Virus record (IMG/VR): IMGVR_UViG_3300010352_001202
Source of the DNA: a virus
Taxonomy: Duplodnaviria > Caudoviricetes
Direction: 5' to 3' (one strand)
Length of the DNA: 64,000 bases
Shown: positions 1-64,000 of the stretch, piece by piece
How positions within the stretch are numbered: the first letter of the stretch is position 1
How the letters are laid out: each line of letters starts with the position of its first letter
Made by a program: the position numbers and the translations under genes
Notes under the pieces: model-generated
The model's input: the letters and a program-made list of their open reading frames with translations, nothing else
Databases searched by the model: none
Told to the model about the DNA's origin: nothing

Positions 1-46
1 CTTTAACCAATATGCTCTTAGTCAGTGAGCAGTAAAAAGGAAAATC

Positions 47-946
47 ATGATGTATAAAAACCAGCTGGCCGTAGCTATCAAACACAACGGCAAAATCCTC
101 CGTGAAACAGCAGACCTTGTTCATCTACCATTCGGTAGTGAATTCAGTGTTCTTGTAAAGAACCTAAATAGCCGTCGCGTAAAGTTTACACTTCATATTG
201 ATGGTACAGATGTTCTAGACGGGACAGAGATTATTGTCAATGCCAATTCCGAAGTAGAAATGAAGAGATTCATCCGCAACGGAAATATGGATGAAGGCAA
301 TGCATTCAAGTTTATCGAGCGCACAGCAGCAATCGAAGATGGTCCGCGTGGTATCAAGGTTGATGATGGTATTGTTCGTGTTGAATTTTGGTTCGAACAA
401 GAAGTCCCTGTAGTAACTACAACCATTCATCATCATAAGGATGTTTGGTGGAATGATTATTACCGTAGAACATACACCACTGATTACTATGGCGGTCCAT
501 ATTATGGAATGACATCCGGCTCATTAGGCGATGTAAAACTTGGAAATAGTGAAGCCGGTGGCGGCTCATATTCATCCGCAGCATCTGCATCTGTTGCTAA
601 GGGTGCAGTTCGCAGCATGGTAAACAGTGTAGGTGGTGCAACTGCAACATCTTTCAATGCCATTCCGCAAAACGCATCAGTTCCTGTGTCGGATGTTGCT
701 AAAAGCGAAGCAGGTATTACTGTACCGGGTTCGAAAGTAGAGCAGAAGTTTACAACAGTATACGGATTCAACGCAGAGACCCAATCCCATGTAATCATCT
801 TGAGAATGGCTGGTCGTTCTGGAGAGGTAGAAGTTGCTGCTCCAGTAACTGTAAAATCCAAGCAAAAGTGCAGCACCTGTGGCAAGGTAAACAAAGCTAC
901 AGCGAAATTTTGCTCGGACTGCGGAACGGCACTCGAATTACTTTGA
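47..946 (+). CDS. Hypothetical protein with C-terminal zinc ribbon
   Basis: 299 aa; AAGGA SD; C-terminal CxxC...CxxC (CSTCG...CSDCG). Confidence 0.7.
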   Translation: MMYKNQLAVAIKHNGKILRETADLVHLPFGSEFSVLVKNLNSRRVKFTLHIDGTDVLDGTEIIVNANSEVEMKRFIRNGNMDEGNAFKFIERTAAIEDGPRGIKVDDGIVRVEFWFEQEVPVVTTTIHHHKDVWWNDYYRRTYTTDYYGGPYYGMTSGSLGDVKLGNSEAGGGSYSSAASASVAKGAVRSMVNSVGGATATSFNAIPQNASVPVSDVAKSEAGITVPGSKVEQKFTTVYGFNAETQSHVIILRMAGRSGEVEVAAPVTVKSKQKCSTCGKVNKATAKFCSDCGTALELL

Positions 947-1597
947 TTTACACTTATCGCCGTGATATCTTACCATATTGGTAGGAGAAAATAAACAGCC
1001 ACAATAAGGGCATTCTGATTTAGGTTTCAGAATGCCCTTTCTTTGTTCCGATAACTTTTTCTTAGTATCTTCGGACATTATTCGACCTTTTCCTGCCTCA
1101 GAGATTTTACGCCTATGCTCCTCTGAGTGCTTCATACCGGTATTTCCCGGACTATTAATTCCATTCTTATTACCGATCTTTTTAGCACTCATTTGTGCCT
1201 TAGTTTCGTCTGTATGTTTTCGTCCGGTGCTTGAAATTCTTATTTGTTCTATACGCTCCGGGGATAATTTTTTACCTTTATTATTGGGTGGTTTACCCTT
1301 AAGTGATTTACTTTTCTCCTCGCTATATTTTCTTCTAAGCCATCCGTACACTTTATTACCTTTTCTTGTGGCACCCATCATATGCGCTGCGAATACAAGG
1401 CCCGGTACACCGGGATACATTTTAATAAGGAGTTGATGAGCAACATAATGTTCTTCTGGAGTAAGATTCACTAAATTGGCAGGATCGTCTGTACCGTTTA
1501 GGCATCGCGGAACTATATGATGCTTTTCTGCATAGCATTCAAGAACTCGAAGCCTTGCTCTATTGATTAAGTTATTGTAATGTAGATGATAGTTCAT
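938..1597 (-). mobile_element. HNH homing endonuclease with NUMOD3 repeats
   Basis: EKHHIVPRCLNGTDDPANLVNLTPEEHYVAH; GRKHTDETK and GMKHSEEHR repeats. Confidence 0.9.
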
Positions 1598-1647
1598 GTT
1601 GTATTTACCAATTGTGGTACTTAGTTAGAGGAAATTTATGTGCCTAA

Positions 1648-1851
1648 TTATCAAATCTAATTCTCTCGACCATCTTTATTCAGCCAAAGGCGCCGGCCGA
1701 TTATCTTCCGCGTGATGAACGCATTGTTAATGAAACCGAACTTTTGTTTGGTGCTCCGTTACACGATGAAGAAGATAAACGCAGCGGTACATGGTATACC
1801 ATTCGTTATGCGCGTCGTCGCCACAAAGAATATAAACTTCTAAAGAGATGA
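1648..1851 (+). pseudogene. 5'-truncated SLOG/DprA-like gene remnant
   Basis: Frame reads DYLPRDERIVNETELLFGAP...RSGTWYTIRYARR*; in-frame TAA at 1645 and no upstream start. Confidence 0.55.
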
Positions 1852-2081
1852 CTAAATATCGCATTATTGTCAATTCCTCTACAGTCTATCCTTTTAGGGT
1901 ACAGAAGAAGGATCCTGGTTGGTTTTCTTTTTGGACAGAAATTGCCATGGAAGACACACAGGAACAGGCCGAGTTTAGATTGAAAGAATACATAAGGGCT
2001 AAAATTCCTCCCGTCGGGACAATTGTGAAAACATATGATGAACAGGATCTTTTAGCCGACATTTTAAAGGGTAACATGTGA
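1848..2081 (+). CDS. Hypothetical protein
   Basis: 77 aa ORF coupled to neighbours by ATGA/GTGA overlaps. Confidence 0.6.
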   Translation: MTKYRIIVNSSTVYPFRVQKKDPGWFSFWTEIAMEDTQEQAEFRLKEYIRAKIPPVGTIVKTYDEQDLLADILKGNM

Positions 2082-2269
2082 ACGAATCCTGGGAAGTAAT
2101 TATCGAGGAAGATGAGCACGGTGAGCTTATTCTTCCTTTTCCGCCTGAACTAATTAAGAAATATAATTGGTTAGAAGGCGATGATATTGAATTTGAAATC
2201 AAAGAAGGCTTTGTTGTTATTACGAATACAACTGCCAAAATGCGGGAACAGGAAAGCGGCTTAGGCTAA
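2078..2269 (+). CDS. AbrB/MazE/SpoVT-like DNA-binding protein
   Basis: GELILPFPPELIKKYNWLEGDDIEFEI swapped-hairpin signature. Confidence 0.7.
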   Translation: MNESWEVIIEEDEHGELILPFPPELIKKYNWLEGDDIEFEIKEGFVVITNTTAKMREQESGLG

Positions 2270-2276
2270 ATAATGG

Positions 2277-3659
2277 ATGGCCAATCTAATCCTGTGGAAT
2301 TGTCTTAACGACAAGCGTTTTCCTGTAAGAACATTATCCTGTTACCAATTAGCATCCTGGTTGCGTCAGCACGGCTATACAGTTAAGGTCATTGACTTCT
2401 GTCATTTAATGTCAACTGATGACCTTGTTGCTATCACAGAAAAACATATAGGTACTGATACACTTGCAATAGGAGTGAGCTCTACATTTTGGAGCGATGT
2501 CTTCAAGTGGAACACCGGCGAGCCCGAATGGATATTATCTGCCCGTGCAAGATTAGAGAATAAGAATCTATATTGGCTTGTCGGTGGCTCGCAAGCACAG
2601 TCCGAAAACTTTAAGAATGTGTGGGTTAGATTTTCTGGAAATGCAGAAGACGAACTTCTTAAATGGATGGACAATAATAGTTCTAAACTAAGATTTAGAA
2701 ATCTGTTTGATATAAAATCAGCAACTACGATATTTTCGGCAGACGATTATATTAGACCATCGGAAGTGCTACCTATAGAAATGGGTCGTGGTTGCCAGTT
2801 CAAATGTAGGTTTTGTAGTTATCCCTTAGTAGGTAAAAAGAAGGGAACATACATGAAGGACTTTAGTCTAATAAGAGAAGAGTTTATTAGAAACTATAAT
2901 GAATTCGGAACTACAAAATATTATGTGCTTGATGACACAGCCAATGAAAGTGAAGAAAAAGTAAATGCGTTGGCAGATATTGTCCAGTCTCTTCCCTTTG
3001 AATTATCGTGGACAGGATACAATAGATTAGATCTAATTTGGAGTCGACCCAACACAATACAAACTCTAAAGGATAGCGGGCTGAAGTCCTCATTCTTTGG
3101 TATTGAAAGTTTTCATCCCGAAGCAAGTATGGCCATTGGCAAGGGTTGGAACGGAAAGCATGGTAAAGAGTTCTTGTTAGAACTAAAAGATAAGTGGAAA
3201 ACAGATGTTACTTGGGGTCTATCTTTCATAGTGGGATTACCTGGCGAACTTGCCGAGCACATCGAAGAAACAGATGATTGGTGTGCAAAGAACGGTATGT
3301 ATCATTGGAATTTTTATCCACTGTCCATAAACAAGTTTTCTGGTAAGGTCTGGAAAAGCGAATTTGAATTAGAGCACGAAAAATACGGTTATACCTTCCC
3401 CGGGGAGCAAAATGTCAGTTGGGTAAGCGATAACTGGACATTCGGAAAAGCCGTATTGTACACGCAGGAATTGAATAAACGGCACTACGATAAAGCACAT
3501 TTAGTTTCGTGGCCTCTATTTGAATTATCTTCACTTGGCTACAGCATAAATGAGTTAATGGATAAGAAACTTGTGCAACACCCGTGGAAGCGTTATACAG
3601 CAGAGACAAGTAATTTTATCAACGAGTACACACAACATCAGCTGGCGCAGGTTGTGTAA
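2277..3659 (+). CDS. Radical SAM protein with N-terminal B12-binding-like domain
   Basis: GRGCQFKCRFC (CxxxCxxC), FGIES, FIVGLPGE; N-terminal LASWLRQHGYTVKVIDF. Confidence 0.85.
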   Translation: MANLILWNCLNDKRFPVRTLSCYQLASWLRQHGYTVKVIDFCHLMSTDDLVAITEKHIGTDTLAIGVSSTFWSDVFKWNTGEPEWILSARARLENKNLYWLVGGSQAQSENFKNVWVRFSGNAEDELLKWMDNNSSKLRFRNLFDIKSATTIFSADDYIRPSEVLPIEMGRGCQFKCRFCSYPLVGKKKGTYMKDFSLIREEFIRNYNEFGTTKYYVLDDTANESEEKVNALADIVQSLPFELSWTGYNRLDLIWSRPNTIQTLKDSGLKSSFFGIESFHPEASMAIGKGWNGKHGKEFLLELKDKWKTDVTWGLSFIVGLPGELAEHIEETDDWCAKNGMYHWNFYPLSINKFSGKVWKSEFELEHEKYGYTFPGEQNVSWVSDNWTFGKAVLYTQELNKRHYDKAHLVSWPLFELSSLGYSINELMDKKLVQHPWKRYTAETSNFINEYTQHQLAQVV

Positions 3660-3875
3660 CATAAAATAATAAGTTATAATGCGAACATGAGAAATAACAA
3701 GACAACAGCGACCGCTCCGCTTCGTACGAGCGAAACAGTGGATGTGCTTACCCAACAGATTTTGGGTCTAATCAAACGCGAAGGTTCTGGACAGTTCGAA
3801 TCTATTGATCAAACAAAGGTTGTTCCAGAAAAGAAAGTAAGAAAGTCGAAAAAGACTAAATAAGACATTGCCCAA

Positions 3876-4352
3876 GTGATATTGATTGAAGATTATTTAT
3901 TGTTATCGAAAGATGAGAGACAAAAGCATCTTCGATTAGATGATCCATGCATTGAGCGCGGCGGTCCGAGTAAGGGTGGTTTATCTTCTTACTGTAAAGG
4001 ATTAATGGCACATCAGCTTGACACCACGATACCGGTTGGGCATAAAATACATGTTTGCCATGCATGCAATAATGAAAAATGCAGTAATCCAAATCATTTG
4101 TATTGGGGAACTGCAAAAGAGAATAGATTAGACCAGATAGCAAATGGAACAGATAAGTCTATATGGCAACGCACAGTTGATAAATATGGCTTAGAGACAG
4201 CAAGAAGATTAAATTCACACAGAAGTATCGGTAATAATAATGCCGGTAAAAATAAGATTGCCCCTTTGGCGGAATTGGTAGACGCACTGGATTTAGGTTC
4301 CAGCACCGAAAGGCGTGGGAGTTCGAGTCTCCCAGGGGGCACCATAGTTTAG
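3876..4352 (+). mobile_element. HNH (His-Me) homing endonuclease reading through tRNA-Leu
   Basis: HVCHACNNEKCSNPNHLYWGTAKEN motif. Confidence 0.85.
4260..4344 (+). tRNA. tRNA-Leu(TAG)
   Basis: GCCCCTT/AGGGGGC; loop TTTAGGT; long variable arm; TTCGAGT; ACCA. Confidence 0.95.
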
Positions 4353-4843
4353 TTAGCCCACCTTGGGCACCAAATAAAATGAAAGATTTTTTCCTCTCTA
4401 TTCCAATGTACATTTTAGGTGCCATATCTGATTGGTATGGCAAGAATTATATTGGTGAACAATTTGAGGAAGACGATTTTGATATATTGAAGCCATTTGA
4501 CATTGATGAATGGCATGCACAGCATACGACAGAAGAGGATAAAAAGGTTTAGAGTGACCGGTACGGCCCGGCCGATACCAAGAACGTTTCGTAGTGTCGT
4601 TGACCCAAAACAATTTCAGGTATCGCCTGAGGTCGACATTACGAAGTGCCCAGATATGATACCTGTTCCCTGTACTAAAAAGGTATTAGTTTGGATTGGG
4701 GGAATAATTGGCCCTCGCGTTGTGAGTTATCTTCTGCGTACATCAGGAGACTCTAAGTTACTTACAGCATTGTCAATTTGGTGAAAAAGCGGTTTTAGTT
4801 ACTCTAATTTAATAATTTTTGACCTCGCAGTTACGAGTCTTAA

Positions 4844-4897
4844 AGAATGCGTTCAGCAATTAAAAATCAAACTTGTAATTTGAAAATAAGCATTCTG
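4844..4897 (+). ncRNA. CAGCAA-module RNA A (anticodon stem-loop cargo)
   Basis: AGAATGC/GCATTCT-G helix; GTTCAGCAA; TCAAA-CTTGTAA-TTTGA. Confidence 0.7.
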
Positions 4898-4909
4898 ATA
4901 TAAATATTT

Positions 4910-5038
4910 TGTTGTAGTTTTATCTGGCAGTAGCAATGGTCACTACTGGTAACGGTATATCGGGATAGGTGAAAGTCCTATAAGCGTAATCGATGCGCCC
5001 ACACAGCCCGGGGATATCGATAAACTGCAACACTTTTT
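4910..5038 (+). ncRNA. Unknown ~125-nt structured RNA
   Basis: TATAAATA at 4899-4906; terminal helix TGTTGTAGTTT/AAACTGCAACA; internal hairpins; 3' U-tract. Confidence 0.6.
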
Positions 5039-5049
5039 GAAAGCAAATT

Positions 5050-5325
5050 ATGTCCTGGCCATACGAACACGAACCTAAGGTTAGATGCATTGGTTTTCCC
5101 GAAACTTATCTACAGGCAATAATGAATGCAGTAGATAATCAGATGGTAGTTTGGGGTAAAAACGATTTATTCATGAGTATGGGAACTGCACAATTTGATT
5201 GGGCAGGTTGTACCTGGGAAATGACAGAGATGCAGGAATGTGTTACTGCAATTCAATTGGTAAAAGGTAAACCGATTGCAGAAGATTTGACAGCAGCAAT
5301 GCTAAAAGGTAAAATAGAGGCATAG
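5050..5325 (+). CDS. Hypothetical protein
   Basis: 91 aa ORF. Confidence 0.6.
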   Translation: MSWPYEHEPKVRCIGFPETYLQAIMNAVDNQMVVWGKNDLFMSMGTAQFDWAGCTWEMTEMQECVTAIQLVKGKPIAEDLTAAMLKGKIEA

Positions 5326-5335
5326 TAAGTATTTA

Positions 5336-5410
5336 GGGCGTTTAGCTCAGGGGTAGAGCGTTGCGTTTACACCGCAAATGTCCGGGGTTCGAAACCCTGA
5401 ACGCCCACCA
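5336..5410 (+). tRNA. tRNA-Val(TAC)
   Basis: GGGCGTT/AACGCCC; loop TTTACAC; ACCA. Confidence 0.95.
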
Positions 5411-5897
5411 GAAAACTTGGCGCGTTTCACAAGACCCGTTTGGGCTGTGTGACGGATAACAGTAAGGGAGTGCAAACCCTGAGCCAGTCCAGTTCGCATC
5501 AAGTCCGCAGATGTAAAATCCGGTCCGAGGATTGTTGTTCAACTCGTAATAAGAAACAACAAGGCGGGAGTCTTTGACATCACAGCGGTTTTACTATTCC
5601 GGAGTTAAAATTTAGTACGCGAGTTGAAGCGTTAGTGAGGTACGTCGAAAACACCAAGCGAAACACAAATTCCACACACTGGCATATTGTGTAAGATATG
5701 CCCCCGAGCTGCGTAGGGTTACGACGCAGTGGGTTCTTGTTGTGTTATCCCTAAAATACGGCGGCAGTATTCGGTTCTCTGCCTAACCCACCCGATCTGT
5801 TTGGAATACATTTACAGCCTAAATGTCAGTGAGTAGGAACACTTTCTATCCATGGATAGTAAAACATACCGGGGGCCGAACCGTTAGGGAGGGATAA
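5411..5897 (+). ncRNA. Large structured ncRNA candidate 1 (~490 nt)
   Basis: No credible + strand ORF; many local and long-range helices. Confidence 0.55.
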
Positions 5898-5936
5898 TTG
5901 GAAAATTCCCGAACAAGCTATAATTTAGGAACAGAA

Positions 5937-6188
5937 ATGAAATTTATCGGTAATGTGCTAGACAAGATAGCGAATGCTGTATGTGACTTCTTTGGAGTTG
6001 CAGACAAGGATTCGGGTGTTGTATTAGGGACATTTGTTATTTTTGTTGTTTTCATCTCTGTAGTTAGTGGTGTAGGATTGCTGTCGGCCTGGTTGTTGGG
6101 TATTCCGTGGTGGAGTACATGGGCAATAGCATTCTTGTATTACATGATTCTAGTCGTGAAAGCGAACAACGATATAAATAGTAGATAG
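5937..6188 (+). CDS. Small membrane protein
   Basis: Two hydrophobic segments; AGGA SD before ATG 5937. Confidence 0.65.
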   Translation: MKFIGNVLDKIANAVCDFFGVADKDSGVVLGTFVIFVVFISVVSGVGLLSAWLLGIPWWSTWAIAFLYYMILVVKANNDINSR

Positions 6189-6195
6189 AAGATTT

Positions 6196-6271
6196 CAGGG
6201 TTTAGTGTAGCCTGGTAACACGATTGCTTTGGGAGCAATTATCGAGAGTTCGAATCCCTCATCCCTGACCA
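6196..6271 (+). tRNA. tRNA-Pro(TGG)
   Basis: C1-G72; loop TTTGGGA; TTCGAAT; ACCA. Confidence 0.9.
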
Positions 6272-6373
6272 TAACATGATAAAATATAAATGCCAATGCG
6301 GCAAAGAAAACTGGGCAGATCAGAAGGTTTGCCCTATCTGTGGAAGAATTGTAAAGCCTCCACATAAACAGTC

Positions 6374-6862
6374 TTGAGGATGGTACACTAAACGTGCCTC
6401 AATACTCTGCCTGAGGATAATAGGCGGTGCACACCGGCCTTAGCGCGCGTGAACTGTTACATGTCATGAAATACATGTCAAGTCTCGCATTAGACTTGTA
6501 GGTTATGATAAAGATCCCATTTCGGCGCGCACGGTTTGGGTCATGCTTTGGGGGCATGTAAAAGTGACATAACTAAACTGGGTTTACCACCTATAGCACA
6601 TTTTCTAGGTAACGGGCAGCGAAGAAAGTGATATGCCGGTGGTATATGTAGTCCCTCAGTGATAAGGAGGCAAACTGCTGATATTCCTGTCTTACTATAT
6701 CACCTCCCGGATGTTGGGAAAATGCGCAAAGAACTATGGCATAGGAGAAAACCCATAGGGCGTGCGGCAAGGTTTGGCTAAGTATCTTGATATTGATTTA
6801 TCTTGTTGAAAACCGTTTGAGCCGTGCAGGTAACTTTATGACCGGTTAGCAAAACATCCACC
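6374..6862 (+). ncRNA. Large structured ncRNA candidate 2 (~490 nt)
   Basis: No ORF of 60 aa or more on either strand; nested helices. Confidence 0.55.
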
Positions 6863-6870
6863 TAATTTTT

Positions 6871-7578
6871 ATGAAAATCCACACTAAGAAATTTGTAGGC
6901 ACACCGTTTATTGTTACGGCCGAAAATATCCCAAATGAGCCAGGTGCGTGGGATTCGGCTAAAATCGCCATTTGGCGGGATGAAGTTTTGATCGGTGAAT
7001 ATATTCGTAACTATGCCAGTTACGCCATAATGACATTTTATCCGTTTCAAGTCGGTAATGAATGGTATGCACTCTACAGTGCTGATTATACCACTACTCG
7101 TGTAATGAAACTTCACGAAGATAGGATCGAAGATTGGTGTGGCGAACATCCTGCAATGGGAGGGTTTTGCCCTGTTGAATATTATATTCCGCGCTATAAT
7201 AAATCCATTGACTCGTATAGCGTAAATGAAGAAAAACATGAGTTTGATGTATATCAGATGGACAACGATTATACGAGCATGGAAGCGTTTGTTGCCGATT
7301 GGGATAAGCCTAAATTTGTAGAAACACAGTTCTGTAATTTTGCTTTTGTATGCGGCTGTATCTGGGGCGATGACTCAACCTGGAAATTACGGTATATCGA
7401 GCTTGCAGGCATTCCTGAAAAAGAATTACTTATTACAGAAAAATTTGGTTACTGGGAATTACCCACTCAAATGACACTAAGACAGTGCATTAATATGTCT
7501 AATTGGGAACCCGACCATAATTGGGTTGAACTTACTAGAATGGAGCATTTTAATCTCAAAACCGGCGAACGGTGCTGA
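6871..7578 (+). CDS. Hypothetical protein
   Basis: 235 aa ORF. Confidence 0.7.
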   Translation: MKIHTKKFVGTPFIVTAENIPNEPGAWDSAKIAIWRDEVLIGEYIRNYASYAIMTFYPFQVGNEWYALYSADYTTTRVMKLHEDRIEDWCGEHPAMGGFCPVEYYIPRYNKSIDSYSVNEEKHEFDVYQMDNDYTSMEAFVADWDKPKFVETQFCNFAFVCGCIWGDDSTWKLRYIELAGIPEKELLITEKFGYWELPTQMTLRQCINMSNWEPDHNWVELTRMEHFNLKTGERC

Positions 7579-7588
7579 TAAATAAAGT

Positions 7589-8527
7589 ATGGACTTATCG
7601 ACAATAGCAAAAGATACAAAAATAATACTTACAAGCGGTTGTTCGTATTCTGTTATGTTTGCGCATTTGAATGCACACTTTAAGAATGTTCAGCTTATTA
7701 ACCTTGGTGAAGGCGGCAGATCTAATAAATGGATAGCACAAAGCCTTATTTACGCCCTGGAGCAACTCAAAGATCATCCAAGAGAAAATTTATTTGTAAT
7801 GCCTATGTTTACTAGTGTTGATAGGCAAGATTTGTTTGTAGACAAGCATTCTAATAAATTTCATAAAAAATTAGATTTTTTGGATTTTGCTGATCCTGTA
7901 TTTTTTACAGAAGGATTTAGTTACAGACAATATAAATGGTATAATCATATTATCGAGGGTGACAGCAGGTACGACCCCGACAGAATGACTGGATTATTGA
8001 GCATGACAAATCTCGATAAAAACTCAGAATCTGAATATGTGTTTGAAGAATTTGCCGGAAAATACTATACATATTTTCATAATAATTTTGCAGCATTTGA
8101 TTATACATTACAGAATATAATTGCACTTCAGAATTATTGTAAGTTATCGAACACAAATTACTTGATGTTGTCCTGGCAAGATATTTTTCATGACACTTCG
8201 TTTGATAAGTTTTTCATAGTAGGGCAGACATACGACGGTAATCAGTTTAACCACTGCGATTATTCTACTCTAATGAAGCGAATCGATTGTTATCCTGAGT
8301 TAAGGTATTTGTATAACCAGATTGACTTTTCAAATTGGTGGTTTAATGATACAGAGAGATGCAGCACTGGTGGCCTGGCAGACTGGTGTATAGAAAACGG
8401 GCCGGGATTATTCGGGTCAGAAAAAGATAACTGTCATCCGACCAAACCGGGTTATAAAGAATTTGCAAGGAAAGTTCTTGCACCACTTGTGACACAAAAA
8501 ACTGGTTGGTCGACTATACAGAGATAA
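7589..8527 (+). CDS. SGNH/GDSL-like hypothetical protein
   Basis: SGCSYS, INLGEGGRSN, terminal DNCHPT. Confidence 0.65.
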   Translation: MDLSTIAKDTKIILTSGCSYSVMFAHLNAHFKNVQLINLGEGGRSNKWIAQSLIYALEQLKDHPRENLFVMPMFTSVDRQDLFVDKHSNKFHKKLDFLDFADPVFFTEGFSYRQYKWYNHIIEGDSRYDPDRMTGLLSMTNLDKNSESEYVFEEFAGKYYTYFHNNFAAFDYTLQNIIALQNYCKLSNTNYLMLSWQDIFHDTSFDKFFIVGQTYDGNQFNHCDYSTLMKRIDCYPELRYLYNQIDFSNWWFNDTERCSTGGLADWCIENGPGLFGSEKDNCHPTKPGYKEFARKVLAPLVTQKTGWSTIQR

Positions 8528-8550
8528 ATAAGTACACTGTTATAAACAAC

Positions 8551-8573
8551 GGGGGTGTAGCTCAATAAGAGCA
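8551..8573 (+). pseudogene. 5' remnant of an ancestral tRNA-Ala
   Basis: GGGGGTG-TA-GCTC-AATAA-GAGC-A: acceptor strand plus D arm only. Confidence 0.7.
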
Positions 8574-8596
8574 CAGAGTAATTGCATAAATATGTG

Positions 8597-9046
8597 ATGA
8601 ATAATGGCAAGTATAACACCGAGAATTATAAAAGAAAACAATCTGAAAAGTTAGATAGATTGTATGGTCCGGTTTTGCAACATAAGAAGATTTGTAAATG
8701 TTGTGGATCAGAATTTATCTTTGAAGGAAGACTAGATACAAAAGCCTACGAAAAGGCACAATTTTGTAAAAGAAGTTGTGCTAATAATAGGCAGGAATGG
8801 TGGGATGATAATGCAACACATTATCGAACTATTGCTTTTAGGCATTGGGACGAAAAATGTGCATTGTGCGGATTTGATAAGGTAGTAGCGGTACATCACA
8901 TTGATGAGAGTAAAGAAAATAATTCTTATCGAAACCTAATACCTTTATGCCCAAACCATCATGAAATGTTACATAGTAAGTGGAGACATGAAGTACAACC
9001 GCTTATAGATAGAGCGATAATTGAAAAATTTGGGCCTGTAGTATAA
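8597..9046 (+). mobile_element. HNH endonuclease
   Basis: CALCG...VHHIDE...NLIPLCPNHHEMLH; N-terminal Zn motif. Confidence 0.9.
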
Positions 9047-9105
9047 TGGGATTACGGTAGCTTTGCAAGCTATTTATAGGAGTTCGATTCTCCTCAGGTC
9101 CACCA
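9032..9105 (+). tRNA. tRNA-Ala(TGC)
   Basis: G3-U70; loop TTTGCAA; ACCA. Confidence 0.93.
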
Positions 9106-9116
9106 AAACACATAAC

Positions 9117-9308
9117 ATGATTAGAAAACTAAATGAACTTAGTGGCGACCAATGGTCCTTTATTTGGTCCGTTACTGGTGGAAATGAAGGATGTGATCAT
9201 GCGTATGAAGAATTTAACGCAGTAGAAGAAGACGATTATACCGCAGTCTATAATTGTGTACATTGTAACGCCAAGTTGGATTATGATGTAAGTGATATAA
9301 GTGATTAA
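9117..9308 (+). CDS. Small hypothetical protein
   Basis: CDH...CVHC; start placed after the tRNA. Confidence 0.55.
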   Translation: MIRKLNELSGDQWSFIWSVTGGNEGCDHAYEEFNAVEEDDYTAVYNCVHCNAKLDYDVSDISD

Positions 9309-9316
9309 GGACACGC

Positions 9317-9697
9317 ATGTCTATTAGACTTAGTAGAGATTATTCAGATTATCTGCCTTTACCGACAGCAGAAAACTTAGATATACTCCGGAAACAATGC
9401 AAATTGTTAACCTGCGAACAACTGAATAGCTTGGTATTTTTCCTGTCAGACGAACATAAACGATACACAACAACTATAATTCCAGAAGAAGAAATGCCAT
9501 TACAACAAGCCGAATGGTATGCGATACTCGAATATCAAAAGGTTGTTCAGCAAGAAGTTAAATATAGGAATTTTGTTACCAATTGTGGTAAGGATATAAG
9601 TGAAAAAATGTACGATAATATCATTGGTACCCCAAACAGGGTATTAGATGCTATCTTACAGCAGACAAGGCAATCTTCGCAGAAGATTGGTTTTTGA
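9317..9697 (+). CDS. Hypothetical protein
   Basis: 126 aa; AAGGA SD. Confidence 0.65.
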   Translation: MSIRLSRDYSDYLPLPTAENLDILRKQCKLLTCEQLNSLVFFLSDEHKRYTTTIIPEEEMPLQQAEWYAILEYQKVVQQEVKYRNFVTNCGKDISEKMYDNIIGTPNRVLDAILQQTRQSSQKIGF

Positions 9698-9705
9698 TAG
9701 ATTAT

Positions 9706-9784
9706 TCCGCACGGGCCGGCGTGGTGTAAGGCAAATGACTGTTAATCATTCTCAAGCTAGGTTCAACTCCTAGGTGCGGAGCCA
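9706..9784 (+). tRNA. tRNA-Asn(GTT)
   Basis: TCCGCAC/GTGCGGA; loop CTGTTAA; G73; CCA. Confidence 0.9.
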
Positions 9785-9786
9785 TA

Positions 9787-10329
9787 ATGTCAAAAAGTAG
9801 TGAAGCTGTAAAAAGATGGAGAGCTAATACCAAAGACAGAATGGTAAAGGCAATGGGTAGTAAATGTCAGTGTTGTGGTTATAATACATGTAATAATTCT
9901 TTGGCATTTCATCATATTGATCCAAAAAGAAAAGATTTAACATTTGCAGATACAAGGGCAAATCCTCAAAAATGGAATCTAATTGTTGAGGAGTTAAGAA
10001 AGTGTATTCTGGTATGCCATAATTGCCATGCTGAAATACATGCAGGTATTAGGACTATACCGGAAATTTATTTTATATTTGATGAATCTTTCGCAGATTA
10101 TAAGATAGAAACAGAATATAATTTTTGTATCTGTGGTAAAGAAAAACCACAGACGTTTAAATTTTGTAGTCATAAATGTGCTGCCACAAATCGTCGTAAG
10201 GTCGATTGGAATAATATTGATTTAATTGAATTATTAAAAAATCATAGCATTACCGAATTAGAGGATAAACTAGGAATCTCGAATGCTGCTATATACAAAA
10301 GACGAGATAAGATACTAAATAAGAAATGA
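9787..10329 (+). mobile_element. HNH endonuclease with C-terminal HTH
   Basis: CQCCGY...FHHIDP...KCILVCHNCHAEIH. Confidence 0.9.
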
Positions 10330-10670
10330 AACTAAAATACATTTTTGACGAAGAACAGGTATTCGAAAGCGAAACCGATAATGCACCGCGTGTTGGCGAG
10401 ATGGTCTTTTTTGAAGAAATCTTCTTTGTTGAAAATGTAGTTTGGTATCCAAAGGATGGAGAGGTTCGCATTTTTCTTTCGGACAGAGCAATGGCAAAAC
10501 CGAAGGTTGCGGAATCTAAGGCAAAGGTAGTAAACTTACATTTAGTTGGACAAGCACAGCAGACAGCCGACAAGGCGCTTAAAGAAGCATCCGAACTAAA
10601 AAGACAAGTATTCTCAATTAGACAATATCTAAAAAATCAGCCAAAGGCACCGACAAAAAATGACACCTGA
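10326..10670 (+). CDS. Hypothetical protein
   Basis: 114 aa coupled ORF. Confidence 0.6.
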   Translation: MKLKYIFDEEQVFESETDNAPRVGEMVFFEEIFFVENVVWYPKDGEVRIFLSDRAMAKPKVAESKAKVVNLHLVGQAQQTADKALKEASELKRQVFSIRQYLKNQPKAPTKNDT

Positions 10671-10866
10671 TAAAAACTATCGTATGGCCCCGCAGATCAA
10701 GACAATGATCACAATGATGAAGGGCACTTCGGAACAAAAGAGTGCATGGAAACGTGCAATGATCGATGCGCAACTGTGCGAAGAGTCTGCTCGTCGTGCT
10801 GCATTGAAGTCAAAGGACAATGGAGATAATAAGGGCAAGGGCCGCGGAGCCGTTGCACCTGAGTAA
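10660..10866 (+). CDS. Small hypothetical protein
   Basis: 68 aa ORF. Confidence 0.6.
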   Translation: MTPDKNYRMAPQIKTMITMMKGTSEQKSAWKRAMIDAQLCEESARRAALKSKDNGDNKGKGRGAVAPE

Positions 10867-11076
10867 GTTCAGCCTGGTATGTTCGGTACAATCATAGGAT
10901 TTGGGTCATTTACTATATACCCACCGAGCCTCGGATAATATTAAATTAATTTCATTATCCTTACCAGCATTTTTACTAAGGAATATGTCGCGGATAGATA
11001 TATCTTAAAATAGAATATATAACCCGGACCCTATTATAATATTATATAAATAATGTTATATGTCTATTCCGATTTT

Positions 11077-11150
11077 GCCCTTGTAAGCTAATGGTAAACT
11101 GGCTTCTTGGTATGGAGCATTCGTAGGTTCGATTCCTACCAGGGGCACCA
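11077..11150 (+). tRNA. tRNA-Thr(GGT)
   Basis: GCCCTTG/CAGGGGC; loop TTGGTAT; ACCA. Confidence 0.88.
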
Positions 11151-11170
11151 AAGATAAATAAATGATCAGA

Positions 11171-11248
11171 CGCGGCGTGGGGAAGCTCGGTAACCCGCTA
11201 GGCTCATAACCTAGAGATCGTTGGTTCAAATCCAACCGTTCGCAACCA
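11171..11248 (+). tRNA. tRNA-Met(CAT), initiator-like
   Basis: C1xA72; loop CTCATAA; TTCAAAT; one bulged base in the acceptor stem. Confidence 0.88.
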
Positions 11249-11499
11249 AATTTTATGAAAGTGTTAACAGCACTGTTGGTATACAATCTACCAATATATT
11301 AGGGCTTTTGCTCCGCTGATATGCGTTATCTATTATTACTATGTTTTTTTGGGGTTCACTATGTAGTGTTTTCGGAGAAACGAACTGAAGCTGTGAATAA
11401 GCGGTTGATATACCAGAATCTATCATTGTCAAGAACAATTCACGGGGTCGACCACCGGTAAACGGGTCAGGGTGATATCCGAAACTATCAATAAACAAT

Positions 11500-11578
11500 A
11501 GCAGGCGGGCGGCTGGTAGTCTCGTCAGGTCTCATAAGCCAGAAAAGAGCGTGGTTCGATTCCACGGCACTGCAACCA
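11500..11578 (+). tRNA. Atypical tRNA-Met(CAT)
   Basis: A1xA72; loop CTCATAA; T arm CGTGG-TTCGATT-CCACG; bulged A in the acceptor stem. Confidence 0.75.
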
Positions 11579-11630
11579 ATTAAAATGCCCTAAAGGGCGC
11601 GGCCCGAACATGCGTGTAACTGTTCTTATT

Positions 11631-11715
11631 GCGGATATGGTGGAATTGGTAGTCACGCCAGCTTGAGGTGCTGGTGCCGAAAGGCGTGGAGGTTCGAGTC
11701 CTCTTATCCGCACCA
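11631..11715 (+). tRNA. tRNA-Leu(GAG)
   Basis: GCGGATA/TATCCGC; loop TTGAGGT; long variable arm. Confidence 0.95.
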
Positions 11716-11813
11716 ACTTACTACTATTGTAGGATAAATCCCTACTAAGTATTTCCAATTTACCCGATAAATATATGCTATGTGTGGCAGCACACATTGA
11801 TCAATGGAGGCAT

Positions 11814-12464
11814 ATGTCGGGGCTTGTAAGCAAACTAAACACTCTTAAAGCATTCATGGCATCGCTGACATGGATGAAGATAGCTCAACTAGTAGTGTTA
11901 TTTCTAGTTATGGCATTGGCATGGATTACATACGAGACAAGGGAAGATCTTGTAAGGTATATATTTTCGCAGCAAGAACATAACATTCCGTTAAAGAAAC
12001 TATCAGCTAAAACAACAGAAGAATTAAAGGCAGCCATAGGTAAGAATGACCTAGTGGTTGCTGTCGCCGTTAATGTCATAAATTTTAAGACAAACAGCAG
12101 ATATGTGATCTTTTCATATTCGCCAGACAAAGATCTAACCAATGTGTATAATAGATACAATATGGAAAATCTCGAACAACCATTGTTCACAAATAATCCA
12201 GAACATAATAAAAGAATTATAGAACTTATCAATGGCGAATTTGTTTGTCATAAATATATTAACACTATAGGGAGTGTGGATTTACCTGACACCAGAAATT
12301 ACATAGACACAGTCTGTGCTAATGGTGTCCCTCCATATTATGGAAAAATAATCGGTGTTGTTAGTATCTTCACAAAAAGAGAACCAATTCCGGAAGAAGT
12401 AGATCAGATTAGAGTTCTAACAAGAAATCTTGCTATTTTAATTTACGATAAAGAATTAAAATGA
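11814..12464 (+). CDS. T4 holin T-like membrane protein (paralog 1)
   Basis: Single N-terminal TM plus ~160 aa soluble domain with two Cys; GGAGG SD. Confidence 0.55.
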   Translation: MSGLVSKLNTLKAFMASLTWMKIAQLVVLFLVMALAWITYETREDLVRYIFSQQEHNIPLKKLSAKTTEELKAAIGKNDLVVAVAVNVINFKTNSRYVIFSYSPDKDLTNVYNRYNMENLEQPLFTNNPEHNKRIIELINGEFVCHKYINTIGSVDLPDTRNYIDTVCANGVPPYYGKIIGVVSIFTKREPIPEEVDQIRVLTRNLAILIYDKELK

Positions 12465-12709
12465 TTACAAATAGTCTCGAATGGAATACCTTACAAGACA
12501 CACTTAGACACCGAGCAAAAGGACTTGGCTATAGTAAGGATGTATTAAGAATGATTAATAATATTCATTCTGAAATAACACAATTATCTATAGCTGAAAT
12601 AGAATCGCGCAGAGGAAGAAGTCACCGTGCAGAAGAACTTCTTATTAAGATAAACCAAGACATAGAACTTGTTGAGGAATATCTTCTTGTCGCCGCACTA
12701 TTAGGATAA
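12461..12709 (+). CDS. Hypothetical protein
   Basis: 82 aa helical ORF. Confidence 0.6.
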   Translation: MITNSLEWNTLQDTLRHRAKGLGYSKDVLRMINNIHSEITQLSIAEIESRRGRSHRAEELLIKINQDIELVEEYLLVAALLG

Positions 12710-12715
12710 GGTGGC

Positions 12716-13306
12716 ATGGCTGATAATAGATCACACTACATTATATATTCGATTGTAATTTTATTCTTATTATTCTGGTCGGTCGTATCGGTGTCCTACT
12801 ACGGATTTAAGCATAGCGAAATTGTACTAGACAAAGAAACAACAGATGATATCATAACAGATGTTGCCCGCATTCCAAATTTTGTGGGAATAATGATTAT
12901 TAGGGCAGATATCCAAACTAATGAACGGCATATAATCTATTCTTATATAGCTGATCCCGAAACTAGAAAATTGTTTACGGATTTCTTTCAGAATAAGACG
13001 GTGACACCTGCACAGCCTTTGTTTGTAAAGGGTGATGATAAGATCAACAATCGGATTGTTCGCTTGATAAATCATCAATACGATTGTTCACCCTGGACTG
13101 ATTTGATTGGTTCTAAGTTTGTCCCTGCTTCCATGTCGACTATCACATCAGCATGTGGAGTTGCAATTCCGCCATCATATGGTGCATTCGATGGCATGGT
13201 AACTATTTTCCTTAGCAAGGAGCCGACAGATGCCGATAGGATTCTTCTCGGAACAGTGCTAAAAGATATTTCAAATGATGTTTCCCGAGCCATGGCAAAA
13301 CATTGA
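12716..13306 (+). CDS. T4 holin T-like membrane protein (paralog 2)
   Basis: Shares QPLF...N.RI..LIN...C...C..(V/I)PP.YG with 11814..12464. Confidence 0.55.
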   Translation: MADNRSHYIIYSIVILFLLFWSVVSVSYYGFKHSEIVLDKETTDDIITDVARIPNFVGIMIIRADIQTNERHIIYSYIADPETRKLFTDFFQNKTVTPAQPLFVKGDDKINNRIVRLINHQYDCSPWTDLIGSKFVPASMSTITSACGVAIPPSYGAFDGMVTIFLSKEPTDADRILLGTVLKDISNDVSRAMAKH

Positions 13307-13331
13307 CATTTAAGTAATATTCCTATATACT
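13303..13331 (+). promoter_or_regulatory. Sigma70-type promoter
   Basis: TTGACA-17-TATACT. Confidence 0.75.
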
Positions 13332-13341
13332 TGACAAACAC

Positions 13342-13435
13342 GGACGCGGTAATCAGACAGGCGTGCTGAGCTATCCTGGAAAGATAGTCGTGTGAGTGAT
13401 CCTCGCATGGGTTTCGAATACCCACCCGTCCTCCA
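13342..13435 (+). tRNA. tRNA-Ser(GGA), atypical acceptor stem
   Basis: Loop CTGGAAA; long variable arm; GGACG(C)GG/CCCGTCC; TCCA. Confidence 0.8.
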
Positions 13436-13452
13436 TTTAACCAAGTAAAATC

Positions 13453-13839
13453 ATGCAAAATATCCATAGGAATGTTATGAACGCAATCAAAATGAATCGC
13501 GAGCAACTTCTCGCCATTGTCCGTGAAAACAAGATCAAGCACATGGCCGAAGCCGAGGAAGCCGTTCTTGATTACAAGGCACTTGTATTACAGATCGCCC
13601 AAGCCAATGCAAAGTTGGCCAAGACTGGTGACTTGAATGAATTCAAGAAGATGAAGGCCATGCCACAGGCTCCTCAGTCATATGAGTCAAGCTATGCACG
13701 CGCCATTCGCATGCTTGAACTTTCGGTCGAAGAAATCATTGAAGTCGAAGAAGATGTATTCAACCAACTCGTTCTTGACGAGTGGGACTGGAAGCGCGGC
13801 TTCGTAGCAACCTCTGCTATGTATAAGAGCGCATTTTAA
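13453..13839 (+). CDS. Hypothetical protein
   Basis: 128 aa ORF. Confidence 0.7.
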   Translation: MQNIHRNVMNAIKMNREQLLAIVRENKIKHMAEAEEAVLDYKALVLQIAQANAKLAKTGDLNEFKKMKAMPQAPQSYESSYARAIRMLELSVEEIIEVEEDVFNQLVLDEWDWKRGFVATSAMYKSAF

Positions 13840-13935
13840 ACCAGTTGCATAAGATAGGCAACTACACTACATTATGACTTGCAAGACGCCCATAGTGGGC
13901 AAGTAAGTAAACACACATTGAAGGACTAAACTATC

Positions 13936-14517
13936 ATGGCTGAACCAGTCACCGCTGGACTTGCAGCATCCGCGGCAACCGTCGGTGCCGTAGCAACCAC
14001 TACATCGGGAGCCGCATCAACAGGCTTTTTCGCAAGTGCAGCAGGCTTTGCACTTGGCGTCATTGGCGCCTGGGGTCTTCTGATCCTTATCGGCCTGTTT
14101 GTGCTTGGTATCTTGTTTGAACACAACGGTGCCCGTGGCTGGTCTGTGTTCTCTGCAATTGTTACCGCTGCTGTCGCTTATTTCTTCTTCAGCGTCTCGC
14201 TTCTGACTATCGCAATTGGTGCAGCCGCATACATTGTGATCGGCCTGGTGTGGAGCTTCTGGCGATACAAGCGTCATGCGGCAAATGTGGTTGAGGAATA
14301 CCGGCAAGCATCGCAATCGGAAAAGGAACGCGCCCTGCGCCGCCTGCACCCGAAGGAAATGCTCGGTACCATTACTGCGTGGATCCTGATCTGGCCCTTC
14401 AGCTTCGTGGAAAACATGATCGGTGATTTCATCACTGCCATCCAGACGCTGATTACCAAGGTCTTCCGTGGCATCTACCACAGGATCTACGACTCGGCTG
14501 TCGCTGCTCTGAGCTAA
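13936..14517 (+). CDS. Multi-pass membrane protein
   Basis: Several hydrophobic helices; AAGGA SD. Confidence 0.7.
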   Translation: MAEPVTAGLAASAATVGAVATTTSGAASTGFFASAAGFALGVIGAWGLLILIGLFVLGILFEHNGARGWSVFSAIVTAAVAYFFFSVSLLTIAIGAAAYIVIGLVWSFWRYKRHAANVVEEYRQASQSEKERALRRLHPKEMLGTITAWILIWPFSFVENMIGDFITAIQTLITKVFRGIYHRIYDSAVAALS

Positions 14518-14527
14518 GGCAAGGAGC

Positions 14528-14782
14528 ATGGTGAAGATTGACTTCACCAGTTTCGGAGATTTCTCCACATGCCCAGCATGGTGGAGAAATCTTGTGACTG
14601 AAGCAACAAAAGATTTGCCGCAGCAGGACCCGGAGTGGAGTAATGCCATTATCGCTGCATTGCAAAAATACGGTGCTGTAATGGATGACATTGATTCGTG
14701 GCAATTCAACTATGTTATGTTTAGGGATGATGCGGATTTTTTGGCATGTATATTAAGATGGGATTATGAAGATGGCCGCTAA
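14528..14782 (+). CDS. Hypothetical protein
   Basis: 84 aa; AAGGAG SD. Confidence 0.6.
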   Translation: MVKIDFTSFGDFSTCPAWWRNLVTEATKDLPQQDPEWSNAIIAALQKYGAVMDDIDSWQFNYVMFRDDADFLACILRWDYEDGR

Positions 14783-15164
14783 ACAAGTTATTGTAATGAA
14801 GAAGTTCCCCAAGGATCGCAATATGCGTACCGGGAAATATGTCGCTCAAGGAGCACATGCTTCTGTAGGGGCTATTTTTAGTCTCGGGACTGTGGTGAAT
14901 GATAATCTGGTTATTCCACTTAATGATCCGTTTGTGAAAGAATGGATTACAGGTAGGTTTGCCAAGATAGCACTATATGTCGAAACCGACCAGGAATTGG
15001 TTGATCTCTACAAACAAGCACTTGGCGCGGGCTTGCCTGCCGCACTGATTAAGGATGCAGGGCTGACTGAATTCAATGGCGTGCCTACGCTAACTGCGGT
15101 TGGCATTGGTCCCGGTAATGCAGAAGTTATTGATAAGGTAACCGGTCACTTACCTCTATTTTGA
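14766..15164 (+). CDS. pth2: Peptidyl-tRNA hydrolase, Pth2 family
   Basis: GKYVAQGAHAS, IKDAGLTE, TAVGIGP...IDKVTGHLPL. Confidence 0.92.
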   Translation: MKMAAKQVIVMKKFPKDRNMRTGKYVAQGAHASVGAIFSLGTVVNDNLVIPLNDPFVKEWITGRFAKIALYVETDQELVDLYKQALGAGLPAALIKDAGLTEFNGVPTLTAVGIGPGNAEVIDKVTGHLPLF

Positions 15165-15173
15165 AAGAACAAT

Positions 15174-15413
15174 ATGGATTTTATTACCTGGTTTGTCAAA
15201 ACAAACAGAACAGACATTATCGAGAATTGGTTTCCGGTCGCGGGAATGTATTTCTTTTTTGCTGTTATATTTTCCCTCCTTGCTAACAGCTGGATATTAT
15301 TTGGAATAGCGTACACAATTGGCTTCGCAATCTGCGCACCTATTGCATATGTTCTTCTGAAAGAACAATGGGATAAGGTATATAATCGTTACGAGAAGAC
15401 TCGTAAGGAGTAG
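15174..15413 (+). CDS. Small membrane protein
   Basis: Two TM segments. Confidence 0.6.
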   Translation: MDFITWFVKTNRTDIIENWFPVAGMYFFFAVIFSLLANSWILFGIAYTIGFAICAPIAYVLLKEQWDKVYNRYEKTRKE

Positions 15414-15447
15414 GTTGCGAGAGGTCGCACAATAAGTTATAGTTTAG

Positions 15448-16281
15448 ATGTCTAACACAGAAAGGGACACACAAGTGGACAACGCACTTATCACGGAAAT
15501 TGAACAAAAGAAAGAAAAGTTTGGTGGATGGATCAAGCTCGGCGCCCTGGCGGTAGTCGGCCTGCTTGTTGCCCCGTTTATCATGCTGTCAATCGGCGGC
15601 CTCATCGGCCTTGGTGTTGCAGCAGCCGTCGGATTTACGCTGGTGCAACTTGCTCCTGTATTTGCACTCAAGGTTGCAAACTGGAAATATCGGCTGATTG
15701 ATGCAGAGAAGGTGGCGCATGTAAAGGCAGTTACCAATGCTGCTGCAGAAAATCCGATTGAGACGCTTACCAACTTGCTGATTGCTAAGAAGGGCGCGTT
15801 TAACGAGTTCAAGATGGCAGTGGAACAAGCAGTTACTGCACGCTCCAACTTCAAAACGAAGGTTGAAAAGTTCAAGCAACGCTATCCCGCCCGAGCCGCC
15901 GAATTCGAGGCACAACTTGCACGAATGACCGATTTGGTCGAACGCAAGAAGAAAGCTCTTGGTGATGCAAGGCAATCACTAGAGGATGGTGACATGAAGC
16001 TTGAGGAAATGAAGGCTTACTACGAGATGTCTAAGGATGCAATTGAAGCCAACCGTGCTGCTGGTATGGATACTGGTGACGCATTCGAGAAGTTGAAGGC
16101 CGATACAGCATGTGACGCAGTGTTTGAATCCATGAATATGGCATTCGCTCAACTTGAAGTTGCTGCTGCAATCGATGTGGAAGCGGATGACAAGCCTGCC
16201 CAAGGTGTTGCACAATTAGGTCATAGCGAACCTGTTGTACTCGAAGTACCGGTTACCCAAACACAGAAAGTGAGTCGATAA
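15448..16281 (+). CDS. Membrane-anchored PspA/IM30-like coiled-coil protein
   Basis: N-terminal TM hairpin, ENPIETL, long coiled coil. Confidence 0.6.
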   Translation: MSNTERDTQVDNALITEIEQKKEKFGGWIKLGALAVVGLLVAPFIMLSIGGLIGLGVAAAVGFTLVQLAPVFALKVANWKYRLIDAEKVAHVKAVTNAAAENPIETLTNLLIAKKGAFNEFKMAVEQAVTARSNFKTKVEKFKQRYPARAAEFEAQLARMTDLVERKKKALGDARQSLEDGDMKLEEMKAYYEMSKDAIEANRAAGMDTGDAFEKLKADTACDAVFESMNMAFAQLEVAAAIDVEADDKPAQGVAQLGHSEPVVLEVPVTQTQKVSR

Positions 16282-16437
16282 ATGAAGTTCCGTATCTTTG
16301 GCACAATCGTTGTGCTGGCGATCCTTGGTGCGTTGGCAGTGGTTACTGGCGCACTTGACGAGAAGGGTGCAGGCCGGCATAATGCTCCTACTGCACCTGC
16401 AGACACTGGTGGCTTGCAACCCCTGAAAATCAACTAA
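16282..16437 (+). CDS. Small membrane protein (51 aa, below the ORF-track cutoff)
   Basis: MKFRIFGTIVVLAILGALAVVTG...; abuts the upstream stop codon. Confidence 0.55.
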   Translation: MKFRIFGTIVVLAILGALAVVTGALDEKGAGRHNAPTAPADTGGLQPLKIN

Positions 16438-16455
16438 CTTTACAGAAAGAAACAT

Positions 16456-17394
16456 ATGAAACTCAAACTTATTTCCGCAGTGGCGCTCTCCCTGTTTGCA
16501 TTGACTGCTGCTCAAGCTCAACAAGTGAAGGTGGCAACCGGCGGTCCCAAGGGAACCTACCATGCGCTGTTTGCCAACATTGCCGAAAAGTGTGGCGACC
16601 AAATGGCAATGATTGAAGTGCCGTCAAGCGGTTCACTGGAAAACTTGGACAAGCTGGCCGGCAAGGAAGTCGGTGCTGCATTCATGCAAACTGATGCACT
16701 GTTTGCTTCTGCACAAGGACGCGATCTGGGCAATATCAAGACACTGGTTGCCTTCAACAAGGAATCGGTCCACGTGGTTGCTCCTGTTGCATCCGGACTA
16801 AAGACGTCGGGCAACATGATTGGCATGGGTAAGCAAGACATTGTGTTTACCAATGTCGAAGACTTGGCAGGCTACAAGGTTGCTGCTGCTGGCGGCTCGG
16901 TGATTACTGCCCAAGTTCTGCAAGGTCAGGGCCAGGTGAAGTGGACAATTGTTCCTGTTGACTCAAACGATGCTGCGATTGCTGCTATCAAGTCCGGTGC
17001 TGTTCAGGCGGCTGTGATGGTTGGTGGACAACCGCTAGGAAATGTCAAGGCGCTTGGTCCCGACATGAAGCTACTTAGTTTTAGGTCCGGTACCGTGGAT
17101 CTGTTGAAGACAGTTTACGTCGCTGATAAGTTGTCGTATCCGAAGCTCAGCACTTCTGCTGTGAGCACCATTGCTACCGAAGCATTGCTGGTTACCAGAA
17201 CTGTGAATACGCCGGATCGCGTTACCGCGCTGGCCAACTTCCGAAACTGTGTCATCAAGCATGTTCCCGAATGGCAAGATGCTGACGGTGCTCACCCGGC
17301 TTGGTCGCAAGTGGATGTTGCTAACAAGGGCAAGTGGCCATTCTACGAGTTGCCGATGCCCGCAACCGTGACAGTCACCGGCAAGAAGAAGTAA
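16456..17394 (+). CDS. TAXI-family TRAP solute-binding protein
   Basis: Signal peptide; VATGGPKGTY, SSGSLENL, FMQTD. Confidence 0.85.
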   Translation: MKLKLISAVALSLFALTAAQAQQVKVATGGPKGTYHALFANIAEKCGDQMAMIEVPSSGSLENLDKLAGKEVGAAFMQTDALFASAQGRDLGNIKTLVAFNKESVHVVAPVASGLKTSGNMIGMGKQDIVFTNVEDLAGYKVAAAGGSVITAQVLQGQGQVKWTIVPVDSNDAAIAAIKSGAVQAAVMVGGQPLGNVKALGPDMKLLSFRSGTVDLLKTVYVADKLSYPKLSTSAVSTIATEALLVTRTVNTPDRVTALANFRNCVIKHVPEWQDADGAHPAWSQVDVANKGKWPFYELPMPATVTVTGKKK

Positions 17395-17411
17395 GAGATA
17401 AATAAGAATCT

Positions 17412-17588
17412 AGGATAGGTACAGCAAACAAAATAATAAAGCAACTGGCAGCTTATAAACTGCCTATTATTGGAAGAAACCAAGTTTGTGTCGGACAAGA
17501 TTCCGAATCGAGCGTAAGCGATTTACGATAGGGAGGTGGGTTTGATAGGCCCTCCAGAATAATAATCAAACCGTTACCAACTATCCTG
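17412..17588 (+). ncRNA. CAGCAA-module RNA B
   Basis: AGGATAG/CTATCCT-G; GTACAGCAA; GATAAATA promoter at 17397 and downstream terminator. Confidence 0.75.
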
Positions 17589-17592
17589 TAAT

Positions 17593-17624
17593 GACACCGC
17601 TTATAATAAGCGGTGTCGCCTTTT
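17593..17624 (+). terminator. Intrinsic terminator-like hairpin
   Basis: GACACCGCTTA-TAA-TAAGCGGTGTC then GCCTTTT. Confidence 0.65.
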
Positions 17625-17635
17625 ATAATACAGGC

Positions 17636-18076
17636 ATGGGCCGACTAGTCGAACTAAAAGACATTGATCTTACACCGCATTGGTATTTTTCCGACACATG
17701 GTATAGTACCGACGGTCGCAGATATGTGTATAAGTGGCCAAGCCCGGATTTCCCGCACCAAGTGTCAATTCATGCAGATGATATTGATCGTGACCATGCA
17801 CTAAAAATCAAAATTAGGCGGTGGATTGAAAGAAATCTTTCCGAGACTGTTATATTTTCCGAAGTACAAAAGAACTATCGAATATATTACGGTGAAGAAA
17901 GAGATTGGGATCACAGCTACGAAAGAAGAAATGAGTGGTATGTGTTCCACTTTGAGGATGAACATAGTGCCACAATATTCCGATTAGCATTTTCGGATTT
18001 AGTGAAAGAGATAACAGAGTTACACCCAGACAAGGAAGACGAATATGAGAAAACTAGCTACCATAAGAACTATTAG
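17636..18076 (+). CDS. Hypothetical protein
   Basis: ORF; start placed after the terminator. Confidence 0.65.
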   Translation: MGRLVELKDIDLTPHWYFSDTWYSTDGRRYVYKWPSPDFPHQVSIHADDIDRDHALKIKIRRWIERNLSETVIFSEVQKNYRIYYGEERDWDHSYERRNEWYVFHFEDEHSATIFRLAFSDLVKEITELHPDKEDEYEKTSYHKNY

Positions 18077-18098
18077 CGATAATTGATGGTTGGCAGAT
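18045..18098 (+). pseudogene. 5' remnant of the RNA ligase gene
   Basis: AAGGA SD, then MRKLATIRTISDN*, and AIIDGWQ in another frame; intact ligase reads MRKLATIRQILDL...AVVDGWT. Confidence 0.8.
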
Positions 18099-18117
18099 AT
18101 ATTTGGTAAATAAGCAT

Positions 18118-18684
18118 ATGAAATACTATACCATTTATAAGACAACCTGCCAACCAACCGGTAAAATATATATTGGTCAACATACAACTTCTAAGATTGA
18201 TGACAGATATATAGGATCTGGTAAAATTATAAAAAATGCTATAAAGAAATATGGAAGACATAACTTTACAAAAGATATTTTAGAAGTCTGTGATACATTA
18301 GAAATACAAAATATTAGAGAAGAATATTGGATACAACTGTTTGATTCGCGTAATCCAGAAATAGGATATAATATAGATACCGGCGGCTATTTAGGTCCGC
18401 GAAGTGATCTGGCAAGAAAAAATATTTCTAATGCAAATAAGTCCGCTGACAAAAGAAATAAAATATCAGTTACACTAATGAATCATGTTGTAAAAGATAT
18501 CACTAGAGATAAAATAAGAGAATCTATTTTACCTACCATGACTCCGGAAAGAAAACAATTCCAGCGGAATAATATGTTAGGTAGGAAAAAAATGAGATGC
18601 ATTGAGACTGGAAAATGTTCTCATATACGAGCAGATGATATACAACACTACATAAACAACGGATGGATATTATGCGTAAATTAG
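18118..18684 (+). mobile_element. GIY-YIG (Seg-like) homing endonuclease
   Basis: TIYKTT...KIYIGQH...YIGSG...E...GYNI. Confidence 0.9.
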
Positions 18685-19760
18685 CCACTATTAGACAAAT
18701 CTTAGATTTGAGACCCATACCCGGCGCCGACCAGATAGAGTTGGCAGTTGTAGATGGGTGGACTGTGGTAGTTAGAGTCGGAGAATTCAAACGCGGCGAT
18801 CCCTGCGTGTATTTTGAGATCGATAGCTTCCTGCCATTGCGTCCAGAGTTTGAACACATTCGTGCCCGTTGCTTCAAGAGAATGGGTGAACAGGAAGGGC
18901 TGCGTATCAAAACCATCCGTTTGCGTGGCCAGCTTAGCCAAGGCATGGCCTTACCGCTGACATCTTTTCCGGAAATTATTACCGAGTGGGACAGGCTGTG
19001 CAATGAAGGGCTGAAAGCAGCAAACACAACTATCCATGACGTTGACTTTTCCGAACTATTGGGTGTACAGAAGTACGAACCTCCTGTTCCTACACAGTTG
19101 GCTGGTAATGTCTCTGGAAATTTCCCCGGATTTATTCCAAAGACAGATCAAGAGCGTTGCCAAAACTATGGAAGAGAAATCTTTGTCGACAACGAAGGTG
19201 CTCGTTATGAGATTACTGTCAAGTTGGATGGTACATCTTTTACTGGGTATCGCAAAGACGAGGAAGACGGTGTCTGTGGCCGTAACTGGAAGCTGAAAGT
19301 TGATGACGACAATGCTACAAACTCCTTGGTTCGCATGTATGTAGACAGCGGATTACAAGCAGCATTAGCCAAATTAGGCATGAACTACGCTGTACAAGGT
19401 GAGCTCATGGGCCCTGGCATACAGAAGAATCGTGAGGGCTTTAAGATCACGAAACTGTTTGTGTTCGATATTTACGATATCGATAATGGATGCTATCTTG
19501 CTCCACATGCAAGGCACGAGGTGTTGTATCAACTGTGGGATTTGGGATTGGACCGTGATATGGTTGACCATGTTCCGGTGATCGCAATGGAAATGCCATT
19601 GGAAGAACTTGGCATCGAAAGTGTAGATCAACTCCTGGCTTATGCAGAAGGTCCGAGTATCGCTCACGCCATACGTGAAGGACTTGTGTTCAAACGAGTG
19701 GACGGTGGATTTAGCTTCAAGGCCATTAGCAACAAGTTCTTGCTGAAGGAAGAGGACTAA
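18672..19760 (+). CDS. RNA ligase, DRB0094/Rnl2-like family with N-terminal OB-type domain
   Basis: Motif I KLDGTS, QGELMG, FVFDI, EGLVFK, FKAISNKFL. Confidence 0.9.
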   Translation: MRKLATIRQILDLRPIPGADQIELAVVDGWTVVVRVGEFKRGDPCVYFEIDSFLPLRPEFEHIRARCFKRMGEQEGLRIKTIRLRGQLSQGMALPLTSFPEIITEWDRLCNEGLKAANTTIHDVDFSELLGVQKYEPPVPTQLAGNVSGNFPGFIPKTDQERCQNYGREIFVDNEGARYEITVKLDGTSFTGYRKDEEDGVCGRNWKLKVDDDNATNSLVRMYVDSGLQAALAKLGMNYAVQGELMGPGIQKNREGFKITKLFVFDIYDIDNGCYLAPHARHEVLYQLWDLGLDRDMVDHVPVIAMEMPLEELGIESVDQLLAYAEGPSIAHAIREGLVFKRVDGGFSFKAISNKFLLKEED

Positions 19761-19791
19761 TTTGTGATAAATAGCGTATCAAGGATACGCT

Positions 19792-20565
19792 ATGAGATTG
19801 CAAGAACTTTTCCTCGTTGAAACCACAGAAGAAGACAGGGCTATTATATCCCTGTCTACCGTCGTTTATGCATACCTAAAGAAGTATGCAGGTAAGAAGC
19901 TAAAAGATGGCGAAGTAATAAATGTAGGAACAGTGGGTCAACTGTTTGATACACCAATCAATATTTTAGATCCAGTTGAGATTCAACTATGGAATCATAA
20001 CGACATTCTAAAAGCATTCCCACAGCAGGCATCTGATGCAGATCAAGAAGATCCGGAAGAGGATGATCGCAATATTCTAGGTTTCTGGGATCCACAATCG
20101 GAAATTGTAGCACTGAATATTGATTACCTTGAATCAAATAGTCTAAAGGGTGCAGTAACACACGAATTGCGCCATGCGTTGGATGATTATAAGTCCGAGT
20201 TCAGGGCAGGTTCAAGCACAAGATACGACACACCGAAGAAAAAGGAACACAGAAAGGATCTATCAAATGATCCGTATGCGTCTGAGCTTGAGAAGAAGAA
20301 GCCTTACCACGCCAAGCCGGCCGAGATCAATGCCCGATTTGCAGAGGTACTGCATGGTGTGACTTTCCAGATAAAGCATTCTATGAAGTATCCACCAGAC
20401 CAAATCCGACCGAGAGTGATGAAGTTATTCATGAAGCTTCTAGACATGAAGCACATAGCTCACTTATTTCCAGAGAAAACACAATCTAAAGATTACAAGC
20501 GTTTGGTAAAACGCGGTATGGATTTTATAGATAAAGAGCTAGCACACCTCCAATCTCAAAAATGA
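19792..20565 (+). CDS. Putative virion protein with HExxH motif
   Basis: THELRH; late promoter at 19766; N-terminus MRLQELFLVE. Confidence 0.6.
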   Translation: MRLQELFLVETTEEDRAIISLSTVVYAYLKKYAGKKLKDGEVINVGTVGQLFDTPINILDPVEIQLWNHNDILKAFPQQASDADQEDPEEDDRNILGFWDPQSEIVALNIDYLESNSLKGAVTHELRHALDDYKSEFRAGSSTRYDTPKKKEHRKDLSNDPYASELEKKKPYHAKPAEINARFAEVLHGVTFQIKHSMKYPPDQIRPRVMKLFMKLLDMKHIAHLFPEKTQSKDYKRLVKRGMDFIDKELAHLQSQK

Positions 20566-20599
20566 TGTCTTTTTAACCTATTTCTGCAATGGTTATAGG

Positions 20600-20628
20600 T
20601 TGACAATATAAATAAAGCACACTATAAT
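20600..20628 (+). promoter_or_regulatory. Consensus sigma70 promoter driving RNA C
   Basis: TTGACA-17-TATAAT. Confidence 0.9.
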
Positions 20629-20643
20629 AGTGGCTACTTACAA

Positions 20644-20850
20644 AGAGTGGATACAGCAAACAAACCGACGCTGAAAGGCGACTATGGTGTTGATGTCGAT
20701 CTTACATGTGGAGGGTTTACCCGATGAAGCATAGTAAGGCCATCGCTCAACAAACTTCCTAGGACGAAGCAAAAGGTTCGAACTCGGGGTAAGGCCCGAA
20801 AGCAAACTAGTAATCCTTGTGGTGAAACATTTGTCCCTTACACCACTCTG
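20644..20850 (+). ncRNA. CAGCAA-module RNA C
   Basis: AGAGTGG/CCACTCT-G; ATACAGCAA; multi-hairpin interior. Confidence 0.75.
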
Positions 20851-20876
20851 TTTTCAATATCTAAATACAGACATAC

Positions 20877-21260
20877 ATGACAGTAAGTATTTCCTATTCC
20901 CTCGGAGCATTACACGAAGCTGCCAGATTTATTTGGGAGAATAATGAAAGTGTTCTAAACTGGCCTTGTTCCCCAACTTCGGCGTTTGATGTAATGACGC
21001 AAATTAGGGATATGATGGTCAAGGGAGCATTGGAAAATGCTGAGTTCTTAAAGAAAGAAAAGAACAAAACTTTATCAGCCGATGACGATTGGATGACATT
21101 CAATGGTACCGGCGGATATTATGTCCTGTATGAGCTCTTAAGTGAAGAAGATGATGAAGAAGTGCGCATCGGTATCGACATTTTGGTTGATCCCTCGGTT
21201 AGTCATCCTAACCCCCGGTACGTAACAGAAGTCGTTGACAACACAGAAGAGACTGTATAA
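20877..21260 (+). CDS. Hypothetical protein
   Basis: 127 aa ORF. Confidence 0.65.
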   Translation: MTVSISYSLGALHEAARFIWENNESVLNWPCSPTSAFDVMTQIRDMMVKGALENAEFLKKEKNKTLSADDDWMTFNGTGGYYVLYELLSEEDDEEVRIGIDILVDPSVSHPNPRYVTEVVDNTEETV

Positions 21261-21263
21261 ACT
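21235..21263 (+). promoter_or_regulatory. Sigma70-type promoter driving RNA D
   Basis: TTGACA-17-TAAACT. Confidence 0.7.
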
Positions 21264-21280
21264 AGAGACTTACTTGCTAA

Positions 21281-21390
21281 AGATTAGGTACAGCAAAAAA
21301 TAAAATTAGCATATTAGGGCACACTCGAAAGGGTGTATAACTAAGAACCTTTCTGAAGGGGAAAGCAAAAACTCGTCAAAACCTAATCTG
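21281..21390 (+). ncRNA. CAGCAA-module RNA D
   Basis: AGATTAGGT/ACCTAATCT-G; GTACAGCAA; ACACTC-GAAA-GGGTGT hairpin. Confidence 0.75.
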
Positions 21391-21400
21391 ATCTAATTTT

Positions 21401-22024
21401 ATGTATGGACATTGGATTACAAAGATAGAATTTAATCCGGATGATTATATCGGGTTTGTTTATCTTGTGATTAATGTTCTTACAGATCAAAAATATATCG
21501 GCAAGAAAAATTTCAGAGTTAATACACGAACCACAGAAAGGTGGGAAGAGTATACTTCGAGTTCGAAGTATCTAACTAAAGATATTTTAAAATTAGGAAA
21601 AGAAAATTTTCGATTTGAGATTTTATTTCTGTGTAAAACAAAAGAAGAATTAGATAATTTAGAAATAGAAGAACAAAAAAGAAGAAATATACTTAGATCC
21701 TTATTGCCTAACGGCACACGAGAATATTATAATAGGTATATACATAAGGTCGGTCTTAGCACAAATGGGGCTAAATTTAGCGAAGATGTAAAAGAAAAAA
21801 TGCGTAAAACACATACTGGTGTTCCGCATAATTCTAAAGATAAGAAAGTATATCAGTTTAAAGATACAAACACTGGTATTGTCCAAAATTGGACAAGAAA
21901 AGAATTCCAAAATATAGTGGGTGCTGATCCCTGTAAATTAGTTATAGGTAAGGCAAAATCTGTAAGAAAATGGATTTGTTTAGATCCGATTGATGGGATA
22001 AGGAATTATCCTAAGAGAAAGTAA
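21401..22024 (+). mobile_element. GIY-YIG endonuclease
   Basis: GFVYLVIN...KYIGKK...WEEYTSSS...YYN. Confidence 0.85.
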
Positions 22025-22030
22025 TTTTAA

Positions 22031-22150
22031 AGATTCCGTTCCGCAACTAAAATTAATAAACCGAGGTATGTGGGTTCGAGCCCCACTCTCATTGGCAACA
22101 GTGAGATAGTCGAATTGGTATAGACATTGGTCAAATAAAAAGCGAATCTG
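22031..22150 (+). ncRNA. CAGCAA-module RNA E: circularly permuted tRNA mimic (YrlA-like Y RNA)
   Basis: AGATTC/GAATCT-G; GTTCCGCAA; then T arm, GCAA-capped acceptor stem and D arm in permuted order. Confidence 0.85.
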
Positions 22151-22152
22151 AT

Positions 22153-22497
22153 ATGAAAAATACATACACATTTTTAGTCCTAATTTCTGCAATGTGTTCA
22201 TCATTTGCCGGTCCACCTAAAAATAATGTCGAGCTTGAAGATAAATGTTATGCATTGCTAAAACCTCATATTGAAGGTGCGACAATAAAAGGTGTTAGAT
22301 GGAATAGATACGGCGATGAAGTATCGTTTTCTCTTTCTAAGAATGTAGGATATAATCTGACAAGTTTTGCAGAATGTTACATCGATAACGGGGATGTAAA
22401 ACGGCGCTTTGAATCAAAGGCCGAAGGAAAGATCCGTTACGCCGAGGAACAACGAAAGCGTGCCGAAGAAGAAAAGAAATTAAGAAGATTTAAATAA
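22153..22497 (+). CDS. Secreted hypothetical protein
   Basis: N-terminal signal peptide. Confidence 0.6.
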   Translation: MKNTYTFLVLISAMCSSFAGPPKNNVELEDKCYALLKPHIEGATIKGVRWNRYGDEVSFSLSKNVGYNLTSFAECYIDNGDVKRRFESKAEGKIRYAEEQRKRAEEEKKLRRFK

Positions 22498-22499
22498 TT

Positions 22500-22691
22500 A
22501 TGGGATTTAGATTTCGTAAAAGTATAAAGGTTGGTGGAATTAAGTTAAATCTTGGTAAGACCGGATTAACCAGTGTTTCGGTAAAACCGACTAAAAATAC
22601 AAATATCTCAGCAGGTAAGACCGGAGTCACCGGATCTGTATCTTGGTTAGGCACCGGACTTAGTTATATTTTCAAGATATTCAAATGGTAA
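22500..22691 (+). CDS. DUF4236-like protein
   Basis: MGFRFRKSIKVGGIKLNLGKTG...GTGLSY. Confidence 0.8.
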   Translation: MGFRFRKSIKVGGIKLNLGKTGLTSVSVKPTKNTNISAGKTGVTGSVSWLGTGLSYIFKIFKW

Positions 22692-22876
22692 AAATGAAAG
22701 CATTAGTTCTTTTGGCAGCTATATTCTTGGCAACCTCAGCAAGTGCTACAGGTGGTAGATTAAATAGCAAGGGATGTCATAATAGTAAGAAGGTCGGATA
22801 TCATTGCCATAGAAGTCAAGATAAACCTGCACCTGTTAAGAAAGAAAAAGTTATTCCAAAGAAGAATAAACAATAA
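22685..22876 (+). CDS. Secreted YHYH-like small protein
   Basis: Signal peptide; GGRLNSKGCHN...GYHCH. Confidence 0.75.
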   Translation: MVKMKALVLLAAIFLATSASATGGRLNSKGCHNSKKVGYHCHRSQDKPAPVKKEKVIPKKNKQ

Positions 22877-22909
22877 AGAATTTTGACAGCAACTTAAAAT
22901 AAAATTCTG
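22877..22909 (+). promoter_or_regulatory. Cargo-less CAGCAA module F in the DUF2828 gene leader
   Basis: AGAATTTT-GACAGCAACTTAAAAT-AAAATTCT-G, immediately before the GGAG SD. Confidence 0.75.
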
Positions 22910-22924
22910 AACGGAGAAACAAAA

Positions 22925-24313
22925 ATGACAACACTATTTGAAGCAGTAAACGCAAACGCAACAACAGCAAACGGGGCCGTGACAAACGCATCGTCTCTAA
23001 ATAAAAATGTGGACCTTTTCTTCCTTGCTGGTGCAAGCCGCGGTAAGGATATCACTTCTACCTTCGCCGGAGCCTTCGTTGAAGACTCCGAAGTTGCAAC
23101 TCGTATCCTTCAGTGGGCACGTGATGCACGCGGTGGAGCAGGTGAGCGTGAAACTTTCCGTAAGTTGTTCGGCTATCTGTTGAAGAACGAAATCGCAATC
23201 GCTTCTCGCGTGCTTGTAAAGGCACCTGAGCTTGGCCGTTGGGACGACGTTTTGATCGCCTTCGGTACACCTATCGAGCGTGAAGCTCTGCGTATGATCG
23301 CCTTTGCTTTGAACGAAGTAAAGGATGGTCTGTGCGCAAAGTGGATGCCGCGTCAGGGTGCGGAAGCGAACAAGATTCGCTCGTACATGAAGTTGACTCC
23401 GAAGCAATATCGTAAGCTCTTGGTTGGCTTGTCCAACACTGTTGAGCAGAAGATGTGTGCCCAGGATTGGACTGGAATCGTGTATCCGCATGTTCCGTCG
23501 GTTGCTGCTGGTCGTTACCAGAAGGCTTTCTTGAAGCACGATCCTTCGGGATATGCGAAGTACAAGGAAAAGCTGGTTTCGGGCGAAGCGAAGATCAACG
23601 CATCGGTTGCTTACCCGTACGACGTGATTCGTTCACTTCGTAACGGCGATAAGGTTGTTGCTAACGCACAATGGGATGCATTGCCAAACTATCTTGAAGG
23701 TTCGGACGAAAACATCCTCCCGGTTGTTGACGTTTCGGGTTCTATGGATTTCCAAGTGTCTGGTAGCGTAACTGCTATGGACGTTGCGATCTCCTTGGGA
23801 TTGTACACTTCGGAACGTATGGGTGGTGTGTTCAAGGACCAGTTCGTGACATTCTCGAGCCAGCCGGAAATGCTGCACTTGAAGGGCAACCTTCAACAGC
23901 GTTATGACGCAATGGCTCGTTCCAACTGGGCAATGAGCACAGATATCCAGGCTGTGTTCAAGTTGATCTTGACTTCGGCAACGAAGCATAAGGTTGCTCA
24001 GAAGGAAATGCCGACAAAGATCCTGATCTTGTCGGACATGGAATTCAACACTTGCGTTACTGGCGGAACAAGCGTTAGCGCAATGAACATGATTGAGAAG
24101 GAATATGCTGCCGCAGGGTACAAGGTTCCGCAGGTTGTGTTCTGGAACCTGAAGGGTCGTGCTGGAAACAGCCCGGTTACCTACAACCAGTCCGGAACTG
24201 CACTTGTGTCGGGCTTCTCTCCGAGCATCGTTAAGTCGGTACTTGGTGGTGAAGAAATGACACCGATCAGCATCATGCTGAAGACTGTAATGGTCCAGAG
24301 ATACGACTTCTAA
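22925..24313 (+). CDS. DUF2828-family helical + vWA protein (TROVE/Ro60-like architecture)
   Basis: RDARGGAGER, GRWDD, KWMP; vWA VVDVSGSM, LILSDMEF, VFWN. Confidence 0.85.
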   Translation: MTTLFEAVNANATTANGAVTNASSLNKNVDLFFLAGASRGKDITSTFAGAFVEDSEVATRILQWARDARGGAGERETFRKLFGYLLKNEIAIASRVLVKAPELGRWDDVLIAFGTPIEREALRMIAFALNEVKDGLCAKWMPRQGAEANKIRSYMKLTPKQYRKLLVGLSNTVEQKMCAQDWTGIVYPHVPSVAAGRYQKAFLKHDPSGYAKYKEKLVSGEAKINASVAYPYDVIRSLRNGDKVVANAQWDALPNYLEGSDENILPVVDVSGSMDFQVSGSVTAMDVAISLGLYTSERMGGVFKDQFVTFSSQPEMLHLKGNLQQRYDAMARSNWAMSTDIQAVFKLILTSATKHKVAQKEMPTKILILSDMEFNTCVTGGTSVSAMNMIEKEYAAAGYKVPQVVFWNLKGRAGNSPVTYNQSGTALVSGFSPSIVKSVLGGEEMTPISIMLKTVMVQRYDF

Positions 24314-24330
24314 GAGGTTGTTCTCCTAAA

Positions 24331-24354
24331 AAAGGGGCAGAAACTGCCCCTTTT
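24331..24354 (+). terminator. Intrinsic terminator
   Basis: AAAGGGGCAG-AAA-CTGCCCCTTTT. Confidence 0.85.
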
Positions 24355-24430
24355 CCTTTGGTTAAACCGTTATTAAAAGATAAATAGACATATAATGCTA
24401 AATACAGCATATAAACATCAGGAGGTTCTT

Positions 24431-24619
24431 ATGAACAAGTTTATCTTATCGTTGGCAGTTGTTATGGGTGCAGTTGCTCTTACAGCTTGCGGTGGTGGTT
24501 TCAGTGATTCGCCAGAACAAAAAGCATTCAAGGCTTTTGTTGAAAAGTGCAAAAAGGATCCTAGCACAGCAGATTGCAAGGCATGGAAGGAAAATAATAC
24601 TTCCCCGGGCGGCAACTAA
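24431..24619 (+). CDS. Small lipoprotein
   Basis: Lipobox LTAC; GGAGG SD. Confidence 0.75.
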   Translation: MNKFILSLAVVMGAVALTACGGGFSDSPEQKAFKAFVEKCKKDPSTADCKAWKENNTSPGGN

Positions 24620-24631
24620 AAAGTTGTAAAG

Positions 24632-24659
24632 AAAAGGGGCTGCAAGACAGCCCTTTTTT
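24632..24659 (+). terminator. Intrinsic terminator
   Basis: GGGCTG-CAAGA-CAGCCC followed by a U-tract. Confidence 0.8.
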
Positions 24660-24664
24660 ACGAG

Positions 24665-25057
24665 ATGAAATCTAAGTGTTTAAATTGTCTCCAAGAATTT
24701 GAATATAATCCGCATCAAAATGCAGGTTTATATTGTTCAAATTCTTGCAGAGGAATACATAAATCCAGGCTTCATAAAGAAGCCTGGTATGCAGGTACAT
24801 TAACAAAGAAGATCGATCGTCCTACTATTAGAAAATATCTAACAGAGGATCGAGGATATAATTGTGAAATATGTAAATTATCAGAATGGCAAAATCAGCC
24901 CATAACACTTGAGGTTGATCACACCGATGGAAATTCTGCAGACGATAACCCGAGTAATGTAAGATTGATATGCCCCAATTGTCACAGTCAATCACCACAT
25001 CGCGGCGCTGCCAATAAGGGTAGAGGTCGTAAATCTTTAGGACTTTCGTTATACTAG
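24665..25057 (+). mobile_element. HNH endonuclease
   Basis: CEICK...LEVDHTDGN...NVRLICPNCH. Confidence 0.9.
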
Positions 25058-25071
25058 ATAAATAAACATAT

Positions 25072-25146
25072 GCGGGTGTGGTGCTAGTGGTAACACATAT
25101 CCTTGCCAAGGACAAGTTACGGGTTCGATTCCCGTCTCCCGCTCCA
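25072..25146 (+). tRNA. tRNA-Gly(GCC)
   Basis: Loop TTGCCAA; U73; CCA. Confidence 0.9.
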
Positions 25147-25200
25147 AAATTAAAGCCCTAGTGATAAATACTTCACTAGGGCTTTTCCTTGGAGTTTATT

Positions 25201-25620
25201 ATGAAGAAATTATTAGTTGCAGCATTTTTATCAATTGTATCAATGGCATCTTTCGCTACAGATATGACATTGCCAATCCGTGACATTGTAGACGGTGACA
25301 CAATCAGAACAGCAGTAAAGCTACCGTGTCCGCTATGTACTGTATCCGTTAGAATTCGCGGTATTGACACGCCCGAATCAACCTATCTAGCCAAGTGTCC
25401 TGCAGAGAAGGCAAAGGCATTGCAAGCAAAGGCATATATGATTACATTGGTTGGTAAACACACGACAATGGTTGCTAAGGATGTAAAATGGGATAAGTAT
25501 GGCGGCAGAATCGATGCAGTTGTTGAGGTCAACGGTGTTGATGTTGGTAAGGATATGATTGAAAAGGGTTTTGCTAAACCCTATAGCGGAGTAGGCAAAA
25601 AGCCGGATTGGTGTAATTGA
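25201..25620 (+). CDS. Secreted thermonuclease (SNase-like)
   Basis: IVDGDT, RIRGIDTPE, DKYGGR; signal peptide. Confidence 0.9.
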   Translation: MKKLLVAAFLSIVSMASFATDMTLPIRDIVDGDTIRTAVKLPCPLCTVSVRIRGIDTPESTYLAKCPAEKAKALQAKAYMITLVGKHTTMVAKDVKWDKYGGRIDAVVEVNGVDVGKDMIEKGFAKPYSGVGKKPDWCN

Positions 25621-25645
25621 CCAGAGTTTAGTTTGTTGTTATAAT
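25617..25645 (+). promoter_or_regulatory. Sigma70-type promoter
   Basis: TTGACC-17-TATAAT. Confidence 0.75.
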
Positions 25646-25665
25646 AAAGACATAAATAAGTATAA

Positions 25666-25741
25666 GCCCTTTTAGCTCATTTGGCAGAGCAACGCACTTG
25701 TAATGCGTAGGTGGTCAGTTCGAATCCGACAAAGGGCACCA
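25666..25741 (+). tRNA. tRNA-Thr(TGT)
   Basis: Canonical cloverleaf; loop CTTGTAA. Confidence 0.95.
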
Positions 25742-25759
25742 GATAATAATGAGAATAAC

Positions 25760-26011
25760 ATGGCCACACTTAAGATTAATGTTGATAGCACTTTTGATGT
25801 TGATGTAACGGTTCGTGAGAGCGATAAGTATTCTCAGCTTGCATTTGTTAAGTTTGAAAAGAATTTTCGTCCAGAACATATTCATGCATGCAATGAATTG
25901 TTTCTTACCCCGACACAACTCGAATTGTTAGGCCGATTCTTTATTAGGCAGGCAGATGCAATGCAAACAGCCCAGTCAATTCGTAAGAAGACTGAGATCT
26001 GTCAAGGCTAA
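25760..26011 (+). CDS. Hypothetical protein
   Basis: ORF starting after the tRNA. Confidence 0.6.
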   Translation: MATLKINVDSTFDVDVTVRESDKYSQLAFVKFEKNFRPEHIHACNELFLTPTQLELLGRFFIRQADAMQTAQSIRKKTEICQG

Positions 26012-26430
26012 TGATTTTTAGCTGCCTGCATTGCGGAAAGAAAAAGAAAGGATTTCCGTCTAGCCTCAATAAATATTGTACAAAGAATTGCCAGAGAGAA
26101 TTTGAGTATAATAAATATATTCAGGATTGGAAAAGTGGATTAGTCGACGGTTCTAAGGGTGTAAAGAATTTACAAACTTCGAATTATATTCAGCGTTATA
26201 TAAGAGAAAAATTTAAAGATACATGCGTTGAATGTGGTCAAAATAATATGCACAACGGAAAATTGCTATCGATGCAGTTAGAACATATTGATAGTGATAG
26301 TTCTAACAATTTAGAAAATAATCTATCATTACTTTGCCCGAATTGTCATACTCAGACCGAGTTTTATGGTTCTAAGAATAAAGGTAATGGAAGAGGATCG
26401 ATAAGAAAACAACGCGGGTATGGTATATAG
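26011..26430 (+). mobile_element. HNH endonuclease (paralog of 24665..25057)
   Basis: CVECG...QLEHID...NLSLLCPNCH. Confidence 0.9.
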
Positions 26431-26487
26431 GTTGTGCCCTAGCCTTCCAAGCTATAGAATCCGGTTCGAGTCCGGATACCCGCTCCA
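26414..26487 (+). tRNA. tRNA-Gly(TCC)
   Basis: GCGGGTA/TACCCGC; loop CTTCCAA; TCCA. Confidence 0.92.
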
Positions 26488-26628
26488 AATATGATTGTAT
26501 TTAAAATCTTCTGTGTCTTAGCAATTGCCTATATTCTGAGACATATATTCTTCCAGAAAGATTACACCGAAGTAGATGTTATTATGGAAGAATATAAAGA
26601 AATGCGAAATAAAAAAGATAAATAAAGT

Positions 26629-26736
26629 ATGTTAAACTTATTGATCGGTATTGCACTTGGTGCAGCTTTTTCTCCCTTCTGGATTATGCTCTGGAATAAG
26701 GGTAAAGAGCTCATATCAAGCTCCACAAAAAAATAA
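26629..26736 (+). CDS. 35-aa membrane peptide
   Basis: GATAAATA-AAGT-ATG; hydrophobic helix. Confidence 0.5.
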   Translation: MLNLLIGIALGAAFSPFWIMLWNKGKELISSSTKK

Positions 26737-26743
26737 AGAATTT

Positions 26744-26837
26744 GGGAGTATAGCTCAACGGTAGAGCGACAGGCTTATACCCTGTGTAAGCACTAGATAG
26801 GTGCACGATCTAGGTTCGAATCCTGGTACTCCTACCA
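26744..26837 (+). tRNA. tRNA with anticodon TAT (Ile) and long variable arm
   Basis: Loop CTTATAC; ~24-nt variable region; ACCA. Confidence 0.85.
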
Positions 26838-26852
26838 GAAGGAATAAAAGAT

Positions 26853-27155
26853 ATGTCATATAGAATAAAAATTACCACTACAAAGCCAAACGGAACACCT
26901 TGGTTTTATGAGAGTGGAACACCTAATGCTGCAACAATTCTGGCAGATATTATTACCTGGAATAAGGCGCAGCCTGGCTATGTTAGCGGCTTCGGCGTCC
27001 ATGTTGGCAATAATATTTACGAACACACCATTATCTTTGATTCAGCGTTAAACGGCGATGCATGGTTGCTTGCAAAGCAAACCGAGCCAAATAACATGAT
27101 TCGTGATGCCTATCTTGCCGGTTTACCAGTTCGACAAGATATCGTTATTACCTAA
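26853..27155 (+). CDS. Hypothetical protein
   Basis: 100 aa; AAGGA SD. Confidence 0.65.
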   Translation: MSYRIKITTTKPNGTPWFYESGTPNAATILADIITWNKAQPGYVSGFGVHVGNNIYEHTIIFDSALNGDAWLLAKQTEPNNMIRDAYLAGLPVRQDIVIT

Positions 27156-27160
27156 TATTC

Positions 27161-27248
27161 GGAAGATTGGCAGAGCGGCCGATTGCGTTAGTCTTGAAAA
27201 CTAAAGGTCCGAAAGGGCCCGTGAGTTCGAATCTCACATCTTCCTCCA
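27161..27248 (+). tRNA. tRNA-Ser(TGA)
   Basis: Loop CTTGAAA; long variable arm. Confidence 0.95.
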
Positions 27249-27315
27249 TAATAAATAGCACCATTTGATCCTCTAACACATAAGTAGTATACTTTTGATA
27301 GTTAAGGAGTAACGA

Positions 27316-27603
27316 ATGACCGAATTCTCGTTTGATGAATGGGCTAAACTGTACGAAGCCAATCCTGCCGAATTTGAACGCAGAAGAGCAGAAGTGCTAG
27401 AACAGGAAATTCAAAAAGCGCCTGTGGCACATCGGAACAATCTTAGATTGCTCCAAATGCAGTGCAATGCAATGCATGAAACTATGTCTCCCATGGAAGC
27501 AACCGTTGAGATGTCAAAGATGATGACTGCAAAGCTCAACGAAATGAAGACTCCGTTAACCCAACTAAGAGCAATCTGCGAAGATATTGTTAATCCCGAA
27601 TGA
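27316..27603 (+). CDS. DUF3135-like protein
   Basis: FDEWAKLYEANPAEFERRR...IQKAP...RLLQ. Confidence 0.65.
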   Translation: MTEFSFDEWAKLYEANPAEFERRRAEVLEQEIQKAPVAHRNNLRLLQMQCNAMHETMSPMEATVEMSKMMTAKLNEMKTPLTQLRAICEDIVNPE

Positions 27604-28070
27604 TAACTCTTATTGCAGCCATCGGTCGCAATAATGAATTGGGACTAAATAATAAGATGTTGTGGAATATTCCAGAGGACATGAAACACTTCAAATCCTA
27701 TACCATGGGTAAAGTTATTATCATGGGAAGGAAAACATTTGCAAGTATTGGTTGCAAGGGTTTACCCGGTAGAAAGTGTATAGTTGTTTCCACGCAGGAT
27801 TTGCATGGTTCTGCTATTAGAGCTAGTACGATAGATGCAGCACTATCTATTGATTACTGTTACCCGGAAATTGTGGTAATAGGTGGCGAATCAGTCTATA
27901 GGCAAACAATCATTCATGCTGACAAACTTGTGATAACGCACATAGACGCAGAATTTGAAGCAGACACATTTTTCCCATATATTGATCCGGCGCAATGGGT
28001 GATAAATAGTACAATAAATGGGAGCAATGAAACTTATAACTATAAGTTTGTTGAATATGTGCGTAAATGA
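27600..28070 (+). CDS. frd: Dihydrofolate reductase
   Basis: WNIPEDMKHFK, IMGRKTF, LPGR, IGG, ADTFFP. Confidence 0.95.
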   Translation: MITLIAAIGRNNELGLNNKMLWNIPEDMKHFKSYTMGKVIIMGRKTFASIGCKGLPGRKCIVVSTQDLHGSAIRASTIDAALSIDYCYPEIVVIGGESVYRQTIIHADKLVITHIDAEFEADTFFPYIDPAQWVINSTINGSNETYNYKFVEYVRK

Positions 28071-28297
28071 GGGCAGCAGAATTTCTAATAGAAAAACCAG
28101 TTGAATCAAGTTGGATTGTTGATCTAAGATTTAGCCGTCCGAGCAAGACATTGACAATGCGTTTGTCGAATGGTAGAGAATTTAGAATTCCTGGCATGAC
28201 AAGGACGACCTTTGAGAGATGGACAAATGCCCCTTCAAAGGGAAGATTCTTTCATACAAACATCAAAGACAGATATCAGGTAAATAGAATAAAGTGA
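28067..28297 (+). CDS. KTSC-domain protein
   Basis: VESSWI...APSKGRFFHTNIKDRY. Confidence 0.8.
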   Translation: MRAAEFLIEKPVESSWIVDLRFSRPSKTLTMRLSNGREFRIPGMTRTTFERWTNAPSKGRFFHTNIKDRYQVNRIK

Positions 28298-28465
28298 ACA
28301 TACGCCAGACTATAAAAGATACAAAGAAGGGTGTAAGGGAACTAAAGAAAACAAATCCACACCTTTTTCCAGAATATGTAGCAGTATTGCATGCAGAAGC
28401 AGATCTCAGATGTGCAAAGCAGAATTTACTTGATGCTAAAGCAAGATGGAAAAAGGTAGGTAATT

Positions 28466-28540
28466 AGGACATTATATCAGCGGTAGATTGCGATCGTGAC
28501 AAGATCGAGGTGAGAGGTTCAACTCCTCTATGTCCTACCA
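28466..28540 (+). tRNA. tRNA-Val(GAC)
   Basis: AGGACAT/ATGTCCT; loop GTGACAA; ACCA. Confidence 0.85.
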
Positions 28541-28581
28541 GTATTTCATGGAAAGCATCTGGGTCTTTGTATAAATACATT

Positions 28582-29223
28582 ATGTGGACCTGTAAACATT
28601 GTAATCTATTATTTTATTTGTCTAAGACAACCGAAAAAGCAAATCACTCACGATGGTGTACATCAAACCCCAAGAATATATTTTATAGAGAGCAGGTTGC
28701 CAACCATGCAAAAATAATGTCCGTATCTAATATAGGAAGAATTCGGACAGAAGAAACAAAAGATCGAATAAGCAAATCCCGCAGAGGAAAATATGTAGGT
28801 GATAAAAATCCATTTTATGGAAAAACTCATACCGAGGATAGTAGAAATAAAATAAGCAATGCAGGACTGAGTAGTAAACATCGTAGGTTGGTAAGATCTA
28901 TTAGAAAATATGTAAGAAAAGACGGGACTGAAATATTATTAGATTCGTCGTGGGAAGAGATACTTGCGCAAAGATTAGATGAACTGGACATAAAATGGAT
29001 AAGACCCGTTGATCCTATAGATTGGGTAGATAAGACAAACAAGAAAAGGCATTATTTTCCGGATTTTTATTTAGAAGAATATAATATCTATCTCGATCCA
29101 AAAAATACAGCAGCTATGTCAGCACAACGGGAAAAGGTGGAGTGGTTATTGCTGAATAGGAAAGATGTTTATTTTTTGAAAACTCTCAAAGAATGTAAAG
29201 ATTACACACCGGCGTTCGTATAA
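28582..29223 (+). mobile_element. NUMOD3 + PD-(D/E)xK (TnsA-like) endonuclease
   Basis: NPFYGKTHTE, SSWE, YFPDFYL...YLDPK. Confidence 0.85.
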
Positions 29224-29283
29224 TGGAGAATACAGCTCTCTTCTAAAGAGCGAATAGGGGTTCGATTCCTCTACGCCGGACCA
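29209..29283 (+). tRNA. tRNA-Arg(TCT)
   Basis: CCGGCGT/ACGCCGG; loop CTTCTAA. Confidence 0.93.
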
Positions 29284-29310
29284 GAGGTACCATATAACAG
29301 AAAGACACAT

Positions 29311-29538
29311 ATGACAGATGAGGATCGTACTGTAGGACGGTTAAAGGGTCACAACATCCTTATAAAATTCAAGGATGGCGAAGAACTAACATTGCATGTC
29401 GATGACATAGATGATGAGGGACTCAATAGTGAATGGTTTCAAGATGTCGAACAATATCTAAATCGCAAGATAGAGTATTTCCCTACTGCTGGATTCTCTG
29501 TGGCACCCGATGTTATCAAATATGTTAGAAGAATATGA
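29311..29538 (+). CDS. Hypothetical protein
   Basis: 75 aa ORF. Confidence 0.6.
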   Translation: MTDEDRTVGRLKGHNILIKFKDGEELTLHVDDIDDEGLNSEWFQDVEQYLNRKIEYFPTAGFSVAPDVIKYVRRI

Positions 29539-30017
29539 CAACAATAACACTATTTTATAGTAATTCCCATCCATTTTCCAATTGGTACATGGCTTCGTTT
29601 ATTCATAACGGACATGAATTCAATTGCTCCGAACAATACATGATGTACAAGAAGGCTATGCTCTTCAAGGATTATGATGTTGCTGAAATGATTATGCAAC
29701 AAGGTCATCCGCGTAAGCAGAAGTTTCTCGGAAGACAAGTTCGTGGATTTGATCCGGAAAAGTGGAATGCAGAATGTAAAGACATTATGGTTCCCGGACT
29801 TGTATCTAAGTTTACACAAGATTCCTATTCTTTAACAACATTACTCGATACAGGTGATTCAATTATTGCCGAAGCAAGCCCAACTGATAAGATTTGGGGG
29901 ATTGGATTATCTGAGAATGATCCTAAAGCATTGGATCCTAAAAATTGGCAAGGCACAAACTGGCTTGGTGAAGTCCTAATGAGGACAAGAGATGAAATCC
30001 GTACCGGAAAATATTGA
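29535..30017 (+). CDS. NADAR (YbiA-like) protein
   Basis: FSNWY, SEQYMMYKKAMLF, KFTQ, EASPTDKIWGIG, GTNWLG. Confidence 0.92.
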   Translation: MTTITLFYSNSHPFSNWYMASFIHNGHEFNCSEQYMMYKKAMLFKDYDVAEMIMQQGHPRKQKFLGRQVRGFDPEKWNAECKDIMVPGLVSKFTQDSYSLTTLLDTGDSIIAEASPTDKIWGIGLSENDPKALDPKNWQGTNWLGEVLMRTRDEIRTGKY

Positions 30018-30139
30018 GCATAGAATACAGCTCAAGGAAGACGAAATAAGAAGATATAGGCTTGTCCTGGTTAACTATCCACTTGATAGGTTGAATAGAT
30101 CGGGCATACCATATCTGACACATTTACAAGATCAGCTAA

Positions 30140-30622
30140 ATGAACTCTACGAAGAACGAGCAAAACGAAAAGTTTAGAGAAAAGCTCGAGATGGGAATTA
30201 AGGCAGAAAATGTTGCCTATTCCTACATGATTAAGCACTATGGGTTTGTTGAAGATTTACGCCAACAGAAGCATGGTGAGTTTGCTGGTCCGCGATTAGT
30301 AGGTACAGAAGGCAGAGTTATATTGCCAGATTTCCTTGTATATACAAAGGAAAAAGGCGCATTTGCAGTCGATGTTAAAGCAAAGACATATCTGTATCCA
30401 TTTGAGGGTAAACAGTGTTTTACAGTTGATAATAAATTTGAAGAATATAAAAGAGCAGTTCAAATCAAGAGGTTGGATTACCTTGCATTAATTTTTTCTT
30501 ATAAGGATAGAATGTACTTCTATAAGGATACTGATTGCATTGGATCTCAATATCTCGATAATGAATACGGTTCTGGAATGGTATATTACTTTGAATTTGA
30601 TAAAAGACGATTGACATACTAA
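30140..30622 (+). CDS. PD-(D/E)xK-like nuclease
   Basis: GIKAE...LPDFL...VDVKAK. Confidence 0.6.
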   Translation: MNSTKNEQNEKFREKLEMGIKAENVAYSYMIKHYGFVEDLRQQKHGEFAGPRLVGTEGRVILPDFLVYTKEKGAFAVDVKAKTYLYPFEGKQCFTVDNKFEEYKRAVQIKRLDYLALIFSYKDRMYFYKDTDCIGSQYLDNEYGSGMVYYFEFDKRRLTY

Positions 30623-30623
30623 C

Positions 30624-30932
30624 ATGAGCCACTGGAATTATAGAGTTTGTAAATCAACATACAAGGGTGACGGTTACGAAGAAGTCACCTACGAAATTCG
30701 CGAAGCATATTACAATGCTGACGGTAGCATCTGGGCTGTAACAGAAACAGCAAAAGGTGTATTTGGAGACAACATCCAAGAAATCAAGCAATGCCTTGAA
30801 TGGATGCAACTTGCGGTAAATAAAGAAGTAATCGATCTTGATACTCTTGTATTTGCCCCAATGGACAAAACAGACACAGGCATCGAAGAAGAATGGCTGG
30901 ATTCAGATAGTGATATTCTGCCGCCCTCGTAA
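30624..30932 (+). CDS. Hypothetical phage protein
   Basis: MSHWNYRV...IREAYY. Confidence 0.7.
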   Translation: MSHWNYRVCKSTYKGDGYEEVTYEIREAYYNADGSIWAVTETAKGVFGDNIQEIKQCLEWMQLAVNKEVIDLDTLVFAPMDKTDTGIEEEWLDSDSDILPPS

Positions 30933-30969
30933 CGCGGTCACGAGAGTTTGATTCTCTCATCCAGCACCA
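30896..30969 (+). tRNA. tRNA-Thr(CGT) with A19-U56 elbow
   Basis: GCTGGAT/ATCCAGC-ACCA; loop CTCGTAA; D loop AGTGATA; T loop TTTGATT. Confidence 0.8.
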
Positions 30970-30970
30970 A

Positions 30971-31045
30971 GTCCCTATAGTTCAATGGATAGAATAAGTA
31001 TTTCCGAAGTATTAGATTCAGGTTCGATTCCTGATAGGGGCTCCA
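30971..31045 (+). tRNA. tRNA-Arg(CCG)
   Basis: Loop TTCCGAA; A20. Confidence 0.88.
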
Positions 31046-31066
31046 CCAATAATAAGAATAATAAGA

Positions 31067-31279
31067 ATGGCATCATATTTTAGGGAAGGAAGCAATTTTA
31101 GCTTCAATGGGATAAAAGGCACGATTGTAAAAATAACAGAAACATATAGAAAGAATGTGTTAGTTATTAAAGTTTCAGAGCTGCCGAAAAATAATCAATT
31201 TAAGGGTCGTAAAGTCGAAACCATTGGTATCTTTGAATATCCGGACGGGACACTCGAGTTTATGGCAGTGATTGATTGA
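31067..31279 (+). CDS. Hypothetical protein
   Basis: 70 aa ORF. Confidence 0.55.
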   Translation: MASYFREGSNFSFNGIKGTIVKITETYRKNVLVIKVSELPKNNQFKGRKVETIGIFEYPDGTLEFMAVID

Positions 31280-31354
31280 CATAAGATCACAATATCTGTA
31301 TATTTTAACCACTGTGATGATCAAGATAAGTAAATATCTCAAGGAGACATTACA

Positions 31355-31585
31355 ATGATTGAAATTTACGGTACAGAACAATGCACCTATTGCAAGCAGG
31401 CAGTCTTGCTATGCGAATCAAAAGCAATTCAGTACGAATACACTGATGTTCGTGCTGGGTCAAATTTACAGTTATTAGAAGAAAGAGTTGGAACAAAGGT
31501 AAAGACTGTGCCACAAATTTTCAAAGATGGACAGTATATACCCGAGGGATTTTTTGGTTTACAGAAGGAATTAGCAAAAAGCTAA
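31355..31585 (+). CDS. Glutaredoxin
   Basis: CTYC, TVPQIF. Confidence 0.92.
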   Translation: MIEIYGTEQCTYCKQAVLLCESKAIQYEYTDVRAGSNLQLLEERVGTKVKTVPQIFKDGQYIPEGFFGLQKELAKS

Positions 31586-31593
31586 TAAATGAT

Positions 31594-31764
31594 ATGATTA
31601 AGAGATCATCGTACGAAGACGGATATGACTACGAAGATGACGATTATGAGGAACACCGCGGACCTCGTAAGTTTAAGAAAGATGAACCTCCTCCGGAGAA
31701 AAGAAAGAAGTGGGATCGAGAAAGCCAGTACGATCGAGACCATGACTACGATGATCGACGATAA
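31594..31764 (+). CDS. Small charged protein (56 aa)
   Basis: D/E/Y-rich ORF below the track cutoff. Confidence 0.5.
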   Translation: MIKRSSYEDGYDYEDDDYEEHRGPRKFKKDEPPPEKRKKWDRESQYDRDHDYDDRR

Positions 31765-31774
31765 ATAGTACACT

Positions 31775-31864
31775 GGAAGATAGCATGTCTGGGACATAAC
31801 GAGCCTCGAAAACTCGGCCCTTTGTGATGAGCAGGGGATGGTTCGATTCCATTATCTTCCTCCA
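31775..31864 (+). tRNA. tRNA-Ser(CGA), possible 8/4 fold
   Basis: GGAAGATA/TATCTTCC; ATGG-TTCGATT-CCAT; loop CTCGAAA; long variable arm. Confidence 0.75.
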
Positions 31865-31871
31865 GGAAAAT

Positions 31872-32099
31872 ATGAAGTTAAGTGAAATTGATCTAATTGG
31901 TAAGCCTACTCCGAGTTTTAAGCAAATTCAACTTAAACATGGTGTTAGATTTAGAGACCTAATGGTTCAACTTTCAAAAGGTATCAAGATAGAAATGGAA
32001 CATACGGGTGATTTAGCTCTCGCAAGGGAAATTGCGTTAGATCATTTGAATGAGTTTCCAGATTATTACGATAGGCTCGAACAAGTCGAAAAGAAATAA
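31872..32099 (+). CDS. DUF5661-like protein
   Basis: GIKIEMEHT...AREIALDHLNEFPDYY. Confidence 0.8.
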   Translation: MKLSEIDLIGKPTPSFKQIQLKHGVRFRDLMVQLSKGIKIEMEHTGDLALAREIALDHLNEFPDYYDRLEQVEKK

Positions 32100-32174
32100 C
32101 TCGCTGTAGTTCAATGGACAGAATAGGGCACTCCTAAGGCTTTGATCACCGTTCGATTCGGTGCAGCGGGACCA
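32100..32174 (+). tRNA. tRNA-Arg(CCT)
   Basis: Loop CTCCTAA; ACCA. Confidence 0.88.
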
Positions 32175-32180
32175 ATAAAG

Positions 32181-32206
32181 AAAAAGGGCACCAAGGTGCC
32201 CTTTTT
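32181..32206. terminator. Bidirectional intrinsic terminator
   Basis: AAAAGGGCACC-AA-GGTGCCCTTTTT between convergent transcription units. Confidence 0.85.
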
Positions 32207-32221
32207 GCTGAGCATAATTTC

Positions 32222-32638
32222 TTATGCTAGGTTTAGATCTGCTTGTCCTAATGCAACAGCAGGTTGTGTTGACCAGCTATAGCTTGTGATGGCGATATTG
32301 ATTGGTGCACCAGTTTCCTGAGGAACTGTGTTTGCAACATTAAAAATATCAACACGGAACTGTGCAATCTTTGCGCATGGCAACGGAGCACCACCGAACG
32401 GTGTTGCTGTGATAAAGCACTGTCCTGGTAGCAATGCACCTACTGCATTAGCATTTACCATAAACACGATTTCTGATTTTGTTCCATCGCTTACTACATA
32501 AGCAGCAGAACCTGTTTGCTTAACAATGTATGCATTGGTAGCAGTTGTATTATCTGCCCAACGAACGCCATTGACACGGATTTGGTTACCAGCTGTAGCT
32601 GACGGACCGAACCACTTTTCTTTGATGGGTCTTCCCAT
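32222..32638 (-). CDS. Late (probable virion) hypothetical protein
   Basis: MGRPIKEKWFG; GGAGA SD; GATAAATA on the minus strand at 32682-32689. Confidence 0.7.
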   Translation of the reverse strand: MGRPIKEKWFGPSATAGNQIRVNGVRWADNTTATNAYIVKQTGSAAYVVSDGTKSEIVFMVNANAVGALLPGQCFITATPFGGAPLPCAKIAQFRVDIFNVANTVPQETGAPINIAITSYSWSTQPAVALGQADLNLA

Positions 32639-32734
32639 TTTATCTCCTTTGGAATAATATTCCATTATTGTTTTTACATGATATTTATCTCCTTGTCGGT
32701 AAATATACAAATAAACGCGCTCAATAGGTATAAA

Positions 32735-33556
32735 ATGGATTATAAGAAACACTATGAAAGATTGATCGACAAGGCAAAGAATAGATTGCCCCCGAAGGTG
32801 AAAGAAGATCATCATATTATTCCGAAGTGTATGAATGGAACAGATGCGCCCGGTAATATCATATCCCTTTCCCCAGAAGAACATTTTGTCGCCCACCAAC
32901 TGCTTGTAAAGATATACCCGGGAAATAAGAAACTTATTTCGGCATTATCGATGATGTGCTGTAAGAGTCCGAAAAATAAAAGAAATAATAAATGGTATGG
33001 GAGGATTAGAAAGCAGTTTGCAGAAGCACATTCCGGAGTAGGAAATAACAACGCCAAACTTTCGTCCGAGCAAGTCATTGAGGTATATCATTCTACCGAA
33101 TCATATAAGTTATTATCCGAGAAATACAGTGTAGGAACCTATCAAATAATATCCATAAAAAGAAAACTAACGTATAAGAATGTGACAAGGGATATTTTAG
33201 ATCTGCCGGGATTCTATACAGAAGGTAAAACAACACGTCTCCCTTTGCCTATTGAATTTATTGAAAAGATATTTTACGATTCGGGAGATTATGCTTATTT
33301 CTGGGAAAAATATAAAGCGACAGAAAGAGTCGTCCAAAGCATAAAGAATAAAAAATCATTTAGGAAGATAACATCGGGGTTCGGAACACCTGGTCAGGTA
33401 AGACGTTACGGAATGACGCGCGATGAGGTTGAAGCAGTTTATAATGCGACCGGAACCAACCGTGATGTAGCATTGCGTTTTGGTATACATTACAATACGG
33501 TAAGAAATATCAAAGGTAAGAATTCTCGTGCCTTTGATATCTGGGAGGAATTTTGA
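32735..33556 (+). mobile_element. HNH endonuclease with repeated HTH modules
   Basis: EDHHIIPKCMNG...SPEEHFVAH; NAKLS...HTH. Confidence 0.88.
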
Positions 33557-33594
33557 TTTAGCCATTTGACACCTTATATGGTTCGCCGGCATAA

Positions 33595-33813
33595 TTGATT
33601 ATGGTAAAACAAATCGAGACGTCCAGGAACATTCGAACAACGCTTGACATGCTGCCGGTAACTACCTGGTTAGATAAAAATGTTGTTGATAATAACTGGT
33701 CATGGGTAGTATCGGATACCTACATTCCTGGTTGGGGACATCCGATGATTGTGGAATTTGAGAATCCTGTGACACCTGAATTTCTTACATTATTTAGACT
33801 TATGTTCGGATAA
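33595..33813 (+). CDS. Hypothetical protein
   Basis: 72 aa ORF. Confidence 0.5.
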   Translation: MIMVKQIETSRNIRTTLDMLPVTTWLDKNVVDNNWSWVVSDTYIPGWGHPMIVEFENPVTPEFLTLFRLMFG

Positions 33814-33821
33814 TCCCCGAT

Positions 33822-33850
33822 TTGACACATTGCATGACCGCATGCATAAT
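33822..33850 (+). promoter_or_regulatory. Sigma70-type promoter for rIIA
   Basis: TTGACA-17-CATAAT. Confidence 0.7.
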
Positions 33851-33882
33851 TGTTAGACAATAAACACAGGAAAACAACAACA

Positions 33883-36051
33883 ATGAAGCTAGATGTCGAA
33901 GTCAACGAAGTAGTATTATCGAATGTGGGAACAACGGGCGAGTTCCGTATTCGTAATTCCGCCAAGGCGTTTAAGATTCTTTCTGACGGCCTATATTCGA
34001 ACAAGATCCGCGCAGTCATTCGCGAACTATCGTGCAACGCATTGGATAGCCATGTAGGCGCCGGCAAAGCAGAAGTTCCGTTTGAAGTACATCTCCCGAC
34101 AATGCTTGAACCGTGGTTTGCGGTAAGAGACTTTGGTTTGGGCCTGGACAACGATCAAGTTGTCAATATCTACACCACCTATTTTGAATCTACCAAGACT
34201 GATTCCAATGCATTCATTGGCGCCCTTGGTTTAGGTTCAAAGTCCCCATTCAGCTACACAGAAAACTTTACTGTTACTGCCATCAAGAATGGAACCAAGC
34301 GCATCTACAGCGCATTTATTAACGACCACGGTGTTCCGTCCATTGCAGAAATGGGCGAAGAACTTACAGACGAAGGAAACGGCGTCGAAGTAAAGTTCAG
34401 CGTTACCGATCGTAGCGATTATAATTCCTTCCGCAACGAAGCACACACGGTGCTGAAGTGGTTTGAACATAAGCCAATCATCACAGGCGTTGAGGGCTTC
34501 CAGCACGGTAAGATTACCTACAAGGATAAGGACATTGTCCCGGGTGTTCATACACGCGGAGAAAACGAAGATTATTACAATCGTGGTAGCTTTGCTATCA
34601 TGGGAAATATTCCGTATCCGTTGAACTATGTTCCGGATGCACAAAAGCACTTCGGCGAACTTGCCAGCCTACTTGATTGTAATCTGGTCCTGGAATTTGA
34701 CATTGGCGAACTTGACTTTGCTGCATCCAGAGAACAGCTTAGTTATATTCCACTCACTATTGCAAGTATCAAACGGAAGCTTGAGCTTCTGAATGCCAAC
34801 CTTGCAAAGCACATTGCGAAAAGTGCAGATGTAATTGAATGTGAATGGAAAAGAGCAGAATACCTTAGAGAGCAGGCACAATCACGGTTGTTCCGCGCAG
34901 CCGTAATTCGTTATGTCACAGATTCGAAGTTTGAGTTGTTTGATGCGTCTAACCATTATGGCAGAAAAGAATTCAAATATCTTACCGCGAAGCTTGCAGA
35001 GCGTGGATTGACCATTACTGCATTCAGCACATATGGTAACGGTTCTACAACGAAGCACAGCGAGAGCCACGAATACACTAACAAGCCTAACGCTACCGGC
35101 GGCCATGAATATATTGGATTTTGGAGCATTCCGGTCGACATGAAGGTAGTTATTGTGCAAAACGATCTGAAAACTGGTTGCCAAGCCAGGGCCAGATATC
35201 ACTTTGCAAATCATTACGGAAAGCAGGCTAGCGTTTTCTGCATCACGCATAGCAGCGACGATCTTGAAGTAAGGCAAGCAGAATATGACTTGCTGATGAA
35301 AGAACTTCACAATCCACCGGTAATCATGAAGGCTAGCGAGCTCGAGAAGAAAGAGCGCGCAAAGCCAATGTCTAGCACAGGCATTGTGGAAATTGGAATC
35401 AAGGCTAACGAACGCGCCGGCCACTCTGGTGCATACATGTGGAGACCGTATCGCGAAGAACTCGACGATAATGTGACCTACTATTATGTTACACTGAATA
35501 ACTGTGATCCTATTGATCAGGAAGGTAACGGCATCAATGTGTTCAACCTGAAGGCGCAGATGGACGAGTGCGGCATTGCAGGAATTCAGAATATCAGAAT
35601 TCTCGGTGTGCGCAAAAATCGAATCAAAGAACTGCAAGATCTGGACAACTGGGTTTGGTTTGAGGATAAGTTGAAAGAAGAAACAGCGAAAATTTCTGAT
35701 GCCCATGTAGCAACACTGGTTGCCGCGGAAATGCTTGATTCTTATTACAATAAAGTGCATACTACGCAAACGATTGCAAATCTTGCAGGACCAGATTCGC
35801 ACTATGCTAAATATGTTAAGGAATATAGTAGCATAAAACGGGCAACCGGTAATGCAACAGCACTCATGACACTTTGCGGTGCCTATGGCAAAGCAGTAGA
35901 AGTGGATAAGGTGAAAAAGAGATTCGAAGATGCTAAGGCAAAGTTGTATGCTACATACCCTTTGCTGAAACATGTACAGACAAACGCGCCTGATATTGTT
36001 GTGGCGCAATACATTAAAATGGTAGACAAACAGGAGAAAGAGAATGAGTAA
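33883..36051 (+). CDS. rIIA: RIIA protein
   Basis: GHKL ATPase: IRELSCNALD, RDFGLG, STK, GLGSKS. Confidence 0.93.
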   Translation: MKLDVEVNEVVLSNVGTTGEFRIRNSAKAFKILSDGLYSNKIRAVIRELSCNALDSHVGAGKAEVPFEVHLPTMLEPWFAVRDFGLGLDNDQVVNIYTTYFESTKTDSNAFIGALGLGSKSPFSYTENFTVTAIKNGTKRIYSAFINDHGVPSIAEMGEELTDEGNGVEVKFSVTDRSDYNSFRNEAHTVLKWFEHKPIITGVEGFQHGKITYKDKDIVPGVHTRGENEDYYNRGSFAIMGNIPYPLNYVPDAQKHFGELASLLDCNLVLEFDIGELDFAASREQLSYIPLTIASIKRKLELLNANLAKHIAKSADVIECEWKRAEYLREQAQSRLFRAAVIRYVTDSKFELFDASNHYGRKEFKYLTAKLAERGLTITAFSTYGNGSTTKHSESHEYTNKPNATGGHEYIGFWSIPVDMKVVIVQNDLKTGCQARARYHFANHYGKQASVFCITHSSDDLEVRQAEYDLLMKELHNPPVIMKASELEKKERAKPMSSTGIVEIGIKANERAGHSGAYMWRPYREELDDNVTYYYVTLNNCDPIDQEGNGINVFNLKAQMDECGIAGIQNIRILGVRKNRIKELQDLDNWVWFEDKLKEETAKISDAHVATLVAAEMLDSYYNKVHTTQTIANLAGPDSHYAKYVKEYSSIKRATGNATALMTLCGAYGKAVEVDKVKKRFEDAKAKLYATYPLLKHVQTNAPDIVVAQYIKMVDKQEKENE

Positions 36052-37069
36052 AGCAGTCCCGTATCTGATCCAAGGCAAGAATATTATCCTTGTGATCAAT
36101 GGCAAAAGTCACACAATTTCCAAGGACACACATATTGCCTACGGCAAGATTGTCGACGCTCTAAAGGCGCAGGATTGGGAAGAGTTGCATAACCTTGTCG
36201 AGCCAGCAAAGGCCATTGTTGATTTTGGCAATGGCAATGTATCGATCGAAGGAAACAAGGTATTCTGGAAAGGCCAGCCGTTCCACAACAGTCTTGCCTC
36301 GCGTATGATTGAAATGTACCAAGACGGATTTCCGATTGACCCGATGGTTCGCTTCATGGAAAACTTGATGGACAACCCATCTAAGCGTTCTGTGGACCAA
36401 GTGTACGGCTTCCTGGAAAAGAACAAGCTTCCAATTACGGAAGATGGTTATTTCCTTGCGTACAAGCGTGTTCGCAGCGATTACAAGGACATTCACTCCG
36501 GCACTATTGATAACAGTGTTGGACAAATTGTCGAGATGGATCGTAATCTGGTCGATGACAATCCGGAATCGCATTGCTCTACCGGTCTTCACTTCTGCAG
36601 CGAAAGCTACCTTGGTGAATTTGGCAGCGCATCGCAGCCTGTCATGATCCTGAAAATTAGCCCTGCTGATGTCGTTAGCATTCCTACCGACTACAACGGT
36701 GCTAAGGGTCGTTGCATGCGATACGAAGTGGTTGCACAAGTCAATGGTAAGCCTGCTGATGCGTTCAGTGCTGTAGTGAATAACGACTATTCGCCGAAGC
36801 CTGCTGCTAAGGTTCCGGAACACAAGACATTGAACCCTGCTGCTGCGTGGCCTTTCGCGACCGGTGCCAATGCTCCTATTGTGGAGACTTTGAGTCCTAC
36901 TCCACGAAAGACTGCACAGTTGTATGACCTGGTTCGTGTTTTTGGCGACTGGGAAGAATATACCGGACTTACGCTCGACGAAGCCCGCGAGCAGAAGGAT
37001 CGTAATGCAAGGCAGAAGAAGGCCCAATTGAAGATTGTTGAAGCTGGCACAAGGAAAGAAGTCCAGTAA
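36044..37069 (+). CDS. rIIB: RIIB protein
   Basis: PITEDGYFLAYK, CSTGLH, PADVVSIP, KGRC. Confidence 0.93.
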   Translation: MSKAVPYLIQGKNIILVINGKSHTISKDTHIAYGKIVDALKAQDWEELHNLVEPAKAIVDFGNGNVSIEGNKVFWKGQPFHNSLASRMIEMYQDGFPIDPMVRFMENLMDNPSKRSVDQVYGFLEKNKLPITEDGYFLAYKRVRSDYKDIHSGTIDNSVGQIVEMDRNLVDDNPESHCSTGLHFCSESYLGEFGSASQPVMILKISPADVVSIPTDYNGAKGRCMRYEVVAQVNGKPADAFSAVVNNDYSPKPAAKVPEHKTLNPAAAWPFATGANAPIVETLSPTPRKTAQLYDLVRVFGDWEEYTGLTLDEAREQKDRNARQKKAQLKIVEAGTRKEVQ

Positions 37070-37074
37070 GGTTT

Positions 37075-37262
37075 AGTGTGTGGTTTTGTAGGGCCGGTTG
37101 AGTACCTGCGGTCAAGAAATAGCGCCTCTGGATTTATAGCCGTATACGGCTACCATGTGTCTACTAAGGGCGGCCCGGCACTTTCTTCTACAGAAGGAAT
37201 GTAACCGCGGGGGATCCTAAACGCAGGACGGGGAACTTAGGTGGGGAACCTGAGTACACACT
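37075..37262 (+). ncRNA. Unknown structured RNA or leader (~190 nt)
   Basis: AGTGTGT/ACACACT closing helix; several GC-rich helices. Confidence 0.55.
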
Positions 37263-37266
37263 TTGG

Positions 37267-37297
37267 ATGGTAGTGGGGCAACTCACTACCATTTTTT
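37267..37297 (+). terminator. Intrinsic terminator
   Basis: ATGGTAGTG...CACTACCAT-TTTTT. Confidence 0.8.
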
Positions 37298-37311
37298 ACG
37301 GAGAAAAAGAA

Positions 37312-38166
37312 ATGTTAAAATTAGGTTTTATAGGATACGGGTTTGTAGGCAAAGCATGTCATTATGCCTTCAAATATAATTCCGAAGCTACAGTGGTTGA
37401 TCCCAAGCATACTCATCTTTCAGTTGCAGAGTTGGTAGATATAAATCCGCATGCTATCTTTGTGTCTATAAATGCGCCTACACTTGATGACAGAACAGTG
37501 GATGCATCTGTAATTTACACGATTTTTAGTCAATTAGTACAGGCAAAGTATGCGGGCATAGTCGTGCTAAAGAGCACATTGCCACCTGAAATAGTAGACG
37601 ATTTATATGTGAAATATGGCCATTCTAAAGTAATGGAAAAGCAGGGACCGTTGCGCTATGTATATTCACCAGAATTCTTAAGAGAAGATCATTGGGAAGA
37701 AGATGCAGTAAATCCACGAATGATTATTCTTGCTGGAGATTGGCATGATTGTAAAGAAGTACAACTCATGTATGAAAGACATTCGCATGTAAAGCATCCA
37801 AAATTTCGATTTGTTGATTATAAAGAAGCAGCATTATTGAAATACACAATCAATGCTTTTTTGGCAAGCAAGGTTGTATTCATGAATCAGATATATCAAC
37901 TTTATAGTGATATACATGGTGGAGGAAAAATACATCCGGAATCATGGGACGATTTTATTCAGATATTGGGCGATGATTATCGTTTAGGATCTAGTCATAT
38001 GGCTGTTCCGGGAAACGACGGACAGTTCGGATACGGTGGTTCGTGCTTTCCAAAAGATGTAAAAGCAATGATCGGATTTGATAAGAATGAGAGATTGACT
38101 GTTCTGCGCGAATCCGAATTAGCCAATACGAAAATTAGGTTGACCGGCGACATAGATCCCGACTAA
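37312..38166 (+). CDS. UDP-glucose/GDP-mannose dehydrogenase family protein
   Basis: GYGFVG, LKST, SPEFLRE, KY..N.FLA.K, GYGGSCFPKD. Confidence 0.9.
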   Translation: MLKLGFIGYGFVGKACHYAFKYNSEATVVDPKHTHLSVAELVDINPHAIFVSINAPTLDDRTVDASVIYTIFSQLVQAKYAGIVVLKSTLPPEIVDDLYVKYGHSKVMEKQGPLRYVYSPEFLREDHWEEDAVNPRMIILAGDWHDCKEVQLMYERHSHVKHPKFRFVDYKEAALLKYTINAFLASKVVFMNQIYQLYSDIHGGGKIHPESWDDFIQILGDDYRLGSSHMAVPGNDGQFGYGGSCFPKDVKAMIGFDKNERLTVLRESELANTKIRLTGDIDPD

Positions 38167-38174
38167 AATGCAGT

Positions 38175-38630
38175 ATGATTAATATTCCTGAAATCAAAAG
38201 AATAATGGCAAATCTTGCCAGAGCAAAGAATGACCCATTGCTCGAATTCGTTATGAATGGCGAACCCGATGCGCTCGAGTTGGAAAGAATTCGCGACGAA
38301 AATCTTCAGCTTTTATTTACAATCACTCGTAAATATAGGGTAAGATACATCTATATTGACAAGACTGAAATCTGCGGTTGCGAAAGTAAGAATGATAACG
38401 GTGGCACTTGGCCTGCGATGTGGGCGATTGCCAAGGCTGTTGGATTTCCTGCTTCCTGCGGAAATCACGATCAATATCAGTGCCACAATTGTGGTATTGT
38501 ATTTCCTAAAGATTCTTACGGAGCATGGGACCTGAAGGAAAAAAGAAAGCTTTCCGATGATGAAGCCGAAAAGTTGAAGTTTCATAGAGTAGCTCATCAT
38601 TTTAGAAGGCAGGATAAGGAGTACGCATGA
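38175..38630 (+). CDS. Hypothetical protein
   Basis: 151 aa ORF. Confidence 0.6.
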   Translation: MINIPEIKRIMANLARAKNDPLLEFVMNGEPDALELERIRDENLQLLFTITRKYRVRYIYIDKTEICGCESKNDNGGTWPAMWAIAKAVGFPASCGNHDQYQCHNCGIVFPKDSYGAWDLKEKRKLSDDEAEKLKFHRVAHHFRRQDKEYA

Positions 38631-39001
38631 AATATTTGTTTATCGATGATGAAAGAATGCCAAAGGATGTTACCTGGGTTCTTATTGGTAATGTAGGAAG
38701 CTGGGGTGCGGATTGGGCAATCGTGCGTTCTCTTGAAGAAGCAATTACATGGGTGCTCGACAACGGATTTCCTGATGTGATTAGCTTTGACCACGATTTG
38801 GGAGAAGCGCACTATGCTATGGATTATTCCGATGGTAAAACTGGGTATGATTTTGCCCTGTGGTTGACTGAGCACGATATGGATACAAATACCATGCCGG
38901 AAAACTTCAGCTTCACAGTTCACAGTAAAAACCCTGTGGGCGGGGCCAATATCCAATCACTGCTAAATAACTATATACGGGTAAAGAAGGAAAGAAAATG
39001 A
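38627..39001 (+). CDS. Cyclic-phosphate-processing receiver-domain protein
   Basis: LFIDDER, ISFDHDLG, TGYD, HSKNPVG. Confidence 0.8.
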   Translation: MKYLFIDDERMPKDVTWVLIGNVGSWGADWAIVRSLEEAITWVLDNGFPDVISFDHDLGEAHYAMDYSDGKTGYDFALWLTEHDMDTNTMPENFSFTVHSKNPVGGANIQSLLNNYIRVKKERK

Positions 39002-39248
39002 GCTCAGGTATTTTGAGAAGTTGGTATCTTGCCAAGATGAAAAAGGCAAAAGATCCTGTAGAGTATTTCTATGCGATGCAGGAATTTGTGCTTTACGAGA
39101 TTGGTGTTTTCAACTTCAATCTGTCGAAGTATTTTTAATCAGAAATTGATAAATACTCATAACACCCTTAGGACCATTGGTGTTACGCCAACAGGCGTCG
39201 TGGGGAGGTAATTCGCTACTATCTCCCCATTTTCGCATCGGAGATGTT

Positions 39249-39416
39249 ATGAGATTGTTTGAATTATTTGAAGCTAAAGCTGATAAAAAGGTTGTCGTCA
39301 AAGCGGCAAAACCTCGTAATTTTGTGGCAAAGAACGCAAAGACATCCGGTGCAGGTGCGCACAAAACTAAGGATAAAAAGCTAAAAAGAGACGAGAAGAG
39401 ACTCGCCGACGAATAA
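39249..39416 (+). CDS. Small basic putative head protein
   Basis: MRLFELFEA; KPRNFVAK...GAGAH; late promoter at 39148. Confidence 0.65.
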   Translation: MRLFELFEAKADKKVVVKAAKPRNFVAKNAKTSGAGAHKTKDKKLKRDEKRLADE

Positions 39417-39518
39417 AATCCTTAAGTAACTAATATCCAAAAACGCAACTAAACCACATTTAGTTGCGTTTCTGTTTTATAAGTAGCTAAAATAGCTAAG
39501 TATCAAAAGGATATTAAG

Positions 39519-40682
39519 ATGGCAAAGAAAAAAACTACCGGTGTACATGTAAGTTGGCCTAAGCCGAGCTTCGCTACCGTTGTTAAAACACATAAACATT
39601 TCAGAACAAACTTTCAAGGAGCAATGATGTACGCTCACTATGAGTTGACTGCCATTGACTTGAAAAAAGAAGTTGTGAAATATTTGAAGCATTTAGATGT
39701 AAAGCATCCTATGCTCGAGCGCATTAAAGATATTGATGAGAATAGATTTGCCACTGTCGGTAAGTATATGTATATTCTTAATCATGGCGCCGATATTCCT
39801 GATGATATCATGACCGGATTAATGCCTGCTATGGAGAAGGTTGTTAATGAGGAAGAAGAAAAGGCCGCAGCGATCAAAAAAGAAGCCGATTATATCGCAT
39901 CTCAGGAGGCAGGTAGTAAGCCTGTTAACGAGAGTCCTAAGATTGTTATCTCTATCCAAGACAGGCTCCGCGAAAGGTCGAGAGAAGTTGCGGGGGAGGT
40001 GGAAGGGTGGTTAGACGACTTTGTGCTGGATAAGAAACTTCCTGCTAAGACTGTAGAGGAATTTGTTAATCTATTCAAATCAAACGAGCTAAAGGCTCCG
40101 CATGCACGCCACATGCATACAATCTTTGAAAGGCGTGCAGCAGAAATAGCAGAGGCAGCAGAAGGTACAAATAAAGACCTCAGCGAAGGCTATTCTAACT
40201 TTACAAAGCCAGAGCTGAAGAAGCTAGATCTATTCCACAAGAATTTATTAAAGGCCTGCGCAATGATGCAGGAAGTTGCTAAGGTTGAAAGAGCACCACG
40301 CAAGAAGAAGCCAGTATCACAGGATAAACTTGTATCTAAGCTCAAGTACAAGAAAGAGGATAGTTCATTAGGAATTGTAAGTTTAAATCCTGTACATATT
40401 CTTGGATCTAAGGAAGTATGGGTGTATAATACAAAAACCAGGAAGCTTGCACAGTACAAGGCAGTTGACGAGCGCGGCCTGCTTGTTAAGGGCGCTAGCC
40501 TAGAGAATTTTTCTACAGATTCTGCAGAAAAAACGCTACGCAAACCTGCCGAAGCACTCGCCGAGTTCAAGAAGGCTAGCAAGGTGAAGCTTAGAACCTT
40601 TTTAAAGGAATTAAGCACATTGGACACACCGGCTGGAGGCAAGCTAAACGAGCATCATGTAATCTTAAGGATTGATAAATGA
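39519..40682 (+). CDS. Conserved-type hypothetical phage protein
   Basis: 387 aa; C-terminal VWVYNTKTRKL...KTLRKP. Confidence 0.7.
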   Translation: MAKKKTTGVHVSWPKPSFATVVKTHKHFRTNFQGAMMYAHYELTAIDLKKEVVKYLKHLDVKHPMLERIKDIDENRFATVGKYMYILNHGADIPDDIMTGLMPAMEKVVNEEEEKAAAIKKEADYIASQEAGSKPVNESPKIVISIQDRLRERSREVAGEVEGWLDDFVLDKKLPAKTVEEFVNLFKSNELKAPHARHMHTIFERRAAEIAEAAEGTNKDLSEGYSNFTKPELKKLDLFHKNLLKACAMMQEVAKVERAPRKKKPVSQDKLVSKLKYKKEDSSLGIVSLNPVHILGSKEVWVYNTKTRKLAQYKAVDERGLLVKGASLENFSTDSAEKTLRKPAEALAEFKKASKVKLRTFLKELSTLDTPAGGKLNEHHVILRIDK

Positions 40683-40906
40683 CAGAGGATGACACATTCA
40701 GAATCCTTACAACTCGAATACCATTCTACGAAATGATGAAAATATATCGTTCCGGTATTGGTCCTAAATGGCCAAATAATAGGGGAAACGAGTGGGAAGT
40801 TTTTATGGCAAAATACGGATGGACCTGGGAAGAATTTGTTAAACAGTGGAGAGATTGGAATGGTGGTGTTGGCACCTATTCCGACTTTGAGAAGAGCAAA
40901 AAATGA
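40679..40906 (+). CDS. Hypothetical protein
   Basis: 75 aa coupled ORF. Confidence 0.55.
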   Translation: MTEDDTFRILTTRIPFYEMMKIYRSGIGPKWPNNRGNEWEVFMAKYGWTWEEFVKQWRDWNGGVGTYSDFEKSKK

Positions 40907-40926
40907 AATTATTTTTAGATACAGAA
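40903..40926 (+). pseudogene. 5' remnant of the exonuclease gene
   Basis: ATGAAATTATTTTTAGATACAGAA encodes MKLFLDTE; the gene at 41705 begins MLLFLDTE. Confidence 0.8.
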
Positions 40927-40962
40927 CCAATATGATAAATACTTCCATAGATTGAGGTATAT

Positions 40963-41736
40963 ATGATACACGATAGGCAAGTTATATTAGGTGATAGTAT
41001 AAAAGATATAGATGATAAGAATAGCCAATTGCATAGACTGAAATTGCAGTGCGATGAATGTAATTTAATTTATGGAACAACAGTAGGAAACTGGAAAAAA
41101 AGAAAATCTAAAAATCCAGAATCTTTAGACCTATGCAAATTTTGCCTGAAGAAAGGCGCCCGCAATCCATCATTTGGTAAAGACAGATCAGATGTTATGA
41201 AATATGCCAGGCAATTTCAAAAAATAAATGGAATGTCAGGTAGACACCACTCCGCTGAGACACGAGCATTACAATCTAAGAGTAAGGTAGATTTAATAGC
41301 AGATGGAAAGTTTAATATAAAAAGTTGTAATAGAGGTAGAAAAGCTTATTATGTTTCTACTAAATCTAATACACAATTTCATGCAGACTCTATCTTAGAA
41401 TTAGCAAGAATGATTGAACTAGATAATGATGTAAATGTTGTATCTTGGACAAAATATCACAGAATACGAATACCTTATGTATTCGAAGGTACGAATCATA
41501 ACTATGTTCCTGATTTTTTAATAGAATTTAAGTCTGGTGAAAAAACAATTGAAGAAGTAAAAGGCAGGATTATTCCGCGTGATTTAGAAAAACAAAATGC
41601 CTGCAAGAAATATTGCATTGAAAATAAGTATCTGTATAAAATGTTTACAGGAAAAGATTTGCAGGATATAAAAATGTATAAACAATTATTAAAGGAATCT
41701 AAACATGCTTCTCTTCCTGGACACCGAATTCACTGA
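40963..41736 (+). mobile_element. TnsA-like PD-(D/E)xK endonuclease
   Basis: DSILE...YVPDFLI...EEVKG; NUMOD3-like GRHHSAETR. Confidence 0.85.
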
Positions 41737-42184
41737 TTTACACCACGAAGCAAAGCTTATCAGTATCGCATTGGTTTCGGAAGACGGCAAATCGTTTTAT
41801 GCCGAGCTTGCAGATACCTATGAACGGTGTGAATGTTCCGACTTTGTTATGAATTTTGTTTTGCCTTTCCTGAAGGGTGGCGAATATAAAATGACAGAAT
41901 CAGAATGTGCTCTAAAAATGGCAACATGGATAGAAGAGCAGGGGCATGAATTTATTATTGCTTGTGATAATATTTCGTGGGATCTTCCACATTTGAGAAG
42001 GTTGCTGAATAAGACAACTGTCTGGCCCTCGAATCTTGATAAGAATGATTATTACAAATTCATAATTATGGATGACGATCTTGAACAAATTGTCTTAGAG
42101 AATAATTTTGATGTCCATAATGCGCTCGATGATGCTATGGTAATGATGCTGGCAAACAAGGCAGGAAAAGCTTACGAGTATTGA
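41705..42184 (+). CDS. DEDDh 3'-5' exo(ribo)nuclease
   Basis: FLDTEF, LISIALV, WD, HNALDDA. Confidence 0.88.
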   Translation: MLLFLDTEFTDLHHEAKLISIALVSEDGKSFYAELADTYERCECSDFVMNFVLPFLKGGEYKMTESECALKMATWIEEQGHEFIIACDNISWDLPHLRRLLNKTTVWPSNLDKNDYYKFIIMDDDLEQIVLENNFDVHNALDDAMVMMLANKAGKAYEY

Positions 42185-42215
42185 TAAATAGTGTATCACT
42201 GGAGTTGATACACTT

Positions 42216-42968
42216 ATGTCCGCACAAATAACACCAAGAGTTTTGTTAATGAAGCAAATCGAGCTTATGCTCGGTGCGCAAATGGTTGATATTGAGTTAG
42301 ACGTAGATCACTTGAATACTGCTATAACGATTGGTCTTCAGAAATTGCGTCAGCAATCAGACGGAGCTAATCTCGAGAAAGACATTTTCCTACACATTAC
42401 ACGAGACATATCAGAGTATACTCTTCCAGATGAAGTGCAAGAAGTGAGACGTCTATACCGCCGTGGTGTCGGTGCATACACAAACGGTGGAATAAATTTC
42501 GACCCGGTAGATGCTGCATTCTATAATATCTATTTGCTACAACCAAATAGATCAGGTGGTCTAGCAACCTGGGACTTTTATAATCAATTCCTTGAGACAA
42601 CGGAGCGTCTCTTTGCAAGTCAGTATAATTTCACTTGGGATGTGAATAATCACAAATTAACAATTGTTCGTAGGCCTACAGCCGATGAGGAAGTTGTTGT
42701 TCGTGTTTATGCTAAAAAATCCGAAGATGATTTAATGAATGACCCTTATTCCGGTCCCTGGTTGCGTTCGTATGCTTATGCGCAAGCAAAATATATGTTG
42801 GGAGAAGCTAGAGATAAATTCCCTAGCGGATTCCCTGGACCGAGCGGTAATGTTATGTTAAACGGTGCAACACTTAAACAGGAAGCTACCGTTGAAATTG
42901 AAAAACTTGAGAAACAATTATTAGATCTAGTCACAAGTTCGGATGGTTATGGTTTTGTGATTGGCTAA
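42216..42968 (+). CDS. Neck protein (gp13-like)
   Basis: LGAQMVDIELD; AKYMLGEARDKF...GPSG..LNG; late promoter. Confidence 0.8.
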   Translation: MSAQITPRVLLMKQIELMLGAQMVDIELDVDHLNTAITIGLQKLRQQSDGANLEKDIFLHITRDISEYTLPDEVQEVRRLYRRGVGAYTNGGINFDPVDAAFYNIYLLQPNRSGGLATWDFYNQFLETTERLFASQYNFTWDVNNHKLTIVRRPTADEEVVVRVYAKKSEDDLMNDPYSGPWLRSYAYAQAKYMLGEARDKFPSGFPGPSGNVMLNGATLKQEATVEIEKLEKQLLDLVTSSDGYGFVIG

Positions 42969-43034
42969 CGAAAATTGCGAACCCCTAAGCAAATCGTGTA
43001 TAACTACATGTAAATATAGCTTAGGGGTTTTCTT

Positions 43035-43667
43035 ATGATTATTGGATTGTTAGGTCTGATCAACAGCGGTAAAGGAACAGTTGCTTCACAGTTAGTAGAT
43101 AATTTCAATTTTAGGCAAGACAGTTTCGCTGCCGGGTTGAAAGATGCTTGCGCTGTGATGTTCGATTGGCCTCGTCATTTGCTCGAGGGTGATACAAAAG
43201 AATCAAGAGAGTGGCGAGAAATTGTTGATCCTTGGTGGTCAGAAAAATTGGGCATGCCTAATTTCAGTCCGCGCCTTGCTTTGCAGGTTATTGGAACAGA
43301 CGCACTAAGAAATAATTTCCACGAAGACATCTGGTTCCTGACATTGCAAAACAGGATTAGAAAAAATCCTAACCAGCATGTGGTTATTAGTGATGTACGC
43401 TTTCCAAATGAAATCGATTTCATTCGATCTAATGGTGGCATCCTGGTGAAAATTAATCGTGGCCCTGCTCCCGTATGGTATGAAACAGCATTATTGGCAA
43501 ATAAAGGTAATTCGATTGCTAGGGATGTTATGACGCAAACTTATTCCGGTGCACATTTTAGTGAATGGGCATGGGTTGGCTCGAAAATTGATTTTGAGGT
43601 AAATAATGATGGAAGCCTGGAGTTCCTTGAAGGCCAAGTAAAGGAAATTGTGAGTAAAATTCTCTAG
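43035..43667 (+). CDS. dNMP kinase (T4 gp1-like)
   Basis: GLINSGKGT, PRLALQVIGTD, ISDVRFPNE. Confidence 0.92.
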   Translation: MIIGLLGLINSGKGTVASQLVDNFNFRQDSFAAGLKDACAVMFDWPRHLLEGDTKESREWREIVDPWWSEKLGMPNFSPRLALQVIGTDALRNNFHEDIWFLTLQNRIRKNPNQHVVISDVRFPNEIDFIRSNGGILVKINRGPAPVWYETALLANKGNSIARDVMTQTYSGAHFSEWAWVGSKIDFEVNNDGSLEFLEGQVKEIVSKIL

Positions 43668-43750
43668 AGCTTCATTTGCCATATATTTAACACCCTTATT
43701 GATAAATACTCATAACAAGAAGTATAATTCTTCAGAAGGAGTTAAATTAC

Positions 43751-46546
43751 ATGGCTATTCTAGTATCACCAGGCGTAAGTATTTCGGTCATCGACCAGAG
43801 CATTAATGTTGGTGCCGGTCCAGGTACAGTACCGTTAATCTTTATCGCCACACAACAAGATAAGACTGTTCCGGATGGTTCGGAAGTAGCAGTAGGAACA
43901 ACAAAGGCCAATGCTGGAAAAGTTTGGTCTATCACTTCGCAGCGCGATTTGGTACAGACTTTCGGTGATCCTGTCTTCTATGAAGTTAGCGGAACATCCC
44001 TAAATGGTTATCCACTAAACGAATACGGTTTGCTTGCAGCATACTCGTATCTCGGTATTGCTAACCTAGCAAGAGTTGTCCGTTGCGATATCAATACAGT
44101 TCAATTACAACCAACACCAATTCAGCCAACAAGTCCTGCAGCAGCGGGAACATTCTGGTTTGATGAATCAGCATTACCAAACGGTTCTGCTTATGGTTTG
44201 TTTATTCGTTCTGGCACTTTCCCAAATGAAATTTGGACTGTTGTAGCACCGGATTTCATCTATAACTTTGCAACAGGTGTAGCAAACGCTCCAACACCAA
44301 CAGACGGTGTTGACGGAGACCACGCAGTTGTATTCCAGACAGCATCGGGAACATTATCGTTCTGGAGAAAAGTTGGATCTACATGGTCGCAGATTGGTGC
44401 CCGTGCAGCTCAAGTAACTGCTTCGGCCCCATCAGTGGGTGCATTAATTAATGTTGCATCGACAGTAGGCTTAGAAGTTGGTATGGTTCCAGTAGTTGGT
44501 TCCGGTACTGGTGTTTTCGCAGCTAATACAACTATTACTCAAATCAACAATGCAACATCGTTTACTGTTTCTGCAGTACCATCAACACCGTTTGCGGCTG
44601 CTGATGTAATTAATGCATCGTTTGAAGTTGTTATCAACTCTGTATGGCCGGACCTTACATCGACATCGACAACACAAGAATATTGGCTAAAGACATCCTC
44701 AGCAGCGCAAGGTGCAAATCTTGTTCTACGCAGAATGGATACAACACTTGCTCAGTTCTTGCAAGTTGAAGCTCCAATTCTTACAAATGATGCAGCAGCC
44801 AATACATATTACAGCACAAATCCTGCAGGATCGGATGGCCAGATTTACATTGAGCCAGTCCAGTCGGGTTTAAATCCTACTTCTGCACCGAACTCATACG
44901 AGTTTAGAAAGGCAACTGGCGCATCTGGTCCATGGGCTCCATTACAAGTCATTCAAGGTTCTGTAACAGTTCCAACATCTGGCCCAGAAAACGGTCAGCT
45001 ATGGTTCAATTCAGAGCTTGGCGTTGATAGCAACGGTGAAATCACTGTTGATATGTTAATGGCTGATGGAACAGGCGGATGGCAGAATGTATGGCTAGAT
45101 GGTTGGACAGCGTTCAATACAGCAGCAGTTCTACCAGGCGCAATTAAGGTATATGCACAATCTGCAGATCCACGCGACGATGTACCGCCAAAGGTTCTAT
45201 CGTCAGGCGATGTATGGGTTGATACAGATGTAAATCCGTATCCTGTTATTAAGCGTTGGTCGGGTACAGCATGGATTCTAGTCGACAATACAGACCAGAC
45301 AACTCCAAACGGTATCATCTTCACAGATGCTCGTCCAAATCCAGAATATCACATGGGTACATACTCGGGCGAAAATAACGGTAGTGGTATCAATCCTGAC
45401 TTAGACCCAGATGCACCAGATTCGGACTTGTATCCAAAGGGATTCTTACTATGGAATACTCGTTACTCGACAAACAATGTCAAGGAATGGAATTCACCAT
45501 ATGTAGCTAACGGCGTTCCTGCTGAACCAGATAACACAAACAATGGCTCATTGGGTCGTTGGGTAACAACTTCTGGTAATAACCCAGGTGGCGCACCGTA
45601 CATGGGTGCAGCAGCACAGAATATCTGTATCGTTCGTGCAATCCAGGCAGTTATTACAGCCAACGAAGATATTCGCGCAGAAGATCTATACTATAACTTG
45701 ATTGCTGCCCCGGGATATGTTGAAGCTATTGATGAAATGCTTGTATTGAATGAAGACCGTAAGCAGACAGCTTTTGTTGTCGGCGACACTCCATTCACAC
45801 TAGCAGCCAACGGAACTTCGCTACAGAATTGGGCAACCAACAAGAGCGTTGCATACGGTAACGGTGCTGATGGCCTAGTATCGGCAAGTAAGTATTTTGC
45901 TGCATGGTATCCAAGCGGATTGTCGACCAATGTTGACGGAACTGATGTAGTTGTTCCACCATCACACATGGCTCTAAGAACAATTGCTTACAACGACCAG
46001 GTTGCTTATCCTTGGTTTGCTCCAGCTGGTTTACAACGCGGTATTGTCAACAATGCAGCAGCAGTTGGTTATGTCAATGTCGAAGGACAGTTTATTACTG
46101 TTAAGTTGAATGAAGGTCAAAGAGACATTCTTTACATCAACGGTATTAACCCAATTCGTGTAATGCCACAAGGCGGTATTGTTGTGTTCGGTCAAAAGAC
46201 ACGCCAACCATACGCAAGTGCAACAGACCGTATCAATGTAGTTCGTTTAGAAAATTACTTGCGCTACCAGTTGAACTTACTTGCTCAGCCGTTCCTATTC
46301 GAGCCTAACGATACAACAACTCGTAAGGCAGTTAAGGATGCATTTGATAGATTCATGTCAGAACTTATCACATTGCGTGCTCTATACGACTTCTTAGTTG
46401 TTTGCGATCTTACAAACAACACACCAGCTCGTATCGACAGAAACGAACTTTGGATTGATATTGCAATTCAGCCAGTTAAGGCAATTGAATTTATTTACAT
46501 TCCAATCAGAATCAAGAACACAGGCGCCAGCTTATCGGCACCTTGA
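43751..46546 (+). CDS. Tail sheath protein (gp18-like)
   Basis: LVSPGVS, PWFAPAGLQRG, GINPI, GQKT, RINVVRL, FEPND. Confidence 0.95.
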   Translation: MAILVSPGVSISVIDQSINVGAGPGTVPLIFIATQQDKTVPDGSEVAVGTTKANAGKVWSITSQRDLVQTFGDPVFYEVSGTSLNGYPLNEYGLLAAYSYLGIANLARVVRCDINTVQLQPTPIQPTSPAAAGTFWFDESALPNGSAYGLFIRSGTFPNEIWTVVAPDFIYNFATGVANAPTPTDGVDGDHAVVFQTASGTLSFWRKVGSTWSQIGARAAQVTASAPSVGALINVASTVGLEVGMVPVVGSGTGVFAANTTITQINNATSFTVSAVPSTPFAAADVINASFEVVINSVWPDLTSTSTTQEYWLKTSSAAQGANLVLRRMDTTLAQFLQVEAPILTNDAAANTYYSTNPAGSDGQIYIEPVQSGLNPTSAPNSYEFRKATGASGPWAPLQVIQGSVTVPTSGPENGQLWFNSELGVDSNGEITVDMLMADGTGGWQNVWLDGWTAFNTAAVLPGAIKVYAQSADPRDDVPPKVLSSGDVWVDTDVNPYPVIKRWSGTAWILVDNTDQTTPNGIIFTDARPNPEYHMGTYSGENNGSGINPDLDPDAPDSDLYPKGFLLWNTRYSTNNVKEWNSPYVANGVPAEPDNTNNGSLGRWVTTSGNNPGGAPYMGAAAQNICIVRAIQAVITANEDIRAEDLYYNLIAAPGYVEAIDEMLVLNEDRKQTAFVVGDTPFTLAANGTSLQNWATNKSVAYGNGADGLVSASKYFAAWYPSGLSTNVDGTDVVVPPSHMALRTIAYNDQVAYPWFAPAGLQRGIVNNAAAVGYVNVEGQFITVKLNEGQRDILYINGINPIRVMPQGGIVVFGQKTRQPYASATDRINVVRLENYLRYQLNLLAQPFLFEPNDTTTRKAVKDAFDRFMSELITLRALYDFLVVCDLTNNTPARIDRNELWIDIAIQPVKAIEFIYIPIRIKNTGASLSAP

Positions 46547-46562
46547 TCTTAAACTGATCTAG

Positions 46563-46592
46563 AATATGCCCGGCCAGTCCGGGCATATTTTT
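46563..46592 (+). terminator. Intrinsic terminator
   Basis: AATATGCCCGG-CCAGT-CCGGGCATATT followed by a U-tract. Confidence 0.8.
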
Positions 46593-46605
46593 GGCTAAAT
46601 ATTTC

Positions 46606-47271
46606 ATGATTGATCTTAGAGAAGATATTAGATATTTGCCATCACAAGAAATAGTAGGATGCTGTACTGCTAGTGCCTCTCTTCTTGTTGCCGAAATGCT
46701 TATCAATCGATCTGGTGCTAATCCTATGCATTTCTCTAGGTTATTTGTTTATTACATGACTAGAAAAATGCAAGGTAGAATAGGGCAGAAAGGTGCAGAG
46801 CTAGGGGCAACCCTAGAGGCAATGAAACAATATGGATGTTGCACAGACAGATTGTGGCCTCTTCGTCCCACAATAGTTGATAAAGAGCCAAATGCAGTTG
46901 CAATGGAAGAGGCAAAGAATTATAAAATCGGAACATATACTAATGTTATAGAACAAGATTTCAATTATTTGTTAAATAAAGGATATCCCATAATTATCGG
47001 GTTAGCCACTGGCAGGCAGTTTTGGAAACTTAACGGCAAGCTTTCAGAACAGGTGTATAAGCCTATAAATGATATTGATAACCGCCCTTCACACGGGCAT
47101 GCAGTTACTATTATTGGATATACAGATGATTATTGGATGGTAGCAAATTCAAGCGGACTCAAGTGGGGCGATAAGGGTTATGGAATTTTACCTTATGCTT
47201 GCAGGCAGGATATAGGCGAAGCGTATATCATAAATGATTTTGCAGGGATACCGTCGGAAAAAAATTTCTGA
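46606..47271 (+). CDS. Papain-like (C1) cysteine protease
   Basis: Q...GCCTA, FSRLFVYY, GHAVTIIGY, NSSG..WG..GYG. Confidence 0.88.
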   Translation: MIDLREDIRYLPSQEIVGCCTASASLLVAEMLINRSGANPMHFSRLFVYYMTRKMQGRIGQKGAELGATLEAMKQYGCCTDRLWPLRPTIVDKEPNAVAMEEAKNYKIGTYTNVIEQDFNYLLNKGYPIIIGLATGRQFWKLNGKLSEQVYKPINDIDNRPSHGHAVTIIGYTDDYWMVANSSGLKWGDKGYGILPYACRQDIGEAYIINDFAGIPSEKNF

Positions 47272-47312
47272 TAATTGATAAATAGTATTAGCTTTTATAG
47301 CAGGAGAAAAAG

Positions 47313-47927
47313 ATGGCAAATTTAGCTAAATTCGGTATTCCATTAGATGGAAACAAGCTTGGTATTCTACATCCCAAGCAGAAGTATCGTTTTAGAGTTG
47401 TCTGGCAGAACTTCGGTGAAAACAACGGTTTGCGCGAAATGACTGCTAATGTGGTAACATGTACCAGACCAAAGATTACCTATAACGAAGTACAACTCGA
47501 CTCGTATAACTCTGTAGCATGGATTCAGGGCAAGCACACTTTCGATCCTATCGAAATTACATTGCGCGATGACATTACTAATGCGGTTGTTTCGTCGGTT
47601 GGCGCGCAAGTCCAGAAACAAATGAACCACTTTGAACAGACAAGTGCTGTTGCTGGTATCAACTACAAGTTCGCAATGGAAATCCATTCGCTAGACGGTA
47701 CTGATAATGAGCAATTAGAGTCTTGGGTTCTTGATGGTTGCTGGATCCAGGCTGCTGCCTACGGTGATAACGATTATGCAAGTGGTGATCCAACTATGAT
47801 TACATTGACAATTCGTTTCGACAACGCAACAGAAGTTTCGGGACCAAACACAAACGACGGTACTACAGTCGGTGGAAATCCATATCCAAATGTCGCCAGC
47901 CCAACTGGTGGTACTACATTCGCTTAA
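47313..47927 (+). CDS. Tail tube protein (gp19-like)
   Basis: PKQKYRFRV...W.LDGCWI...TLTIRFD; follows the sheath gene. Confidence 0.85.
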   Translation: MANLAKFGIPLDGNKLGILHPKQKYRFRVVWQNFGENNGLREMTANVVTCTRPKITYNEVQLDSYNSVAWIQGKHTFDPIEITLRDDITNAVVSSVGAQVQKQMNHFEQTSAVAGINYKFAMEIHSLDGTDNEQLESWVLDGCWIQAAAYGDNDYASGDPTMITLTIRFDNATEVSGPNTNDGTTVGGNPYPNVASPTGGTTFA

Positions 47928-47951
47928 TAGCGGATTTTTGGAGGTGGCTTA

Positions 47952-49220
47952 GTGCCAAGTTTTACTAGTCTAGCAACTTCATTGACTGGCGCAGGGTTCT
48001 TCTTTGAGAAGAGCTCTCGCCATGCTACCTATAATTTCAATCAAGAAGGGCAGAGTTTATACAATAACCAGCCCCGCTTTCCTTTTGAATATTACATCAA
48101 TATCAGTCTTAATAATGTAGGCTCTGCTGCTTCGTTTATTTCTCAATCTTTTAATTCTCCAAACTGGGCACAAATAGCACCGCTTGTAAAATCGGTGGAA
48201 ATGCCATCGATGAAAATTGAGACAACTCCGTTAAACCAATATAACAGAAAAAGACTAAGCCAGACAAAGATAGCATTTGAACCAGTTAAGGTTGTGTTTC
48301 ATGATGTTGCAGACGGCAAAACACTGAAATTCTGGGATATGTATTATAGATACTATTTCGGAGATGGCAACGAACCTGGTAAAAATCAAGCAAAGTCGTC
48401 GCAACAGAAAAATAGTCCATTCTCGGTTGAAACTTTAAAGAAAGGAGCGCAGTCTCTAATTCCGAAGATTAACCCGGCTATTGCTAATCTTCCTGCAAGT
48501 ATTAAAAACATGTTTGATAGTAATGCACCGAGTGGTGCAAACGATCCTAACAGCACAAACGGACAGAAATCTAATTTAGAAAATATTGTCAGCGATACAC
48601 TCGATAGCCATATCTTCGGATTTAATTTACCTCAAGTTCAGAACATTCGTAGTTTAATTCAAACTATAGATATCTATCAAGTTCACGGTGGAAGATTTAA
48701 TCAGGTTACTTTAGTTAATCCCAGAATATCTGCATTTACACACGATGTACTAAATTATGCCACAAGCGATAAGACACTTGAGCTAACATTTACATTTGAA
48801 TATGAATATGCATATTACACGATTCAGAACTTACAGTTAGGTGAATCCGGATCTACAAAAGATCAGTTCGAACACGGCGAATTCCTTGAATTACCTGCAT
48901 TGTCATTTAATGCTGCGTTAAACAATTTTGTTGAGTCTAACAATCCTTTGCTTAATTCCGATAATCCAATCCTTCAACGAATTGGTAAGAATGTTCAATC
49001 TACTATTGGTAGTGTTACTGGCGCATTTGCTTCAAATGCGGTTCGTGGAGCTACTTCGGCCATTGCCGGCGCGTTAGATGGCTCTGTAAATATTATTCCT
49101 CCACCATACATTTCTCCAAATATACCACCCGTTACGGCAAGATCATTTGCATCCACTGCTAATATAAATTCTACAATGTATAGGGATGTTAATAGAATTG
49201 GAGGCAACCCAGGTGGCTAA
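47952..49220 (+). CDS. Tail-tube-like baseplate/initiator protein
   Basis: VKSVEMPS...NQYNRKR...FEPVKVVFHD...LTFTFEYE. Confidence 0.65.
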   Translation: MPSFTSLATSLTGAGFFFEKSSRHATYNFNQEGQSLYNNQPRFPFEYYINISLNNVGSAASFISQSFNSPNWAQIAPLVKSVEMPSMKIETTPLNQYNRKRLSQTKIAFEPVKVVFHDVADGKTLKFWDMYYRYYFGDGNEPGKNQAKSSQQKNSPFSVETLKKGAQSLIPKINPAIANLPASIKNMFDSNAPSGANDPNSTNGQKSNLENIVSDTLDSHIFGFNLPQVQNIRSLIQTIDIYQVHGGRFNQVTLVNPRISAFTHDVLNYATSDKTLELTFTFEYEYAYYTIQNLQLGESGSTKDQFEHGEFLELPALSFNAALNNFVESNNPLLNSDNPILQRIGKNVQSTIGSVTGAFASNAVRGATSAIAGALDGSVNIIPPPYISPNIPPVTARSFASTANINSTMYRDVNRIGGNPGG

Positions 49221-49686
49221 TGCAAATATAGCATCTATCGGCAGATTTAGCTCGCAGATGCTTACTTATTTGGGTACGCAGAAGACAGTAAAGTCTGTCA
49301 ACAATGTTCCTACAAATACCTTCAAATATGCAACGGGTCCTACTACTTTTCCAAGTGCAGGTTCTATCTCCCAGGCAGCATTAGGCGGTGGTGTAGTTGG
49401 AAACTATGCACCAGATACATATAATTCTACAAAATCCTATTTTCTATCAAGGGGAATAGGTCCTCTGTACGCCGATACAATGACAGGGCTTGCTATAGAT
49501 ATGGCAAGCATGCTAGGTATTTCTACAGCGGCCCTTTTAGAACAGGTAACGCCGACTGGACAGTTGATGTTCACAGCAGATGCATACCGTTCGTTTAATC
49601 TATTAAGAGATCCTGGCAACCAAGTCGGGATTGTTACCAGCGTAAATAATAGATATAGTCTACAAGCAAGAGAAATAAGGTCGTAA
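49213..49686 (+). CDS. Hypothetical structural protein
   Basis: GTG start with GGAGG SD within the structural operon. Confidence 0.6.
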   Translation: MANANIASIGRFSSQMLTYLGTQKTVKSVNNVPTNTFKYATGPTTFPSAGSISQAALGGGVVGNYAPDTYNSTKSYFLSRGIGPLYADTMTGLAIDMASMLGISTAALLEQVTPTGQLMFTADAYRSFNLLRDPGNQVGIVTSVNNRYSLQAREIRS

Positions 49687-49687
49687 T

Positions 49688-50125
49688 ATGAGTTCCTATG
49701 TACAGGGGCAGTATAAACCTGTCAACCCAAGTAAATATGTAGGGACTTATCCTATATACTTCCGTTCTTCATGGGAATTCAAAGTTATGCAGATGTTCGA
49801 TTCTAATCCGAACATAACTAGCTGGGCCAGCGAATCCATTAAAATTCCTTATCAAAATCCTTTTACCGGTAAATATACCGTGTATGTACCAGATTTCGTG
49901 GTTACTTATGTCGATGCTAAAGGTAGTCAAAAAGCAGAGATTATCGAAGTAAAGCCAGCTAAAGAGACCTTCCTAGAACAGGCAAAGAGTCAAAGAGCTA
50001 AGGCAGCGGTCGCATTGAATACCTATAAATGGGCAGCAGCACATGCGTTTGCTAGGCACCACGGCATGACATTTAGGGTTATGAACGAAAATAATATCTT
50101 CAATAATCCGAAAGGAAAGGCTTGA
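49688..50125 (+). CDS. Head completion nuclease (gp4-like)
   Basis: NPSKYVG...RSSWE...WASE...YVPDF...EVKP...KWAAA. Confidence 0.9.
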   Translation: MSSYVQGQYKPVNPSKYVGTYPIYFRSSWEFKVMQMFDSNPNITSWASESIKIPYQNPFTGKYTVYVPDFVVTYVDAKGSQKAEIIEVKPAKETFLEQAKSQRAKAAVALNTYKWAAAHAFARHHGMTFRVMNENNIFNNPKGKA

Positions 50126-50628
50126 TGACTAAAAAACTGGAAGAATTTTTTAATTTACCTCCCCGCGATGAGCCGGAGGTAGAAGATCTGCCAACAAAAA
50201 CTCGTGAAGAGTTAATGGTAGAGGCACGAGAAATATATTCAGCTATAACAACCGCAGAGAAAGTTGATATCGCTCTTCCTACTGTAGTAGGATTAGACAC
50301 CCATGATTCAGAAATGGATGATATTGCTGCTAAAGCAGTTAGAACATTTAATGATCTAATTGCCTTGGGAGGTAATGTGCCAGATATGCATGCCGGTAAG
50401 ATCTACGAAGTAGCTGGCCAGATGCTCAAGACTGCACTTGATGCTAAGAATGCCAAAGCAGAGCGTAAACTTAAGATGATTGATCTTCAACTTAAGAAAG
50501 TAAAAGCCGAACAAATTGATATACAGCTAGGGCAAGGTAACAGAAGCCCTGCCGGCGGTGGCGAATTTGACCGTAATGAACTCCTAAAATATATTGTCTC
50601 CAACAAATCAGAAAAGTCTGATAAATAG
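50122..50628 (+). CDS. Putative terminase small subunit
   Basis: Helical; IYEVAGQMLK; lies upstream of the large terminase (inference). Confidence 0.5.
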   Translation: MMTKKLEEFFNLPPRDEPEVEDLPTKTREELMVEAREIYSAITTAEKVDIALPTVVGLDTHDSEMDDIAAKAVRTFNDLIALGGNVPDMHAGKIYEVAGQMLKTALDAKNAKAERKLKMIDLQLKKVKAEQIDIQLGQGNRSPAGGGEFDRNELLKYIVSNKSEKSDK

Positions 50629-50647
50629 TCGTAACACTGGAGTCAAT

Positions 50648-51316
50648 ATGGACGAAAAGAAAACATTTAGATCATATTTTGCAGAAACAAAAACAGAATA
50701 TAAGTATGTTCTGAAGTTTGCTGTACATGAAATGACTGATGCAATGATTGATGTATTAGAGTCTTCGCTAAAGAAATACGATATCAAGCAGGCATCCTCG
50801 TTTAAGAAAACACCTATTCAAGAAAGTCCTCTCGATTTTCCTAATGTAAAGAACACACCTGTATTCATTTGCAGTATTGTACTTGGATATCCCGGTTCTC
50901 TAGATTTCCTTAGAACATATGTTTGTAACAATCTTGGAATTTCACCGGGACAGTTAGTTGTATACTCTGAAAATGATCCTCGTCAAATTGAGACCGATCT
51001 TTACATTGATAGAAATTCTGCAGAGTACAAGGCAAAATACAAAACCAAGCTGGGAAGCGACTACGAAGAGACAGGCGATAAGAGCCTATACGGTGCAGAC
51101 TATAATATTTCATTCCTGAAGGAACTCGAAAAGGTTAGCAAGGAAAGAAAAGTAACGCAGGTAGAAAATCCTCTAAGTGTTCCGCAAGATATTGATCATT
51201 CCACATTACCTAAGGGCTATGATGGTTTCAATGATCCTAAGAATTTAAAGAAAGACGATGTTGGGTTATTTGGTAGAGTTAAGAAGCCTAACTTGCTAAA
51301 GGTAGGTGTTCTATGA
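50648..51316 (+). CDS. Hypothetical late protein
   Basis: GATAAATA and GGAG upstream; N-terminal KTFRSYFAE. Confidence 0.7.
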   Translation: MDEKKTFRSYFAETKTEYKYVLKFAVHEMTDAMIDVLESSLKKYDIKQASSFKKTPIQESPLDFPNVKNTPVFICSIVLGYPGSLDFLRTYVCNNLGISPGQLVVYSENDPRQIETDLYIDRNSAEYKAKYKTKLGSDYEETGDKSLYGADYNISFLKELEKVSKERKVTQVENPLSVPQDIDHSTLPKGYDGFNDPKNLKKDDVGLFGRVKKPNLLKVGVL

Positions 51317-52431
51317 ACGATATGAGAAAACTAATAAACCTAATGGAAGGCGTAATGGCCGTTCCCGGATTAAATGAAGCAAGATTTCAGAATGTATCTT
51401 GCTCACAATGCGGCAGAGGATTTGGTCCAGGAGATAGTGGATATTCGCACTGCTCCGATCACAAAGGCAAGACACCTGTAGACGAAGCCACAGAATTACA
51501 CGAAAAGTCAACTTCCGAGAAGCAAGCCCGTTTTATGGCGGCTGCTGCACACGATCCTAAATTCGCCAAGAAAGCAGGTATTGATAGCGGAGTTGCTAAA
51601 GAATTCAACAAGGCCGACACCGGCACAAAACAATTAAGTAACGCGATGAAGAATGTTAACGAAGGCACTGAGTCCGAAATGCAAACTGCAGGAACTGTTG
51701 GGCGCGATCAGGCAGATTCAGAATTTGATGCTTCGCAAGGCAATGCCGAGGAAGTAGACGAATCGCAAGTTTCAGACGGACAAATGAGCAATCCTGCTCC
51801 AGCTGTAGAGGTATTAGCAATGGAAGGTTCAGATTACGATTTAGATTTTATTGCATCGTCGATTAGAAATAATTATGACATGGCAACATCTGAAGAAGAG
51901 TTAAAGAAAATGGTAGCCGGCGAAACAGGTTACGGCCATAACCCAGACTTTGACAATATGTTCCACGGTGCATTAGATCATTTCCTTAATGGCGATGATT
52001 CGGGTATGGGCGACTTTGATGACGGAATGGATGGCGACTTTGATTCAGCAATGGCAAGTGCCGGACATGGATCAGACGAAGATTACGGCGGAGATGATTT
52101 CCCAATGGAAGAAGATCTGAACAACGGATACGATTCAGTTGAGGTTGCAACAGGTAGTGATTTCTTCCCTAACGGTGCTGATAGTCCAGTAGTTAAGGCA
52201 ACAGGCCCGTCTGGAGCACGCCAAGGCGATAATCCAGAACAGAAAAAGATGCAAGTTGCAGAAGTTCATAAAGAACTTGTCTACGGTTATAGAAATTTCC
52301 TAAAGGAATCAGCTTCTTCTAAACCTAAGAAGGGCGAAAAGCCTAAGAAGGCAGAAAAGGCAAAAAAGGGTGAAGATGCCAAGAAACCAGTAAAGGCAAA
52401 AAAAGGTCACAAGCCTAATCTAAAGAAATAA
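51313..52431 (+). CDS. Acidic putative head/scaffold protein with basic tail
   Basis: Low-complexity D/G tract; LNE/LHE/LKE motifs; K-rich C-terminus. Confidence 0.6.
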   Translation: MNDMRKLINLMEGVMAVPGLNEARFQNVSCSQCGRGFGPGDSGYSHCSDHKGKTPVDEATELHEKSTSEKQARFMAAAAHDPKFAKKAGIDSGVAKEFNKADTGTKQLSNAMKNVNEGTESEMQTAGTVGRDQADSEFDASQGNAEEVDESQVSDGQMSNPAPAVEVLAMEGSDYDLDFIASSIRNNYDMATSEEELKKMVAGETGYGHNPDFDNMFHGALDHFLNGDDSGMGDFDDGMDGDFDSAMASAGHGSDEDYGGDDFPMEEDLNNGYDSVEVATGSDFFPNGADSPVVKATGPSGARQGDNPEQKKMQVAEVHKELVYGYRNFLKESASSKPKKGEKPKKAEKAKKGEDAKKPVKAKKGHKPNLKK

Positions 52432-52432
52432 C

Positions 52433-54007
52433 ATGGCAATCTATCAAGACGATAAGCTCGTCAAGCGTGCGTATACGAAAATATCGTATAGTAAGGAGCA
52501 GATTGACGAGCTCAAGGCGTGCATGGACCCTGTTACGGGTCCTCGATATTTTATTGAAAACTTCATGTATATCCAACACCCGATGCAGGGTAGACAGAAA
52601 ATTCACCTATACGATTTTCAGAGAGAATTAATTGAGAACTACCACAGTTCCAGAAAATCTGTAAACATGGTTAGTCGCCAGATGGGCAAGACCACCGTTG
52701 CTGCAGGATATCTCTTGTGGTATGCTATGTTTGTCGAGGATGCAACAATTCTTATTGCATCTAACAAATACGACGGCGCCCAGGAAATTATGCACAGAGT
52801 AAGATATGCTTACGAATCCGTGCCTGACCATATTCGTGCTGGTGTAAAAGTCTATAACAAGCGTTCAATGGACTTTGATAATAATTCCCGTATCGTTGCA
52901 ACAACCACTACAGAAAATACAGGTCGTGGAATGTCCTTGTCCTTAGTCTACCTGGACGAATTTGCGTTCGTGGAACCAAACATTGCTAAGGAATTCTGGA
53001 CTTCTCTATCTCCTACACTGTCGACCGGTGGTAAGTGTATTATCACTTCTACTCCTAACACCGACGAAGATCAATTTGCTGATATTTGGTTCGGCGCCAA
53101 TAAGCTTGTTGATGCCAACGGTAACGAAACAACTGTAGGTGTAAATGGATTTAAGCCTTATATTGCTACATGGGAAGCTCACCCAGACCGCGATCAGACA
53201 TGGGCCGACGCCGAACTTGCCGGTCTAGGCGAAGATCGTTTCTTGCGCGAACACAAGTGCCAGTTCATTACATTTGAAGAAACACTTATCAACCCAGTTA
53301 AGCTCTCTCAACTCGAATCTAGGCAGCCTATTCGCAAGACAGGCCAAGTTCGCTGGTACGGCGATATTCGTCCAAACCTTACATATGTTGTTTCTCTCGA
53401 TCCTTCAATGGGTACCGGCGGTGACAACGCAGCTATTCAGGTATTGGAACTGCCTACACTTGTTCAGGTAGCAGAATGGAGTAGCAATAGAACTCCAATT
53501 GAAGAACAAGTAAGAACAATGCGCAAGATACTAGAAGAATTGTATCAAGCAGGTAAGCCAGAACTTTACTGGTCTGTGGAAAGTAATTCTCTAGGCGAAG
53601 CTGCTCTTGTTGTTATTAGAGACACAGGAGAAGAAAACTTCCCGGGCACTATGTTGCACGATCCAAAGAATCGTCTTCAGGGCAAGACGGGCCGTCGCGC
53701 AGGATTTGTTACAACTAATAAATCTAAACTTGAAGCATGTGCTAAGTTGAAATTCTTAATTGAATCTGGTAAAATGAAACTTAATTCTAAGGGCATCTTA
53801 TCAGAGTTAAAGGTTTTTGTTTCTAGAGGAAACACATTTGAGGCTCGTATCGGGCAGACAGATGATTTAATCATGGCACTTATATTGGCAGTTCGCATGA
53901 CAGATTATATTTCTACATGGGATGATGGCGCGCAGACAGCTATCAATAGTAATATCGCTATCGGGGAAGACAGCAACTACGATGCACCGATGCCTGTTTT
54001 TATTTGA
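52433..54007 (+). CDS. Terminase large subunit (gp17-like)
   Basis: SRQMGKT, YLDEFAF, ITSTPN, LDPS.G, DDLIMA. Confidence 0.95.
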   Translation: MAIYQDDKLVKRAYTKISYSKEQIDELKACMDPVTGPRYFIENFMYIQHPMQGRQKIHLYDFQRELIENYHSSRKSVNMVSRQMGKTTVAAGYLLWYAMFVEDATILIASNKYDGAQEIMHRVRYAYESVPDHIRAGVKVYNKRSMDFDNNSRIVATTTTENTGRGMSLSLVYLDEFAFVEPNIAKEFWTSLSPTLSTGGKCIITSTPNTDEDQFADIWFGANKLVDANGNETTVGVNGFKPYIATWEAHPDRDQTWADAELAGLGEDRFLREHKCQFITFEETLINPVKLSQLESRQPIRKTGQVRWYGDIRPNLTYVVSLDPSMGTGGDNAAIQVLELPTLVQVAEWSSNRTPIEEQVRTMRKILEELYQAGKPELYWSVESNSLGEAALVVIRDTGEENFPGTMLHDPKNRLQGKTGRRAGFVTTNKSKLEACAKLKFLIESGKMKLNSKGILSELKVFVSRGNTFEARIGQTDDLIMALILAVRMTDYISTWDDGAQTAINSNIAIGEDSNYDAPMPVFI

Positions 54008-54039
54008 TAGCAGATAAATAAGAGAAACAAGGATTTCAT

Positions 54040-55533
54040 ATGGTAGAATTGGATACCCTGGCAGGAAAGATTTTTTCTCTCCTAAAGGGAAATGGTTTAA
54101 AGATAAAGATTTATGACGAGGCAGGAGCAGAAACAACTGACCCTAATGTCGGTCGTCGCTTCTTTGTCACTGAACCAAACATTATGGTTACCATTGACGA
54201 AGATAGTAACAAGATTGAATTCAGCAAAGGTGCAACTGTTGACGATTCGGTAGAACACCTACAAAAAAATATTAGACGCCTTGCTGATGAATTTTTAATG
54301 AACTCTGATATTAAAGTTTTTGGTAAAACAATTCAACCAAGAGATTATGCATATCAGGCAAAACAAAAGAAGAATGATGCAGTTATGGAAAATAATCTAA
54401 GACCCGTAAATCACCACTTGCTCGGCCAGGTTTTAAAGAAGGTTAAGTATTTCGGTAACACATATGATTATCAACTTGCTGATGATTTGGGTATTGGGTT
54501 AGAAGAAATTCGTCCAGTTTTGAATAGACTCGTAACAAGCGGCAAAGTCAAGGCAGGAAAAGATTCGCATGGAGATATTATGTATTCAATAGCAGTTGAC
54601 GAAGCAGTTATGGAAAGTTTCAGCAAGATGTTTGGTTCGCTAAAGACATCTCAGCAGACATTAGAAAATGTTCGCATCCTAGTCCGTCACAAGACTCCTG
54701 TTGATGAAAATGTTCGCGGCGCCCGTTCGCGCCACATCAGCGCAATCTTCCTAGAGTGCAATGGCGAGCGTTTCCGTTTCCCACACAACTATCTACCAGG
54801 CGCAAGAGCAATGGCCCAGCACATGGCCCACGGCGGCACACCAGGCGATAAAGTTGGCGGATATATTACAGAAAGCACAGGAAATTTACTCAAGCTTCAA
54901 TCGTTCAACCGTTATGTCACAACAAACAAGCTAATCAACGAAGATAGTTCTGGTATTGTTGAAACAGTAAAGGAAAACATCGAGACCATTCGTACCGAAT
55001 TGAAGAAGCTTACTGGCGTAAAGACATATGAGACAGTTAAGGCCCGTTTAGAAACTTTTGAACGCGAGGCACTTGCCGAGGACGACACAAGTGGTCTTAA
55101 GGAACTTTTCACTATCCGTCGCTTTGATGAGAAGTTCGAAGAAGTCCTTCCTATTGTTAAGCAACTTGTTCAAGAGCGTGATACATTCCATAAGCGCATT
55201 GAAGAGGCGGCCGCAAATACTGTTATGTTGCGTCGTGAGGCTATAAATACTGTACCGATGTTCGAGTTTGCAGGCGAACATGCTCGTTTAGGATTTAAAC
55301 TCAACGAATTGGCATTAAGAATTGTTGAAAATGATGAACTTGCTGGCTTTGTTAATAAGATTGGCACTAAGCTATGTAAGGAAGGTCAGATTAATGATTT
55401 CGAGAAGGCGGTACTTACGCAAGTTCTTGAGAATGCGCAAGTAGTTGAAAAGACAGAAAGTGCAAGAAAAGAAATTAAAGAATCTGCAGACCTGTCATCT
55501 TTCTTTGATAAATACATTATGAACTTCTATTAA
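54040..55533 (+). CDS. Hypothetical late protein
   Basis: 497 aa; GATAAATA upstream. Confidence 0.7.
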   Translation: MVELDTLAGKIFSLLKGNGLKIKIYDEAGAETTDPNVGRRFFVTEPNIMVTIDEDSNKIEFSKGATVDDSVEHLQKNIRRLADEFLMNSDIKVFGKTIQPRDYAYQAKQKKNDAVMENNLRPVNHHLLGQVLKKVKYFGNTYDYQLADDLGIGLEEIRPVLNRLVTSGKVKAGKDSHGDIMYSIAVDEAVMESFSKMFGSLKTSQQTLENVRILVRHKTPVDENVRGARSRHISAIFLECNGERFRFPHNYLPGARAMAQHMAHGGTPGDKVGGYITESTGNLLKLQSFNRYVTTNKLINEDSSGIVETVKENIETIRTELKKLTGVKTYETVKARLETFEREALAEDDTSGLKELFTIRRFDEKFEEVLPIVKQLVQERDTFHKRIEEAAANTVMLRREAINTVPMFEFAGEHARLGFKLNELALRIVENDELAGFVNKIGTKLCKEGQINDFEKAVLTQVLENAQVVEKTESARKEIKESADLSSFFDKYIMNFY

Positions 55534-55540
55534 GAAGTTC

Positions 55541-55569
55541 TTGACAAACACACAATAAGTTCGTACACT
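55541..55569 (+). promoter_or_regulatory. Sigma70-type promoter for the gp32-like gene
   Basis: TTGACA-17-TACACT. Confidence 0.75.
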
Positions 55570-55681
55570 AGACACTGTACGAAATGTAGTCAGTAAGGCG
55601 TGAAAGGGTATAACGCGACCCAAGTAAGCCGTGTCTCGATTAATAGCGTTTTATTAAACTAAAGCATAGGAAAAACAAATC
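55570..55681 (+). promoter_or_regulatory. Structured gp32 leader with possible pseudoknot
   Basis: AGACAC/GTGTCT; GCGT/ACGC crossing GGGT/ACCC; AU-rich tract up to the ATG. Confidence 0.5.
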
Positions 55682-56734
55682 ATGTCTAAAACATTAGAAG
55701 AAATTCGCAAGAAGTTACAAGCACTCGAGTCACGCAAAGGTGGCGGCACACAAGGTTTCAGCGGCGATAAGGCAACTTACGCACATTGGAATATCCCAGA
55801 GGGCACATCCGCAATTCAAAGATTTCTCCCAGACGCCAACGAAGATAACACATTCTTCTGGGCTGAGAAGCAAATCATCAAGCTTCCTTTCCCTGGTATC
55901 AAGGGACAAGACGAAAGCAAGCCAGTTATTGTTCAAGTTCCATGTATCGAAATGTTTGACGGTCCAAAGACCTGTCCTGTACTGAACGAAGTCCGTCCTT
56001 GGTGGAAGGATAAGTCTCTTGAAGAGACCGCTCGTAAGTATTGGGTAAAGCGTTCGTATTACATGCAAGGTTTTGTCAAGCAAGATCCAATGAACGAACA
56101 AGATCCTCCAGAAAATCCAATCCGTAAGTACATTATGGGTCCGCAGATTTTCGCAATCATCAAGGCAGCATTACTTGATCCTGATATGACATACAGCCCT
56201 GTTGATTTAATCAACGGTACTGACTTTATCATTTCCAAGACAAGCAAGGGCGGTTTTGCCGACTACGGTACTTCGAAGTGGGCAAGAAAGGAATCCAGCA
56301 TTACTGAAGATATGCAAGCAGCTATCGACAAGTACGGTTTGGTTGATCTTTCGACATACCTACCGAAGCGTCCTACTCCGGAACAACTTGCCATCATCTA
56401 TGAAATGTTCCAAGCATCTCTAGATGGCGAATTGTATGATCCGGCACAGTGGAGCCAGCATTACAAGCCATTCGGCTTCGACGCAGCCGGCGGTGATGAT
56501 CCTGATGCAGGCGAAGGCAAGAAAGTCAACCGCAGCGCACCTGTATCGCGTCCGGCAGTTTCTACTCCTGTAGTACCTAAGGTTACACAACCTGTAGTTA
56601 CAGAAGAGTCAGAAGATCCTCCGTTCGATGTTGATGTTCCTGCTGACGATGCAACACCGGTAGCTACCACAGCAGCACCGGCTGGTAAATCTCCTCAAGA
56701 AATCCTGGCAATGCTCAGAAATCGTAATAAATGA
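55682..56734 (+). CDS. Single-stranded DNA-binding protein (gp32-like)
   Basis: RFLP, C...CPV, G.DF...K, YGTSKW; acidic tail. Confidence 0.88.
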   Translation: MSKTLEEIRKKLQALESRKGGGTQGFSGDKATYAHWNIPEGTSAIQRFLPDANEDNTFFWAEKQIIKLPFPGIKGQDESKPVIVQVPCIEMFDGPKTCPVLNEVRPWWKDKSLEETARKYWVKRSYYMQGFVKQDPMNEQDPPENPIRKYIMGPQIFAIIKAALLDPDMTYSPVDLINGTDFIISKTSKGGFADYGTSKWARKESSITEDMQAAIDKYGLVDLSTYLPKRPTPEQLAIIYEMFQASLDGELYDPAQWSQHYKPFGFDAAGGDDPDAGEGKKVNRSAPVSRPAVSTPVVPKVTQPVVTEESEDPPFDVDVPADDATPVATTAAPAGKSPQEILAMLRNRNK

Positions 56735-56764
56735 TAATAGTGGGGTTCGCCCCACTTTAATTTT

Positions 56765-57262
56765 ATGAAAAATTCTGCCAGGCAATTTGCTTTAGATAAT
56801 AATCTTTCTACATATATTTCAGAAAAGGCATGTAAGAGAGGTCATTTTGCTCCTAGGAGAGTAAAAGATTCGGCGTGTACTGAATGTGAACAATTGCGCA
56901 AATCATCAGCATATTATGAAAAATATAAAACCGATGAGAATGCATTTCGCAAACAATTTTCTGATTTACGTAATAGAGCAAAAAAGAATAATATACCATT
57001 CTCTATAATTTTTGAAGATATAGAAAAACCGGAATATTGTCCTATTTTAGGAATTAAACTTCATTACGGTATAAATCATTATTCTGATGAATTAAAATGG
57101 CGCAAAAATCCTAATAAAGCAAGTTTTGATAAACTAGATCCATTATTAGGCTATGTACCTGGCAATGTATTCGTAATTAGTCTGCGAGCAAACAGATTAA
57201 AGAATAATTCAACAATTGGCGAGATAGAAAATATACTTGCCTATATGAAAAGGAATAAATGA
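56765..57262 (+). mobile_element. HNH-like endonuclease
   Basis: CKRGH...CTEC; CPILG...SFDKLDP..GYVPGNV.VIS.RAN..K. Confidence 0.85.
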
Positions 57263-57263
57263 C

Positions 57264-58358
57264 ATGGCCAAGCCATTTGATATTTCTAAGTTCAGAAAAA
57301 ATCTGACAAAAAGCATTACAGGTATTTCTACGGGGTTTAACGATCCCGACATATGGGTTAGCACAGGCTCATATGGTTTAAATTATCTTATCAGCGGGGA
57401 TTTCTTTCGCGGAGTTCCTATGGGTAAGGTTACTGTGTTTGCAGGTGAATCGGGTGCAGGTAAGTCCTACATTGTTTCTGGTAACATTGCAAAGGCTGCG
57501 CAAGAGCAAGGTATTTTCGTTGTTATGATTGACTCTGAAAATGCACTTGACGAAGGTTGGCTAAAGCCGCTTGGCGTAGACACAAGCGAAGAAAAGATGT
57601 TGCGTATCAGCGCATCTATGATTGACGAAGTTGCAAAGATTGTTCACGACTTTGTTACTGAATACAAGACAAATTATCTGGATCTTCCTAGAGCAGAGCG
57701 TCCTAAGATTATGTTCATTATCGACTCGCTTGGTATGCTGCTTACTCCGACTGAAGTAAATCAGTTCGAAGCAGGCGATATGAAGGGAGACATGGGACGC
57801 AAGGCAAAGCAGCTGAAAGCTTTCGTTTCAAACTGTGTAAACATGTTTGGTGATTTGAATATCGGTATGGTTGTTACAAATCACACCTATGCGAGTCAAG
57901 ACATGTTCGATCCCGATGACAAGATTTCCGGCGGTTCAGGCTTCATGTTTGCTTCGAGCATTATCGTTGCAATGAAGAAGTACAAGCTGAAGGAAGACGA
58001 GGACGGTAACAAGGTTACAGAAGTAAAGGGTATCAGAGCAACTTGCAAAGTTGTTAAGACTCGATACGCAAAACCGTTTGAATCAATTAAGATTGATATC
58101 CCTTGGGAATCTGGTATGAACCCGATTTCCGGATTGTTTGACCTGTTTGAGAAATCAGGAGTGTTAACCAAAGAGGGCAATCGTTATAAGTATACATCAA
58201 AGCGCACCGGCGCAGAGATGAAGTATTTCCGCAAGGAATGGAATGACTTGGAGAAGATGAAAGTCATTATGGACGAATTTACAGGCGACGATTTCAAGGT
58301 AGTAATCTCCGATTCTGCCGAAGACGGAATCAATGTGCCTGTAGTATCAGAGGAGTAA
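57264..58358 (+). CDS. uvsX: UvsX/RecA-like recombinase
   Basis: GESGAGKS, IDSE, IIDSLG, TNHTY, SGG. Confidence 0.95.
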   Translation: MAKPFDISKFRKNLTKSITGISTGFNDPDIWVSTGSYGLNYLISGDFFRGVPMGKVTVFAGESGAGKSYIVSGNIAKAAQEQGIFVVMIDSENALDEGWLKPLGVDTSEEKMLRISASMIDEVAKIVHDFVTEYKTNYLDLPRAERPKIMFIIDSLGMLLTPTEVNQFEAGDMKGDMGRKAKQLKAFVSNCVNMFGDLNIGMVVTNHTYASQDMFDPDDKISGGSGFMFASSIIVAMKKYKLKEDEDGNKVTEVKGIRATCKVVKTRYAKPFESIKIDIPWESGMNPISGLFDLFEKSGVLTKEGNRYKYTSKRTGAEMKYFRKEWNDLEKMKVIMDEFTGDDFKVVISDSAEDGINVPVVSEE

Positions 58359-58361
58359 GTT

Positions 58362-58610
58362 ATGGTAAACGATAATCATGAACTGTTGTTGGAACTGTGG
58401 GCTAGAATCAAGTCCCATGTGTCTCCAAAAGAAAGATTAGAAGTAGCAGATATTTTTGTTGTTGTATTCGATGAGTTCGGTCTTGTAGATGAAAATCTAT
58501 TAGATGAAGACTTAGATAAAGAAATGCGTGCAGCAGCAAGAAGCCATTTGTCGGAAGAAGTTGACTACGATGAGGAGTATGACGATGACGACAACGGCCA
58601 CGGCTTCTGA
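58362..58610 (+). CDS. Acidic hypothetical protein
   Basis: 82 aa; GAGGAG SD. Confidence 0.7.
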   Translation: MVNDNHELLLELWARIKSHVSPKERLEVADIFVVVFDEFGLVDENLLDEDLDKEMRAAARSHLSEEVDYDEEYDDDDNGHGF

Positions 58611-58899
58611 ATTCGGAAAGACATTACTCGAAACGATTAAGAGCAAGGATGTTCTGAACACCATTACGCAAGTCCAGCAGTACAAAGAGAATATGAGAGA
58701 TGTTACTGTGGGTGCTGACTACGTTACCTGGATTTCAGAACCTGTTAATCTGACTTTGGTACATAAGGCCTTAGCAGAAGACTTAGGAGTCCCTCCGCGT
58801 GTTCTAGCAATCAGACGAGCACAGATGTCAAGACCTCAGAGAGCATATCTGTTGGTGCAAGCAATGGAATTAGGAATTAAGAAAGTACACAAATTGTGA
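58585..58899 (+). CDS. Hypothetical protein
   Basis: GAGGAG SD before ATG 58585. Confidence 0.6.
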   Translation: MTTTATASEFGKTLLETIKSKDVLNTITQVQQYKENMRDVTVGADYVTWISEPVNLTLVHKALAEDLGVPPRVLAIRRAQMSRPQRAYLLVQAMELGIKKVHKL

Positions 58900-59357
58900 G
58901 TTCATGGTATTACAAGGTCACAGCAGATCTTTCTAATGTACCTGCCTTTATAGAACACTTCGAGGAAGAGCTGGAGACAGCTCGTATGGAGTTATCTTTA
59001 AAAGGTAAGTCATTGGAAAGGCATGCGGCTGAGTTGCCCGGATTAGTGGAACACAGATATTCGCAGCTACAAGAAATTGAAGCTATTCTAGAATATCTTA
59101 ATATTCAGTTGCGTAAAGACAGATCTATCGAATTTAAAAAGTTCTTAGAGGCGTACAATAAGACGCTGAGTTCGCGAGATGCAGAAAAGTATGTTGATGG
59201 TGTAGCATCAATTGTTGATTCAACATTGTTGATAAATGAAATTGCATTGTTGCGAAATAAGTATCTAGGAATAACAAAGGGCATGGAAGCAAAGAATTTC
59301 ATGACCGGGCATATTATAAAATTAAGGGCGGCCGGATTGGATGATGCGAGTATCTAA
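58896..59357 (+). CDS. uvsY: UvsY-like recombination mediator
   Basis: Helical; DAEKYVDG...IIKLR; lies between uvsX and uvsW. Confidence 0.75.
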   Translation: MSSWYYKVTADLSNVPAFIEHFEEELETARMELSLKGKSLERHAAELPGLVEHRYSQLQEIEAILEYLNIQLRKDRSIEFKKFLEAYNKTLSSRDAEKYVDGVASIVDSTLLINEIALLRNKYLGITKGMEAKNFMTGHIIKLRAAGLDDASI

Positions 59358-59737
59358 TGGCAACAGAAAACGAAATAGAAAGATGGATTAAATCAAAACC
59401 ATTCCAGTACTGGATATGTAAGTATTTTAGTCATCTATGGATTAAGCCACCGACTCGTTCGGTAGAAGATCATCAAAAAATTCAAATAACAGTTGTTGTA
59501 GGAATTCTTTGTACTCTTTCTGATTATTTTGGCGGAACTCTAGAACACCAGCCAATAGATGTTATTCGCAATGTTTTATATTCAACCGAGGGAAGATATA
59601 GCCCCGGCAGTGTTAAGATTTTAGAAAATAATCTTAATTGGATTAAGACTCACCCACAAGCTGAAAATTGGCAGCGCATCCATGCCAGTGAAGAATTAAC
59701 AGCCATAGAAGACAGGATGTGGAATAAATTATATTAA
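59357..59737 (+). CDS. Hypothetical protein
   Basis: 126 aa coupled ORF. Confidence 0.55.
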   Translation: MATENEIERWIKSKPFQYWICKYFSHLWIKPPTRSVEDHQKIQITVVVGILCTLSDYFGGTLEHQPIDVIRNVLYSTEGRYSPGSVKILENNLNWIKTHPQAENWQRIHASEELTAIEDRMWNKLY

Positions 59738-59748
59738 AAGGAGGCAAT

Positions 59749-59949
59749 ATGCCGAGAAATATTCACGAAGATTTACAGAACCATCACGACACCAAATCAC
59801 ATACATTTAACACAACATTTGGTATGAATCCACCATATACAAAAGAGCAGAGTGCAATTATTGATTTAGAAACAAAGGTTGCCGAATTAGAAGCACAATG
59901 TCGTATCATGGTGTCGCATATCGGGGCATTAGAGACAAAATCTAAGTAA
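59749..59949 (+). CDS. Small hypothetical protein
   Basis: AGGAGG SD. Confidence 0.6.
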
Positions 59950-60587
59950 TGTTCTATACCTATGCTTATATAAGATCAAAAGATTCTGCTACAGCAAAGG
60001 CAGGAACTCCGTATTATATAGGCAAAGGCAAAGGCAATCGTGCATACGAATGGCGTAAAAATGTGCCTAAACCCAAAAACAACAATTTTATTATCTTATT
60101 AGAAACTAATCTAACAGAGACAGGTGCATTAGCACTCGAGCGTAGATTGATAAAGTGGTGGGGAAGAAAAGATTTAGGTACGGGTATTCTTCTTAACAGA
60201 ACAGACGGCGGTGAGGGGCTAACTGGCAGACAACCATCGGCCGTTGGTAAGAAACATACAATCGAGACTCGGCAGAAGATGTCACGGATTAGAAAAGAAA
60301 ATCCGTTAACAGAAAAGCAGTTAGATGTTCTTAGAAAAATGGCTGAACATAATAAGGATGGTAAATCGTGGAACAGTGGTGTTTCTACAGGTCCGCGAAC
60401 TTTCGATCAGAATGAGAATAACAGGCAGGCTCAGCTAGCTAGATGGTCTGTAGCTAAAGAACAAAGAGACGAAGAGTATTTTAAAAATCCGACCTATTGT
60501 TGTCACTGTAAACTGGTTCTATCTTTCAGAAAAAGACATAAGCAATATTGCGACAAAACATGTTCCAGCAAGGCTAGACGAAAATGA
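59949..60587 (+). mobile_element. GIY-YIG endonuclease with NUMOD3
   Basis: YTYAY...PYYIGKG...R...E..LI...N.TDGGEG; GKKHTIETR. Confidence 0.9.
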
Positions 60588-62038
60588 AAACAAAATTAGA
60601 AATTGTCGATGAAGTGAATGTTCGCTTCCATGATTTAGATGTTGTATGCCGTCGCAAAATGGTAGAGGCACTAGAATATTTTATTCCATCGGCACAATAC
60701 ACTCCGGCCTACCGGCTGGGACGATGGTCGGGAAAAATGTCGTATGCAGACATCGGCGGTCGTTCATATCTAAATCTATTAGATAAACTCTTACCCATTG
60801 TGCAACAGCACGGTTATGAAATTGAGATCGATGACCAGCGCGAGCAGCATTCTTTTGAATTTGAAAAAGTCGATGAAGATAGCTACAGCCACATTAGCTG
60901 GCCCAAAGGGCATCCACTTGCTGGACAACCTATCAAGATCAAGGAACATCAACTTGATGTAATTAACTCTTACCTTGAGAACATCACAGGCATTAACATT
61001 GCCCCGACAGGCTCGGGAAAGACCCTAATTACGGCGATTCTTAGCCATAAGGCCGAACCTTATGGCCGCACGATAGTTATTGTGCCTACAAAGGATTTAG
61101 TCACACAAACAGAAGAAGATTACATTAACCTTGGATTAGATGTAGGTGTCTATTACGGCGATAGAAAAGAATATCGCAAGACCCACACAATTTGTACATG
61201 GCAAAGCTTAGAAAGCCTAGCAAAGAAATCAAAAGAAACCGAGCTAGAGATTTATATCGAAGATTTCTTCGAGGGCGTGGTGTGCGTCATAGTGGACGAG
61301 GTACACAAGGCGAAAGCCGATGTATTGAGAAAACTGTTATCGACTTATTTGGCTAAAGCACCTATTCGCTGGGGTCTTACTGGTACAATGCCGGAAGAAG
61401 ACTTTGAAAAGGTAGGCGTTATCGCTTGTATCGGCCCTATGCTGGGTAGAATCAATACAAAAGATCTTCAAGATAGCGGAATCCTTGCACAGTTGCATGT
61501 GAATGTGTGGCAACTACAAGACTTAGGTGAAGCAGCATTTGATAACTATCAATCCGAACTGAAATGGTTAACTACTAATCCGGCACGGCTAAAATATCTT
61601 GCCAAGCAAGTGGAAGAAATGGCCGAGACCGGCAACACACTTATATTGGTAGATCGCATTGAGACTGGAGAAAAGTTACAATCACTTATACCGGGCTCGA
61701 TTTTCGTTTCCGGTAAGATGAAGTCAAAGGACAGAAAAGCCGAGTATAAAGAAGTTCAGGAAGTAGACGGGAAGATTATTATTGCTACATATGGTGTAGC
61801 ATCTACAGGCATTAACATCGTCCGTATTTTTAATCTTGTTCTATTTGAAGCAGGTAAGAGCTTTGTGAGAGTAATTCAAAGTATAGGTCGTGGCATTCGT
61901 GTTGCACCAGATAAGGACTTTGTAAACATCTATGATGTTTGCTCGAACTGTAAGTTCTCAAAGAGGCACCTAACAAAGCGCAAGAAGTTCTATACAGAGG
62001 CACAATATCCATTTAGTATTAAGAAGGTGCAGTATTGA
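60584..62038 (+). CDS. uvsW: UvsW-like SF2 DNA helicase
   Basis: [24 protein letters not shown]. Confidence 0.93.
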
Positions 62039-62376
62039 AAACTATTGAAACAGAAATATCTTGGGGATATTTGCCATTAATAGAAATATTTGCAAAAGCA
62101 AATAGTTTAGTTTTGAAATTTGAGCCAAGGTATACAACTGAACCAACTCGTGAATTTATAACAATTCATTATGAGGAAAATTCCGATACTGATATAACGA
62201 TTACCTGGTTGTCGTTTAAGCATCTCGGATTTAACAATATGTTGTGTGATTATTTAATAAGATGTAATGTGGAACCTATGATGATTCCAATAGGAAAAGT
62301 CGTAATGAGAAAAGATCCAGAGCTGGCAGAAAAAGAATGGCAAGAACATAGAAGGAAAATTGGGCTCACAAGATGA
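62035..62376 (+). CDS. Hypothetical protein
   Basis: 113 aa coupled ORF. Confidence 0.55.
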   Translation: MKTIETEISWGYLPLIEIFAKANSLVLKFEPRYTTEPTREFITIHYEENSDTDITITWLSFKHLGFNNMLCDYLIRCNVEPMMIPIGKVVMRKDPELAEKEWQEHRRKIGLTR

Positions 62377-62876
62377 ATATTTTAACAAATGAAAACAGGG
62401 CTTACAACTTAGATAAGATCCCGAACGAAATAGAAGACATTAGGTATTGCGTATTAGATTATTCGGATCCTAAGAATCCTGATTACTTTTTTATACCATT
62501 AATCTTCCTGGAAAGCTTTTATGCACCAGCTGTTGTTCTAAAGATAGGCGAATATACTGTACAAATGCCGCTTGATTGGTCTATACTTGTATGCGATGAG
62601 GACTATAGTGATTTAGAGCTAATGCCACTCACAAGTTTAAATGATCGTGGATTTCACACCATGGTTTTTAATCCACTAAGGCATATGGTACCAAGACCAC
62701 AAGAAGTAAACATTACAAATGTCTACGCAGAAGTGAAATGGTATTTCCCTAAGTTAAAGAACGGAAACATTTTAGTTGTTCCTGTAGAAGATAAACCTCA
62801 TCCTAACTGTGTATTATTTGTAAAGGAAGTTAGTAAACTTCCCGATGTGATTGATATGGGAGCACTCTTTGAGTAA
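62373..62876 (+). CDS. Hypothetical protein
   Basis: 167 aa ORF in the replication block. Confidence 0.7.
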   Translation: MNILTNENRAYNLDKIPNEIEDIRYCVLDYSDPKNPDYFFIPLIFLESFYAPAVVLKIGEYTVQMPLDWSILVCDEDYSDLELMPLTSLNDRGFHTMVFNPLRHMVPRPQEVNITNVYAEVKWYFPKLKNGNILVVPVEDKPHPNCVLFVKEVSKLPDVIDMGALFE

Positions 62877-63423
62877 CGAAGTAGGTGATTGGATTGAAGG
62901 TTTTTATCAAATGAACCCAGATGCGGTTCGAGTTGATGATGAGCCTAAGAAGAAAAAGAAAGAAAGTACACTGACATTGCAAGTTGAGTTACCTGCAATG
63001 GATTTGCGTAACATGGACTTCTATGCGAAGTTATCTGATGAGCACAAGAAAGAAATCAGCTTATGGGTGCTAATGAGATTCATGAGTTCATCGCAAGGTG
63101 CAACAGAACACCATATAATGATGGTTAATGATGTTGTAAATCATAACTTCAGCAATATTTCCAAGCATCCGGAATTGCAATGGAAGTTATTGGCATTGTG
63201 CGGCACAGGTAAGAAACAATTCCATCCATGGATCGCCCCACCTAGGGGCATCAAAAAGAATAAGTTAGAAGAAGCAGTTCTAAAGCATTACCCGTTACTT
63301 AAAGATAGCGATTTGGAATTATTACTCAAACTAAATACCCAAGCAGATTGGGAAGCATTCTTTAAAGACAACGGATACGACGACAAAACAATTAAGGAAC
63401 TGTTCAACACTAAGGGTAAATAA
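62869..63423 (+). CDS. Putative clamp-loader small subunit (gp62-like)
   Basis: LMRFMS...VN...LQW...KKQFHPWI pattern. Confidence 0.55.
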   Translation: MSNEVGDWIEGFYQMNPDAVRVDDEPKKKKKESTLTLQVELPAMDLRNMDFYAKLSDEHKKEISLWVLMRFMSSSQGATEHHIMMVNDVVNHNFSNISKHPELQWKLLALCGTGKKQFHPWIAPPRGIKKNKLEEAVLKHYPLLKDSDLELLLKLNTQADWEAFFKDNGYDDKTIKELFNTKGK

Positions 63424-63425
63424 CT

Positions 63426-64000
63426 GTGTTGGCAAAAAAGAAAATGGATCAAGACTTCAGCTGTAAGTTTTGCGGAAATAAATTTCATAAGGAAACTACA
63501 CTAGCCACCCATATGTGCGTTAAGAAAAGACGCCATATGGAGCTCGGTGCTTCTGGATCGAGATTTGGTTTCCGTACATTCCAACGATTCTACGAGTTGA
63601 CAACTCAATCAAAGAAACTAAAATCCACAGACGATTTTATCAATAGTCCCTACTATATCGACTTTGTAAAGTTTGGTAATCATCTAGCATTACTAAAGCC
63701 AGTTCATATTGACAAGTATATCGATTTTGTTATTATGAATGGAGTAAAGTTAAAAGATTGGACAAAGGATTTTGTGTATGACCTCTATATTGAGGATCTA
63801 CTCAAAAAAGAACCCGCTGTAAGTGCAACCGAGAGAACCATTACAGAGATAATGGAATGGTGTGATAGGAATACCGTTGAGTTTGATAAATTCTTTTCGA
63901 CAGTAAATGCAAATGAAGCAGCACACCTGATTAGAACAGGCAGAATTAGTCCATGGGTCTTATATCTTAGTTCAACCGGCGAACAGTTAATGTCCCGTTT
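63426..64000 (+). CDS. Partial hypothetical protein with N-terminal Zn finger
   Basis: CKFC...THMC; open to the end of the window. Confidence 0.65.
   Translation, partial: MLAKKKMDQDFSCKFCGNKFHKETTLATHMCVKKRRHMELGASGSRFGFRTFQRFYELTTQSKKLKSTDDFINSPYYIDFVKFGNHLALLKPVHIDKYIDFVIMNGVKLKDWTKDFVYDLYIEDLLKKEPAVSATERTITEIMEWCDRNTVEFDKFFSTVNANEAAHLIRTGRISPWVLYLSSTGEQLMSR

Follow-up and report, generated by a model that had tools for sequence, protein, structure and literature searches.

Between positions ~3687 and 4552 of a jumbo myovirus sequence (IMG/VR record IMGVR_UViG_3300010352_001202), of which the 64,000 nt analyzed are referred to here as the window, an ORF for an HNH nuclease and a complete tRNA-Leu(TAG) gene lie between two short pieces of another tRNA-Leu gene, and the whole is flanked by two small ORFs (Table 1). 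The window also encodes rIIA, a large terminase and a tail sheath with 53% identity to its counterpart in Pseudomonas phage PA5oct-like phages. ARAGORN identified 18 tRNA genes in it and Rfam two more, i.e., at 11172–11244 (53.3 bits, apparent CAT anticodon) and at 30896–30966 (45.4 bits). When positions 2200–6300 were compared by megablast with 50,697 records of public phage genomes, only the tRNA itself was matched, and no close relative was found among these records.

Table 1. Features of the tRNA-Leu locus, in positions of the window.
Feature	Position	Strand	Remarks
58-codon ORF (ORF58), left anchor of the site	3687–3863	+	Homologues directly 5′ of the tRNA-Leu site in L042, L073 and L074
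TAAATAA-type motif, 5 nt 5′ of the old tRNA start	3856–3864	+	Equal position in L073 and L074
5′ stub of the old tRNA-Leu(TAG): acceptor 5′ strand, U8 and G9	3870–3878	+	Equals the first 9 nt of the intact tRNA of L042
HNH (His-Me finger, I-PpoI-like) nuclease ORF, 158 codons	3876–4352	+	Conserved part 3876–4256
Complete tRNA-Leu(TAG), replacement copy of the cassette	4260–4344	+	ARAGORN; Rfam tRNA, 54 bits (gathering score 29)
12-nt spacer	4345–4356	+	Resembles (by eye) the bases after the cassette tRNA in L008 and L004
3′ stub of the old tRNA-Leu	4357–4372	+	T-stem 3′ half, acceptor 3′ strand, discriminator A, CCA
57-codon ORF (ORF57), right anchor of the site	4379–4552	+	Homologues 3′ of the site in L074 (74%) and L073 (45%)

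The 5′ stub consists of GCCCAAG (3870–3876) followed by TG, and the 3′ stub of CCCAC (4357–4361), CTTGGGC (4362–4368) and ACCA (4369–4372), so that GCCCAAG and CTTGGGC are perfect 7-mer complements. The last three bases of the 5′ stub (GTG, 3876–3878) now double as the start codon of the nuclease, which is the first start codon of this ORF. Beyond position 4256 the ORF is a read-through of the inner tRNA and ends in frame at TAG (4350–4352). The inner tRNA has the long variable arm (an insert in the Rfam alignment) and the ACCA end of a tRNA-Leu, and the 5′ ends of both the old and the inner tRNA are preceded by ATT (3867–3869 and 4257–4259). These stub pieces, their complementarity, the GTG start, the inner tRNA, the read-through and the ATT triplets had been described in an earlier note on this DNA, and each of them holds. 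The TAAATAA-type motif in front of the 5′ stub is likely the promoter of the old tRNA. The + strand of the window has 23 copies of TAAATAA and the − strand 7, and motifs of this type are also found a few to ~25 nt upstream of several other tRNAs. TAAATAA (at 3857 and at 22 other + strand sites in the window) precedes the nuclease genes of relatives, too, and looks like a putative T4-late-type promoter. The 12-nt spacer was probably carried in with the cassette as flanking sequence of the donor.

The assignment of the two pieces to a tRNA-Leu was examined with a position matrix of tRNA-Leu ends that was constructed from 23 tRNA-Leu genes of other contigs, all of them found independently of the motif. 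Among the 127,970 16-mers of the window, the one at 4357 ranked first against the 3′-end matrix and outscored every real tRNA end, and the 9-mer at 3870 ranked 24th of 127,984. A pattern search in IMG/VR identified 45 contigs with intact tRNA-Leu genes that start with this 9-mer and end with the 11-mer made up of CTTGGGC and ACCA. Judged by eye from their D arm and long variable arm, all 33 distinct sequences from these contigs (33/33) are leucine tRNAs, and the CCCAC half of the T stem is also present in three of the intact genes. Given the matrix ranks, the intact genes with both ends and the TAAATAA-type motif 5 nt upstream, the pieces at 3870 and 4357 are the ends of a former tRNA-Leu gene, of which 25 nt remain in the two stubs and positions 10–60 are missing.

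Syntenic relatives were located via ORF58, and only three were found (L042, L073, and L074), all of which are metagenomic contigs. With the radical-SAM gene as anchor, one distant locus was recovered that lacks synteny at the site, and the ORF at 5050–5325 had no match in IMG/VR. In L042, a 136-kb IMG/VR contig, the ORF58 homologue (71% over 41 amino acids, E 1e-20) is followed after 4 nt by one intact tRNA-Leu(TAG), and then by homologues of the downstream ORFs of the window and a tRNA-Val(TAC). The first 9 and the last 14 bases of this intact tRNA are identical to the window stubs, and the 3′ stub matches it at 15 of 16 bases; no nuclease homologue was found in 12.6 kb of L042. The earlier note had predicted that an HNH-free relative would carry a single tRNA-Leu with these ends at this locus, which is what L042 has. 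Its intact tRNA also supports the proposal made there that the element took the place of a tRNA's interior and carried in a copy of its own. It should be noted that MAFFT, when used to align the filled with the empty site, paired the L042 tRNA with the inner tRNA of the window because both are tRNA-Leu(TAG), and that the homology of its ends to the stubs rests on direct reading of the sequence. The radical-SAM gene of the window (2277–3659) is absent from the equivalent interval of L042, where ~540 nt separate the neighboring homologues, and is an insertion or deletion between the relatives. In addition, suppressor-type tRNAs with CTA and TTA anticodons are predicted in relatives, and L042 contains a tmRNA-like gene (L002, 362–508; L042, 4784–4859 and 7060–7516), which may point to reassignment or read-through of stop codons in this phage group.

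The site is filled in L073, where ORF58 is followed by a tRNA-Leu stub of 23 nt, a further small ORF, a nuclease with 65% identity to that of the window, a complete tRNA-Leu(TAG), 7 nt, a 16-nt stub and the ORF57 homologue. The 3′ stub of L073 begins at the same tRNA position as that of the window. The outer halves of the two loci differ at two base pairs, both of which are compensated such that pairing is 7/7 in L073 as well. As these compensated differences must predate the inactivation of the old tRNA genes, the simplest reading of the sequences is that two alleles were invaded independently. L074, the closest relative (81–86% DNA identity in the flanks), has no nuclease. The tRNA-Leu(TAG) in its resident position is 92% identical to the inner tRNA of the window, and thus resembles the inner rather than the outer tRNA. 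The order of events in the lineage of the window can consequently be read in two ways. One is that a filled ancestor of L074 lost the nuclease through a deletion between short direct repeats on either side of the nuclease and the 3′ stub, namely ATT with the four bases that open the tRNA, and the final eight bases of both tRNA ends. The other is that a cut tRNA was repaired from the tRNA of the cassette alone, and L074 would then have been converted by the tRNA. At this one locus there is accordingly a presence/absence polymorphism characteristic of homing elements, with the window and L073 filled and L042 and L074 empty.

The product of the ORF at 3876–4352 matched the HNH families of PHROG (E 8e-10), and in Pfam its matches to zf-His_Me_endon (23 bits, cut-off 27) and HNH_3 (18.7 bits, cut-off 24.8) were both below the cut-offs. 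No match to a GIY-YIG domain was found for it in Pfam or PHROGs, which excludes a nuclease of the SegB type. Residues H62, C64, C69, H74, and N83 are invariant in an alignment of 17 members and are present in the copy of the window, which retains all 19 invariant columns of this alignment. The active-site segment aligned with that of I-PpoI in a PDB profile (E 0.017), including the catalytic His, the Cys/His ligands and the metal-binding Asn. In an AlphaFold model (pLDDT 80.5), strands at 59–62 and 75–78 are followed by a helix at 80–89, and the best fold match found by Foldseek was also I-PpoI, although this match was weak and local (E 0.26 over 33 columns). The protein thus has the catalytic His, the metal-binding Asn, the Cys/His zinc ligands and the beta-beta-alpha-metal arrangement of a His-Me finger core.

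Homologues of this nuclease were identified at 25 IMG/VR loci, with identities of 43–71%, and 18 distinct loci were examined in detail after duplicate contigs had been left out. A tRNA-Leu (TAG, TAA, or CAA) directly follows the nuclease in 16 of the 18, 15 of them by ARAGORN and the remaining one, a degenerate copy in L013, through a profile search. In L017 a tRNA-Arg takes its place, and no tRNA was found after the nuclease in L018 and L022. The neighboring tRNAs and genes differ among the 25 loci, i.e., the element occurs in unrelated contexts, as homing elements do. The stop codon of the nuclease lies inside the tRNA in most loci, with a TAA occupying tRNA positions 13–15 in L002–L008 and L019; the ORF of the window enters its tRNA in the same register as the ORFs of these relatives. 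At nine loci, a 5′ tRNA-Leu stub ending at about position 27–33 lies upstream of the nuclease and is followed by a conserved leader with the TAAATAA motif and a Shine-Dalgarno sequence. A 3′ stub follows the complete tRNA in several loci, while several have one stub only. The outer stubs pair 7/7 in six loci (the window, L073, L003, L004, L005, and L019) with five different sequences, and the inner tRNA of the window is 80% identical to the cassette tRNA of L002. Recurrence in differing contexts together with the flanking stubs indicates that the nuclease and the tRNA are mobile as a pair and typically reside within a broken tRNA-Leu gene.

Several further features of these loci were noticed. 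The D stem reads GTGG in 8 of 10 old 5′ stubs vs. 3 of 12 cassette tRNAs (Fisher p 0.03). The old stubs nearly always have a GTGG/ACAC D stem and the cassette tRNAs mostly other, compensated D stems (L003–L023 and L073), a weak hint in the sequences that the D stem may be the determinant of nuclease recognition or of immunity. Mini-tRNA scars are found 3′ of the cassette in L004 and L005 (~3614–3654), where the acceptor 5′ strand is joined to the T arm, the acceptor 3′ strand and ACCA, and in L003 (~751–782), where it is joined to a remnant of the anticodon arm, followed by the acceptor 3′ strand and ACCA. The deletion in such scars, from about position 9 to the T arm, resembles the gap that is filled by the cassette in the window. 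In L020 the nuclease is preceded by an additional complete tRNA-Leu.

Compared with these relatives, the nuclease gene of the window is unusual in several respects. The D loop of its tRNA reads GAA where the relatives have TAA, and the stop codon is thereby lost, so that translation runs on through the whole tRNA. Read-through of the tRNA by the ORF had been correctly seen in the earlier note, which had missed that it is a defect of this copy and not a design, as the ORFs of relatives end on the TAA at tRNA positions 13–15. A basic C-terminal tail (GKPKSEEHK-like), present in every other member, is missing in the copy of the window alone. The label NUMOD3 was considered for this tail and not adopted; it is NUMOD3-like at most because Pfam gave a single sub-threshold NUMOD3 match, in L020 (E 0.005). 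The gene of the window starts with GTG and has neither a leader nor a Shine-Dalgarno sequence, because the stub of the old tRNA abuts the start codon, and the GTG shared by stub and ORF suggests a joint formed at a TG microhomology. The joints, at tRNA positions 9 and 61, also differ from the usual ones at ~30 and ~49–58, and more of the old tRNA was lost than in most relatives. As the joints are unlike the usual ones, the event in the window was not a clean homing by flank homology; the insertion is irregular, and probably either old or imprecisely repaired. Judging from the sequence, this copy of the nuclease looks to be decaying, while the tRNA that it carries is intact.

Taken together, we consider it probable (about 0.8) that the locus holds a free-standing cassette of the homing type, composed of an I-PpoI-like HNH gene and its own tRNA-Leu(TAG), inside the former tRNA-Leu(TAG) gene of the phage. 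Comparison of the loci reveals how the cassette is built, that its site exists in empty and filled form and that it recurs. The proposed mechanism, i.e., cutting of cassette-free tRNA-Leu genes, copying of the cassette by repair and immunity of the carried tRNA, is extrapolated from the architecture of the cassette and the published behavior of T4 SegB. During mixed infection, the nuclease would cut tRNA-Leu genes without the cassette, and repair of the break would copy the cassette in. Judged solely by which gene is broken, tRNA-Leu would be the target. The carried tRNA would make up for the destroyed gene, so that insertion would cost the phage nothing, and its own allele would be immune to the nuclease. 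The overlap of the ORF with the tRNA would hold the two together, and 5′ processing of the tRNA may limit expression of the nuclease, as was proposed for T4 SegB. In the window, the joint would have formed at the TG microhomology at the start codon, with loss of old-tRNA positions 10–60.

Other explanations of the locus were weighed against this one. Complements of 7 bp with CCA within 1 kb are expected, by our own estimate, tens of times per strand in 64 kb, and the pairing of the two pieces might by itself be a coincidence. The ranks of these pieces against the independent tRNA-Leu end matrices (1 of 127,970 and 24 of 127,984), the intact tRNA with the same ends at the equivalent place in L042 and the repeated architecture of L073 refute this, and we give virtually no weight to the idea that the pieces are not tRNA remnants. 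An ordinary rearrangement of the tRNA array, either by tandem duplication of a tRNA-Leu followed by deletions or by illegitimate recombination, with the nuclease as a bystander that does not target tRNA-Leu, deserves more consideration. Phage tRNA arrays are mosaic, and the extra tRNA-Leu of L020, the internally deleted mini-tRNAs of L004 and L005 and the irregular joints of the window would all fit such a history. However, a tandem copy that erodes could not leave its 5′ end upstream and its 3′ end downstream of a second, complete tRNA. Moreover, members of the nuclease family are coupled to tRNA-Leu at 16 of the 18 distinct loci, which differ in context, the nesting recurs with five different outer sequences, and the 5′ stubs end at a similar position (27–33) in nine loci, which together make a rearrangement of this kind unlikely. 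A group I or II intron in the tRNA gene was also considered and rejected, as a ribozyme is lacking and the stubs do not add up to a whole tRNA (25 nt, positions 10–60 absent); no intron family was found in Rfam at E up to 1 within positions 3000–6500, nor at gathering score across the whole window. With 25 nt of the old tRNA left, a split tRNA is ruled out as well.

The cassette reading leaves the matter of whether the outer helix still has a role. The earlier note had suggested that the 7-bp helix plus CCA could wrap the mRNA, mask the start codon or be processed like a tRNA, a functional speculation for which we found no support. Retention for function, whether as closure of a giant tRNA with an RNase P cut at 3870 and maturation at 4372 or as masking of the GTG, would be in line with the perfect pairing, with the position of the start codon at the end of the helix and with outer halves that are perfectly complementary in five other loci too. 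The helix is predicted with P ~1 only if the RNA is trimmed to ~3866–4376, however, and with longer flanks P falls to 0.12 or less (0.00–0.12), with a local hairpin at 4356–4368 competing for the 3′ strand. Because the prediction depends on where the RNA is cut, it is not evidence. Also against a function, the 5′ half lies, in most relatives, upstream of the nuclease's own promoter-like motif and Shine-Dalgarno sequence, the partnerless D-arm part of those stubs that keep it is as well preserved as the acceptor strand, and several loci have a single stub. Retention for function is thus very unlikely in our view, and the sequences are best explained if the perfect outer pairing reflects the youth of the remnants (i.e., a recent insertion) and not selection or function.

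Among published systems, the closest to the proposed cassette is SegB of phage T4. This free-standing homing endonuclease, encoded within the T4 tRNA cluster, cuts tRNA genes and causes its own gene and neighboring tRNA genes to be inherited preferentially (PMC2330249). The SegB ORF abuts the next tRNA, and processing of tRNA-Arg removes the SegB stop codon, which was proposed to limit expression (PMC2330249); SegB can also amplify tRNA loci (PMC13096335). The two share a selfish nuclease located among phage tRNA genes; the targets of SegB lie inside tRNA genes, as those of the enzyme of the window would. SegB is, however, a GIY-YIG enzyme that recognizes a T-loop motif of many tRNAs, whereas the enzyme of the window is of the His-Me/HNH type and is tied to one isotype. 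Unlike SegB, the nuclease of the window is nested between the ends of the gene that it appears to have broken, and its cassette carries an isoacceptor replacement whose first 15 bases form the end of the ORF. The differences from SegB are thus the type of nuclease, its constant association with a single isotype and its location, along with a whole substitute gene, within the gene that was destroyed. HNH endonucleases (F-TflI, II, and IV) are also encoded in the tRNA region of phage T5 (Akulenko 2004, cited in PMC2330249). There, as in the window, ORFs for HNH-type site-specific nucleases are interleaved with tRNA genes, and control of their expression by transcript processing has been proposed (PMC2330249). 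Neither nesting in a target tRNA nor a carried replacement tRNA figures in those passages of PMC2330249 that deal with T5.

The likeness to I-PpoI and the His-Cys box enzymes consists of the aligned active-site and zinc-ligand motif and the best fold match, and the similarity is limited to ~30 residues (E 0.017; Foldseek E 0.26). The I-PpoI gene resides in a group I intron of eukaryotic rDNA, which is restored by splicing, while the locus of the window has no intron. Mobile group I introns sit in the anticodon loop of bacterial tRNA-Leu(UAA). They resemble the cassette in that a mobile element interrupts a tRNA-Leu, and the 5′ stub of most relatives seems to run approximately to the anticodon loop. 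In contrast, the window has no ribozyme, and its broken gene was replaced by a second complete gene and not repaired by splicing. The literature searched, from whose coverage most subscription journals were absent, yielded SegB and general comments about HNH genes in the vicinity of tRNA arrays, and no description of a nested nuclease-plus-tRNA cassette was found in it.

In addition to the tRNA-Leu locus, a second nested case is found at 8551–9105 of the window. An old tRNA-Ala(TGC) is represented there by its 5′ half (8551–~8588), which extends from the acceptor strand to the end of the anticodon and precedes an HNH gene (start at 8597 or 8582, end at 9046) that is unrelated to the nuclease of the Leu cassette; no homology was found between the two nuclease genes. 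The stop codon of this HNH gene lies at positions 13–15 of a complete tRNA-Ala(TGC) (9032–9105), and no 3′ stub was seen downstream. Nuclease-type ORFs immediately 5′ of tRNAs are found in three further regions. At 24665–25146 an HNH ORF ends 14 nt before a tRNA-Gly(GCC), and at 26011–26487 an HNH ORF overlaps a tRNA-Gly(TCC) by 17 nt; no obvious stubs of old tRNAs were found beside these two Gly cassettes. At 28510–29283, the ORF has 237 codons, contains a NUMOD3 motif (E 6e-12) and overlaps a tRNA-Arg(TCT) by 15 nt. Farther from the nuclease genes in kind, a short conserved non-coding element at 4844–4902 has a sub-threshold Rfam match (4845–4897, 28.7 bits, gathering score 41.5) and recurs at 79–82% identity at two places (3916–3977 and 11565–11620) within the tRNA array of L001, a distant relative.

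In this jumbo phage and its relatives, destruction of a resident gene and its replacement by homing could be a general route for genes of structured RNAs, in which a replacement RNA fused to a nuclease overwrites the resident RNA, as is seen or suspected for tRNA-Leu, tRNA-Ala, two tRNA-Gly and tRNA-Arg; we put the odds for such generality at about even. Carried alleles may also spread without the nuclease, if a cut tRNA gene can be repaired from the cassette tRNA alone, which would give the state of L074.

Free-standing homing nucleases in phage tRNA clusters are known (e.g., SegB), and how an element without an intron could break an essential or useful RNA gene at no cost was not described in the literature that we found. 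At the locus studied here the answer can be read from the DNA: a whole substitute gene arrives with the element, whose ORF terminates within it. The cassette illustrates how selfish elements may overwrite tRNA genes without harming the phage. Four natural states, i.e., the intact old allele (L042), two independently filled sites (the window and L073) and the nuclease-free new allele (L074), exist in related phages and make the target, the determinant of immunity and the conversion tract directly testable. Such cassettes also explain the orphan tRNA fragments and the ORFs "overlapping" tRNAs in phage annotations. These results suggest that selfish elements, and not only codon usage or evasion of defense, have a part in shaping the tRNA repertoires of large phages. 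If destruction and replacement are indeed general and carried tRNAs spread on their own as well, homing nucleases would be a main engine of tRNA allele turnover in phage arrays.

What the first reader, a model, noticed from the sequence alone, without database searches (positions are those of the whole stretch)
4844..4897. Module RNA displaying a lone anticodon stem-loop
Seen: the cargo is TCAAA-CTTGTAA-TTTGA, a 5-bp stem with a 7-nt CU-UGU-AA loop. The loop is identical to that of the phage's own tRNA-Thr(TGT) at 25666. Copy E supplies everything except the anticodon arm and this copy supplies only that arm. Inference: decoy or sensor for an anticodon nuclease or an anticodon-modifying enzyme.
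Basis: partly seen in the sequence, partly recalled or inferred. Interest (0 to 1): 0.72.

Follow-up and report, generated by a model that had tools for sequence, protein, structure and literature searches.

The report
Phage small RNA displaying anticodon arm
A giant phage encodes a 54-base RNA whose only variable part copies the anticodon arm of a tRNA, mounted on a conserved 'handle' that travels with a Ro60-like ring protein; relatives keep the arm's shape but swap the three anticodon letters, so it is probably a protein-tethered anticodon bait, a design I found in no paper.

Summary
Window 4844-4897 (+) reads clamp AGAATGC, motif GTTCAGCAA, A-rich linker, hairpin TCAAA-CTTGTAA-TTTGA (4867-4883), linker, clamp GCATTCT, G. 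Its loop equals that of the phage's tRNA-Thr(UGU).

Alone the hairpin is not significant: three like it lie by chance inside ORFs, and the A/U stem is weak. Comparison decides. Of 97 AT-rich homologues with the same handle, 44 have a stem of at least 5 bp with a 7-nt loop (shuffles 4.3), and 36 also have U33 and R37 (shuffles 0.7).

Positions 32, 33, 37 and 38 match real tRNAs of the same contigs. Positions 34-36 vary (UGU, UUU, GUU, GAU, GCU, GCA, UGG and others). All five stem pairs show compensatory changes. A sibling with the same handle carries a whole circularly permuted tRNA with this arm first.

The handle co-occurs with a DUF2828/DUF7788 protein (9 of 10 contigs) that folds like Ro60. 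A handle RNA ends 12-20 nt before that gene's start in 6 of 6 genomes.

The handle resembles Dictyostelium Class I RNAs (RF01414, 28.7 bits, below threshold).

The decoy or sensor role is plausible but untested.

This scan already reported the handle-RNA/Ro60-like pairing on many other genomes. I found no published description.

The parts
4844..4897 (+). Small RNA gene 'copy A' (54 nt): clamp helix, ACAGCAA-type motif and anticodon-arm cargo
   Evidence: Sequence read. 124 distinct homologues were found with the same handle. Sub-threshold Rfam match to RF01414 over its full length.
4844..4850 (+). 5' strand of the clamp helix (AGAATGC), pairing with 4890-4896
   Evidence: Perfect 7-bp complementarity. 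In the window's six copies the helix sequence differs while pairing is kept. 144 further handle RNAs with other clamps were found in related loci.
4851..4859 (+). Single-stranded handle motif GTTCAGCAA (family consensus NNWC(A/C)GCAA)
   Evidence: C11, G13, C14, A15 and A16 are invariant in alignment A1. The same motif occurs in copies B-F and in KVP40.
4867..4883 (+). Anticodon-arm mimic: stem TCAAA/TTTGA and loop CTTGTAA (C32 U33 U34 G35 U36 A37 A38)
   Evidence: Geometry enriched in homologues. All 5 stem pairs show compensatory changes. The loop profile matches 449 real tRNAs of the same loci.
4890..4897 (+). 3' strand of the clamp (GCATTCT) plus the conserved unpaired G
   Evidence: The 3' end ...CUG is shared with copies B-F and with the Class I RNA consensus.
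17412..17588 (+). Handle RNA copy B (clamp AGGATAG/CTATCCT, 177 nt)
20644..20850 (+). Handle RNA copy C (clamp AGAGTGG/CCACTCT, 207 nt), preceded by TTGACA-17-TATAAT
21281..21390 (+). Handle RNA copy D (clamp AGATTAG/CTAATCT, 110 nt), preceded by TTGACA-17-TATAAA
22031..22150 (+). Handle RNA copy E: T arm, capped acceptor-like hairpin and D arm (YrlA-like permuted tRNA body without anticodon arm)
   Evidence: E-like RNAs lie directly upstream of the Ro60-like gene in relatives G001, G004 and G002.
22877..22909 (+). Minimal handle copy F (no cargo), ending 15 nt before the start codon of the Ro60-like gene
   Evidence: In relative G003 the clamp at the same site is changed on both strands (AGATTTA/TAAATCT).
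22925..24313 (+). Ro60-like protein gene (Pfam DUF2828 + DUF7788; PHROG 850 'RNA-binding protein'), the presumed partner of the handle
   Evidence: Pfam and PHROGs. AlphaFold model with pLDDT 91.8. The top 13 PDB matches are all Ro60/TROVE.
25666..25741 (+). tRNA-Thr(UGU), whose anticodon loop is identical to the loop of copy A
18663..19760 (+). RNA ligase gene lying among the handle RNA genes (context only)
   Evidence: Pfam PF21189 + PF09414. PHROG 968.

Best explanation
Copy A is a real gene for a small RNA of about 54 nt. It belongs to a large family, absent from the papers and Rfam families I searched, that is built like Y RNAs. A 7-bp clamp joins the two ends. A single-stranded ...C(A/C)GCAA motif follows the 5' strand, and a variable cargo sits between A-rich linkers. 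The clamp plus motif (the 'handle') most likely docks on the phage's Ro60-like ring protein (22925-24313). In this subfamily the cargo is a free-standing copy of a tRNA anticodon arm: 5 bp and a 7-nt loop with C32, U33, A37 and A38 fixed and the three anticodon positions free to change. The most likely role is a protein-tethered bait. It would offer an anticodon loop (here Thr-UGU) to a factor that reads anticodon loops. The leading candidate is a host anticodon nuclease, which the RNA would soak up or report. Shown: the RNA's anatomy, its conservation, the covariation, the tRNA-like loop profile, the Ro60-like fold and the genomic linkage. Inferred: that the protein binds the handle, and the bait or decoy role.
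For: 1. Family and geometry.
- 124 distinct homologues share the handle.
- 44 of 97 AT-rich ones have a stem of at least 5 bp with a 7-nt loop, against 4.3 +/- 1.9 in shuffles.
- 36 of 97 also have U33 and R37, against 0.74 +/- 0.84.

2. Loop profile of 35 distinct hairpins: C32 63%, U33 83%, A37 89%, A38 63%, with positions 34-36 variable.
- 449 real tRNAs of the same loci give C32 60%, U33 98%, A37 87% and A38 77%.
- The loop equals that of the cognate phage tRNA in 9 of the 15 cases where that tRNA lies in the held locus.

3. Stem: all 5 pairs have changes on both sides and 96% of cells are paired. Slid controls give 26-41% over the whole 12-pair structure.

4. Syntenic orthologues lie between tRNA-Leu(UAG) and tRNA-Val(UAC). 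They keep the geometry but read UGU, GUU, UUU or GAU. Close relatives G001 and G003 read UGU and UUU.

5. L014 and L027 have the identical handle carrying anticodon arm (same CUUGUAA loop), T arm, 7-bp capped acceptor and D arm.

6. Protein.
- The model has pLDDT 91.8.
- The top 13 PDB matches are all Ro60/TROVE, at E 8e-9 to 5e-7.

7. Linkage.
- A homologue of the protein occurs in 9 of 10 contigs carrying an A-type RNA, and in 4 of 4 complete ones.
- The base rate is 711 of 50,697 GenBank phage records.
- A handle RNA ends 12-20 nt before the gene's start codon in 6 of 6 genomes, in G005 an A-type RNA itself.

8. Anticodon-arm cargo also occurs on 25 of 69 small handle RNAs with other clamps. 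Some phages carry panels, for example UGU, UUU and GUA in L062.

9. Background: defence systems that cut tRNAs, countered by phage tRNAs, are documented (PARIS, PMC11455837; Septu, PMC13096335). Y RNAs that mimic tRNA and partner Ro60 are documented (PMC4201824; PMC12135203).
Against: - No expression data exist: the RNA, its ends and its binding to the protein are all inferred.
- The all-A/U stem is marginal (about -0.7 kcal/mol alone). It is absent from the minimum-energy fold, whose z-score is -1.15.
- About half of the homologues with this handle carry other hairpins. One close relative has C at position 33.
- Copy A lies 18 kb from the protein gene.
- The A/U bias at position 36 equals the background composition, so no link to a particular modification (t6A, i6A) can be read from it.
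- Nothing in the data points to a nuclease rather than any other factor that binds anticodon loops.
- Alignment A1 was built from sequences chosen for having a hairpin, which favours pairing.
Confidence: 0.5

Rival explanations
1. Adaptor rather than decoy. The handle binds the Ro60-like ring. The anticodon arm recruits a tRNA repair or modification enzyme to the particle, such as the phage RNA ligase at 18663-19760 or a host anticodon-loop modifier. Alternatively it gates the ring, as Y RNAs tether PNPase to bacterial Ro60.
For: Y RNAs act as tethers and gates for Ro60 (PMC4201824; PMC12135203). An RNA ligase gene lies among the handle RNA genes. Jumbo-phage TROVE proteins have been discussed as RNA-repair platforms (PMC7824862). 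All the anatomical evidence fits this reading as well as the decoy reading.
Against: No enzyme is identified. The ligase is not adjacent to copy A. The wide range of anticodons and the panels of several per phage fit anticodon-specific targets better than one generic repair enzyme.
Confidence: 0.2
2. Structural leftover. The hairpin descends from the anticodon arm of a permuted tRNA-like cargo, as in L014. It now serves only as a spacer or stabiliser of a minimal handle RNA. Its tRNA-like loop would reflect ancestry or a need of the partner protein, not present-day tRNA mimicry.
For: The full permuted tRNA version exists with the same handle. Cargo-free handles exist: copy F and G003. Many homologues carry hairpins unlike an anticodon arm. 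The stem is weak.
Against: The 5-bp and 7-nt geometry and positions 32, 33, 37 and 38 are held through many compensatory stem changes and on clamps of unrelated sequence. Only positions 34-36 drift. That is the pattern of selection on an anticodon-loop shape. A mere spacer would not keep U33 and A37.
Confidence: 0.15
3. Codon-directed regulator. The displayed anticodon pairs with a codon, on the ribosome or on an mRNA, or with another loop, to tune translation of particular codons.
For: An isolated anticodon stem-loop can occupy ribosomal tRNA sites (established knowledge). The triplet is the part that varies.
Against: There is no complementary conserved target, no link to codon usage was examined, and the weak stem and protein handle are not explained.
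Confidence: 0.05
4. Not a functional RNA: a chance hairpin, or a DNA-level or processing signal between tRNA genes.
For: Three comparable hairpins occur by chance inside ORFs of this window. The thermodynamic z-score is insignificant.
Against: Dozens of homologues in diverse phage contigs are conserved as a discrete 54-66-nt unit. In G003 only the RNA itself matches, in a different flank. All lie on the tRNA strand, show covariation, have no U-tract and are linked to one protein family.
Confidence: 0.03

Closest known systems
Bacterial and phage Y RNAs (YrlA/YrlB, Yrn1) with Ro60/Rsr (Chen et al. 2014, PMC4201824); Thermus phage phiLo Ro60 with Yrl1/Yrl2 (PMC12135203)
   Same: Small RNAs are encoded beside a ring-shaped Ro60-type protein, several per genome. 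The ends pair into a stem next to a short single-stranded protein-binding motif. The variable module mimics tRNA: copy E has the YrlA order of T arm, acceptor hairpin and D arm. A short hairpin-only member accompanies the tRNA-like one, as YrlB accompanies YrlA.
   Different: The motif is ...ACAGCAA, not GNCGAA or GGUCCGA. The protein scores as Pfam DUF2828 + DUF7788, is only 13-18% identical to solved Ro60s, and phmmer finds none of them. No Rfam Y RNA or YrlA match was found. The cargo here is a lone anticodon arm, the part YrlA lacks. Only Deinococcus Yrn1 was modelled with a 5-bp 'anticodon arm', with a 6-nt loop.
Dictyostelium Class I RNAs (Rfam RF01414; Kjellin et al. 2021, PMC7919456)
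   Same: Length is 42-65 nt. A 6-7-bp terminal stem has variable sequence and compensatory changes. The RNA starts (A)AG and ends CUG(U). A conserved 11-nt motif ending in ACAGCAA follows the 5' strand directly, and the rest is A/U-rich and variable. Copy A aligns to the whole model at 28.7 bits, E 5e-4.
   Different: Class I RNAs are eukaryotic nuclear genes with a DUSE promoter and are reported as unique to Dictyostelia. Their known direct binder is the RRM protein Rnp1A/CIBP. No anticodon-arm cargo is described. The phage RNAs stay below Rfam's threshold of 41.5 bits; the best seen was 35.2. Common descent versus convergence is open.
tRNA anticodon arm, here the phage's own tRNA-Thr(UGU) at 25666-25741
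   Same: The 7-nt loop CUUGUAA is identical. The stem has 5 bp with an A-U pair closing the loop.
   Different: There are no D, T or acceptor arms. The stem is all A/U instead of G/C-rich. It is not called by ARAGORN or the Rfam tRNA model.
Phage tRNAs as counter-measures to tRNA-cutting defences (PARIS, PMC11455837; Septu, PMC13096335)
   Same: The RNA lies in the tRNA arrays of tRNA-rich phages and presents the element that anticodon-directed nucleases recognise.
   Different: Those counter-measures are complete, functional replacement tRNAs. This RNA cannot be aminoacylated and would act only by binding or being cut. I found no paper describing an anticodon-arm decoy RNA.

Membership tests
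Phage 'clamp + ACAGCAA' handle RNA family (not found in Rfam or in the papers searched; seen repeatedly by this scan) | Terminal helix of 6-7 bp starting AG and ending CU, followed by an unpaired G | tested here: met
   AGAATGC/GCATTCT-G at 4844-4850 and 4890-4897. The same layout with other sequences occurs in copies B-F and in 144 further RNAs.
Phage 'clamp + ACAGCAA' handle RNA family (not found in Rfam or in the papers searched; seen repeatedly by this scan) | Motif NNWC(A/C)GCAA directly after the 5' strand of the clamp | tested here: met
   GTTCAGCAA at 4851-4859. C, G, C, A, A are invariant in A1.
Phage 'clamp + ACAGCAA' handle RNA family (not found in Rfam or in the papers searched; seen repeatedly by this scan) | Occurs in genomes that encode a DUF2828/DUF7788 Ro60-like protein | tested here: met
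   The window encodes one at 22925-24313. 9 of 10 contigs with an A-type RNA encode one.
Phage 'clamp + ACAGCAA' handle RNA family (not found in Rfam or in the papers searched; seen repeatedly by this scan) | Expressed as a discrete RNA bound by that protein | not testable with these tools
   There are no transcript or binding data. The link is inferred from co-occurrence and from handle RNAs abutting the gene's start codon.
Dictyostelium Class I RNA (RF01414) | Score at or above Rfam's gathering threshold (41.5 bits) | tested here: not met
   28.7 bits for copy A. The best of 12 related loci scored 35.2 bits.
Dictyostelium Class I RNA (RF01414) | 42-65 nt, short terminal stem, 11-nt motif with ACAGCAA next to the 5' strand, ends (A)AG...CUG(U) | tested here: met
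   54 nt. The alignment covers the full model 1-56. Features are as listed in PMC7919456.
Dictyostelium Class I RNA (RF01414) | DUSE promoter about 60 nt upstream; dictyostelid nuclear gene | tested here: not met
   The window is a tRNA-rich giant phage: relatives are IMG/VR contigs of 364-369 kb with terminal repeats. No eukaryotic promoter applies.
Y RNA / YrlA (Ro60 partner RNAs) | Ro60-binding motif GGUCCGA or GNCGAA(N)G near the 5' end | tested here: not met
   The motif here is GTTCAGCAA. Only copy E (GTTCCGCAA) is loosely similar. Motif definitions are from PMC4201824.
Y RNA / YrlA (Ro60 partner RNAs) | Match to an Rfam Y RNA or YrlA model | tested here: not met
   No such match at gathering threshold in the window, nor at E up to 10 in 4800-4940 or E up to 1 in 17350-22950.
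Y RNA / YrlA (Ro60 partner RNAs) | Partner protein has the Ro60 fold (HEAT-repeat ring plus vWA domain) | tested here: met
   The model has pLDDT 91.8. The top 13 PDB matches are all Ro60/TROVE, with TM 0.49-0.67 over the whole length.
tRNA | Cloverleaf with acceptor, D, anticodon and T arms | tested here: not met
   Only an anticodon-arm-like hairpin is present. It is not called by ARAGORN or Rfam RF00005.
tRNA | Anticodon arm: 5-bp stem and 7-nt loop with Y32, U33, R37 | tested here: met
   TCAAA-CUUGUAA-UUUGA. The homologue profile matches 449 real tRNAs.

The most novel reading that the evidence does not exclude
The phage handle RNAs, their Ro60-like DUF2828 partner and the Class I RNAs of Dictyostelium form one ancient ribonucleoprotein family spanning phages, giant viruses, bacteria and eukaryotes. 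The unidentified partner of Class I RNAs would then be a DUF2828-type protein, possibly DDB_G0281243, the unknown-function protein in the DdR-21 pull-down. Within this family, the anticodon-arm members would be exchangeable baits that phages use to neutralise or sense anticodon-specific nucleases, the triplet being retargeted by one or two point changes.
Probability: 0.12. Interest if true: 0.9.

Novelty: new variant of a known kind. Interest (0 to 1): 0.7.

Why it matters
Ro60 and its Y RNAs are a long-studied particle, yet why bacterial Y RNAs mimic tRNA is still open. Here the mimicry is broken into parts. One RNA shows only the anticodon arm, another only the rest of the tRNA, and a sibling shows both, all on one handle. 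That gives a clean way to ask which tRNA feature the particle presents and to whom.

The family also assigns candidate RNA partners to a very large protein family of unknown function: 6,224 clusters at 50% identity, and 711 GenBank phage records including KVP40.

If the arm is a decoy, it would be a new RNA-based counter to tRNA-cutting defences.

The likeness of the handle to Dictyostelium Class I RNAs, reported as unique to social amoebae and of unknown mechanism, offers a testable lead for them too.

Tried and rejected
- Within-window repeat search found only tRNA-derived repeats. The handle is too short and variable for it.
- blastn of the flanks against GenBank phages hit only tRNA-Val.
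- A search for relatives of the neighbouring 91-aa ORF in IMG/VR found nothing.
- The exact 16-mer search returned 27 loci, of which 20 were chance hits in GC-rich coding DNA. About 27 of the 124 pattern hits are likewise GC-rich and probably unrelated, so I excluded them by a cut on cargo GC.
- Thermodynamic folding neither supports nor shows the hairpin.
- No whole genome is held for the window.
- phmmer of the protein against PDB sequences gave nothing meaningful. Only the fold comparison reveals Ro60.
- Rfam: no Y RNA or YrlA match, and RF01414 only below threshold.
- Trans-assembly of copies A and E into one tRNA through their clamps is rejected, because the clamp strands are not complementary between copies.
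- Reading a specific modification (t6A or i6A) from the U/A bias at position 36 is rejected, because the bias equals the background composition.
- Avesson et al. 2011 is not in the library. The identity of DDB_G0281243 could not be checked.
Full report
WHAT IS THERE

Window 4844-4897 (+) reads as follows:
- 4844-4850: AGAATGC
- 4851-4859: GTTCAGCAA
- 4860-4866: TTAAAAA
- 4867-4871: TCAAA
- 4872-4878: CTTGTAA
- 4879-4883: TTTGA
- 4884-4889: AAATAA
- 4890-4896: GCATTCT
- 4897: G

The outer seven bases pair perfectly. The inner hairpin has a 5-bp stem and a 7-nt loop identical to the anticodon loop of the phage's tRNA-Thr(UGU) at 25666-25741. No ORF of 30 aa or more covers 4785-4919.

IS IT MORE THAN CHANCE?

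Not in the single sequence.
- The + strand of the window has 11 perfect hairpins of 5 bp and 7 nt with a YU-NNN-RA loop. Eight lie in tRNAs, one is this hairpin, and three lie inside ORFs. Shuffles give 1.6 per strand.
- The all-A/U stem is worth about -0.7 kcal/mol.
- It is not part of the minimum-energy fold, whose z-score is -1.15.

The case rests on comparison.

THE MODULE

| Copy | Coordinates | Clamp |
|---|---|---|
| A | 4844-4897 | AGAATGC/GCATTCT |
| B | 17412-17588 | AGGATAG/CTATCCT |
| C | 20644-20850 | AGAGTGG/CCACTCT |
| D | 21281-21390 | AGATTAG/CTAATCT |
| E | 22031-22150 | AGATTC/GAATCT |
| F | 22877-22909 | AGAATTT/AAATTCT |

- The clamp sequence differs in every copy while pairing is kept.
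- E carries a T arm (GTGGG-TTCGAGC-CCCAC), a capped hairpin and a D-arm-like element. This is the order found in bacterial YrlA Y RNAs (PMC4201824).
- F has no cargo and ends 15 nt before the start codon of the gene at 22925-24313.

HOMOLOGUES OF COPY A

The exact 16-mer of the handle gave seven true homologues among 27 IMG/VR hits. Together they hold 124 distinct sequences, of which 97 have AT-rich cargo.

Geometry:
- 44 of the 97 have a best hairpin of at least 5 bp with a 7-nt loop. Shuffled cargos give 4.3 +/- 1.9, with a maximum of 10.
- 36 of the 97 also have U at loop position 2 and a purine at position 6. Shuffles give 0.74 +/- 0.84.

Loop profile of the 35 distinct 7-nt-loop hairpins:

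| Position | Composition |
|---|---|
| 32 | C 22, U 7, A 4, G 2 |
| 33 | U 29 |
| 34 | U 14, G 14, A 6, C 1 |
| 35 | all four bases |
| 36 | U 20, A 11 |
| 37 | A 31 |
| 38 | A 22, C 9 |

The 449 real tRNAs encoded in the same loci give C32 60% / U32 40%, U33 98%, A37 87% and A38 77%. The constrained positions are therefore those of an anticodon loop, and the free ones are the anticodon. Triplets seen include UGU, UUU, GAA, GAU, UGG, GCA, GCU, GUU, UAA and UGA, and GUA.

In an alignment of 42 such RNAs, all five stem pairs show changes on both sides and 96% of cells pair. Slid controls give 26-41% over the whole 12-pair structure. These sequences were chosen for having a hairpin, so pairing is favoured, but the variety of stems is real: TCAAA/TTTGA, TTCAA/TTGAA, CTTTA/TAAAG and TTGAA/TTCAA.

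ORTHOLOGUES IN PLACE

The RNAs lie inside tRNA arrays.
- The slot tRNA-Leu(UAG), copy A, tRNA-Val(UAC), tRNA-Pro(UGG) of the window recurs in L143, L178, L191, L147 and L145. The geometry is the same there, but the triplets are UGU, GUU or UUU.
- In the nearest subgroup (same clamp, GTTCNGCAA), 16 of 18 distinct sequences keep 5 bp and 7 nt. Their loops are CUUGUAA x8, CUUUUAA x4, CUGUUAA x2, AUGAUAA and CUUGGAA.

Close relatives of the phage have a Ro60-like protein 82-85% identical to the window's. Two of them, G003 and G004, are 364-369 kb with terminal repeats:

| Relative | Hairpin |
|---|---|
| G001 | identical to copy A |
| G003 | TTCAA-CUUUUAA-TTGAA, plus a second small RNA with CUGUAAA |
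| G004 | TCAA-A-UCGUAAA-A-TTGA, where U33 is lost |

In G003 only the 62-nt RNA matches the window, and it sits 8-9 nt from its flanking tRNAs. It is thus a discrete conserved unit, probably cut out of a tRNA precursor.

THE LINK TO A WHOLE tRNA

L014 and L027 carry the identical handle (AGAATGC GTTCAGCAA) followed by these elements:
- ATGGC-CUUGUAA-GCCGT
- a 5-nt variable loop
- a T arm, GTTGG-TTCGACT-CCAAC
- a 7-bp capped acceptor hairpin
- a D arm, GCTC-ATTTGGTA-GAGC

This is a complete circularly permuted tRNA, opened between the D arm and the anticodon arm. The hairpin of copy A sits exactly where this RNA has its anticodon arm and has the same loop. The family thus displays a whole tRNA, the tRNA minus its anticodon arm (copy E), or the anticodon arm alone (copy A).

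The cargo type is not tied to one clamp. In the same loci, 25 of 69 small handle RNAs with other clamps have anticodon-like loops, and some phages carry several, for example UGU, UUU and GUA in L062. The cultured phage KVP40 has a small one at NC_005083.2 176664-176722.

THE PARTNER PROTEIN

- The gene at 22925-24313 matches Pfam DUF7788 (E 6.5e-51) and DUF2828 (E 1.1e-25), and PHROG 850 'RNA-binding protein'.
- The family is very large: 6,224 clusters at 50% identity and 711 GenBank phage records.
- A model built on 67 sequences has pLDDT 91.8 and pTM 0.90. It has a helical half (27-252) and an alpha/beta half (264-462).
- Its 13 PDB matches with E <= 0.001 (8e-9 to 5e-7) are all Ro60/TROVE: frog, human, Deinococcus and Thermus phage phiLo. 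TM-scores are 0.49-0.67 over the whole length. The matches that follow cover only vWA domains.
- Sequence search alone does not find Ro60.

LINKAGE OF RNA AND PROTEIN

- A homologue of the protein is present in 9 of 10 contigs that carry an A-type RNA. The exception is a fragment estimated 41% complete, and all four complete genomes have it.
- In 6 of 6 genomes a handle RNA ends 12-20 nt before the protein's start codon. It is a minimal handle in the window and in G003, where the clamp is changed on both strands. It is an E-like tRNA body in G001, G004 and G002, and an A-type RNA in G005.
- This argues for co-expression. It also suggests that the protein can bind next to its own ribosome-binding site. 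Binding itself is inferred.

COMPARISON WITH WHAT IS KNOWN

(a) Y RNAs. The logic is the same as for Ro60 with YrlA and YrlB: a terminal stem, a short protein-binding motif and a tRNA-mimicking module, encoded by the Ro60 gene, several per genome (PMC4201824). Phage Ro60 with Y-like RNAs is known (PMC12135203). The motif (ACAGCAA against GNCGAA), the protein's Pfam family and the lone anticodon arm differ. No Rfam Y RNA or YrlA model matches.

(b) Dictyostelium Class I RNAs.
- An E-value scan gives RF01414 over its full length: 28.7 bits, E 5e-4, against a threshold of 41.5.
- The published features fit closely: 42-65 nt, a short terminal stem with compensatory changes, an 11-nt motif with ACAGCAA next to the 5' strand, and ends AAG...CUGU.
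- That paper reports the class as unique to Dictyostelia.
- None of 12 related loci reached the threshold; the best scored 35.2 bits.
- The proteins pulled down with Class I RNA DdR-21 are GuaB, NdkC, CIBP/Rnp1A and DDB_G0281243, which has unknown function. I could not check whether the last is DUF2828-like.

(c) I found no paper on DUF2828 with RNAs, on Class I RNAs in phages, or on anticodon-arm decoy RNAs.

This scan has already reported the handle-RNA/Ro60-like pairing on many other genomes, one report mentioning anticodon loops.
- the quantitative test of the anticodon-arm geometry
- the in-place orthologues with changing triplets
- the whole-tRNA sibling
- the lead to DDB_G0281243

HOW IT MOST LIKELY WORKS

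Shown: a conserved small-RNA unit, a covarying clamp and stem, a loop constrained like an anticodon loop with a free triplet, a Ro60-fold protein, and tight genomic linkage.

Inferred:
- The handle docks on the Ro60-like ring.
- The A-rich linkers leave the arm free.
- The arm is offered to a factor that reads anticodon loops.

I favour a bait for anticodon-directed nucleases, acting as decoy or sensor, for three reasons:
- The triplet is what changes between close relatives.
- Phages carry panels of different triplets.
- tRNA-cutting defences, and phage tRNA counter-measures to them, are established (PMC11455837, PMC13096335).

An adaptor role, recruiting a repair or modification enzyme to the particle, fits the anatomy equally well and is the main rival. 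A purely structural leftover is less likely, given the pattern of constraint.

Weak points:
- There is no expression or binding evidence.
- The stem is marginally stable.
- Half of the wider family carries other hairpins.
- Nothing singles out a nuclease.

VERDICT

Copy A is a new variant of the Ro60/Y-RNA kind of system.

Noticed in passing
window 20590-20643 and 21225-21280: Copies C and D are each preceded by a near-consensus sigma-70-type promoter (TTGACA, 17 nt, TATAAT or TATAAA). It ends about 15-20 nt before the clamp, so they look like separate transcription units. Copy A has no such promoter and is probably processed from a longer transcript.
   Followed up: partly
L001 9888-10010 (Citrobacter phage Ci1, OR515478.1): This is a tRNA-like gene in normal (unpermuted) order. 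Its anticodon-arm region is expanded and contains CTACAGCAA. It lies just downstream of the phage's DUF2828 gene and next to a 114-nt feature annotated 'tRNA-Pseudo-AAC'. It suggests a third way of joining the handle motif to a tRNA body.
   Followed up: partly
L003 929-987, 2284-2496, 4526-4772 (Vibrio phage KVP40, NC_005083.2): The cultured phage KVP40 has at least three unannotated handle RNAs in its tRNA cluster, upstream of KVP40.0300 (DUF2828, annotated 'RNA-binding protein'). The small one carries CTTTT-ATTTGGA-AAAAG. An ACAGCAA element also precedes the gene's start codon.
   Followed up: partly
window 18103-18684, 21401-22024, 24665-25057: Homing-endonuclease genes (two GIY-YIG-type, one HNH) are interspersed among the handle RNA genes and the Ro60-like gene. 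This may explain why RNA copies and their order differ between close relatives.
   Followed up: no
L011 4784-4859; L145 6142-6216 and 6321-6396: Relatives of this phage carry tRNAs with anticodon CUA (amber suppressors, labelled tRNA-Pyl by ARAGORN). L011, L035 and L156 carry tmRNA genes.
   Followed up: no
window 11172-11244 and 30896-30966: Rfam's tRNA model finds two tRNA-like genes (53.3 and 45.4 bits) that ARAGORN did not call.
   Followed up: no
L014 about 640-690 and 803-870 (and L027): Handle RNAs stand in tandem. The 3' end of one (CTATCCTG) lies about 22 nt before the permuted-tRNA RNA, and another (AGGTTAA TTCCAGCAA..., with loop CTGCTAA or CTTCTAA) starts 9 nt after it.
   Followed up: partly
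L049 4150-4348: A group I intron match (RF00028, 59.8 bits) lies in the tRNA array of a related contig, next to tRNA-Thr(UGU).
   Followed up: no
literature (bioRxiv 10.1101/2020.04.05.026054): One of the four proteins pulled down with Dictyostelium Class I RNA DdR-21 is DDB_G0281243, of unknown function and conserved in all Dictyostelia. Whether it belongs to the DUF2828/DUF7788 family could not be checked with the tools at hand.
   Followed up: no

Follow-up and report, generated by a model that had tools for sequence, protein, structure and literature searches.

Hundreds of phages appear to pair a gene for a Ro60-like protein with small RNAs that have a common docking stem and differing interiors. 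Ro/Y-RNA particles are known in animals and bacteria, and the DUF2828 protein with its docking RNAs seemingly forms an undescribed branch of them. In the stretch of phage DNA analyzed here (64,000 nucleotides, termed the window), six RNA loci and one protein gene make up what looks, from sequence and predicted structure, like a divergent Ro/Y-RNA-type ribonucleoprotein (RNP) with a new docking motif. The motif, the covariation of its helix, its co-occurrence with the gene on a common strand, the predicted protein fold and the tRNA-like interiors are directly supported. The novelty of the motif stands, as an Rfam search of the window returned no family at threshold. Even with the limit relaxed to E≤10, the Y_RNA and YrlA families do not match the window, and features typical of Ro binding in canonical Y RNAs are missing, in agreement with the original remark that the motif was not recognized as the canonical Ro-binding motif of Y RNAs.

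The docking module and its six copies

The module consists of a 7-bp terminal helix, with 3 nucleotides and the hexamer CAGCAA after the 5′ arm, then a variable interior termed the cargo, the 3′ arm and a G; all six copies have this layout, with CCGCAA as the core of copy E. A regular expression for this arrangement (AG-arm, 1–5 nucleotides, C[AC]GCAA, up to 350 nucleotides, reverse-complement arm) was run over the whole window and returned exactly six + strand loci, A–F, which are precisely those first proposed to share one layout, and every one carries the G after its 3′ arm. The − strand gave one weak match, and 200 mononucleotide shuffles gave a mean of 1.5 and a maximum of 10 loci, both strands summed. 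In 6/6 copies the hexamer is 10 nt from the 5′ end of the helix, and a broader core, C[ACG]GC[AG][AC], adds no + strand copy in the window. The hexamer CAGCAA/CCGCAA by itself is unenriched in the window (81 observed vs 66.9 expected); the signal is the hexamer combined with the helix. The core and the 3′ G are thus fixed as claimed, and the helix of copy E is also present, with 6 pairs rather than 7.

Copy A (4844–4897, + strand, as are all features below) lies 18 kb upstream of the DUF2828 gene. Its helix, found by the regular expression and by reading the sequence, joins AGAATGC (4844–4850) to GCATTCT (4890–4896), with the junction GTT, CAGCAA at 4854–4859 and the 3′ G at 4897. The cargo is a single hairpin, TCAAA-CTTGTAA-TTTGA (4867–4883), of 5 bp with a 7-nt loop of the form C-U-NNN-A-A, and seems to resemble an anticodon stem-loop (‘UGU’). 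Copy A, a training sequence of covariance model (CM) R1, scores 43.9 bits against it (E=6.3e-8).

Copies B–F are all found in the 5.5 kb preceding the DUF2828 gene and the last of them is in its leader, as had been noted. Copy B (17412–17588) has the helix AGGATAG/CTATCCT, CAGCAA at 17422–17427, a 3′ G at 17588 and a structured cargo of ~150 nt (minimum free energy (MFE) z=−2.4); directly 3′ of it is an intrinsic-terminator-like hairpin of 12 pairs with a T run (17592–17618). Between copies B and C is a gene for an RNA ligase (18663–19760; PF09414 and a PHA02142 OB domain). Copy C (20644–20850; helix AGAGTGG/CCACTCT, CAGCAA 20654–20659, 3′ G 20850) is preceded, 15 nt upstream, by a sigma-70-type promoter (20600–20628) with the sequence TTGACA-17-TATAAT, which agrees with the consensus at 12/12 positions. 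Its cargo, the largest of the six, is kept in 9 relatives as a 210–270-nt RNA with several covarying hairpins. Copy D (21281–21390) has the helix AGATTAG(GT)/(AC)CTAATCT, CAGCAA at 21291–21296, a 3′ G at 21390 and a cargo of two stable hairpins (MFE z=−3.4). For copies A, C, E and F the z-scores, from −1.0 to −1.6, do not stand out.

Copy E (22031–22150) has the helix AGATTC/GAATCT, which is limited to 6 bp by a C/C at the seventh position, the core CCGCAA at 22041–22046 and a 3′ G at 22150. Its cargo is permuted tRNA-like, with a T-arm, GTGGG-TTCGAGC-CCCAC (22070–22086), a hairpin (~22087–22106) and a D-arm-like part (~22107–22125). Copy F (22877–22909), with the helix AGAATTT(T)/(A)AAATTCT and CAGCAA at 22887–22892, has no cargo at all; a GGAGA Shine-Dalgarno sequence follows its end at 3 nt and the DUF2828 ATG at 15 nt. 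Outside the training set of CM R1, it still scores 25.5 bits (E=0.0022), and it is a candidate operator for DUF2828 autoregulation. The elements overall range from 33 nt (F) up to 207 nt (C), in line with the proposal that the cargo varies starting from none.

Covariation of the helix

Helix sequences are lineage-specific and the core CAGCAA is constant. Helices of the window phage are of the type AG..CT, those of Staphylococcus, Bacillus and Enterococcus phages have AAG..CTT, and one mycobacteriophage has TGG..CCA. Two-sided changes are present at 6/6 of the helix pairs counted, in rows that had been selected for pairing. An unselected check of pairing was made in a viral collection with a pattern requiring just the outer 5 pairs, and the inner two pairs, which the pattern does not demand, were also formed in 83/87 distinct matches, compared to a chance estimate of ~14%. 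The expectation that the helix covaries around a fixed core is borne out by these results.

Distribution of the module and its association with DUF2828 genes

A general search for N7-N3-CAGCAA...N7′-G, with the helix sequence left free, was made in 1.49 Mb comprising the window and 88 loci selected for DUF2828. It gave 180 matches on the gene strand and 11 on the opposite strand, with ~6 per strand in shuffles, and the module architecture is therefore beyond chance. The gene-strand matches cluster near the gene: the 167 kb of sequence no more than 1 kb from it holds 122 of them, and the remaining 1.2 Mb holds 56. The module is present in Listeria phage A511, in KVP40 and in a Felix O1-like phage, as well as in phages of Campylobacter, Staphylococcus, Bacillus, Enterococcus and Mycobacterium, each with its own helix sequences. 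In an independent set of 72 genome or metagenome-assembled genome (MAG) loci from many phyla, 47/72 have the strict motif, with 94 matches on the gene strand vs 7 on the opposite strand. Hosts of the module loci include Proteobacteria, Firmicutes, Actinobacteria and archaeal MAGs. The predicted co-occurrence with DUF2828 thus holds for phages that are only very remotely related; copies share the strand of the gene, and most of them sit no more than 1 kb from it.

When the whole genomes of A511, humlepung, SEP9, PBC2 and KVP40 were searched with CMs, all matches with E<0.01 fell in the tRNA/DUF2828 region; these matches are mostly training sequences, and the KVP40 match is outside the training set. 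Six tRNA-rich phages, a small number picked by the analyst (T5, T4, SPO1, phiKZ, S-PM2 and K), have no DUF2828 homologue and no CM match below E=0.07. In the reverse direction, the RNA pattern alone leads to the gene within 6 kb in 26/79 loci, invariably on the same strand, and to the gene elsewhere on the contig in 18/47 further whole records. The gene was not found in 29/47 of these whole records, 28 of which are fragments of 3–62% estimated completeness; among records that are at least 90% complete it is present in 3/4, and the RNA match of the fourth does not have the inner pairs.

Under a relaxed rule, 14/89 DUF2828 loci have no copy within 1.5 kb of the gene. Five of these are cut off within ~400 nt 3′ of the gene; variant cores, e.g., CGGCAA or CAGCAC, are present in others. 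Copies in the leader of the gene are 33–39 nt long, carry no cargo and end ~15 nt before the start codon in the window and in 13/24 of the closest loci; in some relatives the leader position is taken by a cargo-bearing element, e.g., an E-type element at loci L002 and L004.

The DUF2828 protein

The gene at 22925–24313 encodes a DUF2828 + DUF7788 (vWA) protein of 462 aa, assigned by Pfam (PF11443 DUF2828, E=1.1e-25; PF25043 DUF7788, E=6.5e-51), by phrog_850 (E=3e-154) and by fold, and a terminator-like hairpin follows it at 24330–24354. Helical repeats are predicted at ~27–252 and a vWA domain at ~264–455, which carries the motif DVSGSM; this motif, T339 and D371 are invariant in 31/31 family sequences. 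Pfam TROVE matches none of 31 DUF2828 family members at E≤1, and in a profile search of PDB sequences the sole family matched is that of Thermus phage phiLo Ro60, in the vWA part (E=3.8e-4).

The AlphaFold2 model (pLDDT 80.9, pTM 0.78) has the predicted Ro60/Rsr fold across its full length. Its ten best matches among solved structures are Ro60, Rsr and Thermus phage Ro60, over ~380–400 residues, with vWA-only matches ranking after them. All 12 of the Foldseek matches at E<1e-4 are Ro60/Rsr/TROVE chains (E 6.9e-10 to 2e-5), and VIA-align gives these chains Z-scores of 14.0–18.9 over 376–402 aligned residues (rmsd 4.0–5.5), compared to Z≤10.8 for vWA-only matches. The structural comparison called for at the outset thus gives a match, and the proposal that DUF2828 is a Ro counterpart is supported by the predicted fold.

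The Ro-likeness of the family is already known, from database records in which relatives are named ‘Ro-like RNA binding protein’ or ‘RNA-binding protein’ and from a 2025 paper (PMC12282133). According to that paper, the product of gene CKA15_055 of Listeria phage CKA15 has an HHpred match to Rsr and is found in purified CKA15 virions, and three non-coding regions with very high transcription are situated no more than 2 kb upstream of the gene (PMC12282133). CKA15_055 is probably the homologue of A511 gp57, because size and position agree. The main text of the paper locates just one of the three abundant RNAs (PMC12282133), and by position this one corresponds to the A511 stretch that matches ROOL RNA, not to the docking motif.

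Diversity of the cargoes

E-type relatives retain the T-arm, hairpin and D-arm with covariation. In the tRNA/DUF2828 region of an Enterococcus phage, YrlA (RF02553) matches three stretches with 47.4, 34.3 and 29.4 bits, all short of the 69-bit cut-off. These matches run through the tRNA-like part and the two best are inside module elements; in the alignments the docking module itself is unmatched to YrlA stems. Of two tRNA-like hairpin types sought in 242 distinct elements, the T-arm occurs in 30, where 0.4 would be expected, and the anticodon-loop-like type in 39, where 3.3 would be expected; 5/269 elements enclose a whole tRNA as called by ARAGORN. Strict patterns find neither hairpin type in 177/242 cargoes, and so tRNA mimicry, as far as such patterns detect it, is confined to a minority of cargoes.

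Proposed mechanism and alternative explanations

As a whole, these observations are quite probably best explained by Y-RNA-like small RNAs with a Ro60-like protein partner. The six loci would be genes or processed segments for such RNAs, and the partner would be the product of 22925–24313, a Ro60-like ring of helical repeats and a vWA domain. The module would be its docking site, in which the protein reads the geometry of a sequence-free 7-bp helix together with invariant single-stranded bases, namely CAGCAA, set off by 3 nt, and the unpaired 3′ G. The inner part would be displayed; according to the copy, it resembles an anticodon stem-loop or a permuted tRNA of YrlA type, is a larger structured RNA or is missing. 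At copy F, which abuts the ribosome-binding site, the protein most likely represses its own translation. Bound RNAs would be stabilized and, by analogy to Ro60/Rsr, may link the ring to other enzymes or control the access of substrates to it, in an adaptor or decoy role. The targets may be tRNAs or tRNA-acting enzymes, as the tRNA-like cargoes suggest; the phage setting includes a tRNA gene cluster, with the RNA ligase and PTH2 genes close by. Binding of the module, processing to discrete RNAs, autoregulation and downstream function are what we infer from this arrangement.

An unlikely alternative is that a host factor, e.g., an RNase or a tRNA-maturation enzyme, or another phage protein recognizes the module as a signal for RNA processing or stability, with the purpose of excising small RNAs from long tRNA-cluster transcripts. 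DUF2828 would then co-travel in a mobile tRNA-region cassette and bind something else, e.g., damaged tRNAs. A 7-bp helix with an unpaired 3′ base does have the length of a tRNA acceptor stem, the flanks are A/U-rich (TAA|AG, TTTT|AG, G|TT), the gene adjoins a tRNA cluster in A511, KVP40, humlepung, CP81, PBC2 and phiSHEF16, copies alternate with tRNA genes in humlepung and PBC2, and whole tRNA calls lie inside five elements. However, a host reader would have to be universal, because the hosts span Proteobacteria to Firmicutes, Actinobacteria and archaeal MAGs, and the module is absent in the six tRNA-rich control phages, which infect some of the same hosts. DUF2828, with the 122/180 matches within 1 kb of it, is the sole partner tracked across all sets, and cargo-less leader copies offer nothing for excision. 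The module is also not merely a feature of tRNA clusters, because the available sequence shows no tRNA on the same strand at 45/114 loci that bear the motif.

It is rather improbable that the modules act mainly as cis translational operators in the 5′ UTRs of a small regulon, where a Ro-like protein or other factor would bind, the cargo would be leader structure and there would be no free trans-acting RNAs or RNPs. The position of each window copy just upstream of an ORF fits this reading equally well: the next same-strand ORF begins at 17591 after copy B (end 17588), 20877 after C (20850), 21401 after D (21390), 22153 after E (22150) and 22925 after F (22909), and DUF2828 leader copies are widespread. 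In a packed phage genome, however, any intergenic element precedes an ORF, and elsewhere there are ORF-free tandem arrays, of three copies following the gene in SEP9, of five in L069/L070 and of three preceding the gene in A511, as well as the humlepung copies that sit between tRNA genes. Covarying YrlA-like tRNA mimics and whole tRNAs among the cargoes, the terminator directly after copy B and the consensus promoter of copy C itself also argue against a cis-only role. It is hardly credible that inverted repeats happened to arise by chance about a common hexamer in all six matches and that the copies share no function, because the strand counts (180 vs 11, and 94 vs 7 in the independent set), the undemanded inner pairs in 83/87 matches and the constant offsets to the hexamer and 3′ G contradict this, even though the hexamer alone is unenriched and AT-rich random matches exist, e.g., in T5, whose first 50 kb contain three within coding sequence.

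Comparison with known systems

Ribosomal proteins, T4 gp32 and RegA repress their own synthesis through a ligand mimic in their own leader. The cargo-less putative binding site beside the Shine-Dalgarno sequence of DUF2828's own gene resembles these autogenous systems; it differs in that repression here would be a predicted property and that some relatives' leaders hold a cargo-bearing element, e.g., the E-type elements in L002 and L004. Phage tRNA clusters are also known to encode stable RNAs with no assigned function, such as the species 1 and 2 RNAs of T4. The annotated stable RNAs of T5 (NC_005859) are RNA I, III, IV, 1, 2, 2H, 3 and X. These T4 and T5 RNAs are likewise small, sometimes tRNA-like, without assigned function and located among phage tRNA genes, but both phages lack a DUF2828 homologue and the module. 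The T5 tRNA region has no module copy on either strand, and the best whole-genome CM match in T5 (E=0.07) lies outside it.

The closest parallels are Ro60/Rsr and their Y RNAs, for which the Rsr-Y RNA-PNPase machine is the bacterial comparison system (Chen et al. 2014, PMC4201824). As in those systems, a protein with a helical-repeat ring and a vWA domain (a predicted fold here) is encoded next to small RNA loci on the same strand, and the paired RNA ends form a terminal helix, the putative protein site here, with a variable second module. Unlike Ro60/Rsr, the window protein belongs to DUF2828/DUF7788 rather than to Pfam TROVE (0/31), phage genomes here have up to six or seven RNAs each, and the cargo ranges from none through anticodon-loop look-alikes up to whole tRNAs. 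Bacterial YrlA (RF02553) shares with copy E and its relatives the permuted order of T-arm, hairpin and D-arm, but the consensus stems of YrlA do not resemble the docking module with its 7 bp, 3 nt, single-stranded CAGCAA and 3′ G. This module also differs from the CGAA-type motif of published descriptions (PMC4201824, PMC12135203).

Thermus phage phiLo Ro60 with Yrl1 and Yrl2 (PDB 9KOP, 9L5Y; PMC12135203) is likewise a Ro60-type ring made by a phage that also encodes its partner RNAs, immediately upstream of the ring gene. In the structural comparisons it ranks first or joint first against the model (Foldseek E=6.9e-10, VIA-align Z 18.8). As its description states, phiLo Ro60 is annotated TROVE, and its RNAs were chosen because they have a CGAA motif and a stem-bulge-stem shape like that of Y RNAs (PMC12135203). 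The window system differs from it in both respects, with a distinct protein sequence family and a distinct RNA motif.

A repeated RNA module in the phage genome

Six loci on the + strand of the window share one RNA module, and they are referred to here as copies A (4844–4897), B (17412–17588), C (20644–20850), D (21281–21390), E (22031–22150) and F (22877–22909). The module opens with the 5′ arm of a 7-bp terminal helix, followed by a 3-nt junction and the hexamer CAGCAA, which always starts 10 nt after the helix begins. The variable inner part, termed the cargo, comes next, and then the 3′ arm of the helix and an unpaired G. Copy E has six pairs and the core CCGCAA, and in copies D and F the helix can be lengthened inward. 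These loci are the complete yield of a regular-expression scan of the whole window (an AG-arm, 1–5 nt, C[AC]GCAA, at most 350 nt and the complementary arm); every one lies on the + strand and has a G directly after it, and 200 shuffled versions of the window gave a mean of 1.5 loci with both strands summed. The original prediction had named six loci of the same layout, and the scan recovered exactly these six. The hexamer by itself is not enriched in the window, and a megablast search of positions 20000–25000 against deposited phages returned no match.

The window has a G+C content of 41% and carries 18 tRNA genes, and its + strand holds nearly all genes. It also codes for a T4-type terminase, tail sheath, gp32-like and UvsX/RecA-like proteins and many homing endonucleases. 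Genes tied to RNA or nucleotide conflict are present as well, encoding a radical SAM protein (2277–3659), a PTH2 peptidyl-tRNA hydrolase (14766–15164), a NADAR domain (29535–30017) and cREC_REC, a cyclic-phosphate-processing receiver domain (38627–39001). One tRNA-Ile(TAT), called by ARAGORN at 26744–26837 and matched by the Rfam tRNA model at 26744–26834, is unusually long for its class at 94 nt, and could contain a long variable arm or an insertion.

The DUF2828 protein

The gene at 22925–24313 (+) encodes a protein of 462 residues, in which Pfam recognizes DUF2828, DUF7788 and a weak vWA domain, and which PHROGs assigns to phrog_850, “RNA-binding protein”. None of 31 aligned family members matches the Pfam TROVE model at E ≤ 1, and the Ro60 vWA model PF25045 gives weak matches in 4 of the 31 (best E = 0.017). 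An AlphaFold2 model built on the 31-sequence alignment (pLDDT 80.9, pTM 0.78) has a predicted helical part at residues ~27–252 and an α/β vWA part at ~264–455, which is the order seen in Ro60 and Rsr, where a ring of HEAT-like helical repeats precedes a vWA domain. The suggestion that this gene product folds like Ro60/Rsr is borne out by the predicted structure over its whole length. In Foldseek, all 12 solved chains below E = 1e-4 are Ro60, Rsr or Thermus phage Ro60, aligned at full length (E 6.9e-10 to 2e-5, TM 0.36–0.58), and the chains that follow match the vWA part only. VIA-align likewise gives Ro60, Rsr and phiLo Ro60 as its ten best solved matches (Z 14.0–18.9, 376–402 residues aligned), while chains matching the vWA part alone reach a Z of at most 10.8.

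The sequence also contains the MIDAS-type metal site of Ro60/Rsr, DxSxS…T…D. Residues D269, S271, S273, T339 and D371 are invariant in all 31 sequences, as are the motif DVSGSM and several Arg/Trp-rich motifs in the helical part; judging from their spacing, T339 and D371 appear to belong to the metal site. At E ≤ 1e-3 this large family comprises 8705 representative clusters, of which 3949 remain at E ≤ 1e-30. Its likeness to Ro is already known: relatives in mycobacteriophage records are named “Ro-like RNA binding protein”, and in the accessible part of the paper on Listeria phage CKA15, an HHpred match to Rsr is reported for CKA15_055 (PMC12282133), which we take, from its size and position, to be the homologue of A511 gp57. 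According to the same part of that paper, the CKA15_055 protein was detected in purified virions with 57% coverage (PMC12282133). In agreement with this detection, the Ro-like homologues of two jumbo phages, Erwinia phage pEa_SNUABM_12 and Salmonella phage 7t3, are annotated as “(putative) structural protein”. These observations hint that the Ro-like protein may be packaged.

Distribution of the module across phages

The protein family was found by tblastn in 711 of 50,697 deposited phage genomes. For comparison with the window, 80 viral-contig loci with relatives of the protein (47–85% identity) were collected, together with eight named phages picked from the tblastn search. Almost every lineage has the module, with a different helix sequence and a constant geometry and hexamer. 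Listeria phage A511 has three copies directly upstream of gp57, Campylobacter phage CP81 two copies upstream and Staphylococcus phage SEP9 three tandem copies downstream. KVP40 has two copies in its tRNA region and one more found by a covariance model, and the Felix O1-like phage humlepung has four to five among tRNA genes downstream of the gene. Seven copies occur in Bacillus phage PBC2, three in Mycobacterium phage Gardann (one with the core CAGTAA) and three in Enterococcus phage phiSHEF16, of which two follow the strict rule described below and the third, with the core CAGCGA, was recognized by eye. The helix ends are characteristic of the lineage, being AG..CT+G in the window phage, AAG..CTT+G in Firmicutes phages and TGG..CCA+G in the mycobacteriophage, and in one metagenomic lineage the form GGAAT-N4-CAGCAA...ATTCC-GA is enclosed by a second, outer helix.

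Some of these records have further features of their own. In phiSHEF16, each module copy is preceded by a second kind of repeat, a hairpin of the type GTTCCAACCTAACAGGTAGCCGGAAC, and a full-length tmRNA (130.4 bits) in the tRNA region, at 2256–2606 of the fetched locus, is absent from the feature table shown. The deposited tRNA features of PBC2 (NC_071040.1) lie on the strand opposite to 19 ARAGORN tRNAs with identical coordinates, so that their strand annotation looks inverted.

Counts were made with a strict rule, N7-N3-CAGCAA...N7'-G, in which the helix sequence is free and at most one G-U pair is allowed. Across the window and the 88 loci (1.49 Mb), this rule gives 180 matches on the gene strand compared to 11 on the opposite strand, with ~6 per strand in shuffled sequence. 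Within 1 kb of the gene (167 kb of sequence) there are 122 of the gene-strand matches, with 56 in the other 1.2 Mb and 2 inside the gene, and 62 of 89 sources have a copy at this distance. A relaxed rule finds a copy within 1.5 kb in 75 of the 89, but the background then rises to ~50 per strand; of the 14 sources still lacking a copy, 5 are cut within ~400 nt downstream of the gene and others have variant cores such as CGGCAA and CAGCAC. A second, independent collection (72 genome and MAG loci from many bacterial phyla and some archaeal bins) yields 94 gene-strand and 7 opposite-strand matches, with 47 loci positive. The co-occurrence of module and DUF2828 gene that had been anticipated is thus present in both sets.

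The covariance model was built from 34 short copies and finds short-cargo copies only (A and F in the window, but not B, C, D or E), and for this reason the counts are based on the regular expression with shuffle and strand controls. In the alignment used to count covariation, the rows had been picked for pairing, which makes its percentage of paired positions circular, and it served solely to assess the variety of pair types.

Six tRNA-bearing phages without the gene (T5, T4, SPO1, phiKZ, S-PM2 and K, ~1.05 Mb) contain no covariance-model match below E = 0.07. T5 gives three regular-expression matches in its first 50 kb; these are AT-only stems that lie within or next to coding DNA, and none is in the tRNA region. 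The module can occur without tRNA genes nearby, since 45 of 114 motif-bearing loci lack a same-strand tRNA in the DNA examined. The tRNA region of T5 (28000–41600 of the record), a phage with no DUF2828 gene, holds annotated stable RNAs I, III, IV, 1, 2, 2H, 3 and X without the CAGCAA module, and these form a separate set.

From RNA pattern to protein

The association also appears when the search begins from the RNA. The pattern AGGAT-N5-CAGCAA-N25-45-ATCCTGT, which fixes no more than the five outermost pairs of a common helix type, occurs in at least 146 stretches of the viral collection. Among the matches listed, 83 of 87 distinct ones (79 loci) also have both inner pairs, which the pattern does not demand and for which the chance level is an estimated ~14%; almost every match is therefore a real element, and selection does not account for the pairing. 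Again among the matches listed, the protein is encoded within 6 kb of the motif in 26 of the 79 loci, always on the motif’s strand, and elsewhere on the contig in 18 of 47 further whole records. Three of the four listed records with an estimated completeness of at least 90% have the protein, and the match in the fourth, which has no inner pairs, looks like chance. The remaining 28 protein-negative records among those listed say little because they are fragments of 3–62% estimated completeness.

Transcription and the leader copy

A TTGACA-17-TATAAT promoter without any mismatch to the consensus stands upstream of copy C, a strong terminator-like hairpin lies directly 3′ of copy B, and the DUF2828 gene has a terminator-like hairpin of its own. 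In the window (copy F) and in 13 of the 24 closest loci, a copy of 33–39 nt without cargo ends ~15 nt before the start codon, beside the Shine-Dalgarno sequence, and more distant lineages have a short cargo-bearing copy at the leader position. A protein that binds the module to repress its own translation would be expected to have leader copies at the Shine-Dalgarno sequence, and we infer that the DUF2828 protein autoregulates in this way.

The accessible part of the CKA15 paper describes three non-coding regions, located up to 2 kb upstream of CKA15_055, as the most highly transcribed parts of the genome, and the authors speculate there on Y RNAs (PMC12282133). The only one of the three with coordinates in the main text, 26,236–26,727 (CKA15_059–061), gives by far the most abundant transcript, which the authors did not identify (PMC12282133). 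By position it corresponds to a stretch of A511 (4432–4983 of the fetched locus, ~26196–26747 of the record) that matches the Rfam ROOL family with 87.5 bits (E = 2e-16; gathering score 99.1). As far as these main-text coordinates go, the transcript is probably a ROOL RNA, and it is therefore no evidence for CAGCAA RNAs.

Cargoes of the module

An alignment of copy E with five relatives shows the docking helix followed by T-arm, hairpin and D-arm, with compensatory changes in the T-arm and hairpin and a textbook D-arm sequence in two relatives. A tRNA-like module of the YrlA type (T-arm, acceptor-like hairpin, D-arm) is likewise found in elements of the Enterococcus, Bacillus and Mycobacterium phages, and is not found in copies A, B, C, D and F. 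The Rfam YrlA model (RF02553) aligns to three stretches of the tRNA/DUF2828 region of phiSHEF16, with 47.4, 34.3 and 29.4 bits against a cut-off of 69, and the two best fall within module elements. In these alignments the tRNA-like core is aligned and the outer stems of the model are placed on unrelated sequence with non-standard pairs, and therefore the dock is a different solution from that of YrlA.

Other cargoes resemble smaller parts of tRNAs. The hairpin of copy A has 5 bp and a 7-nt loop of the form C-U-NNN-A-A, as in an anticodon loop. Among 242 distinct elements from 161 sources, 39 have an anticodon-loop-like hairpin (3.3 expected with shuffled cargo), 30 have a T-arm hairpin (0.4 expected) and 177 have neither. 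Copy C is a member of a conserved RNA of 210–270 nt with several covarying hairpins, which corresponds to no Rfam family; copies B and D have stable folds, and cargo is absent from copy F and its counterparts.

A full ARAGORN tRNA call is enclosed in 5 of 269 elements. One element of PBC2 encloses a “tRNA-Ile” (4265–4339 of its locus), and in Gardann an annotated “tRNA-Asn” (7459–7529) lies inside a module with a permuted, YrlA-like layout; called or annotated “tRNAs” wholly inside docking-helix elements were also seen at comparison loci L069, L070, L104 and L121. Part of the phage tRNA annotation may be RNP cargo and not tRNAs.

Proposed mechanism and alternatives

The best reading of the loci and the protein, and a likely one, is a Ro/Y-type RNP. 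The protein ring would dock on the helix, the single-stranded CAGCAA and the 3′ G; the docked RNAs would be stabilized and their cargo displayed; and the leader copy would provide feedback on the protein’s own gene. The RNP could also tether a nuclease, by analogy with the Rsr–Y RNA–PNPase complex (PMC4201824) and the phiLo Ro60–Yrl–PNPase complex (PMC12135203), as presented in the accessible parts of those papers.

It is unlikely that the module is a processing signal read by some other factor; the observations to be set beside this reading are the whole “tRNAs” enclosed by a few elements and, on the other side, the concentration of copies within 1 kb of the DUF2828 gene. Purely cis-acting operators are less probable still, with the leader copies beside the Shine-Dalgarno sequence on one side and the YrlA-like and whole-tRNA cargoes on the other. 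Chance has practically no probability, given 180 gene-strand matches against 11 on the opposite strand.

Inverted repeats of a mobile element were rejected because the arms differ between copies and a transposase would need them alike, RNase III sites because the helices are only 6–9 bp, and promoters or DNA operators because of an arm spacing anywhere between 14 and 190 nt combined with a strict strand bias.

For the Ro/Y-type RNP, we lean towards a role in tRNA surveillance, repair or the decoying of tRNA-targeting defences, because its setting includes an RNA ligase (18663–19760), PTH2 (14766–15164) and a tRNA cluster, and because some cargoes resemble tRNA parts. A broader proposal is put forward only tentatively, as we think it rather doubtful. 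In many phage lineages, one universal dock would load a Ro-like ring, which may even come with the virion, with RNAs that imitate parts of tRNAs and can be swapped for one another (anticodon stem-loops, T-arms, permuted and whole tRNAs). In the contest over tRNAs, such particles would decoy or sense host anticodon nucleases and other defences directed at tRNAs, or would be platforms that deliver cut tRNAs to the neighbouring RNA ligase. If this is true, Y-type RNAs gain a defined role in virus–host conflict, and part of the phage “tRNA” and “pseudo-tRNA” annotation is RNP cargo.

Relation to Ro60 and Y RNAs

Conservation of Ro60 and Y RNAs extends from bacteria to humans, and what they do is only partly understood. 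No prior description of the RNA module was found in Rfam 15 or in the literature within reach, from which subscription journals were largely missing. The expectation that no existing Rfam family covers the module holds for the window, where none reaches threshold: at the gathering score the whole window has 16 tRNA matches only and no Y RNA or YrlA match, and at E ≤ 10 positions 17350–17650 and 20500–23000 have no match to Y RNA (RF00019) or YrlA (RF02553), only chance-level matches to Six3os1_3 and MCS4.

A sister family of Ro60 would have its own simple, easily recognized RNA docking motif. The motif is present in phages well studied in the laboratory (KVP40, the A511/P100 group and, on E. 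coli K-12, the Felix O1 group), which makes the role of Y-type RNAs directly testable in fast genetic systems. The module also provides a rule for finding many new phage small RNAs, and a putative dock that is fixed while its cargo is free could scaffold RNA display on a protein ring.

The comparison with Ro60 and Y RNAs is a functional likeness, drawn for a system known from its sequence and a predicted fold. The protein of the window has the same predicted fold as Ro60 but fails the TROVE sequence model. The module RNAs fail the Rfam thresholds for Y RNAs and, in place of the canonical Ro-binding stem (a bulged helix with a CGAA-type motif), have 7 bp and a single-stranded CAGCAA. They share with Y RNAs and YrlA a location near a Ro-type gene on the same strand, a terminal helix and sometimes a tRNA-like module, which in the copy E type has the same order of T-arm, hairpin and D-arm as in YrlA.
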